This document shows positions 1 through 33,407 of a stretch of DNA of 33,407 bases, piece after piece. Below the pieces are notes generated by a model. The model was not told the DNA's origin and did no database searches. It saw only the letters and a list, made by a program, of their open reading frames with translations. Positions within the stretch are counted from its first letter, which is position 1; each line of letters opens with the position of its first letter. The stretch comes from Coleofasciculus sp. B1-GNL1-01 (GTDB lineage: Bacteria; Cyanobacteriota; Cyanobacteriia; Cyanobacteriales; Coleofasciculaceae): assembly GCA_040220235.1 (NCBI GenBank), contig JAVJTO010000147.1. One strand, written 5' to 3'. Both the position numbers and the translations under genes were made by a program.

Positions 1-150
1 TGACTACAATTGTCTCACAGATTTTTCCCCAAGACTATTAAGAAAATCTTAAATATACATGGGTACGATTTGAGGGGGCTAAATTGCTAAAATGCTTATG
101 CAGTAGGGGTTCAGTCCCCTGTAGTACATCTGGACGGGGGGGAACTTCAG

Positions 151-240
151 TTTAGAGGATAGCTTTTATCCGGGTTAACCGAGAGAGTTGATCAATGAAT
201 TGGAGAGATAAACCGACTCCTAATTATAATTACCGTAGGT
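151..240 (+). pseudogene. Degenerate copy of the 3' end and downstream flank of the DUF29 gene
   Basis: tttagaggatagcttttatccggg...taattaccgtaggt aligns without gaps to 5471-5560. It has TAA where the intact gene has GAA. Confidence 0.75.
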
Positions 241-265
241 GGGGAAAACGCAAGGAAACCCAACA
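235..265 (+). repeat. GTAG-type REP-like palindrome 3' of the RAYT gene
   Basis: gtaggtggggaaaacgcaaggaaacccaaca is nearly the reverse complement of 4903-4935. Confidence 0.8.
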
Positions 266-266
266 T

Positions 267-809
267 CTACTCCCGTCCCACATCAACGCCAAATTTTACC
301 GCTTCCTCTGCACCCCAATCCGCCGCATAAATACCATCTCTAACATAATAGTGAAAACTTGAATACGCCCAATCTTTTGGTGCTTTTACTAAACGGTGAT
401 GAACAGGGTTGTAATGAATATATTCAACATGATGAAGAAAATCCGTTTCATCTCGGATTTGATGCTCCCAAAATCGACGTTGCCATACAGCTTGTTCTCC
501 CTTACTCAACCGGGATAACGAACATTGCTGCTTATAGGAGTCTAGGCAAAGACGAGTAAATTCACTTTTAATCAATCGCCAACGAGTAGAAAAATTAGCA
601 TCGTCTGGTGGTAATGTCCAAAGGGAATGAAGATGATCGGGGAGTACCACCATTGCATCAATGTTAAAGGGATGATTTTGTTTAACATGACGGAAGACTT
701 GACGCAGTAGTTCAACCGCTTCTGCGTGATGGAAAATTTTTTGACGCTGATAGGTGATGACAGTAAAAAAGTAGGTGACTCCAGGTGTCCTAGATCGACG
801 ATATCGCAT
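267..809 (-). CDS. rayT: REP-associated tyrosine transposase (RAYT, Y1/HUH, IS200/IS605 superfamily)
   Basis: Motifs GxTYFFT, HUH (LPDHLH), WQRRFWEHQIRDE, YIHYNPV and DWxYSS; flanked by GTAG palindromes. Confidence 0.92.
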   Translation of the reverse strand: MRYRRSRTPGVTYFFTVITYQRQKIFHHAEAVELLRQVFRHVKQNHPFNIDAMVVLPDHLHSLWTLPPDDANFSTRWRLIKSEFTRLCLDSYKQQCSLSRLSKGEQAVWQRRFWEHQIRDETDFLHHVEYIHYNPVHHRLVKAPKDWAYSSFHYYVRDGIYAADWGAEEAVKFGVDVGRE

Positions 810-865
810 GGTTCAGGATCTGAGACTTTTACTACAATATAAGATAATATGCCATCTTTGTAGCC

Positions 866-1042
866 ATCTTTGTAGGTTGGGTTGAGGAACGTAGGCGAAG
901 CCTTCTCGAAGAGTAACCCAACGCCCCAACGCCAGTTATCTTTGTAGGTTGGGTTGAGGAACGTAGGCGAAGCCTTCTCGAAGAGTAACCCAACACCAGT
1001 GGGCTAGTCTGTTGGGTTTCGCTGTCGCTCAACCCAACCTAC
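866..1042. repeat. REP cluster: two identical 57-bp direct repeats plus one inverted REP
   Basis: 866-922 = 938-994 (atctttgtaggttgggttgaggaacgtaggcgaagccttctcgaagagtaacccaac). Inverted copy gttgggtttc...aacccaacctac at 1011-1042. Confidence 0.9.
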
Positions 1043-3235
1043 TTGTACTATCAACGCTTGAAACCGCTGATCTTCCCGAATGCTGTCAAAATCTGAGTCA
1101 GTTTTAGCCATTTCTCGGTATTTGTCAGGATTCAACTTGATAGCTTGCTGCAAGTTCTCGATTACCAAGTCAACATTACCCTGCAAAGCATAACAGCGGG
1201 CTTTGCCGTACCAAGCATAGTGGTAGTCGGGTTTAAATTTTAGGGCTTTTTCATAACTGGCGATCGCTTCCTCATATCTTTTCAAATGATATAGCGCAAT
1301 ACCCCGTAAGCACCAGGTCTGATGATTATCAGGTTGAATTTCTAGGGCTTTGTTGTAGCTAGCGAGCGCTTCCTGATGTCTTCCAAAGTCATATAGCGCA
1401 TTACCTCGACTATACCAGGCATTGTGGTTATCAGGTTGGATTTCTAGAGCTTTTTCGTAGCTTGTGATCGCTTCCTCATATCTTTTCAAATGATATAGCG
1501 CAATACCCCGGGCGCACCAGGTATCCTGATGATCAGGTTGAATTTCTAGAGCTTTCTCGAAGCTAGTGAACGCCTCCTCAGATTTTCCTAAATTAGATAG
1601 CGCAATACCTCGATAATACCAGACATCGTGGTTGTCAGGTTTGATATCTAGGGCTTTTTCGTAGCTAGCGAGCGCTTTCTCATATCTTTTCAAGAAACAT
1701 AGCACCATACCCCGGAAAAACCAGGCATAATAATTGTCAGGTTGAATTTCTAGGGCTTTGTCGAAGCTAGTGATCACTTCCTCATATCTTTCCAGCAAAG
1801 ATAACGCATTACCCCGAAGATTCCAGGTATGATGATTGTTAGGTTGAATTTCTAGGGCTTTGTTGTAGCTAGCGAGCGCTTCCTCATATCTTCCCAAGTT
1901 ATCCAGTGCAAGACCTCGACACTTCCAAACATCGTGGTCATCGGCTTTAATTTTTAGGGCTTTGTCGTAGCTAGCGATTGCGCCCTCATATCTTGCCAGC
2001 AAAGATAACGCATTACCCCGAAGATACCAGGCATCATAATTATCAGGTTTCATTTCTAAGACTTTATCGCAGCTAGTGATCACTTCCTCATATCTTTCCA
2101 GCAAAGATAGCACAATGCCTCGCTTATACCAGGCATAATAATTGTAAGGTTTGATTTCTAGGGCGTTGTCGTAGCTAGCGAGCGCTTCCTCATATCTTTT
2201 CAAATCAGATAGCGTAATACCCCGAAAGTACCAGGCATCATAATTATCAGGTTGGATTTCTAAGGCTTTGTTGTAGCTGGCTAGAGCAGCTTCGTACCTT
2301 GCCAAATAAGATAACGTTATCCCCCGCATCCACCAAATGTAGGAATTTTTAGGTTCGAGTTCTAATAATTGGTCGAAGCTAGCCAATGCCTCCTGAAAAT
2401 CATTACCAATCAAAAAGATCAACCCCTGTAACATTATTGTACTAGGGTTTGGAGCGAGGTTTTTGTAACTATTTTCCAGATGGTATTGGAGTATTTTTTG
2501 GTAGTCTTTTAATGGCTTTTTAAATTCATTAATAGTCAAACAAAGACTAATTTGTGTAGTCAATAAAGCCGCTTTAATGTTGAATTCATGATTACTTGTT
2601 TTAATTATTTCTTGGATTTCAAATATTTTTTCTTTTCGTTCTGAGGTAGCCAGTCTTAAAATCTCTTCAGAGTTTATTTTAGAAATAATCCGGTTTACTT
2701 CTTGCTCAACTAAGTCTGAATTCGTCGGAAATTCCCACACTCCAGAACGCCAATCAAAAAAATCTGGAGCGCGACGGATAAAGTATTTAAGAGCGTACAA
2801 TGGCAGAAGAAAAACAAAACAAATCGGGAAATCATCGCGGAATCGTTCTCGCTGAAGGTTCAAATGACCTAAAATGCGAGGTACAGTGTCTTCCTTATAG
2901 TAGTCACCTTCTCCCCCAATCCCAGGCTTGATATAGTCCACCAACGATTTTTCAAGTCCCTTGATAAACAAAATATCAATCTTGTCTTTATTCGGGAGAT
3001 TGTCAATAATTTCGTAGAGATTATCAATAGGTTCGTCTAAGGATAAAACATCAACTGTTTTCTGGGGAATATCCTTTCGTACTCTGGCAATCAACCGTTC
3101 CCCTTGGGCGGGAGAACAGCGGACAAACAGCAAGCCAAATCCTCGGCGCCGCTTTAAGGCACGCCGTAGCGGTTGATAGTCTTCCCCTAAATCAAGAGGA
3201 AAATCATCAATAAAATTGGCTGGGATTGGCTTCAT
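1004..3235 (-). CDS. Tetratricopeptide repeat protein (about 12-13 TPRs) with an N-terminal degenerate P-loop-like domain
   Basis: 34-aa repeats RYEEAxASYxKALEIxPDxxxxWxxRGxxL. The N-terminus (LNLQRERF..., APDFFDWRS) is typical of partners of cyanobacterial ATPases. Confidence 0.9.
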   Translation of the reverse strand: MKPIPANFIDDFPLDLGEDYQPLRRALKRRRGFGLLFVRCSPAQGERLIARVRKDIPQKTVDVLSLDEPIDNLYEIIDNLPNKDKIDILFIKGLEKSLVDYIKPGIGGEGDYYKEDTVPRILGHLNLQRERFRDDFPICFVFLLPLYALKYFIRRAPDFFDWRSGVWEFPTNSDLVEQEVNRIISKINSEEILRLATSERKEKIFEIQEIIKTSNHEFNIKAALLTTQISLCLTINEFKKPLKDYQKILQYHLENSYKNLAPNPSTIMLQGLIFLIGNDFQEALASFDQLLELEPKNSYIWWMRGITLSYLARYEAALASYNKALEIQPDNYDAWYFRGITLSDLKRYEEALASYDNALEIKPYNYYAWYKRGIVLSLLERYEEVITSCDKVLEMKPDNYDAWYLRGNALSLLARYEGAIASYDKALKIKADDHDVWKCRGLALDNLGRYEEALASYNKALEIQPNNHHTWNLRGNALSLLERYEEVITSFDKALEIQPDNYYAWFFRGMVLCFLKRYEKALASYEKALDIKPDNHDVWYYRGIALSNLGKSEEAFTSFEKALEIQPDHQDTWCARGIALYHLKRYEEAITSYEKALEIQPDNHNAWYSRGNALYDFGRHQEALASYNKALEIQPDNHQTWCLRGIALYHLKRYEEAIASYEKALKFKPDYHYAWYGKARCYALQGNVDLVIENLQQAIKLNPDKYREMAKTDSDFDSIREDQRFQALIVQVGWVERQRNPTD

Positions 3236-3240
3236 CGGGA

Positions 3241-4584
3241 TTAGGCTGATTCTCCTTTCTTCATTGTATCAAGCGCCTCTCGAAATTCATCAATTTCTTT
3301 AATCAATGGGTGGGCATCATGCCAACGCTTGATTTCTCCCCTTTCATCGACATGGCGATATTCTAACAAACAGCGGTTAAATAATAAATTGCGATAATCA
3401 AGATCGTTAGGAATGCTTTTTGATGCCGAAACTTCGGCTAACTTCTGCCAGTCTTCTGCATCTACTGCATTACGATAGTTATTACGGGCTTTGGTAATCG
3501 CTCGTTGTACGGCATTGTTAGTAATGGGTAAATCATCTGTCCAGTCGAGTGCTGTTTGCATCAACTGCATTACTTCCCGCACATGACCCCCACTCGCCAA
3601 ACACAATCGCTCAATGGTTTCAGATTTATCAAAAATTTCGGTATCCAGGGACGCATCAGGGGCAAATTGACCGACTCGCTTACCTATCAGTTCTTTGAGT
3701 GTTTTTAATCCAGGTTTATAAACTGAGTCATCGGTATTTCGCACCATAATCATCGGTAAAACTTGGCAGTCTCCGTAGTTATCTCGCACTTGGGTGGCTC
3801 GATTCGAGTACACTAATGAAATGGGTACAGTATAGATAACATGACACTGTAACGCCCTGAGTTGTCCACATCGATCTAAAAATATCTCATCATGATTGCT
3901 GCGTCCATCAGCGCGAGTTACGGGTACAATTCGGTCGAGGTTGTCGGCGATTACAGCCAGTTTCGAGTCGGTTAATTGGGTCTTCGCTTCCGTGATAAAT
4001 TCATTTAAGGCATCAATTAGAGAAATTGAATGGATATCAACTTGCTTGCGGATGGTTTCTCGTGTACTGGGAACAGCTTTTAATGTTGCTGTTAGTTTAG
4101 CAAATTGGGAGATTGTCGTCTCTAAACTCACACTGTCCAGAGACACTTCGGTCAAGGCTAAATCCTTCAGAGATTGCCATCGCCCTTTCAACCACTCTTG
4201 CAAGGGTTGGGGACTCGCCAGATTTTTGAGTTCTTCCAAAATATGCCGGGTACAAGCGAGGAGAATATCAGTGTATTGGGCATCTTCCGAGTCAATATCT
4301 TCCTGATCTGCCGCAAAGTAAACGACAAAAAAACCTTTTTCTTCCAGATGCTTTTTGAGACGTTTGAGTTCCGTTGATTTACCTACCCCTCGATGTCCCG
4401 TGTAAAGTTGACAAGTGGGTTGTTTCGAGCGGATAATTTTCTTGCCCAACTCGCGAAAAATATTCTCATCTCCGCGTACTTGATGACAGTCCACATAAAC
4501 CGGATCATCGGGTTCTAACGGTTGAAATGGATCGAAGGCGTTGTAAATATTGGTAATTAACTCCTCGCTCACCAGCTTCCTCAC
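3241..4584 (-). CDS. P-loop ATPase (AAA/STAND-like ATP-binding protein)
   Basis: Walker A GHRGVGKS, Walker B AVIADNLD, SGGHVRE motif; GTG start; 5 bp upstream of the TPR gene. Confidence 0.88.
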   Translation of the reverse strand: MRKLVSEELITNIYNAFDPFQPLEPDDPVYVDCHQVRGDENIFRELGKKIIRSKQPTCQLYTGHRGVGKSTELKRLKKHLEEKGFFVVYFAADQEDIDSEDAQYTDILLACTRHILEELKNLASPQPLQEWLKGRWQSLKDLALTEVSLDSVSLETTISQFAKLTATLKAVPSTRETIRKQVDIHSISLIDALNEFITEAKTQLTDSKLAVIADNLDRIVPVTRADGRSNHDEIFLDRCGQLRALQCHVIYTVPISLVYSNRATQVRDNYGDCQVLPMIMVRNTDDSVYKPGLKTLKELIGKRVGQFAPDASLDTEIFDKSETIERLCLASGGHVREVMQLMQTALDWTDDLPITNNAVQRAITKARNNYRNAVDAEDWQKLAEVSASKSIPNDLDYRNLLFNRCLLEYRHVDERGEIKRWHDAHPLIKEIDEFREALDTMKKGESA

Positions 4585-4698
4585 TTATCGTTGCAGGGTA
4601 CTATCGTTGATCATAGCTTTTGGCTGTATGAGGTAAGACAACATTCTGCTAATTTACAGAAGTTTACAGGAGTTTGCAGGGGGTGCATGTCAACGTAA

Positions 4699-4935
4699 GT
4701 AGGTTGGGCTCTTGGAACGTAGGCTCTTGCCTTATGGTCAGAGTAACCCAACTCCCTTGGTTAACTTGAACATTTTATGCTGTCCCTGACATGCTTTTTT
4801 TGCAGGAGTTGCGATCGCGCCAGATTGATACACCTCAAGTTGAGAATGTGGTATACAGCTTTTCTGGGTGCAAGACGAGATGCCCCTAATAGGCTTGTCT
4901 ATGGTGTTGGGTTTCCTTGCGTTTTCCCAACCTAC
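4699..4935. repeat. Inverted pair of GTAGGTTGGG REP-like elements (REPIN-like)
   Basis: gtaggttggg...aacccaac at 4699-4752 and gttgggtttcc...cccaacctac at 4903-4935. Confidence 0.75.
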
Positions 4936-5889
4936 TTCACTAATCGAAGTTTGCAGGAGTTGCGATCGCGCCTACATAGAACAGTTCTACTACTATTATA
5001 GAGAGACGTTGAGGTGGGAAAATCGTGATGCCAGTGCCAGAAACGAATCAACAGACAGCAATACCTACACCCAACCTCTACGAAACCGATTTTTATGCTT
5101 GGACGCAGGAACAAGCATCGTTACTCCGCCAACAGCAGTGGAATCAGCTTGATTTGGGCAATCTGATTGAGGAGATTGAATCCTTGGGGAAACAGCAACG
5201 CCAGGAATTGCGAAATCGGTTGAGGGTGCTGATTGGACATTTGTTGAAATGGGAGTACCAACCGCAACGCCGGAGTCGGAGTTTACTGGCGACGATTCGC
5301 GTACAGCGCCGTGATGCGCTAGAGTTGCTCAAAGACAACCCAAGTCTAAAGCCTTACCTTGAGGATGCACTGGTTTTAGCTTACGAGAACGGTAGAGATC
5401 TGGCAATGGGAGAAACTGACTTGCCAGAACAAACCTTTCCCCAGACGTGTCCCTACAGTTTGGCGGAAATTTTAGAGGATAGCTTTTATCCGGGTGAACC
5501 GAGTGAGTTGGTAAATGAATGGGAGGGAGAAAACGAATCATAATAATAATTACTGTAGGTTTTGAAAACACCAGTCAATCCAACAGACCCCTCATTATAT
5601 AAATATAAGAGAGGAATTCTATGATTATAGATAGTGTTGAAATTAAAGGTTTTTGGGGAACGGAAAAAGCATCGGCTATTATTAACCAAATTGAAACAAA
5701 AAGCATTAAATGTTGCTAAAGAAACTGTGAAGCTACTTTAGCAAGATTCGGCACGTTGACTTGTTCTATTTTAAACCGACTTCACTAATTTACAGCCGTT
5801 TACAAGAGTTGCGATCACACCAGATTGATATAGCTGAAGTGGTGGAATGTGTTGTATAGGTTTTCTGGGCGCAAGCCTTGCGCCCCTAC
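4801..5889 (+). repeat. Imperfect direct repeats of about 88 bp (4801-4888 and 5801-5889) flanking DUF29
   Basis: gagttgcgatc(g/a)c(g/a)ccagattgata...ttttctggg(t/c)gcaag...gccccta occurs in both. Confidence 0.7.
5028..5543 (+). CDS. DUF29 family protein
   Basis: LYETDFYAWTQEQA, NLIEEIESLGK, HLLKWEYQP, NPSLK, FPxxCPY; ATG at 5028. Confidence 0.93.
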   Translation: MPVPETNQQTAIPTPNLYETDFYAWTQEQASLLRQQQWNQLDLGNLIEEIESLGKQQRQELRNRLRVLIGHLLKWEYQPQRRSRSLLATIRVQRRDALELLKDNPSLKPYLEDALVLAYENGRDLAMGETDLPEQTFPQTCPYSLAEILEDSFYPGEPSELVNEWEGENES

Positions 5890-5930
5890 AAGGTCACTAA
5901 ACGAATATTAGAATGGATTGAAACTCTTAT

Positions 5931-5988
5931 CCAGTCGTCTTTAGACGACTTGAGCTTTTAGCCTTGGGTTTAAACCCAAGGCGGTTTA
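5931..5988. repeat. Double-hairpin dispersed repeat (other copies 20451-20504 and 20622-20680)
   Basis: agtcgtctttagacgact followed by gccttgggtttaaacccaaggcgg. Confidence 0.8.
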
Positions 5989-6031
5989 ATTCAAATCCCT
6001 AATCTGGTGTCTTCTACCTATTGCAGCCCTC

Positions 6032-9000
6032 ATGAGTAAAGCCCAACCTATCACCTCCCCCTACAAAGTTGGGGGTCATCTCCCACTCAACGCCCCTAGC
6101 TATGTGGTGCGACAGGCGGATACGGAACTCTATCAGGGGTTGAAGGCGGGTGAGTTTTGTTATGTTCTTAATTCCCGCCAGATGGGTAAAACCAGTTTGC
6201 GGGTGCGGGTGATGCATAAACTGCAAGGGGAGGGTTTTGCTTGTGCGGCGATTGATTTGACTAAAATCGGTTCCCAGGATATCACCGCCGATCAGTGGTA
6301 TGCGGGGATGATGAGACGCTTGGTGACGAGTTTTCCGGCGCTGCGGGGGTTTAACTTAAGGGCGTGGCTACGCGATCGCGAATATCTACCCCCTATCCAA
6401 CGCTTGAGTGAGTTTATCGAACAAGTGCTGCTGGAGTCTATCCCCCAAAGGGTGGTCATTTTTATTGATGAAATTGATAGTATCCTCAGTTTAAACTTTC
6501 GCACCGATGATTTTTTTGCGGTGCTGCGGGCTTGTAATGAATATGATCGGCTGACGTTTGCTTTGTTTGGAGTGGCGACGCCAGCGGATTTAATTCAAGA
6601 TAAGAAACGGACGCCGTTTAATTTAGGTCGTGCGATTGAATTGCATGGGTTTAAGTTAGCTGAAGCCCAACCTTTAGCCGCTGGATTAGCTAATAAATCT
6701 AGCCAAGCCCAAAGGATTTTAGCCGCTATTTTAGACTGGACAGGGGGACAACCCTTTCTCACTCAAAAACTCTGTCATTTAATTATCAATAGCGACTCCT
6801 CCCCGACTCCTGGAAACGAAGAGGAATGGGTAGCACAGATTGTCCAACAGCGTATCCTGGAAAACTGGGAAGCCACCGATGAACCGCCTCATCTAAAAAC
6901 CATTCGCGATCGCCTGTTCCGAATTGGACAGCGAAATCGGGGACTCTTGGGGCTTTATCAGCAAATTTTACAACAGGGGGAGGTTCACGCCTGCGATAGT
7001 TCTGAACAACGGGAATTATGTTTATCTGGAGTGGCAATTAAGCAGGGGGGAAAACTGCGTGTCTGTAATCGTATCTATGCCGCCATTTTTAATTACAGTT
7101 GGGTGAACAAAGCTTTAGCCGATTTGCAGGCTAGCTTTGAGCAAATTGTTACTCAGCAAGAACAAAAACTGCTGTCCATGCTGAGTTTTATGGAAGGCAA
7201 GGATTTTGCCGATATCCTCCATGAAATTTTAGGCTCAGTTACCCTAAAAATGGGAGAAGCTTTGAGCGTGGATCGGACGACGATTATCTTTATTGATGAT
7301 CAGCAAAATCAGATTTGGTCGATTATTGCCCGGAATGAAGGGAAAACCTTTCCCGATATTCAAATCCTTACCAATAAAGAAACAGAAGCCCGATTGACCA
7401 ACTTTAAGAAATTTAGTGAGATTCCCTTTAACTTTCGCCAAGAGAACCCAGACACCATTCCCGATAAACTCAATCAAGCCAATGGCTATGCGATTTACAA
7501 TGAATTAGTTTATCCCATCGCCAATCAACAGCAGAACTTGATTGCGGTGATTCAACTAATCAATAAACTGAAACGGTTTAACAATCCCCAAGCGCCTCTA
7601 TCGGAACGCATTGACCAACAAGGGTTTACCCTCACCGATCAACGCCAGTTAGATGAATATGCGCCAACTATTTTACGCATTTTAGAGCGATGCCAATACT
7701 GTTATAAATTAACCCAACGGTTACAAGCCGCTGAAGCCCTCACCGAAGCTACACATTCTCTGTCTCACAGTAGTTTAAATTCCGAAGAAATCTTGGGACG
7801 AGTCATGGATGCGGCGAAGAAACTGATGAATGCCGATCGCAGTACCCTCTGGTTATTAGATGCAGATAAGCAGCAGTTGTGGACAAAGATTCCTTTTGAA
7901 GATGGTTCGGTGCGAGAACTGCGAGTCCATGTTGGGCAAGGGTTTGCCGGGAAAGTTGCCCAAACGCAAGAACCGTTAAATATTCCCTTTGATTTGTACG
8001 ATCATCCTGATTCAACCACCGCCAAAGAAACCGATCAAAAAACAGGTTATCGCACCTGTAGTTTACTCTGTATGCCTGTTTTTAGTCCCGATGGTGAACT
8101 CCTCGGTATCACCCAGTTAGTGAATAAACGCAAACCGGGGGAATTTCCTGATTATAACCCCGCCGATTGGCCCCAAGCGCCGGAATGTTTTCAGGCAAGT
8201 TTTGATGCTAATAGTCAAAAATATATGCAGATTTTTAACTCTCAGGCGGGGGTAGCGTTGCAAAATGCTCAGAAGTTTGAGCGCATAAAGCAAAAGGCGG
8301 ATAGTCACCAGCAAAATGTCGTCAGTCAAACCCTAGCGATGCTGAATACGGTGATGGATAATCAGGGGTTTGATGATATTCTGGATGGTACGTTGCGATC
8401 GATTACGTTGAAGACGGGTAAATCCTTATCTGCCGATCGCACGACGATTTTTTTACTCGATGAAGAAAAGAAGGAATTTTGGTCAATTGTTGCTGAAGAT
8501 GAGGGGAGTGGTTCCCTAGAAATTCGCATGAGTGCGGATAAAGGAATTGTTGGCGAAGTCGCCCGGTTCAAGCAAACGATTAATATTCCTTTTGACTTCT
8601 ATGATGATCCGCGATCGCAGATGGCAAAGGAACAGGATAAAAGAACCGGATATCGGACGTATACCATGTTAGCAATTCCTCTTTTAAATGACCAAGGGGA
8701 GTTAGTCGCTGTTGTTCAGTTACTCAACAAATTAAAGCGGGTAGCTAATCCTACAGCAGCTTTATCGGAACGCATCGATAAACAAGGATTTAGCCGCACC
8801 GATGAAGAACGATTTGCCGAAAATGCCCCTTTAATTCAAATGATTCTAGAAAGCTTCCGTTCCTATCATAAAACAGCACGCGGACAACGAGTCGCGGCGG
8901 CATTAATGGCAGCAGCCCGTTGTGTACAAGGTTCTCTAGAGATGGAAGATATTTTACAACGAGTGATGGGGGCGGCTAAACAACTATTAAATGCTGATCG

Positions 9001-9496
9001 TAGTACCTTATGGTTAGTTAACCGTTTAGCCGGGGAATTGTGGACAAAAATTCGCTTTGACGAGGGTGAACTCCGAGAATTGCGTATACCAATTGGACAA
9101 GGGTATGCGGGTCAAGTGGCGATGACGGGGGAACCGTTGAATATTCCCTTTGATTTGTATGATCATTTTAATTCGGAAACAGCAAAGCAAACGGATCAAA
9201 AGACAGGGTATCGTACTTGTAGTTTACTCTGTATGCCTGTCTTTAGTCCCGATGGAGATTTGCTGGGGGTGACACAATTAGTGAATAAGCGTAAACCGGG
9301 CGAGTTGTGGGAATTTGAGACTCATGGGTTTTCCCAAGCCGCCCCGGAGTATTTCCAAACCAGTTTTGATGACAGTGATCAGAAATACATGCAAATTTTC
9401 AATAATCAAGTTGGCGTTATCCTGCAAAATGCCGAACTTTTAGCCGCACTCAAGCGACAGGAAGAAAGTTTGCGAGGTAATGTAAGTGGACGGTAG
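6032..9496 (+). CDS. AAA-like (AAA_35/STAND-type) NTPase fused to four GAF domains
   Basis: [32 protein letters not shown] and [10 protein letters not shown]. Then four ADRxT...QLxNK...F..D GAF units resembling the tandem GAFs of CyaB adenylate cyclases and phosphodiesterases. Confidence 0.88.
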
Positions 9497-9674
9497 GAAG
9501 ATGAGGGAGATGGGGGAGATGGGGAACAATGTAGAGACGTGCCATGGCACGTCTGGAAGATGGGGAAGATGAGAGAACTTTCCTTGTCTGTGTAATCAGT
9601 GTCAATAAGCTCTCACCTCCCTACCCCTATCTCTCCAATAAATCCGTGAAATCAGTGTTTTGACGAATGACAAC

Positions 9675-9893
9675 CTACCACCAAATCAAACGTCGAGGTG
9701 GAAAGCCTGACTCTTCCCACGAGTCTCCGGCTTCTTTCAAAACAGCATCCAAGTCAGCGACGGTAAACTCGTAACCATCAGTAGCCGCCAGTTCCACAAA
9801 CTCTTCCTTGGTTTTGAGGGCGTCGTATTTAGCTCGCAATTTTTTATCTTTTCCGCCTGCTTCGAGTAAATTGATCACATTGTCTTGAGACAT
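9675..9893 (-). CDS. Nif11-like leader peptide family protein
   Basis: MSQDNV..LL...DKKLRAK....T.EEFVELA...GYEFTVADL pattern; AGAGAGG ribosome-binding site upstream. Confidence 0.8.
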   Translation of the reverse strand: MSQDNVINLLEAGGKDKKLRAKYDALKTKEEFVELAATDGYEFTVADLDAVLKEAGDSWEESGFPPRRLIWW

Positions 9894-10026
9894 CGTTGCT
9901 AACCTCTCTTAGAAACCTGGGTAATACCAATTCGTCAGACATTACACTTGATCTACCCCACCCACCACCTCACCTGACTAAGGGAAGGTTAGGAGGCGTG
10001 ACTATTCTGCCAAAGAAATAGGATGA

Positions 10027-10092
10027 GATAGTTCAACTGATGAATAGTATCTCAGCCTCTCTTGTGGTTTTTTGTATTTAAATTATCTTTTT
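10027..10092 (-). promoter_or_regulatory. Putative promoter element, duplicated upstream of modBC (12457-12519)
   Basis: Both copies read GAT-N8-TAC-N24-TA(C/T)TAT on the minus strand and share gctgaga and gaactatc. Confidence 0.5.
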
Positions 10093-10209
10093 GAGACTAT
10101 TATTTTCTGAGAAATATTGCAATTTATTGCTATAAAATTAAACTTGTTTACAATCAATTACATTGAGGCAGAGTAATGCAAACAAGCGTCTCAAAAAATA
10201 ACCGAACCA

Positions 10210-10401
10210 CTACTCAGGCTGAATCACTTCAAAGTCAGATTCATCCAGAGACAACATCAGAGGAACGTCATTCGGATTCATTAAATTTTGTTCTAAGCGA
10301 ACTATCCAACGTCCTGACTCTTCACGACCTTGGATAATCCCCTGAATACCCGCAGCATATTCAGGGCGGATAACCCGAATTAAGGTTCCTACCTTGAGCA
10401 T
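10210..10401 (-). CDS. Small hypothetical protein (SH3/KOW-like beta pattern)
   Basis: MLKVGTLIRVIRPEYAAG..G.I.G.E..GRWIVRL...LSL.ESDFEV; the ATG at 10401 is preferred. Confidence 0.6.
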   Translation of the reverse strand: MLKVGTLIRVIRPEYAAGIQGIIQGREESGRWIVRLEQNLMNPNDVPLMLSLDESDFEVIQPE

Positions 10402-10552
10402 TAGCCAAATAGTATCTACTTTACCTTCCCTAAACATGAGGGATGTTCTCTGATTTTAACCTAATTTTAACCATTTCTTATACATAAGAATACTTAATGG
10501 GTCAAGTTTGTAGATCCCGGTTTTTGTCAAGGTTTCCGGACATAATCGTCAG

Positions 10553-12415
10553 TTATTGTTCCATCAAAATCAGTCGCAATGGGTCTAAACGAACGTACCA
10601 GGGAAAGGGGCGGTCTTTAAGATTTGCCCATTTTTCCTTGTAAACCTCAACTTGTAGGTGGTAGTCTTGGGCGTGACCTGGAGGCTGATGCAGTCTAATA
10701 TATAAAGTTGTCCGGTGTTGCGTCTCACTGGTCATCACCAGCCAGCAGGGAAAGGTATTCTCTCCATCGGGATGCTGGGGAAAGGTGAAGTGGTGGGCGC
10801 GAATTCCTACATACGTTAATTTGTTAGGAATTGGTTCAACCACCTGAAGCGTACAGCCCCAGTCTAGCGCCTCAATTGTTTGGGGTTCAATCATCCGGGC
10901 GGAGGAAAAGTTTTTACATTCAGTAACCTGGGCGACTTCAAAGCTAGGAGGACGTTCAAAGATAGTCTCTTTGGTATCATTAGCAATCACGTTTCCCTGG
11001 GAAAGAATCAGTAAATTCTGGCAAATTCGATAAGCTTCTTCTAGCTTATGGGTGACAAATAGCGTCACGCCTTCATACGTGGAAAGCGTTTCACTCAACA
11101 GCCTTTCAATCCGGCTGCGTAAATAGGTATCCAGGGCGGAAAGGGGTTCATCTAAGAGTAAGGCTTCTGGATGAATTGCCAAAGCCCTAGCTAAAGCAAC
11201 TCGCTGTTGCTGTCCGCCGGAAATTTGCTCAGGATAGCGGTTTTCTAAGCCTTGCAGTTGCATCATCTCCATATATTTGGCAATGCGCTGTCTGCGTTCC
11301 AGTTTGGGCAAATTTTGCAGCCCAAAGCCGATATTTTGGGCAATGGTTAAATGAGGAAATAGGGCATAATTTTGAAACACAAAACCAATCCGGCGTTGAC
11401 GACTGGGAATATTAATCCCCCGTTGCGAATCAAATAAAACTCGTCCATTGAGAACAATTCGCCCTTGGTTGGGTGAGTCTAATCCCGCAATGCAGCGCAG
11501 TGTCATACTTTTACCGGAACCGGATGTGCCTAAGAGTCCTAAAGGTTTTCCCTTGGCTTCTAATTGGGCGTCTAAGGTAAATCCAGGTAATTGCTTTTTT
11601 AGGTTAACAAAAAGTCCTTTATTGCCATATCTGATCCCTCTGTAGTCCGTCCTTTTATATCTCCCTCTTGTCCCCCTTTTTAAATCCCCCTCCCGTTCCC
11701 CTTCAAAAGGGGGAAGCCAGGAGAACCAATGCGCGATCGCGTGCCACTTGGCGAAGTGCTGTGTTCCTGACCAGTAGTTGATTGCGGCGATTACCACGAG
11801 TGCGATCGCCACCATCAGCAACACCCAGTTTAACGCCTCCCCCATCTTACCTGCTTCTGCGGCAAAGAAGATCGCGATCGGCATGGTTTGAGTTTTGCCG
11901 GGAATACTACCTGCTAACATTAATGTGGCACCAAATTCTCCTAAAGCCCTGGCAAAGGCTAAAATGGTTCCCGAAACCACACCAGGTAATGCCAAGGGTA
12001 ATAGAATCTGCCAAAAAATCCGCCATTCTGATGCCCCTAATGTCCGAGCGCAATGAATCAAATCCTTGTCAATTTGTTTAAAGGCACTCAGTACCGTTTT
12101 ATACATTAAAGGAAACGCCACAACTGTAGCTGCGATTACCGTTGCTGACCAGGAAAATATTATAGTAATTCCTAGGTGCTTTAACAGTTGTCCCACAGGA
12201 CTATTTCTGCCCAAAAGCAGCAGTAGCAGAAAACCGATAACTGTTGGTGGGAGTACCAGGGGGAGAGTAAAAAACCCATCAATTAATCCTTTTGCTTTAC
12301 CGCGATAGCCATACATCCATCGGGCGGCGGCAATTCCCACTAAGAAAGCGAAGATTGTAGCGACAAATGCGGTTTTTAGCGAAATCCACAGTGGAGATAA
12401 ATCTGAATAGGGCAT
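10553..12415 (-). CDS. modBC: Fused molybdate ABC transporter permease / ATP-binding protein
   Basis: ModB motifs LPLVLPP and FARALGEFGAT; ABC motifs GTSGSGKS, ISGGQQQR and LLLDEP. Confidence 0.93.
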   Translation of the reverse strand: MPYSDLSPLWISLKTAFVATIFAFLVGIAAARWMYGYRGKAKGLIDGFFTLPLVLPPTVIGFLLLLLLGRNSPVGQLLKHLGITIIFSWSATVIAATVVAFPLMYKTVLSAFKQIDKDLIHCARTLGASEWRIFWQILLPLALPGVVSGTILAFARALGEFGATLMLAGSIPGKTQTMPIAIFFAAEAGKMGEALNWVLLMVAIALVVIAAINYWSGTQHFAKWHAIAHWFSWLPPFEGEREGDLKRGTRGRYKRTDYRGIRYGNKGLFVNLKKQLPGFTLDAQLEAKGKPLGLLGTSGSGKSMTLRCIAGLDSPNQGRIVLNGRVLFDSQRGINIPSRQRRIGFVFQNYALFPHLTIAQNIGFGLQNLPKLERRQRIAKYMEMMQLQGLENRYPEQISGGQQQRVALARALAIHPEALLLDEPLSALDTYLRSRIERLLSETLSTYEGVTLFVTHKLEEAYRICQNLLILSQGNVIANDTKETIFERPPSFEVAQVTECKNFSSARMIEPQTIEALDWGCTLQVVEPIPNKLTYVGIRAHHFTFPQHPDGENTFPCWLVMTSETQHRTTLYIRLHQPPGHAQDYHLQVEVYKEKWANLKDRPFPWYVRLDPLRLILMEQ

Positions 12416-12612
12416 TCTATTCGTCCAGTAATCGAATTATGGCGAGAAGGTTGGGGGATAGTTCGATTGATAATATCTCAGCTTTTCCTAGGGTTTTCTG
12501 TAGTTTAACTATCTTTTTTATATATTAGGTTCGTAGTAGGGAACCTTAGCCTATAAACCTAACCTATAAACTCGCCTCGATTAAACGGTGAAATGGCAGG
12601 ATTATTTTTTTA

Positions 12613-12653
12613 ACGCAGAGGTACGCAGAGGTAAGCGCAGAGGTACGCAGAGG
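12613..12653 (+). repeat. Short tandem repeat (CGCAGAGG x4)
   Basis: acgcagaggtacgcagaggtaagcgcagaggtacgcagagg. Confidence 0.8.
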
Positions 12654-12753
12654 GAGTTGGCGGTTGGGGAAGGACATTTACAATAGTAGGGTGCGTTAGT
12701 GAAACGTAACGCACCATTGCTCAGTTTGATAGGTATTTTAATCCTTTCAATTG

Positions 12754-13557
12754 TTAATCGCTAGCCAAGCTAAAACCATACTCTTCAAACACAGCTTTAG
12801 CGGGTTCAGTTGAGAGAAACTGCACAAATTCTTTTGCTGAATCCGGATTTTTACTCTCTTTTAATACCGCAACAGGATAAATAATTGGTGCGTGAGACGT
12901 TTCTGATGCTGTAGCGACAACTTTGACATTATCTGATACGTTAGCATCCGTGGCATAGACTAAACCTGCCTCAACATTCCCGGTTTCTACATAAGAGAGG
13001 ACTTGGCGCACATCTTTGGCGAAAACCAGTTTATCTTGGATGGGTTTATATAAATTCAGTGAAGTTAGGACTTCTTTCCCATATTGTCCAGCGGGTACAC
13101 TTTCGGGATCGCCAATTGCCACTTTGCTCACTTTATCAGTCGTTAATCCTTTGAAATTAGAAATATCGGTTTTATCCTTTGGTGTAACCAGAACAATTGA
13201 ATTTTTCAATAAGTCTTTGCGTGTATCCGTTAACAGTAAGTCTTTCTCTTGCAAAGCGTTCATCTGTTTTGGCGCGGCGGACAGAAAGACATCCACAGGC
13301 GCTCCCTGTTCGATTTGCTGTTGCAGAGAACCGGAAGACCCAAAGTTATAGGTAATGGTAACGTGAGCTTGTTCTTGAGTATACAGGGGCGCGATCGCTT
13401 TCATGGCATCCTGTAAGCTAGCCGCTGCTGATACCGTGAGTTCTACTGATTCGGGTGGCGTAGCGGAAGGGTTCGGAGGTGTCCCTTGAGAACAACCCAC
13501 AACGATTAGGAATGTCGCAACCATCCATGCCATTGAGAAAACACGTCGTTTTTTCAT
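12754..13557 (-). CDS. modA: Molybdate ABC transporter substrate-binding lipoprotein
   Basis: VSAAASL, NFGSSGSL, VPAGQYG, VYATDA; lipobox-like VVGC. Confidence 0.95.
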   Translation of the reverse strand: MKKRRVFSMAWMVATFLIVVGCSQGTPPNPSATPPESVELTVSAAASLQDAMKAIAPLYTQEQAHVTITYNFGSSGSLQQQIEQGAPVDVFLSAAPKQMNALQEKDLLLTDTRKDLLKNSIVLVTPKDKTDISNFKGLTTDKVSKVAIGDPESVPAGQYGKEVLTSLNLYKPIQDKLVFAKDVRQVLSYVETGNVEAGLVYATDANVSDNVKVVATASETSHAPIIYPVAVLKESKNPDSAKEFVQFLSTEPAKAVFEEYGFSLASD

Positions 13558-13680
13558 TTCCCTGTTGCCTCAGCTAATGACTGACAGAAGGTGTTGATAG
13601 GAGCATCGTACTAATCTGAACCATGACTTACCAAGTTAGCAGGTCTGGGCGGGTTTTGTAGAAACGTTATCATCAATAAA

Positions 13681-14547
13681 TCAAAGTAACTCCCTAAACC
13701 CGCCCGTACAAACCATTTCTACCTGGATATCAGCAGGTTTGGCATAATAGGGAGCCGTTAACACCAACCCATCTACGCCCGTTGCTGCATAGTTAGCAAT
13801 ATTAGCATCGTTAATCCCGCCAGCCGCCAAGGTCATTAGGGTTGGATTCATGGACTTGAGTTGGGGAATTACCTCGGTTAATGCCTCAGCGTTTACTTTA
13901 TCAAATTGAATTCCATCTATACCTGAAGCGGCTAAGTTAAAGGCGGTAGCCATATCTTTAACTTCAACAATGACTTTCTTTTCTTTAACCTGACGCTTAA
14001 TTACGGGTAGTTGCTGAATGAGGGAGTCAATTCCGCCCAGAAAGTTGAGATGCTGTTGGAAGATTAAAACAGTTTCTGAAAGTCCCAGTCGATGAGGATA
14101 TGCCCCACCCGCTAAGATGGCTTTCACGGCGATGGGTTTGGTTGCTGGGATGACTTTGCGAGTGGTATAAAGCATCACATCTTGATTCGCCGCTTGTGCT
14201 AATTGCACTAGATTGTAGGTTTTGGTGGCGACTCCACAGGCATATTCCAGTAAATTCTGGGCAGGTTTCCAAGCCAGATGCAAGGCGGCGGCGTTTCCGG
14301 TAGCACTGAGAAAGGTGACACCTGCGTCCAAGATTTCACCTGTCGCCAAGATTGTTGTCACGTCTGCCCCAGTTTGGCGTAAGATACTGGCGGCGTCTTC
14401 GGTGCAAGCTAAAACGGTTTTGGCGCGAGTGGTAAAGCGGATTGTCCCCATGCGATCGCCAATCCCTAACACCTGGGTGGTTAAATCAAAATAGGGAACG
14501 TCTTCTTGGATTAACTGCTGTAGTAACTGCTGTGAGATAAAGACCAT
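13681..14547 (-). CDS. modD: ModD protein (NadC/QPRTase-like)
   Basis: EDVPYFDLTT, TTRK, HRLGLSET, QFDK, AAGGIN; adjacent to modA. Confidence 0.9.
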   Translation of the reverse strand: MVFISQQLLQQLIQEDVPYFDLTTQVLGIGDRMGTIRFTTRAKTVLACTEDAASILRQTGADVTTILATGEILDAGVTFLSATGNAAALHLAWKPAQNLLEYACGVATKTYNLVQLAQAANQDVMLYTTRKVIPATKPIAVKAILAGGAYPHRLGLSETVLIFQQHLNFLGGIDSLIQQLPVIKRQVKEKKVIVEVKDMATAFNLAASGIDGIQFDKVNAEALTEVIPQLKSMNPTLMTLAAGGINDANIANYAATGVDGLVLTAPYYAKPADIQVEMVCTGGFRELL

Positions 14548-14718
14548 TACGTATTTTGTCTTCGATAGTCTGCCTTGGCTATATCAGTTCTGCGAGTGCA
14601 AAAGTGAGTAAAATCATACAATTTGCTGTTTTTATCAAATTATTCAGCAAAATCAGAAAATTCAGTAATTTTTGGTATTATTAGCTGGTTAACCAATGAC
14701 TAAATTAGGGATTGAACT

Positions 14719-14928
14719 ATGGAAGTTAGCGCTCGTAATACCTTTAAAGGGACAGTAAAAAAGGTTGTACCTGGAGCCGTTAACAGTGAGGTGACTATAG
14801 AAGTTGCTCCTGGGGTGGAAATGACGGCAATTATCACCAAGTCTTCGGCGGAACGACTTGGTCTCGCCGAAGGTAAGGAAGCTTATGCTGTTGTTAAAGC
14901 GACAGATGTCATGGTGGCAACAGATTAA
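14719..14928 (+). CDS. mop: Molbindin (Mop/TOBE molybdate-binding protein)
   Basis: SARN motif, G.VNSEV, AIIT..SA..LGL..G. Confidence 0.93.
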   Translation: MEVSARNTFKGTVKKVVPGAVNSEVTIEVAPGVEMTAIITKSSAERLGLAEGKEAYAVVKATDVMVATD

Positions 14929-15101
14929 AGGGTGCGTGCTTGAACATTGGGTTGTCCCAAATCCTCAGTTTTCACCAGTCAACAGCAGCCCGGAATCGTA
15001 GGGGCGCACAGATGTGCGCCCTGACTTAATTAGGATAGGACTTTTCTCATCTCACAAAAATTGTCAGCCAAGCGGGAATCCTGATAAAAATGTTTTCAAA
15101 A

Positions 15102-15524
15102 CTACTGATACCGCCGTCTTGCTCGCCTTGCCAAGGCTTGCTGCAATTTTTCTTCCAGTTCCTGAATTCTAGTTTCATGACGATTGAGTTCTTGCTGTTG
15201 CAGCAGCAGAGAAAGTTTCAAATCTTCCCAGCGTTGGGTATACGTTGTCCATTGCTTTTCCAGATATGTAAAGGCTTGGAGAATGTTAACAATTGGTCCG
15301 GCTGTCGTCGAATAAACTTGACAAACTTGTCTATCTGAAGTGACCTCAATTAAGACCAGCATACCTTTATTAATATGCTTGACTTGGGTGGCGATAATTA
15401 CTTCATCTTGAACCGTGCGCCAAATTTGTCGGCTTCTTTCTTGGCAATAGGCTTGCAGTTTAAGTACCGTTGCCCGACTGCCAATCCAGGAATGATTTTT
15501 TTTGACTTCAGCTAAATACAGCAT
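15102..15524 (-). CDS. Short protein resembling the N-terminal domain of the pilus motility protein HmpF
   Basis: MLYLAEVKK...LKL...G.LVL.E....RQV...AG.PIVNILQ.F...W..SL..Q.QELNR.E, followed by a short coiled coil. Confidence 0.65.
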   Translation of the reverse strand: MLYLAEVKKNHSWIGSRATVLKLQAYCQERSRQIWRTVQDEVIIATQVKHINKGMLVLIEVTSDRQVCQVYSTTAGPIVNILQAFTYLEKQWTTYTQRWEDLKLSLLLQQQELNRHETRIQELEEKLQQALARRARRRYQ

Positions 15525-15894
15525 AATTTTATCCCTTTAATGTGCTTAGAAAAACTATTACGGAGATGCATCATTTATGGCATTTCATGATCAGATTAAG
15601 GTGATTATTGTTATTGTTTATCATTAAAAATAGGCATCTAGTATTCCAAGCTACAAATAATTGCTTAATCGCTCTTTGTTATTTTTATTTAAGATTAAAA
15701 AAAATTATAATTAACTGTAGGGTGGGTTAGGCGGTAACTCCATAAAGAGGAATAACTATTTAATCAGATATCCGCCGTAACCCACCAATAATAAGGAAAA
15801 AGAAAAACGGTGCGTTACGCTTTGCTAACGCACCCTACAATTTGCGGTGATAAATGGCAGCGTTTATGGCGAAGACAGCGCAACTACAAACGGT

Positions 15895-17178
15895 TTAACC
15901 ACAACCTAAGCCACTCCCGGTACATTCTCCAACTTTACCAGCCGCTACTTGCCGTTTGCCCTTCAGCTTTGACAAATCACTTCCTTCATAAACGGCTTGC
16001 AATCCCGTCTCAATAAAACCGCTCATTTCTACCGGAAGCACACCACACTTGGTCAAAATTTCTTTCGGGTTATCGCCAATACTGCTGGCTAAAATTGCCC
16101 GACAATCTTTCAGCATATTGGCAACTTTTTGCCACCGTTCAAAACCACTTCCACGGTCAGGGGCGAGACGTTCTTCCACTAAGGTAAAGCCTTGATCTGT
16201 TTTCTGCCAAATCTGAAACTGATCCACTTGACCTAAATGCTGATTCACCAGAATTCCTTCAACGGTTGCTACAGCGACATAAGGGCGTTCTTTTTCTTCA
16301 ATGGGAATCACTTTCTTAGAACAAGCAATCAAACACCCGTGGAATTCTTCGGACTGATCTGCGCCTAAAAGTCCCACAGCATCTGCCCGACAGCGTGTAC
16401 AATGGCGCATTTGCGGTAAATATTCCTCGCATTCTTTGCGGATTTTCGCCATCGTAATCCCATCGGGTTCAGTCAATCCCTCAAATGGCGTTTCGGCGGT
16501 GGGATACATCGCCATCGCATTAAATAAATCTGCCCCAAGTTCTGCCATGGTTTTGGCAACTTCAACCACATGATGGTCATTAATTCCGGGCATAACGATG
16601 CAGTTTATTTTAACCGTAATTCCGGCAGCTTTTAGCCCTTTTACAGCTTCTAATTGCCGTTCTAAGAGTAACTTCGCACCTTTTAAGCCCTGATAAACGG
16701 ACTTTTCATGGCGTACCCAACGGTAAACTTTGCGGGTAATTTCTGGGTCGATCGCGTTGATGGTAACGGTAACGTGACTGACGCCAATTTCGGCAATTTC
16801 GTCGATATATTCGGGTTTGAGATTTAAGCCATTGGTCGCCAAGCAGAGGATTAAGTCGGGAAACTTTTCCCGCAGCAGCCGCATTGTACCTAAGGTTTCC
16901 TCTGGATTGGCAAAGGGATCACCCGGACCCGCAATTCCAGCCACACTGATTCTCGGTTCTTTCTCTAATACCTTTTCCATGTAAACAGCGGCTTGGGCGG
17001 GAGAAAGAATAGTGCTGGTGACACCGGGTCTACTTTCGTTAACGCAATCATATTTGCGATTGCAATAATTACATTGGATATTGCACTTGGGTGCTACAGG
17101 TAAATGGACTCGTCCGAACTGTCCTTTTACCTTGACATTAAAACAAGGGTGATTTTCTAAATTAACTGTGGCTGTCAT
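15895..17178 (-). CDS. nifB: FeMo-cofactor biosynthesis radical SAM protein NifB (anaerobe-type)
   Basis: HPC, CNIQCNYC, ESRPG, AGPGD, CTRCRADA; C-terminal NifX-like domain. Confidence 0.96.
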   Translation of the reverse strand: MTATVNLENHPCFNVKVKGQFGRVHLPVAPKCNIQCNYCNRKYDCVNESRPGVTSTILSPAQAAVYMEKVLEKEPRISVAGIAGPGDPFANPEETLGTMRLLREKFPDLILCLATNGLNLKPEYIDEIAEIGVSHVTVTINAIDPEITRKVYRWVRHEKSVYQGLKGAKLLLERQLEAVKGLKAAGITVKINCIVMPGINDHHVVEVAKTMAELGADLFNAMAMYPTAETPFEGLTEPDGITMAKIRKECEEYLPQMRHCTRCRADAVGLLGADQSEEFHGCLIACSKKVIPIEEKERPYVAVATVEGILVNQHLGQVDQFQIWQKTDQGFTLVEERLAPDRGSGFERWQKVANMLKDCRAILASSIGDNPKEILTKCGVLPVEMSGFIETGLQAVYEGSDLSKLKGKRQVAAGKVGECTGSGLGCG

Positions 17179-17272
17179 GGTTTTCTCTCCTGAAGTGATG
17201 AGTTGAATTTTCGGAAACTTATCAAGACTAAGTTAGTGACGAATGATTACTTGTGAACGAATGACGAATGAC

Positions 17273-17375
17273 TAAGCTGTCATGCATTTAAATTGGGTAT
17301 TAGTAGCGAGCAAGATGCTCGCACTACAAGGCTTTCGCCGTTATTGATATTAAGGTTTAAATGCCGAACAGCTTA
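17273..17375. mobile_element. 103-bp MITE with terminal inverted repeats and an apparent TA target duplication
   Basis: TAAGCTGTcatGCATTTAAA...TTTAAATGCcgaACAGCTTA inserted in an atgacNN heptamer tract; related copies at 30365-30516 and 33231-33407. Confidence 0.8.
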
Positions 17376-17391
17376 ATGACAAATGACCAAA

Positions 17392-18792
17392 TCAAAGATA
17401 GCCATACCCCACTGGTGAATCAGCTTGCTTCTTCTCGATAATGGCATTCACAATCCGATCTAACAGGTTCTGAGTCCCGCGATACCCCAGATGTAGCATC
17501 CGCTGTCCGCCAAAGCGATCGTGAATGGGGAAGCCTACGCGGATTAGGGGAATTTGCTGTTTTTTAGTCAAGGAATATCCTTTGCTGGTTCCAATCAACA
17601 TATCGGGGTCTAGACTTTCGATTTCTTCAGAAATTTCATAGAAATCAAATCCTTCTTTAACGATTGGCGGTTCGGTGACAATATCCGAAGTAACCGCATT
17701 AATCGCATCCTGAAACTGTCCACTATTTCCTCCTGATGCACATAAGACTATCTTCATGCCGATTTCGGCTAAAAATGCCGTTAATCCGACACACAAATCT
17801 TCTTCCCCATAAACAACTACCCGCTTACCAAACAGATATTTATGGGAATCAACATAGGCATCCACTAACCGCCCTCGTTCCAGTTGATGTTTTCTTGGTG
17901 TCGCACACCCAGAAACCTCTTCTAGGGCTTCAAAGAAGCGATCGCACTCTCGCAACCCAATCGGCATCCCCAAGGCGTACAGGGGCACACGGTTGCGTTC
18001 AGCCAGAAGTTGACCCCCAGAATTACCCGTGCGTTGCAACACTTGACCGAACTCAATCGTGGCGTCAGAATGTCCCATACTTTGAATCGCTGCAATTGGC
18101 GTTCCCCCTTCCGGAATCTTTTCATAGTCCATTTGTGCGGGGGCGTCTAAGGTTTCTGAGATATCCGGTAGGATCGTTCCTGGACAATTAAAATCATCGA
18201 GAACTTCTTTTAGATAACGGATATCGGCGGGAGAAACTAATCCAGGTAAAAGATTGACTTTGGCTTTCTCCTCTTGCAAAGAGGGAGTTGGGGAGGATTC
18301 AGTTACTAACTGATCAATAACTGCCCGCACTGTAGCATGGAAACCTTCCATGTGGGTGCCACTATAACTGGGGGTGGAGACATTTAACAAGGTTGGCAAT
18401 TCCTTATCGCCAAATTCTTCCTTAAACTCCCTCAATAACCCACTAACATTATCACCAATGGTTTCAGTTAAGCAAGTGGTGGCAATTCCCACAACTTTCG
18501 CGCCATATTTATCCATGACATTGAGGATACCTTTTTTCAGGTTGGGTCCTCCGCCATAAACGGCGTGTTTTTCACTCAAGGAAGATGAGGCAATGTCAAT
18601 GGGTTCGCGAAAATGACTAATGATATAACGCCTCATGTAGGTAGCGCAGCCTTGTGATCCATGCAGAAAGGGTACGGTTCCCTCAATTCCACGAAAGGCA
18701 ATACAAGCGCCCAGAGGTTTACACAGTTTACAGGCGTTGGTTGTGGAAACGTAAGCTTCGGTTTTTTGCTTAATTTTGAGTTTCTTAGACAT
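17392..18792 (-). CDS. nifN: Nitrogenase FeMo-cofactor scaffold NifN (Cys-rich anaerobe type)
   Basis: NACKLCKPLG, HGSQGCATY, TTCLTETIG, GFPIHDR; follows nifE. Confidence 0.93.
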   Translation of the reverse strand: MSKKLKIKQKTEAYVSTTNACKLCKPLGACIAFRGIEGTVPFLHGSQGCATYMRRYIISHFREPIDIASSSLSEKHAVYGGGPNLKKGILNVMDKYGAKVVGIATTCLTETIGDNVSGLLREFKEEFGDKELPTLLNVSTPSYSGTHMEGFHATVRAVIDQLVTESSPTPSLQEEKAKVNLLPGLVSPADIRYLKEVLDDFNCPGTILPDISETLDAPAQMDYEKIPEGGTPIAAIQSMGHSDATIEFGQVLQRTGNSGGQLLAERNRVPLYALGMPIGLRECDRFFEALEEVSGCATPRKHQLERGRLVDAYVDSHKYLFGKRVVVYGEEDLCVGLTAFLAEIGMKIVLCASGGNSGQFQDAINAVTSDIVTEPPIVKEGFDFYEISEEIESLDPDMLIGTSKGYSLTKKQQIPLIRVGFPIHDRFGGQRMLHLGYRGTQNLLDRIVNAIIEKKQADSPVGYGYL

Positions 18793-18841
18793 GGTTTTAT
18801 CGGTGGCAGCGAATTAGGTAATGGTTTATCATTTCAATCCT

Positions 18842-18979
18842 GGAATAATGGTGCGTTACGCTACCCTTTGGAAACGCGGCGTGAACGCTAACCCTACAAC
18901 TTAAGTTTGAGGAATAATGGTGCGTTACGCTTCGCTAACACACCCTACAACTTGAGGCACTAAAGTGCCTACTACGAAC
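18842..18979 (-). repeat. Tandem REP-like elements between nifE and nifN
   Basis: ggaataatggtgcgttacgct...accctacaactt at 18842-18902 and 18911-18953; the same family occurs near 12687 and 15809. Confidence 0.8.
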
Positions 18980-19004
18980 AACCCGTTTTAACGGGTTTAA
19001 GCTT

Positions 19005-20372
19005 TTAGCTTGAACTTGAGTTCAAGGCTTGATTTTTACGCGGCACAAATCTCCAGACGGGAGACATAACGGTGCTATGTACTTCCTTAGCAAAATTCAC
19101 CATTCCCAGAAACCCTTCTAACGCTTCCTTGCGTTCATGGTTGTGGTCACAGAATCCAAGTCCTAACTTATAGGCAATCGGTCGTTCTTTCACACCACCG
19201 ACAAAGATATCTACATCTTTTTCTTTCAAAAATGCCGAGAGTTCTAAGGGGTTAGAATCATCTACAATAATTGTGCCGTCATCGGTAACTTCATGGAGTT
19301 CTCGGTAATCTTCGCTGGTTCCCGTTTGCGAACCCACCATCACCACATCCATGCCGATAAGTCGGAAGGCTTTCACTAAGGAAAAAGCCTTGAACGCACC
19401 GCCCACATAAATCGCCGCTTTTTTACCTTGTAAGTCTTTGCGGTACTCTTGCAGTTTAGTATACAACAGGGTTAATTCTTCCCGCACTAAGTCTTGAGCG
19501 CGTTTGAGAATGTCTGGGTCATCCTCGAAGAAGCGGGCAACTTTATACAAGGCTTCCGCCATGTCTTCGACACCAAAGTAGGACACTCGTAGAAACGGAG
19601 TTCCATACTTTTCTTTCATCATTTTGGCTAAGTCCATCGTCGCCCCAGAACACTGAACCACATTGAGTGCAGCGCCGTGCGATCGCGCGATATCTCCAAC
19701 TCTACCATCGCCTGTGATATTGGCAACAACCTGGACACCCATGCGTTCAAAATATTCGCGGATAATCCAAATTTCTCCGGCTAAATTAAAATCACCCAGA
19801 ATATTAATACTGCGAGGAGAAATTCCGGTAGTATCCCCTGTCCCCACTAAGCGAAACATGGCAGTACAAGCAGCATTATAGCCCGCCCGTTTGTTGCCCT
19901 TAAATCCTTCTGATTTAACCGGGATAACGGGGATATTTTTTTCTTGGCTAACTCGCCGACATATCGCTTCTAAATCATCACCAATAATCCCCACAATACA
20001 AGTTGAATAAACAAACGCCGCATTGGGGTGATGTCGGTCAATCAGTTCCGTTAACGCCTGATGGAGTTTCTTCTCACCCCCAAAGATGACATCCCGTTCT
20101 TGTAAATCCGTGGAAAAACTCAACCGATGCAATTCTGGACCCGATGAAAGCGCCCCGCGAATATCCCAGGTATACGCCGCGCAGCCGATGGGTCCGTGGA
20201 CTAAATGAACCGCGTCAGCGATGGGGTATAAAACAACGCGAGAACCACAAAATACGCAAGCCCGTTGGCTAACTGCACCCGCCAGACTATCTTTATTACA
20301 TTCCAGATTAAACGGTTGGTTTCCTTTGCGGTGAATTTGCTTTTCACGTTCTTGGAAAATAACAGGTTCCAT
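19005..20372 (-). CDS. nifE: Nitrogenase FeMo-cofactor scaffold NifE
   Basis: SQRACVFCG, HGPIGCAAY, STCIVGIIGDD, VVQCS; start placed at MEPVIFQERE (20372). Confidence 0.93.
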   Translation of the reverse strand: MEPVIFQEREKQIHRKGNQPFNLECNKDSLAGAVSQRACVFCGSRVVLYPIADAVHLVHGPIGCAAYTWDIRGALSSGPELHRLSFSTDLQERDVIFGGEKKLHQALTELIDRHHPNAAFVYSTCIVGIIGDDLEAICRRVSQEKNIPVIPVKSEGFKGNKRAGYNAACTAMFRLVGTGDTTGISPRSINILGDFNLAGEIWIIREYFERMGVQVVANITGDGRVGDIARSHGAALNVVQCSGATMDLAKMMKEKYGTPFLRVSYFGVEDMAEALYKVARFFEDDPDILKRAQDLVREELTLLYTKLQEYRKDLQGKKAAIYVGGAFKAFSLVKAFRLIGMDVVMVGSQTGTSEDYRELHEVTDDGTIIVDDSNPLELSAFLKEKDVDIFVGGVKERPIAYKLGLGFCDHNHERKEALEGFLGMVNFAKEVHSTVMSPVWRFVPRKNQALNSSSS

Positions 20373-20450
20373 ATCGTCAGGCTCACAAACGTTGTACAAA
20401 AATGCTTTTAGAAGAAGCGGAAAAGGCGGGGAATAAGTAAGCCCCGACAT

Positions 20451-20680
20451 CCGCCAAGAACTCAAGTTCTTGGCTTATAGCTCAAGTCGTCTAAAGACGA
20501 CTGGAATTCTTTCGTGTAGGGGCGACCCGCTTGTACAAATCAACAACTATATCCATTCAATTAATTGACTCGGGTCGCCCTTTACTAATCCTTTCTTTGA
20601 AATGTTCTAGAATTCTGAGCGAGTCGTCTTTAGACGACTTTCGCGTTTGGTTCCTTGGGTTTGAACCCAAGGCGGTTTAA
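20451..20680. repeat. Composite palindromic element: inverted double-hairpin pair enclosing a GTAG REP
   Basis: 20451-20504 and 20622-20680 are inverted relatives; gtaggggcgacccg...cgggtcgccc lies at 20516-20580. Confidence 0.75.
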
Positions 20681-20696
20681 GGCGAGTGCTTTAGAT

Positions 20697-21002
20697 TTAA
20701 CTAACAAACAGATAATCCTCAGCAGGTTTGCCGTCTTCTAAGGCGTCGAGGATTTCGTCAATGGCTTCTTCATCAACATTGCCGTACCAGTAATTATCTG
20801 GATAAACCATCATCACAGGTCCGTTGTTGCACAGATTCATGCATCCCGTTGAGGAAACCAGAGCGTCTAAACCGCGATCGGTGATTTCTGATTCGAGATA
20901 CTGGATTAACGTTGTAGAATCCTTGTTCTGACAAACTCCTTTCGCGTTGCCATTGACTCGAAAGCTGGAACAAACGAAGATATGGTGTTCAGGTTTCTGC
21001 AT
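20697..21002 (-). CDS. Thioredoxin-like [2Fe-2S] ferredoxin
   Basis: HIFVC-x11-C...TGCMNLC..GP.M.VYP...WY; ATG at 21002 with an AGGGGG ribosome-binding site. Confidence 0.9.
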   Translation of the reverse strand: MQKPEHHIFVCSSFRVNGNAKGVCQNKDSTTLIQYLESEITDRGLDALVSSTGCMNLCNNGPVMMVYPDNYWYGNVDEEAIDEILDALEDGKPAEDYLFVS

Positions 21003-21140
21003 GATAAACCCCCTTAAAAAGGATGAAAAATTAAGGATGATTTTTGAGTTTTTTAGGACTAACTCCAACCTTGGATTTGGGGCGGATTTAGTCACATCAG
21101 GTGACACCAATTATCCGAATTAACCCGCCCCGATCGCGTT

Positions 21141-22517
21141 CTAGCGAACCAATTCAAACAGCTCATCGGGAGCATCCCGGTCGAGGCGTTCGAGTAAGGT
21201 GTTGCAAATATTAGATAGCAGGTAGATACCACCCCAGTAGCAAGCTGTGGGGAAGTAGCTGTGACCGACGCGATCTAAAATGGGGAAACCGAAGCGCACG
21301 ATCGGAATATCTTCATCACGACCGATATACTTGCCGTATTCATTGCCCAGAAGCAAATCGACTGGTTCATTCTTAATCAGTTGATGCAAGTAGAACAAGT
21401 CTGCATTAGCTGCAACCACAGCATCGGGAACGGTATCCTTGAGGATATCTTTGACCCGTTCTTCAAAGCGCTTACCAACCGGGCTACCCGTAATCACGTA
21501 AACTGGTAACATCCCGCAGTCTACGAGGAACTCAGTCGCAGAGATCACCTGGTCAGGGTCACCGTATACCGCAACCCGCTTGCGATACAGATACTGCTGC
21601 ATATCCGTCATCACATCAACCAACCGTCCTCGGTCATCATTGAGGGACTCAGGTGGCGTGACATCACTGAATTCAATCAAGGCTTGGACAAAGCGGTCAG
21701 TGGCGCGAAGACCAATGGGTAAGTCTAGGACACGAGCCGGAACTTGGCACTTGTTTTGTAGGGCTGTCGCGGCGGCTTCTGAGGTAAAATTACCCAAGGC
21801 TAAGGTGGCAGTGCTATTCCCGGTGTCGATTAAATCGGGAATCAGTGTCCCGCCTTTCGGGTACATCTGAAAATCACCGGTTTTCGGTGTATCCACCACA
21901 TCCGAGGTATCCGGGAATACAATCGCGTCAATCCCCATTTGGGTCACCAACTGCTTAACCGCCCGCACGTCGGAGGGTTCGACATAGCCCGGAATAATGT
22001 TGAGCTTGTTATTCGGCGTCTCGGTTTTTGCCGATAAATAGGTCACCATCGCCTTGGTCATATTCGACCAGCCGGTGACATGAGACCCGACGTAGCTGGG
22101 AGTATTGGCGTGAATGACATATTTGCCTTCGGGAACTGCCCCAGATTCACGGGATTGGCGGATAAATGTGGGTAAATCATCGCCAATGGTTTCCGATAAG
22201 CAAGTGGTACTTACCGCCACCATATCCGGGTTGTACACGGTAAAAATAGTGGTCAGAGCTTGCTTGAGGTTTGCACCACCGCCGAACACAGAGGAACCCT
22301 CAGTAAAGGCGCTGGTTGCCGCCATGATGGGTTCTCTGTAATGGCGGGTCAGGTGAGACTTGTGGAATGAACAGCAGCCTTGGGAACCGTGGGAGTTGGG
22401 CAAGCAGCCGTGAATCCCTAATGCGGCGTACATTGCACCAATAGGCTGACAGGTTTTAGCCGGGTTAATTCGTAGCGCCTTGCGTTCAACGATTTCTTTA
22501 GGGGTTGCTTCTAACAT
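21141..22517 (-). CDS. nifK: Nitrogenase MoFe protein beta chain (short N-terminus, cluster III type)
   Basis: INPAKTCQP, HGSQGC, TTCLSETIGDD, PSYVGSH; ATG at 22517 with an AAGGAG ribosome-binding site. Confidence 0.96.
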   Translation of the reverse strand: MLEATPKEIVERKALRINPAKTCQPIGAMYAALGIHGCLPNSHGSQGCCSFHKSHLTRHYREPIMAATSAFTEGSSVFGGGANLKQALTTIFTVYNPDMVAVSTTCLSETIGDDLPTFIRQSRESGAVPEGKYVIHANTPSYVGSHVTGWSNMTKAMVTYLSAKTETPNNKLNIIPGYVEPSDVRAVKQLVTQMGIDAIVFPDTSDVVDTPKTGDFQMYPKGGTLIPDLIDTGNSTATLALGNFTSEAAATALQNKCQVPARVLDLPIGLRATDRFVQALIEFSDVTPPESLNDDRGRLVDVMTDMQQYLYRKRVAVYGDPDQVISATEFLVDCGMLPVYVITGSPVGKRFEERVKDILKDTVPDAVVAANADLFYLHQLIKNEPVDLLLGNEYGKYIGRDEDIPIVRFGFPILDRVGHSYFPTACYWGGIYLLSNICNTLLERLDRDAPDELFELVR

Positions 22518-22673
22518 GATTCTGGTTCTCCTTTGTGGGTTTAAGTCTGTAGGGGCGGGTTTCACTATTAACGTTGCTTGTTCAACCTAGATGTGACTAA
22601 ACCCGCCCTGCTCGCAAGAATTAACGGATAACTTTTTTGCTCTCAGACGCGCCATGGCGCGTCTCTACATTGG

Positions 22674-24293
22674 CTAGTTCTGCCAGGGAGCTTTAACTAA
22701 CTTCCAAGTGGGGTTGTTAATCCGCATATCGATATCTTTGGCAAAATTAACCGCACCTTGGAATCCGGCAAACGGACCACCGTAGTCGTAGTTGTGAAGT
22801 TGCTTACAAGGAACGCCAAACTTCTCAATCACATACTTGTCCTTAATCCCGGAACCGACGATATCGGGCTTGAGGCGCTTAATCAGAGTTTCTAGCTCAT
22901 GATGGGAGATGTCATCAATCATCAACGTGTCTTCACCCATCTCCGAAATCATCCCCTCGTACCGATTCAGGAACCCTTCTTCTTTAAGCTGCTCCACCCA
23001 TGCTGGGTCAGCAGTTAGTTTGTAGCGCTCTGGGTCTTTTTCGACACGCAACTCTTCGACGTTACGGGAGTCGGCGTCTACTTTCAACGGTAGAACTTGA
23101 CGACCTTCGTAGTCATCCCGGTGAGCGAACTCATAGCCAGCAGCAATGGTTTTGATGCCTAAGTCTGCAAACAAGTCTTGGTAGTGATGAGCGCGAGAAC
23201 CGCCCACAAACAGAATCGCACTCTTGCCTTGCAACCGTTCTCGAATCGGGGCAATTTCCGCTTCTGCGGCAGCCACTTCTTCAGCAATCACCTCTTCAAT
23301 GCGCTGGGTAAGTGCCTCATCATTAAAGAATCGGGCAACCTTACGCAAGGACTTGGCAAACGCTTGAACGCCGATGAAGCTGACCTTTGTCCAGGGAACC
23401 CCAAACTTGGTCTCCATCATCTCCGCCATGTAGTTAATTGAGCGGTGACACATGACCAAGTTCAACTTAGCTAAATGGGCTTTCGTCGCTGCATCGTAAG
23501 TGCCATCACCACTGAATGTAGCAATCACATTAATTCCACACTTCTCAAGCACCCGCTCAATTTCATAGGAATCGCCGCCAATGTTGTACTCACCCAAAAG
23601 GTTGACGGTGAAGCCTTCAATTTCTTCGTCTGTTGCTTCGCCTTCACCCACCCAATTTTTAAAGAAGCCATTGTTGGCAATGTGGTGACCCGCAGACTGG
23701 GAAACGCCTTTGTATCCTTCGCAGTTAAATGCAACAACCGAAATGCCCAACTTTTCTGTCATCTCTTTGGCAACGGTTTGAATATCGTCACCAATTAACC
23801 CCACGGGACAAGTTGCCGTCACCGTAATCGCATTGGGCTTGAAGATGTCGTAACCTTCCTGAATTGCCTGACGCAGCTTTTTCACACCGCCGAAGACAAT
23901 ATCAGAGTCCTGCATATCAGTGGTGACACAGTAGCTCATGTAATTCTTGCCATCTTCACGGCTACGATACTGGTTGCGTCGCGTCATCCAGGTGTAGTAA
24001 GAACAGCCCACTGGTCCGTGAACAATGTGCAGCACGTCACCAAAGGGACCAACAACCACCCCTTTACAGCCAGCAAAGGCACAGTGTCTGGTGTTGAGAA
24101 TGCCAGGAACGGTTCGCACATTCGCCTGAATTTCCTGTCCTTCGATGGACGGGTCCCGCATCACGATATGCTTTGCCCGTTTTCTGGCAACTTTGGCTGG
24201 GTAGGGCGATACCATCTCTTTGGTAACGTCTTTCGGGTCTACTTCATACGTCGCCTTTTCTAATTTCAAGGTATCTGAATCATGGGGACTCAT
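22674..24293 (-). CDS. nifD: Nitrogenase MoFe protein alpha chain (with the group II internal insertion)
   Basis: P-cluster Cys motifs, MCHRSINY, GGSRAHH, QLHNYDY; about 50-aa insert after HRDDYEGR. Confidence 0.96.
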   Translation of the reverse strand: MSPHDSDTLKLEKATYEVDPKDVTKEMVSPYPAKVARKRAKHIVMRDPSIEGQEIQANVRTVPGILNTRHCAFAGCKGVVVGPFGDVLHIVHGPVGCSYYTWMTRRNQYRSREDGKNYMSYCVTTDMQDSDIVFGGVKKLRQAIQEGYDIFKPNAITVTATCPVGLIGDDIQTVAKEMTEKLGISVVAFNCEGYKGVSQSAGHHIANNGFFKNWVGEGEATDEEIEGFTVNLLGEYNIGGDSYEIERVLEKCGINVIATFSGDGTYDAATKAHLAKLNLVMCHRSINYMAEMMETKFGVPWTKVSFIGVQAFAKSLRKVARFFNDEALTQRIEEVIAEEVAAAEAEIAPIRERLQGKSAILFVGGSRAHHYQDLFADLGIKTIAAGYEFAHRDDYEGRQVLPLKVDADSRNVEELRVEKDPERYKLTADPAWVEQLKEEGFLNRYEGMISEMGEDTLMIDDISHHELETLIKRLKPDIVGSGIKDKYVIEKFGVPCKQLHNYDYGGPFAGFQGAVNFAKDIDMRINNPTWKLVKAPWQN

Positions 24294-24404
24294 AATCGTT
24301 TTCTCCTGTCTTAATTACTTTCCTAGAAGGGCGGATTTAGTCAAGTTATCGATGTGTACCAAACTGTTATCTGTAAACCCGCCCCTACATTTCGCTGGGA
24401 AACC

Positions 24405-24800
24405 TTAACCCGCCATTTCATCAATCGCGACGGCTCCTGTTTCGCCGCTGCTAACGCGGACACTATCCTCAACGGGCAGAACAAAGATTTTTCCATCTCC
24501 TGGGTTGCTGGTCTGATTGGTTTGAATCAGGGCATCAACCACTTGCTGAACGTTGTCATCGGGAACCACCAAACTGAGCATACGTTTAGGGATTAAACGG
24601 TGTCCTTGAGCCAGAAGGGGCAGCAAATCACTGCTATCTTGGGGATTTTCATTAATCGCTTTCGCTAACTGAAAGTCCACGGCTTGCCTGCCTCGACCGA
24701 CTACTTTCACCGCTGTCACGGATGGAAAACCAGCTTTGCTTAATGCTGCTTTCGTCTGGTTAATTTTGTTCATCCTGATGACAGCCAGAACTTCTTTCAT
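24405..24800 (-). CDS. nifI2: PII-family nitrogenase regulator NifI2
   Basis: MKEVLAVIRMNK, GRGR, PKRM, GDGKIFV; second PII gene between nifH and nifD. Confidence 0.9.
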   Translation of the reverse strand: MKEVLAVIRMNKINQTKAALSKAGFPSVTAVKVVGRGRQAVDFQLAKAINENPQDSSDLLPLLAQGHRLIPKRMLSLVVPDDNVQQVVDALIQTNQTSNPGDGKIFVLPVEDSVRVSSGETGAVAIDEMAG

Positions 24801-24853
24801 AACCTTAAACACAGAGATTTACTCTCGCGCCTCCTAACATAAACCGGGGAGTT

Positions 24854-24890
24854 TTCTTGTAGAAACCGTTATTCGCGATTTCTACAAGAA
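24854..24890. repeat. 12-bp perfect inverted repeat between nifI1 and nifI2
   Basis: ttcttgtagaaa ... tttctacaagaa. Confidence 0.7.
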
Positions 24891-24916
24891 CAACGGATAC
24901 AAAATGGGTCTCATTT

Positions 24917-25276
24917 TTAGCGCGTAGCCAGCGCAGGTTCTTTCGTCTTTGAATCGGCTTTACCGGAGCTGATGGTGTAGACTTCTTCTACAGGACTGAC
25001 AAATATCTTGCCGTCTCCTGCTGCTCCTTCTGTTCCCGTGCGAGCGCTGCCCAGGATTGCCCGAATCACAAACTCTTTTTCGGTATCGGGAACCACTACC
25101 ATTAACAACGCTTTTGGGAGTTCATCATAAAGCACATTACCAATTTTCAATCCCCGTTGTTTGCCTCGACCAAAGACATCAACTTTGGTAACGGCTGGAT
25201 AACCAGCATCTAAGAGCGCTTTCATAACATCGTCGCTCTTTTCCGGTCGAATAATCGCTCTCACCATGATAGTCAT
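24917..25276 (-). CDS. nifI1: PII-family nitrogenase regulator NifI1
   Basis: RAIIRPEK, GRGKQRG, YDELPK, GDGKIFVSPVEE. Confidence 0.92.
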   Translation of the reverse strand: MTIMVRAIIRPEKSDDVMKALLDAGYPAVTKVDVFGRGKQRGLKIGNVLYDELPKALLMVVVPDTEKEFVIRAILGSARTGTEGAAGDGKIFVSPVEEVYTISSGKADSKTKEPALATR

Positions 25277-25314
25277 GGGATGTTGCCTCCAAACAATTGT
25301 GCTTGTATTTCAGC

Positions 25315-25349
25315 GGTGGAAGGTATGGAACGTTTTCTAACCTTCCACC
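25315..25349 (-). other. Stem-loop immediately 3' of nifH (possible mRNA-stabilising or attenuating hairpin)
   Basis: ggtggaaggt ... accttccacc, 10-bp perfect stem. Confidence 0.55.
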
Positions 25350-25366
25350 TGCAACACACTGCATCT

Positions 25367-26203
<837 letters not shown>

Positions 26204-26354
26204 TTAGGATCAATTTTTTGAGGTTACATCATTAACAGTTAATTGAAGTTGATTCGGAGAATTTTTGTATATTCAACCATCCGAAAGCTTCAAATCAATC
26301 AAGAAACAAGTGAGCGTTTATCCTGGTAACGTTTTTTGTTTTCCTGATGATTTA

Positions 26355-26396
26355 ATAATAGGAACTAAATCCAGACATAAAAGTGTAACTTGCTAC
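26355..26396 (-). promoter_or_regulatory. Putative NtcA-activated promoter of nifH
   Basis: Minus strand GTA-GCAAGTTA-CAC (26396-26383), 22 nt, TATTAT (26360-26355). Confidence 0.6.
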
Positions 26397-26609
26397 AAAA
26401 ACAGAACTTTATCGATTTAGTTTTAACTCGGTATTTTGCTGTTTGTAACAAAAATAATGTGTTTCTATATAAACAATATAACCATTGCCAAACCTAGAAG
26501 AATCAAATCTTTAGTTATTATTAAAAGTGACAGAAATCACTGCTTTCTATTTGTGCTATTCAAATAAAAAAATAATTATTTTTCGAGTTTATTAGACCTG
26601 TTATAAGTC

Positions 26610-26640
26610 AAAAAAACACCCTTGGCGATTCACCAAGGGT
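26610..26640 (-). terminator. Intrinsic terminator after nifU
   Basis: Minus strand acccttgg-tgaatcg-ccaagggt followed by gttttttt. Confidence 0.7.
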
Positions 26641-26709
26641 TACCTATACAACGGAGTTACGTTAAAACTTGTTCAATCAGAAACTGAAGTCAAAATTTGC
26701 ACATTAAAC

Positions 26710-27657
26710 TTAAACTACGGCTTCAACAATAAGATTAGGAGACACTCGTTCTTGCAGCCGCTTTTCGATCGCCATCTTCAGGGTAATCATCACGCTGGGA
26801 CAACCATCACACGATCCTTTGAGAATCACCTTGACGCGATCGCCCTCTACGTCATGCAACTCCACATCGCCGCCATCATAGGCTAATGTGGGACGGATTT
26901 CCGTTTCCAGAACCTGCTGAATCAAGGTAATTTTTTGCAAGTTCGTCAGGGTAGCAGGAGGTGGCGATGTCTCCTCTTTGATCGGGGAAGTCGATGGAGT
27001 CGTTGTAGCGACGGCGGGTTGAGGAATCGGTGCGGACAACGACGCGGCGGTATTTAATGTCTCTTGTTCTTGAGTAACATCAATCACCAGATCATCGATA
27101 TCTGCCAAACATGATCCACACCCGCCACCCGCTTTAATGTAGTTGGTGACTTCTTCAGCGTTAGTGAGGTGATTTTCCCGAATCAGTCGCTTAATCTTAG
27201 CGGAACTAACCCCAAAGCAACTACACACCAAGGGACTTTCGTCCTCTTCCTCCGGTCTAACCGGAATCCCTTTATAATCAGAGATTGCCGCTTCTAGGGC
27301 TTCTTGACCCATAACCGAACAGTGCATCTTCTCTTGAGGTAAGCCGCCCAAATAGCTAGCAATCTCGCGATTCGTCAGTTGCAACGCATCATCAACCGTC
27401 ATCCCCTTAATCAGATCCGTCAGCGCCGAGGAAGACGCGATCGCACTCGCACAGCCAAAGGTTTGAAAACGGGCATCCAGAATGGTATCAGTTGTGCTAT
27501 CAATCCTCAGATACAAGCGCAACGCATCGCCACAAACAATACTGCCAATTTCGCCAACCGCGATCGTTTCCGTCGTCGCACAATCTTGAGTTGCGATCGC
27601 GCCCATATTGTGAGGATTATGAAACAAATCCATTACTTTGTCAGTGTAGTCCCACAT
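26710..27657 (-). CDS. nifU: Fe-S cluster scaffold NifU (cyanobacterial type)
   Basis: MWDYTDKV, CGDAL, FGCASA, KMHCSVMG, CSCF..GGGCGSC; C-terminal DGGD..GSCDGC. Confidence 0.96.
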   Translation of the reverse strand: MWDYTDKVMDLFHNPHNMGAIATQDCATTETIAVGEIGSIVCGDALRLYLRIDSTTDTILDARFQTFGCASAIASSSALTDLIKGMTVDDALQLTNREIASYLGGLPQEKMHCSVMGQEALEAAISDYKGIPVRPEEEDESPLVCSCFGVSSAKIKRLIRENHLTNAEEVTNYIKAGGGCGSCLADIDDLVIDVTQEQETLNTAASLSAPIPQPAVATTTPSTSPIKEETSPPPATLTNLQKITLIQQVLETEIRPTLAYDGGDVELHDVEGDRVKVILKGSCDGCPSVMITLKMAIEKRLQERVSPNLIVEAVV

Positions 27658-27788
27658 GGCTTATTCTCCCGTTATTTGTCATTCGTCATTTGTTAGGGAA
27701 CAAGGAATAGGTAAGGTAGAGTTTTGAGTTAACGTCCTCATCTCCCTTATCTCCCAGACGTAGCATGCTACGTCTCTACAAACCCTGT

Positions 27789-29018
27789 TCATTTCACTGT
27801 CTCCATAACCCCTCTCCCCTTTTGCTCCCTGGCTGTTTGCAGCCAACCGTGTTCTTCGTCGGCTTCATTCTTGAAGGGGGAAATCGTTCGCAAGCGTTCT
27901 ACAATTGCTGGCATTACTTCCAACACCCGATCGATTTCGGCTGAGGTGGTATATCGGGACAAACTAAAGCGAATCGAACCATGAAGCAGGGTGTAAGGGA
28001 GTCCCATCGCCCGCAGCACATGAGAGGGTTCTAATGATCCAGACGTGCAAGCCGAACCCGACGAGGCGCAAATTCCAAACCGATCTAGGGACAGTAAAAT
28101 GGCTTCGCCTTCGATATACTTAAAGCCAATATTCGTCGTATTCGGTAGCCGCATCGAGGGATGACCATTTAGCTGACAATCGGGAATCCGACTCAGTAAC
28201 CCTTGTTCCAAGCGATCGCGTAATTCCTTCACCTGGGTAACTTCTTCGCTGACATGCTGGATTGCCAATTCTGCGGCTTTCCCTAAGCCAATAATCGCGG
28301 GAACATTCGACGTACCTCCTCGACGCCCTCGTTCTTGATGTCCACCAATTAACAGGGGACGAAAGCGCACACCTTTGCGAACATAAAGTACCCCAATCCC
28401 CTTAGGTGCATGAAGTTTATGACCGGAGAGAACCAAGAAATCAACCGTACTCTCGCTCATATTCAAGGGAACTTTCCCCACCGCCTGCACCGCATCAACG
28501 TGGAACAAAATGCCCCGTTGTTTAACAATTTGCCCAATCCGTTCAATCGGGAAAATCGTCCCCGTTTCATTATTGGCGCACATCACTGAAACTAAAGCCG
28601 TGTCGTCGGTGAGAGAGGCTTTCAATTCCTTGAGATCAATCAATCCTTTGCCATTAACGGGGAGATACGTCACCCGATAGCCTTCTTTTTCCAGTCGTTT
28701 GCAAAGTGTGTAAACTGCTGGATGTTCCACCGCTGTGGTAACAATGTGCTTCTTGTCCGGTTGGGTGATCAACGCCGCACGAATCGCCGCATTGTCTCCT
28801 TCCGTACCGCAACTGGTAAAGATAATTTCTGTCGGTTGAGCGCCCAATAATGCCGCAACTTTTTCTCGTGCTTGCTCTATATTGCGGGCTAATTGTCCAC
28901 CAAACGTGTGCATGCTGGAGGGATTTCCATAATATTCACTCAGATAAGGCAGCATCTCCTCCAGCACAGCCTCGTCTACACGGGTGGTGGCATTATTATC
29001 CAGATAAATTACACTCAT
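27789..29018 (-). CDS. nifS: Cysteine desulfurase NifS
   Basis: YLDNNATT, SGHKLH, SSGSACTSGSLEPSHVL. Confidence 0.96.
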   Translation of the reverse strand: MSVIYLDNNATTRVDEAVLEEMLPYLSEYYGNPSSMHTFGGQLARNIEQAREKVAALLGAQPTEIIFTSCGTEGDNAAIRAALITQPDKKHIVTTAVEHPAVYTLCKRLEKEGYRVTYLPVNGKGLIDLKELKASLTDDTALVSVMCANNETGTIFPIERIGQIVKQRGILFHVDAVQAVGKVPLNMSESTVDFLVLSGHKLHAPKGIGVLYVRKGVRFRPLLIGGHQERGRRGGTSNVPAIIGLGKAAELAIQHVSEEVTQVKELRDRLEQGLLSRIPDCQLNGHPSMRLPNTTNIGFKYIEGEAILLSLDRFGICASSGSACTSGSLEPSHVLRAMGLPYTLLHGSIRFSLSRYTTSAEIDRVLEVMPAIVERLRTISPFKNEADEEHGWLQTAREQKGRGVMETVK

Positions 29019-29171
29019 AGGTCTACCTATAGAACATCAGTCTCGGAATCGAACTCGATGCTAAAATTCCTGTAAAATCGTAACCAAAGATACAAAATAC
29101 TCCATGTTTGAATCAGGGCGGATTGAGTGAAGGGATTGATGGTTGTCAAACTTTATTGGTAAAACCCGCCC

Positions 29172-29642
29172 CTAGACCCTTTGATATTGCTCGTAGAAAT
29201 CCAGCACTACATTTTCAATCACATCGTAGGCTTCAACGCACTCAATTCCCTGCGCTTGCAATTGTTCCTTGGGACAAGCACCAATCTTAGAAACGAGAAC
29301 AGCTTGGCAATCTGAAAGCGTTTGCAGAATATTGTCGAGTACATCGGCTTCGCCATACCCGCCTTGGCAATAGGGAGTTACGGAACGCCGCTCAATACAA
29401 TGGGCTTCATCGTGATCAACGTCGTAAATCTCGAATTCTTTAGCATGACCGAAATGTTGATTAACCAAGCCACCGCCTTTACTGGCGACAGCAACGCGGA
29501 TTTTAGTCCGATTGGCGACAGAGGATGTATTTTCAGTTCGAGTCGCATTCAGGAATTCTTTAAACGGCTCTTTACCCGTTTGTCGTTCCTGATGTCGTTT
29601 CAAGTCGTATTCAGATTTCATCTTCAGACTGTTGGTGTTCAT
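29172..29642 (-). CDS. nifB: Truncated cyanobacterial nifB: linker plus C-terminal NifX-like domain only
   Basis: VAVASKGGGLVNQHFGHAKEF, YCQGGYGE, KIGACP and EAYDVIE match the cyanobacterial NifB C-terminus. No radical SAM domain. ATG at 29642 with AGAAGGA; canonical position upstream of nifS. Confidence 0.8.
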   Translation of the reverse strand: MNTNSLKMKSEYDLKRHQERQTGKEPFKEFLNATRTENTSSVANRTKIRVAVASKGGGLVNQHFGHAKEFEIYDVDHDEAHCIERRSVTPYCQGGYGEADVLDNILQTLSDCQAVLVSKIGACPKEQLQAQGIECVEAYDVIENVVLDFYEQYQRV

Positions 29643-30033
29643 AACATCCTTCTCCGGTGTCCCCGAATCGCCTAATCGTCTGGGCGTAGCCAATCCAGTA
29701 ACTGTTAACGGTTTGAGTCGTGGGCTTTCGGCATTGTCTGAATTAAAAGATAAATGCACCCTTAACACCCAACGCCAATACTTAAACAGTTAAGTATGAA
29801 GGAGTTGATTGAGCATCCTTCATACTTGAATTCCGGCGATAGTTGTTTTTATAGCAGCTCGGTTGAAAAAGGGTATTCTGTTCGCCTGGGGTTAAGACTT
29901 ATTAGATTAATTGGTTATGCACTCATCACCCTAAAGTCTGATTACAGAGGCATTTCAAATTTATTTTGGGGTAGGGGTTCTAGTATTTTCGGGATGGGGT
30001 GCAAGTATTTATGGGGTGGGGCGTTAGAGTTTT

Positions 30034-30115
30034 TGTACTCACGCTCAAAGTCTATTGTAGTGAGGGATTGAGCTAATTTTATTCGGAGCTTTTACTGAGT
30101 ACAGATTTGTACTCA
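30034..30115. promoter_or_regulatory. TGAGTACA boxes (putative CnfR/PatB sites) upstream of nifB'
   Basis: TGTACTCA at 30034-30041; palindrome TGAGTACA-gatt-TGTACTCA at 30096-30115. Confidence 0.65.
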
Positions 30116-30231
30116 AAATGCTTATCGGTTAAATCTAACGTTTTACCTTGAATGGCATTTCTGTATCTAAATTAGCATTTTTTTGCGGAGTCTGCATTTC
30201 TATCGATTTTTTTTAGATTTCCCCGATTGGT

Positions 30232-30660
30232 GTAGGTTGGGTTGAGGAACAGGGGTTGTAGAGACGTGCCATGGGGCGTCTGGGAGATGGAGAAAATGTA
30301 GGGGCGGGTTTTACCATTAACATTTGGTTTTCACCCTGATGTCACTAAACCTGCCCCAACGGATTAAGCTGTCATGCATTTAAATTGGGAATGGGTAGCG
30401 AGCAAGATGCTCAATGTAGCGAGCAAGATGCTCAATGTAGCGAGCAAGATGCAAAGCCTGCGGCATGGCTTCGCTAAACGCACTACGGCAAGCCCTTATT
30501 GATATTAAGGTTTTAAAAATAACCCCCCTTAATCCCCCCTTGCTAAGGGGGGAAACGTTCCCTCCCCTTACGAAGGGGAGGGTTAGGGAGGGGTCGCATC
30601 AAGGTATTGCGTTCTGGCAAGAGCTTAAGTTGACACGGATTGGCATTGCCGTGTCCCTAC
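30232..30660. repeat. Mosaic of REP-like palindromes, a partial MITE with 21-bp tandem repeats and CCCCCTT..AAGGGG hairpins
   Basis: GTAG elements at about 30232, 30258 and 30298; MITE 30365-30516; hairpins about 30523-30593. Confidence 0.75.
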
Positions 30661-30679
30661 TATATGTGATGTGGCGTTT

Positions 30680-31063
30680 TTACTTAACTGGCGTATAATT
30701 CCAGCCATAAATGCGGTAACGTTCTGAAGCTGGAAAAACAGGATCATTGTTAACCGTGGTAATGCTCAATTGATTACCCTGCTCGTCTTGAAAGATAAAC
30801 TTACAAAAACCCAAACCCGTTCCAGAGCAGGCTTCTATCTCGTGCCATCCCTCGACCTGGTGTATATGATTCCTGAGTGTTTCAAATTCATTTTCCAGCT
30901 CAAACGTGGCAGGTTGCCATCCTATCTCGATGAGTTCTTGTCTTAAAGCCCGATAGGACTGATTCTGATTAATGTGGGGTAATGGTAATCCCAAGGCTTT
31001 CTGTACTGATAAGAGTGATGTTGAGAAACTTAACGCATATATTAAAAACTTCCTCATCTTCAA
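30680..31063 (-). CDS. Hypothetical secreted protein
   Basis: Signal-peptide-like N-terminus; Y..LRQ.LI..GWQP and EACSGTGLGFC.F motifs. Confidence 0.7.
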   Translation of the reverse strand: MKMRKFLIYALSFSTSLLSVQKALGLPLPHINQNQSYRALRQELIEIGWQPATFELENEFETLRNHIHQVEGWHEIEACSGTGLGFCKFIFQDEQGNQLSITTVNNDPVFPASERYRIYGWNYTPVK

Positions 31064-31359
31064 CCATTTCCTCTATGTTGTTTCCACTCTTTTATATCCT
31101 CTTTTTCCGGGCGGGTGTAGTCCTGACTTTTCACGTCATCTAGAAAAATCGATATCAAACCTAACCCCCCAGCCCCTTCCCTTTTAGATCCCCCTCTTCC
31201 CTTTTGATCCCCCTTCCGTCCCCCTTCAAAAGGGGGAGACCAGATGTTGCTTCGCTTTTGGTTCCATGGGTGAAGAATTCAAAGCCTCTCTCCTTGCAGG
31301 AGAGAGGTTTGGAGAGAGGTTTTCCAGATCCCGTGAACAGTCAGGTTATCGTCAGATTC

Positions 31360-31483
31360 TGAGTACACAAATACTAGAACCTCGACCCAAAACTCTTGCC
31401 ATCCGGGATAAAAAATACGAGAACCCCGATCCCCCCAGCACGGATAAATTCCCATAAAATCAGAAGGTTGAGCGTTGAGTACA
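31360..31483 (+). promoter_or_regulatory. TGAGTACA boxes (putative CnfR/PatB sites) upstream of nifP/cysE
   Basis: TGAGTACA at 31360-31367 and 31476-31483; ttgagcgttgagtaca mirrors 30034-30048. Confidence 0.6.
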
Positions 31484-31590
31484 TCATTAATAAGTGAATC
31501 CAGTCTAATCTGTCGCTAATGTGCAACCTAGCCATCAAACATCTGGTATAAGCTTCAAAAAGATCAACTTCGTTTCAGGGGCGATATGCA

Positions 31591-32433
31591 ATGCTACAGT
31601 CCACGACTAATTACTCAACAGCGCGATCGCAGCTTGCCACCCCAGTAGCAGAAGGCAGAAGGCATAATTGGATAACCCATTGTCAGCCACCTATAGATGA
31701 TAGGGAATTAGAACGAGGCGACACTGATAAAATCCCTAGAGTCAGAACACCGTTTCAGGTGATCAAGCAAGGCTGGCGCACCCTCTTAACCGACTTTCAG
31801 ATTATCTTTGAACGTGATCCAGCCGCCCGGAATCGGTTCGAGGTATTGGTTTGCTATCCCGGCTTACAGGCGCTGATCAGCCATCGCCTCGCCCATTGGC
31901 TGCATCGTCAGCGAGTACCATTCCTTCCCCGTTTCCTGTCTCAACTGGCGCGATTCTTCACCGGAATCGAAATTCATCCAGGGGCGGTGATGGGTAAGGG
32001 TGTGTTTATTGATCATGGCATGGGCGTGGTGATTGGCGAAACCGCGATTGTGGGCGATTACTGTTTGATTTACCAAGGCGCAACCCTGGGCGGAACCGGT
32101 AAAGAAACGGGCAAACGCCATCCCACATTAGGGAAGAATGTGGTGGTGAGTGCAGGTGCCAAGATATTGGGGAATATCCACATTGGCGATCATGTTCGCA
32201 TTGGGGCGGGTTCAGTCGTGTTGCGCGATGTCCCCACCGATTGTACGGTGGTGGGAGTACCGGGGCGAATTGTACGTCAGTCGGGTAAGCGTATTGATCC
32301 CCTAGAACATGGACAGCTACCGGATACACAAGCCGCCGCGCTACGGACGTTACGCGATCGCATCACCGAACTTGAACAGCAATTGGAATCCTTGAGTCGA
32401 AAAGAAAACCAGGATGAAAAATGCCTGGATTAG
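31591..32433 (+). CDS. cysE: Serine O-acetyltransferase (nif-associated NifP/CysE)
   Basis: [43 protein letters not shown]; exact start uncertain. Confidence 0.93.
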
Positions 32434-32462
32434 ACTTGATAATTACAGAAACATCTTTGATC

Positions 32463-32825
32463 TCAAACCGATGGACGACGAATTCGGGTTTGTGTTTCAT
32501 CAGCAACGACTAGACAACCTGCCAAAGTTGTGAGTGGATAGTCCTGCACAACCCGAGCCAAAACATCAAGCACCGCCTGACGACTTCCACCACGAGAACG
32601 CAACAGTAAAATCCCCGGATGAGTTCCTGGTGGAAAACGTCGGATATCCGAAAAGTCTAAATCTAGAGTAATAAAAAAGCGCCCATCAGTACAAGCTTGC
32701 TGCCATACAACTTCATCATCTTCACCGGACAATCCTTCATCAGTAACCCGATCGCAATCGTAACCTTTATTCCGGAGAAACTCTGCATGGGTAATACTAA
32801 GGTTTTCGTCTAATTTAACCAACAT
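32463..32825 (-). CDS. DUF5615 family PIN-like putative toxin
   Basis: LDENL, D.EVVW.A....R..IT.D.DF, HPGILLLR. Confidence 0.85.
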   Translation of the reverse strand: MLVKLDENLSITHAEFLRNKGYDCDRVTDEGLSGEDDEVVWQQACTDGRFFITLDLDFSDIRRFPPGTHPGILLLRSRGGSRQAVLDVLARVVQDYPLTTLAGCLVVADETQTRIRRPSV

Positions 32826-32830
32826 AATCC

Positions 32831-33061
32831 TTATCGCAACGGTAACAGTTCTTCTTCTCTCACCAGTGCGGCAGCATAAGCGATCGCAGAGCGCACGTTG
32901 TCTACAGTTAATGGCGGATAGTCTTCGACAATCTCTTCTAGTGTTAATCCTTCTGCCAGATTATCCAGAATAACTGAAACCATAATGCGAGTTCCTTTAA
33001 TACAAGGTTTTCCATGACAAACCTTGGGGTTTATCTCAATCTGTTCTTGCCAATTATTCAT
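32831..33061 (-). CDS. DUF433 family putative antitoxin
   Basis: P.VCHGKPCIKGTRI.V, EEI..DYP.L; directly upstream of the PIN gene. Confidence 0.9.
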   Translation of the reverse strand: MNNWQEQIEINPKVCHGKPCIKGTRIMVSVILDNLAEGLTLEEIVEDYPPLTVDNVRSAIAYAAALVREEELLPLR

Positions 33062-33230
33062 TTTTTATCTCGCCTAACTTGTGAAAATGGACTAATCTGA
33101 TAGTAGCAGAACCTTAAACGACGACCCGATCAAGTGCTATTGGCAGGTGTTACGCGATCGCATCACCGAACTCGAACAGCAATTGGCATCCTTGAGTCGA
33201 AAAGAAAACCAGGATGAAAAATGCCTGGAT

Positions 33231-33407
33231 TGTTCGGCATTTAAACCTTAATATCAATAATGGCGCAATCCTTGCCGTAGTGCGTTTAGCGAAGCCATGC
33301 CGCAGGCTTTGCATCTTGCTCGCTACATTGAGCATCTTGCTCGCTACATTGAGCATCTTGCTCGCTACATTGAGCATCTTGCTCGCTACATTGAGCATCT
33401 TGCTCGC
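33231..33407 (-). repeat. MITE copy with an expanded 21-bp tandem array, running off the window
   Basis: gcatcttgctcgctacattga, 4 full units plus a partial, from 33311; preceded by the reverse complement of the 17273-17375 element end. Confidence 0.85.

Follow-up and report, generated by a model that had tools for sequence, protein, structure and literature searches.

The canonical Group I nif cluster of cyanobacteria, represented by Leptolyngbya boryana and Anabaena variabilis, has the order nifP <> nifB-S-U-H-D-K-E-N-X-W and is controlled by CnfR. A second kind of cluster, termed 'desulfo-type' or Group II, is known from Coleofasciculus (Microcoleus) chthonoplastes and has been treated under the related names 'distinct group' (PMC9435057) and, in passages of 10.64898/2026.01.15.699626, 'ancient' Group II clusters. 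Its chimeric make-up is already published, and passages of PMC12694226 describe the retention of cyanobacterial nifB'SU. The same passages report acetylene reduction, under light/dark cycles with sulfide, for Sodalinema, whose cluster reads nifVB'SUHDKENB with a nifV that Coleofasciculus lacks, list in a table both acetylene reduction and nifHDK expression as absent from Coleofasciculus cultures, and state that no cyanobacterium with solely this cluster has given convincing diazotrophic growth. The window analyzed here, a stretch of 33,407 nucleotides, is an entire contig (C147) of a Coleofasciculus genome and thus comes from the same genus, its NifD matching seven Coleofasciculus records at 95-99%. 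Its nif locus is the known desulfo-type cluster, and an earlier note on this DNA, which pointed to a deltaproteobacteria-like nif cluster in M. chthonoplastes, is borne out by the literature.

Organization of the locus

The locus is a molybdenum nitrogenase cluster of two origins, with cyanobacterial nifP and nifB'SU placed ahead of a Desulfobacterota-type block that extends from nifH to nifB (Table 1). The order nifP <> nifB'-S-U-H-I1-I2-D-K-fdx-E-N-B, with only nifP on the plus strand, is confirmed, and every gene lies where the earlier note had located it. Scores exceed the NCBIfam cut-offs for NifH, D, K, E, B, S, U and NifP, and that of NifN falls slightly short (304, cut-off 327). Beyond nifB the locus continues with mop, modD, modA and modBC, and the nifP-nifB' interval holds repeats beside a 127-aa ORF that is present in genome G415 and absent from loci L005 and L007. 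No nifX, W, Z, T or DUF269 gene was found for the Coleofasciculus hybrid cluster, and a search of the cluster spacers for remnants of fdxN, nifX and nifW returned none. An island signal is absent from the GC content, the GC3 of the cluster being near the genome mean (z -0.4 to 2.3). A second cysE of the genome lies on contig C23.

Table 1. Features of the nif locus and its surroundings in the window
Feature	Position	Strand	Basis or remark
nifP, serine acetyltransferase, cyanobacterial	31591..32433	+	TIGR01172 above cut-off; tree
Partial CnfR-type promoter block of nifP	31355..31495	+	E=8e-10, genome's second-best match
127-aa ORF, no known family	30680..31063	-	between nifP and nifB' promoters
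CnfR-type promoter block of nifB'	29889..30122	-	canonical-locus profile, E=1.3e-39
Likely extended -10 element (TGcTATAA)	29848..29856	-	alignment with canonical nifB promoters; function inferred
nifB', linker and NifX-like domain of cyanobacterial NifB	29172..29642	-	identity, tree, omega
nifS, cyanobacterial, hybrid-cluster clade	27789..29018	-	NCBIfam, trees, AU tests
nifU, cyanobacterial, hybrid-cluster clade	26710..27657	-	NCBIfam, trees, AU tests
Intrinsic-terminator-like hairpin (10 pairs) and T run, 3' of nifU	26608..26640	-	
NtcA class II promoter pattern (predicted)	26355..26396	-	consensus of PMC3898017
nifH, Group II, Desulfobacterota-type from first residue	25367..26191	-	NCBIfam, tree
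nifI1 (PII family)	24917..25276	-	family assignment, tree
nifI2 (PII family)	24405..24812	-	family assignment, tree
nifD, Group II, ~50-aa insertion	22674..24293	-	NCBIfam, tree, alignment
nifK, Group II; likely start about 22517, 458 aa	21141..22565	-	NCBIfam, tree
Thioredoxin-like [2Fe-2S] ferredoxin; likely start 21002, 101 aa	20697..21110	-	tree
nifE, Group II	19005..20465	-	NCBIfam, tree
nifN, Group II	17392..18792	-	just below NCBIfam cut-off; tree
nifB, full-length, Desulfobacterota-type	15895..17178	-	NCBIfam, tree
mop, molybdenum-binding protein	14719..14928	+	
modD	13681..14547	-	in sample, chiefly in genomes that carry the hybrid cluster
modA and fused modBC, molybdate transporter	10553..13557	-	ModBC closest to family relatives

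The Desulfobacterota-type block

The cluster III-like traits listed in the earlier note are all seen, namely a 274-aa NifH without the cyanobacterial C-terminal tail, nifI1 and nifI2 between nifH and nifD, a short NifK without the long cyanobacterial N-terminus, the ferredoxin, a terminal nifE-N-B, and a NifD insertion of about 50 residues that the alignment finds common to Desulfobacterota-type NifD and that PMC9435057 names as a group feature. In gene trees NifH, I1, I2, D, K, Fdx, E, N and B fall among Desulfobacterota-type sequences, and NifH, D, K, E, N and B cluster with those of anaerobes apart from the canonical cyanobacterial proteins (separating branch 99-100); a recombination point within nifH was looked for and not seen. 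In the trees of NifD/H/E/N/B/I1/I2/Fdx the cyanobacterial Group II sequences each time form a single clade (support 100/99/93/99/88/89/87/87), and the closest carriers differ between the NifN and NifB trees and those of NifD and NifK. The minimal set nifHDKENB is intact, with open frames and omega values of 0.03-0.14. The nearest relatives are the nifH-I1-I2-D-K-(fdx)-E-N-B operons of Desulfobacterota (Desulfomonilaceae, Syntrophales), which have the same gene order as the right-hand block of the window and encode proteins 51-84% identical to it but, unlike the window, carry neither nifB'SU nor nifP upstream.

The cyanobacterial scaffold and nifB'

Trees of NifS, NifU and NifS+U recover a cyanobacterial clade (100) and a clade of hybrid clusters (97, 96 and 98 SH-aLRT, the only branch support used for NifS+U and CnfR), which unites all sampled hybrid clusters, including those of distant families, on comparatively long branches. 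NifP lies inside the cyanobacteria near the family members G430, G444 and G445 (SH-aLRT 90). Per-gene phylogenies, which the earlier note had called for, thus return two origins, cyanobacterial for NifP, B', S and U and Desulfobacterota-type for NifH, I1, I2, D, K, Fdx, E, N and B.

The nifB' gene encodes only the C-terminal linker and NifX-like domain of NifB, with a likely start at 29642 and a length of 156 aa. The protein is 45-59% identical to canonical NifB C-termini, against 35% for the terminal NifB of the same cluster, and its tree, whose 105 columns resolve little further, places it on the cyanobacterial side. It contains a Nitro_FeMo-Co domain, scores 45 bits against TIGR02663 (cut-off 112), and has an H-F-G histidine that aligns with cyanobacterial NifX and may be the equivalent of A. 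vinelandii H35 (described in PMC13128457). A radical-SAM remnant was not found in the spacer when probed with canonical NifB N-termini, and retention of the native nifB 5' end is not supported by the alignment. Published passages propose that the truncated gene 'might not be functional', whereas an omega of 0.12 points to purifying selection, and NifB' likely serves as a NifX stand-in that carries the cofactor.

Promoter elements and the nifU-nifH spacer

A profile made from 35 canonical loci only, with motifs defined as in 10.1101/2025.04.01.646610, finds its best match in the genome before nifB'. This block comprises motif 1A (30115-30108) and its inverted copy (30096-30103), motif 1B (30041-30034), an A/C-rich 2A/2B region and the motif 1C variant TGAGTGCA (29925-29918), with one mismatch in the window; the nifP-side block holds TGAGTACA at 31360 and 31476, 116 apart. 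Promoter scores reach 128-153 bits in Coleofasciculus versus at most 76 in other hybrid carriers. Passages of a 2026 preprint report CnfR cis-elements as missing from these clusters, a statement that the intact elements correct, at least for Coleofasciculus. The cnfR homolog itself, which owes its name to its domain architecture and its joint occurrence with nif and not to a curated model, is intact and unlinked to the nif locus (C70:91879-93492, 537 aa, N-terminal 4Fe-4S domain), and no exact GTAN8TAC box lies 5' of it. Its product falls among canonical CnfR proteins, nearest to G430, G444 and G445; in AU tests its grouping with G430/G445 ties with the best tree.

The terminator-like hairpin 3' of nifU occurs in 17 of 19 hybrid spacers versus none of 53 canonical ones, and a canonical spacer element, a pattern picked after inspection of the data, in none of the 19 (exact duplicates removed, and L189, with broken nifS/nifH, left out). 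The predicted NtcA class II site that follows in the window consists of a GTA-N8-CAC box (26396-26383), 22 nt and a TATTAT -10 box, compared with a consensus of GTAN8TAC (core GTN10AC), about 22 nt and TAN3T (PMC3898017). With the mis-cut 4245-nt region of L165 left out, the pattern precedes nifH in all eight Coleofasciculus loci and in five of nine other lineages, always at -205 to -248, against a background of 156 of 4382 genome ORFs and 1 of 53 non-cyanobacterial nifH upstream regions; canonical spacers are shorter and thus offer fewer chances of a match. The box is perfect in L031, L019 and L008 and has one mismatch in the window, where 53 of 1000 spacer shuffles yield such a site; L009 and L185 have no matching site, L187 only a weak one, and a sigma-70 scan gave no excess over shuffles. 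The position of the pattern is kept in lineages with a decayed CnfR block and in L008, where nifHDK has no adjacent nifSU. The genome also has ntcA. The view in the earlier note that host regulation was retained holds for the CnfR-type elements and cnfR and has to be modified for the foreign block, which the hairpin parts from nifU and which has its own NtcA-type pattern.

Origin, spread and alternative explanations

The explanation preferred here, with a probability of roughly 0.7 for the whole, is a hybrid formed one time and passed on laterally, whose two halves are predicted to be driven separately by two host regulators. On the trees, a single formation followed by sideways spread among mat cyanobacteria is likely. 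In the account usually given of the 2010 report, which passages of PMC9435057 cite, a non-fixer took up the whole cluster, nifSU included, from a sulfate reducer, with no cyanobacterial nif ancestry involved. The trees refute this origin, which retains virtually no credibility. NifS+U is rejected as a partner of two Desulfomonilaceae/Syntrophaceae sequences (p-AU 3e-4, 1e-5), NifB' and its promoter are cyanobacterial, and nifSU is missing ahead of nifH in the closest donor-type loci. Vertical descent from a common ancestor of several cyanobacterial orders with many losses, a scenario raised in 10.64898/2026.01.15.699626 and in line with the mapping given there, would suit the unremarkable GC3 and the finding that the Group II genes of cyanobacteria form one clade, but the concatenation of HDKENB rejects both the species tree (delta lnL 783, p-AU 5e-5) and a clade of Coleofasciculus, G449 and G190 (p-AU 1e-4), and the carriers require at least seven changes on the RpoBC tree. 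HDKENB also unites Coleofasciculus with Phormidium CCY1219, a pairing that RpoBC rejects. Vertical inheritance is thereby disfavoured and appears very improbable, its rescue needing hidden paralogy of several ancient copies. In-situ replacement, as put forward in the earlier note, stands as a swap within the cyanobacterial nif cluster of some ancestor and is not supported for this lineage's own locus. A swap on an inherited cluster in the Coleofasciculus stem, with later export of the hybrid to other cyanobacteria, would account for the least decayed scaffold (highest promoter scores, nifP kept), the longest NifB' linker, the canonical-like and unlinked cnfR, and the occurrence of the cluster in 9/9 genomes of the genus. 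G430/G444/G445 are the family members indicated by NifP, by CnfR and by the nearest canonical NifS/U, and a NifS+U clade of all hybrids with G430/G445 survives the AU test (p-AU 0.22); with NifP and CnfR not clearly joined to other carriers, a native scaffold fits equally. The canonical NifS/U of the family are scattered over four tree positions, so that the relatives' clusters may themselves be replacements. RpoBC alone did not exclude Coleofasciculus with G430/G444/G445 (p-AU 0.066, 0.137), which would leave room for a native scaffold, and was overturned by the larger marker set: the 8033-column species tree, from which G445 was omitted at 33% coverage, rejects Coleofasciculus with G430/G444 (delta lnL 189). 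AU tests also reject Coleofasciculus NifS+U with G430/G445 and with G002/G401/G422, and both NifS+U and CnfR with the host's nearest canonical-fixing relatives, G447/G448. The sister genome G433 has neither a NifD nor a CnfR match, which leaves the earlier exclusion of gain by a non-fixer without support, and the next relatives bear other scaffolds. No non-nif flanking genes common with relatives' nif loci were seen, draft contigs stopping near the loci, and the nifV and linked cnfR of other hybrid carriers are missing here. A stem swap is accordingly rather unlikely. A tentative account, given slightly less than even odds, is a single domestication in which a new terminator severed the operon from the ancestral CnfR transcript, an NtcA promoter was added before nifH, the old nifB was kept as a stand-alone cofactor carrier and the cassette spread among mat cyanobacteria, with Coleofasciculus, whose scaffold is the most complete, possibly its birthplace.

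Alternatively, the whole cluster could still be one CnfR-driven transcript, as canonical clusters are. The hairpin would then terminate leakily or serve transcript stability, and the NtcA-like site would be incidental or auxiliary. Anabaena variabilis offers a precedent, in that its entire cluster is driven from the nifB promoter and its nifH has a processed 5' end with a stem-loop (PMC4284476), and the CnfR block of the window is intact. Against this stand the T-tailed hairpin, found in none of the 53 canonical spacers, the post hoc canonical element absent from them, and the NtcA pattern, whose position outlasts both the CnfR block and adjacent nifSU. A single transcript is thus improbable, and separate control of the two halves is favoured.

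Proposed operation

A Group II block likely took the place of everything from nifH on within a single cyanobacterial cluster of canonical type, the likely junction being the nifU-nifH spacer, and the redundant native nifB likely lost the radical-SAM domain. CnfR, encoded on C70, is predicted to switch on nifP and nifB'SU, with the transcript ending at the hairpin after nifU, and NtcA, sensing nitrogen shortage, to activate nifH to nifB from the class II promoter, which lies some 205 nt ahead of nifH. NifS and NifU likely supply Fe-S clusters, and the terminal NifB would make NifB-co, which NifB' likely carries to NifEN, a task of NifX where that protein is present. The function of NifV, which is also missing, is likely taken over by a homocitrate synthase of LysS type, found in the genome together with PFOR, and a post-translational switch-off would come from NifI1/I2. 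In sequencing runs X12 and X13, contigs of 170-645 nt cover nifH/I/D, nifB and the leader of nifB', a sign of presence only. Runs X1 and X2 were dismissed as expression evidence because genes and spacers have similar depth and records reach 109 kb, as in DNA.

The predicted split control, with CnfR on Fe-S supply, NtcA on the structural genes and NifI as switch-off, suggests that both signals must coincide, and pinpoints testable sites in a mat builder whose nitrogenase has yet to be switched on in culture. The locus also shows how, in nature, a foreign anaerobe nitrogenase was accommodated in an oxygen-producing host, a case of relevance to nitrogenase engineering.

Comparison with known systems

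The window resembles the canonical Group I cluster in its divergent nifP and nifB, in the spacing of 74 and 116 nt within the motif 1A/1B/1C blocks, and in having nifSU, a genomic cnfR and nearby mop/mod genes. It differs in its Group II structural genes, in a nifB cut to the C-terminal domain and in the lack of Group I nifHDKENX(W); canonical nifH1 is a processed transcript, whereas nifH of the window is predicted to have its own promoter. With published desulfo-type clusters the window has in common the gene order, nifI1/I2, the NifD insertion, terminal nifENB, the truncated nifB' and cyanobacterial nifSU. The passages of those accounts that were consulted contain no NifS/U/P trees and no mention of an intact CnfR promoter of nifB', a hairpin after nifU, an NtcA pattern before nifH or purifying selection on nifB' with its likely NifX-like role, the four features by which the window extends the published description.

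Gene content of the nif locus

The window, which comprises the entire contig C147 of an 8.66 Mb genome, carries nifP (+) divergently from nifB'-nifS-nifU-nifH-nifI1-nifI2-nifD-nifK-fdx-nifE-nifN-nifB (-), an order proposed in an earlier note and confirmed by the ORF listing and family scans, which also place an HmpF-like fragment, mop, modD, modA and modBC beyond the terminal nifB. Each nif gene is present in a single copy in the genome. NifH and NifK have Desulfobacterota-type ends, and NifD contains an insertion of ~50 residues. The NifD sequence is 95-99% identical to seven Coleofasciculus records, and matches occur in 20 of 52 genomes of the family, namely all nine Coleofasciculus genomes (95-100% identity) and 11 others at the canonical level of 43-45%. 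Additional features surrounding the locus include a Nif11-domain peptide gene, a duplicated nifP tail and a 21-bp tandem repeat family that recurs at the ends of three further contigs of the genome (C118, C145 and C40).

Coordinates of features in the window and at related loci
Feature	Location	Remarks
Nif11-domain peptide gene	window:9675-9893	directly past the mod operon
modD	window:13681-14547	
HmpF N-terminus-only match	window:15102-15524	140-aa ORF 3' of nifB; 96-100% conserved among genus loci
Predicted NtcA class II layout	window:26396-26355	GTA-N8-CAC, 22 nt, TATTAT
CnfR-promoter profile match	window:30122-29889	E 1.3e-39
TGAGTAYA trio	window:30034-30115	sole three-site cluster among 532 sites genome-wide
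21-bp tandem repeat	window:30395-30452	
CnfR-promoter profile match	window:31355-31495	E 8e-10
Duplicated nifP tail	window:33144-33230	last ~29 codons, about 90% at protein level, 700 nt downstream; adjoins DUF433/DUF5615 gene pair and repeat sequence
21-bp tandem repeat	window:33311-33407	contig end falls inside repeat
Isopropylmalate-synthase-like gene (L224)	G000:C83:1659-2964	apparently split over two frames
IscA/HesB-like gene, LEGE 06147 hybrid cluster	L017:7210-7605	between nifU and nifH
Rearranged nif genes, genome G190	L189:9297-10720	nifS cut, fused to 5'-truncated nifH; nifU missing; nifD split

Both the cluster and its chimeric nature are on record, in three sources as far as their available text extends. 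In PMC9435057 a cluster of this type is described from 13 strains, along with its nifI genes and the insertion in NifD. PMC12694226 reports preservation of cyanobacterial nifB'SU, raises the possibility of a non-functional nifB' and does not decide between one transfer and several; the preprint 10.64898/2026.01.15.699626 reports Group II nif in 10 genera, with cnfR retained and CnfR cis-elements not found.

Two phylogenetic origins

Per-gene trees recover two phylogenetic origins, as the earlier note had expected. NifS (96 rows, including 20 of 50 non-cyanobacterial rows picked at random) and NifU (95 rows, including 20 of 62) both fall inside the cyanobacterial clade with SH-aLRT 100, where all 19 hybrid-cluster rows form a single clade (97 for NifS, 96 for NifU) separate from the canonical rows, nine of which are from the same family; NifS+U under a mixture model again yields the hybrid clade at 98 (67 rows; quick tree only). 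In trees built from subsamples of the retrieved rows, cyanobacterial carriers form a single clade within the Desulfobacterota-type rows for NifD, NifH, NifE, NifN, NifB, NifI1, NifI2 and Fdx (support of 100, 99, 93, 99, 88, 89, 87 and 87, respectively), and NifK is placed with Group II (100). One shared origin of all nif genes, named beforehand as the contrary outcome, is therefore not seen. AU tests on NifS+U (45 rows) reject the grouping of Coleofasciculus with the relatives G447/G448 (delta lnL 205), with genomes G002/G401/G422 (delta lnL 213) and with family members G430/G445 (p 0.0006). They also reject a grouping with two Desulfomonilaceae/Syntrophaceae rows, at p 1e-5, or 3e-4 for all hybrids; all hybrids together with G430/G445 are not rejected (p 0.22).

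The nifB' gene encodes a C-terminal linker and NifX-like domain only, with 45-59% identity to canonical cyanobacterial NifB versus 35% to the NifB encoded at the end of the cluster itself. Because purifying selection is evident on all 13 nif genes within the genus (omega 0.03-0.20), including nifB' at 0.12 (6 pooled, non-independent pairs), nifB' is not decaying. It retains the H-F-G histidine, aligned with NifX, which is described in PMC13128457 as carrying NifB-co to NifEN via a histidine and as having the NifB C-terminal domain for its closest look-alike. No tblastn match to nifX, W, Z, T or DUF269 was found in the genome, and NifV exceeds its cut-off in 0/9 genus genomes; the source genome does encode a LysS-type homocitrate synthase that scores above the respective cut-off, as well as PFOR as a possible electron source. 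An isopropylmalate-synthase-like gene is also listed in the table.

A predicted CnfR promoter block

The motif TGAGTACA is reported as repeated in CnfR-controlled nifB and nifP promoters (10.1101/2025.04.01.646610). Seven TGAGTAYA sites are observed in the window versus 1.28 expected (0/100 shuffles), five of them between nifB' and nifP. A CnfR-promoter profile derived solely from 35 canonical loci finds two matches in the window, the next match in the genome having an E of 0.064. Across 20 hybrid upstream regions (two duplicates), this profile scores 128-153 bits in the 7 distinct Coleofasciculus regions, 76 in Phormidium CCY1219, 38 and 23 in loci L010 and L185, and at most 10 in Sodalinema-type loci and L017, with nothing in L187 and L189. 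The absence of CnfR cis-elements claimed in the preprint thus holds for several carriers and not for Coleofasciculus. The CnfR homolog itself (contig C70, 537 aa) has a ferredoxin domain, and among 28 family genomes searched a strong CnfR match occurs in 13/13 with NifD and a weak one in 1/15 without. The CnfR homologs of other hybrid carriers (L181, L017, L346-L349, L363) sit on long branches, and in some the N-terminal ferredoxin motif appears to be missing, roughly parallel to promoter-block decay.

Origin and probable spread of the hybrid

The species-tree constraint is rejected by an HDKENB concatenation of 18 rows (delta lnL 783, p 5e-5), in which Coleofasciculus is joined to CCY1219, a pairing that RpoBC rejects, and the hybrid has therefore likely moved between cyanobacteria. 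The other carriers require at least seven changes on the RpoBC tree (61 genomes). ModBC groups mainly with family relatives; modD may travel with the cassette, as it is found in 5/54 genomes, four of them hybrid carriers, and adjoins cnfR and the nif cluster together with mop in genome G450. Shared non-nif flanks with relatives' nif loci were not seen on draft contigs that end near the loci. The hybrid locus of G190 is a decaying copy, and that of LEGE 06147 carries an IscA/HesB-like gene.

Replacement in situ, the reading of the earlier note, is likely true for some ancestor and unproven for the Coleofasciculus lineage; birth of the hybrid in the Coleofasciculus stem appears rather unlikely. 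The note had also excluded gain by a non-fixer, which the relatives of the genus do not bear out. An 8033-column tree of 20 genomes places G433 as sister of Coleofasciculus, followed by G447/G435/G448, and rejects the link to G430/G444 that RpoBC alone did not reject. As G433 (99% complete) has neither a NifD nor a CnfR match, gain by a non-fixer is thus a possible route for Coleofasciculus. Against that route, family members G430/G444/G445 are singled out by NifP (SH-aLRT 90), by the closest canonical NifS/U and by CnfR (identity 65-67%, grouping tied with the best tree), and the family's canonical NifS/U (L161-L175) sit in four separate places, so that canonical clusters also seem to move among cyanobacteria. 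Grouping of Coleofasciculus CnfR with other carriers has p 0.105, and with G447/G448 is rejected.

The nifU-nifH spacer and proposed regulation

A 10-pair hairpin followed by a T run lies 70-100 nt past nifU and is kept in 7/7 aligned genus sequences. By one rule, terminator-like hairpins occur in 17/19 hybrid versus 0/53 canonical spacers and in 3/1000 shuffles of the window spacer, and a canonical spacer element, defined after the spacer data were seen, occurs in 35/53 canonical versus 0/19 hybrid spacers. Together these patterns argue for a swap junction inside this spacer.

Upstream of nifH, the window holds a predicted NtcA class II promoter, following the layout given in PMC3898017, and ntcA is present in the genome. 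The strict pattern is found in 8/8 genus loci and 5/15 other Group II loci (5/9 lineages, of which three have a perfect box); its distance to nifH is 205-248 nt in every case. Elsewhere it occurs in 1/53 canonical spacers, 1/53 non-cyanobacterial regions, 156/4382 genome ORFs and 53/1000 shuffles. A GCA-N8-TAC variant occurs at -227/-228 in the 4/4 Sodalinema-type loci examined; L009 and L185 have no NtcA-type site and L187 a weak one only. The single site in the window is weak evidence, and the fixed position across lineages provides the main support.

Literature searches on Coleofasciculus with CnfR, truncated nifB in hybrid clusters, and NtcA or promoters in carrier genera returned nothing beyond the three cluster descriptions and one heterocyst review, with 0 occurrences of "NtcA" and "promoter" in the two texts matched for the last. 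No printed account was found of a single origin with sideways spread, an intact CnfR block, the terminator with the NtcA pattern or a selected nifB'; these four points make the regulation of a long-silent cluster directly testable. CnfR would drive nifP and nifB'SU, and NtcA would drive nifH through nifB; NifB' may carry the cofactor precursor, and NifI1/I2 would turn the enzyme off after ammonium, a role taken from PMC9435057, PMC12694226 and the preprint. In Anabaena variabilis, nifH1 is described as having no promoter of its own (PMC4284476), in contrast to the hybrid nifH with its predicted NtcA-type promoter, which would therefore represent a real change in wiring.
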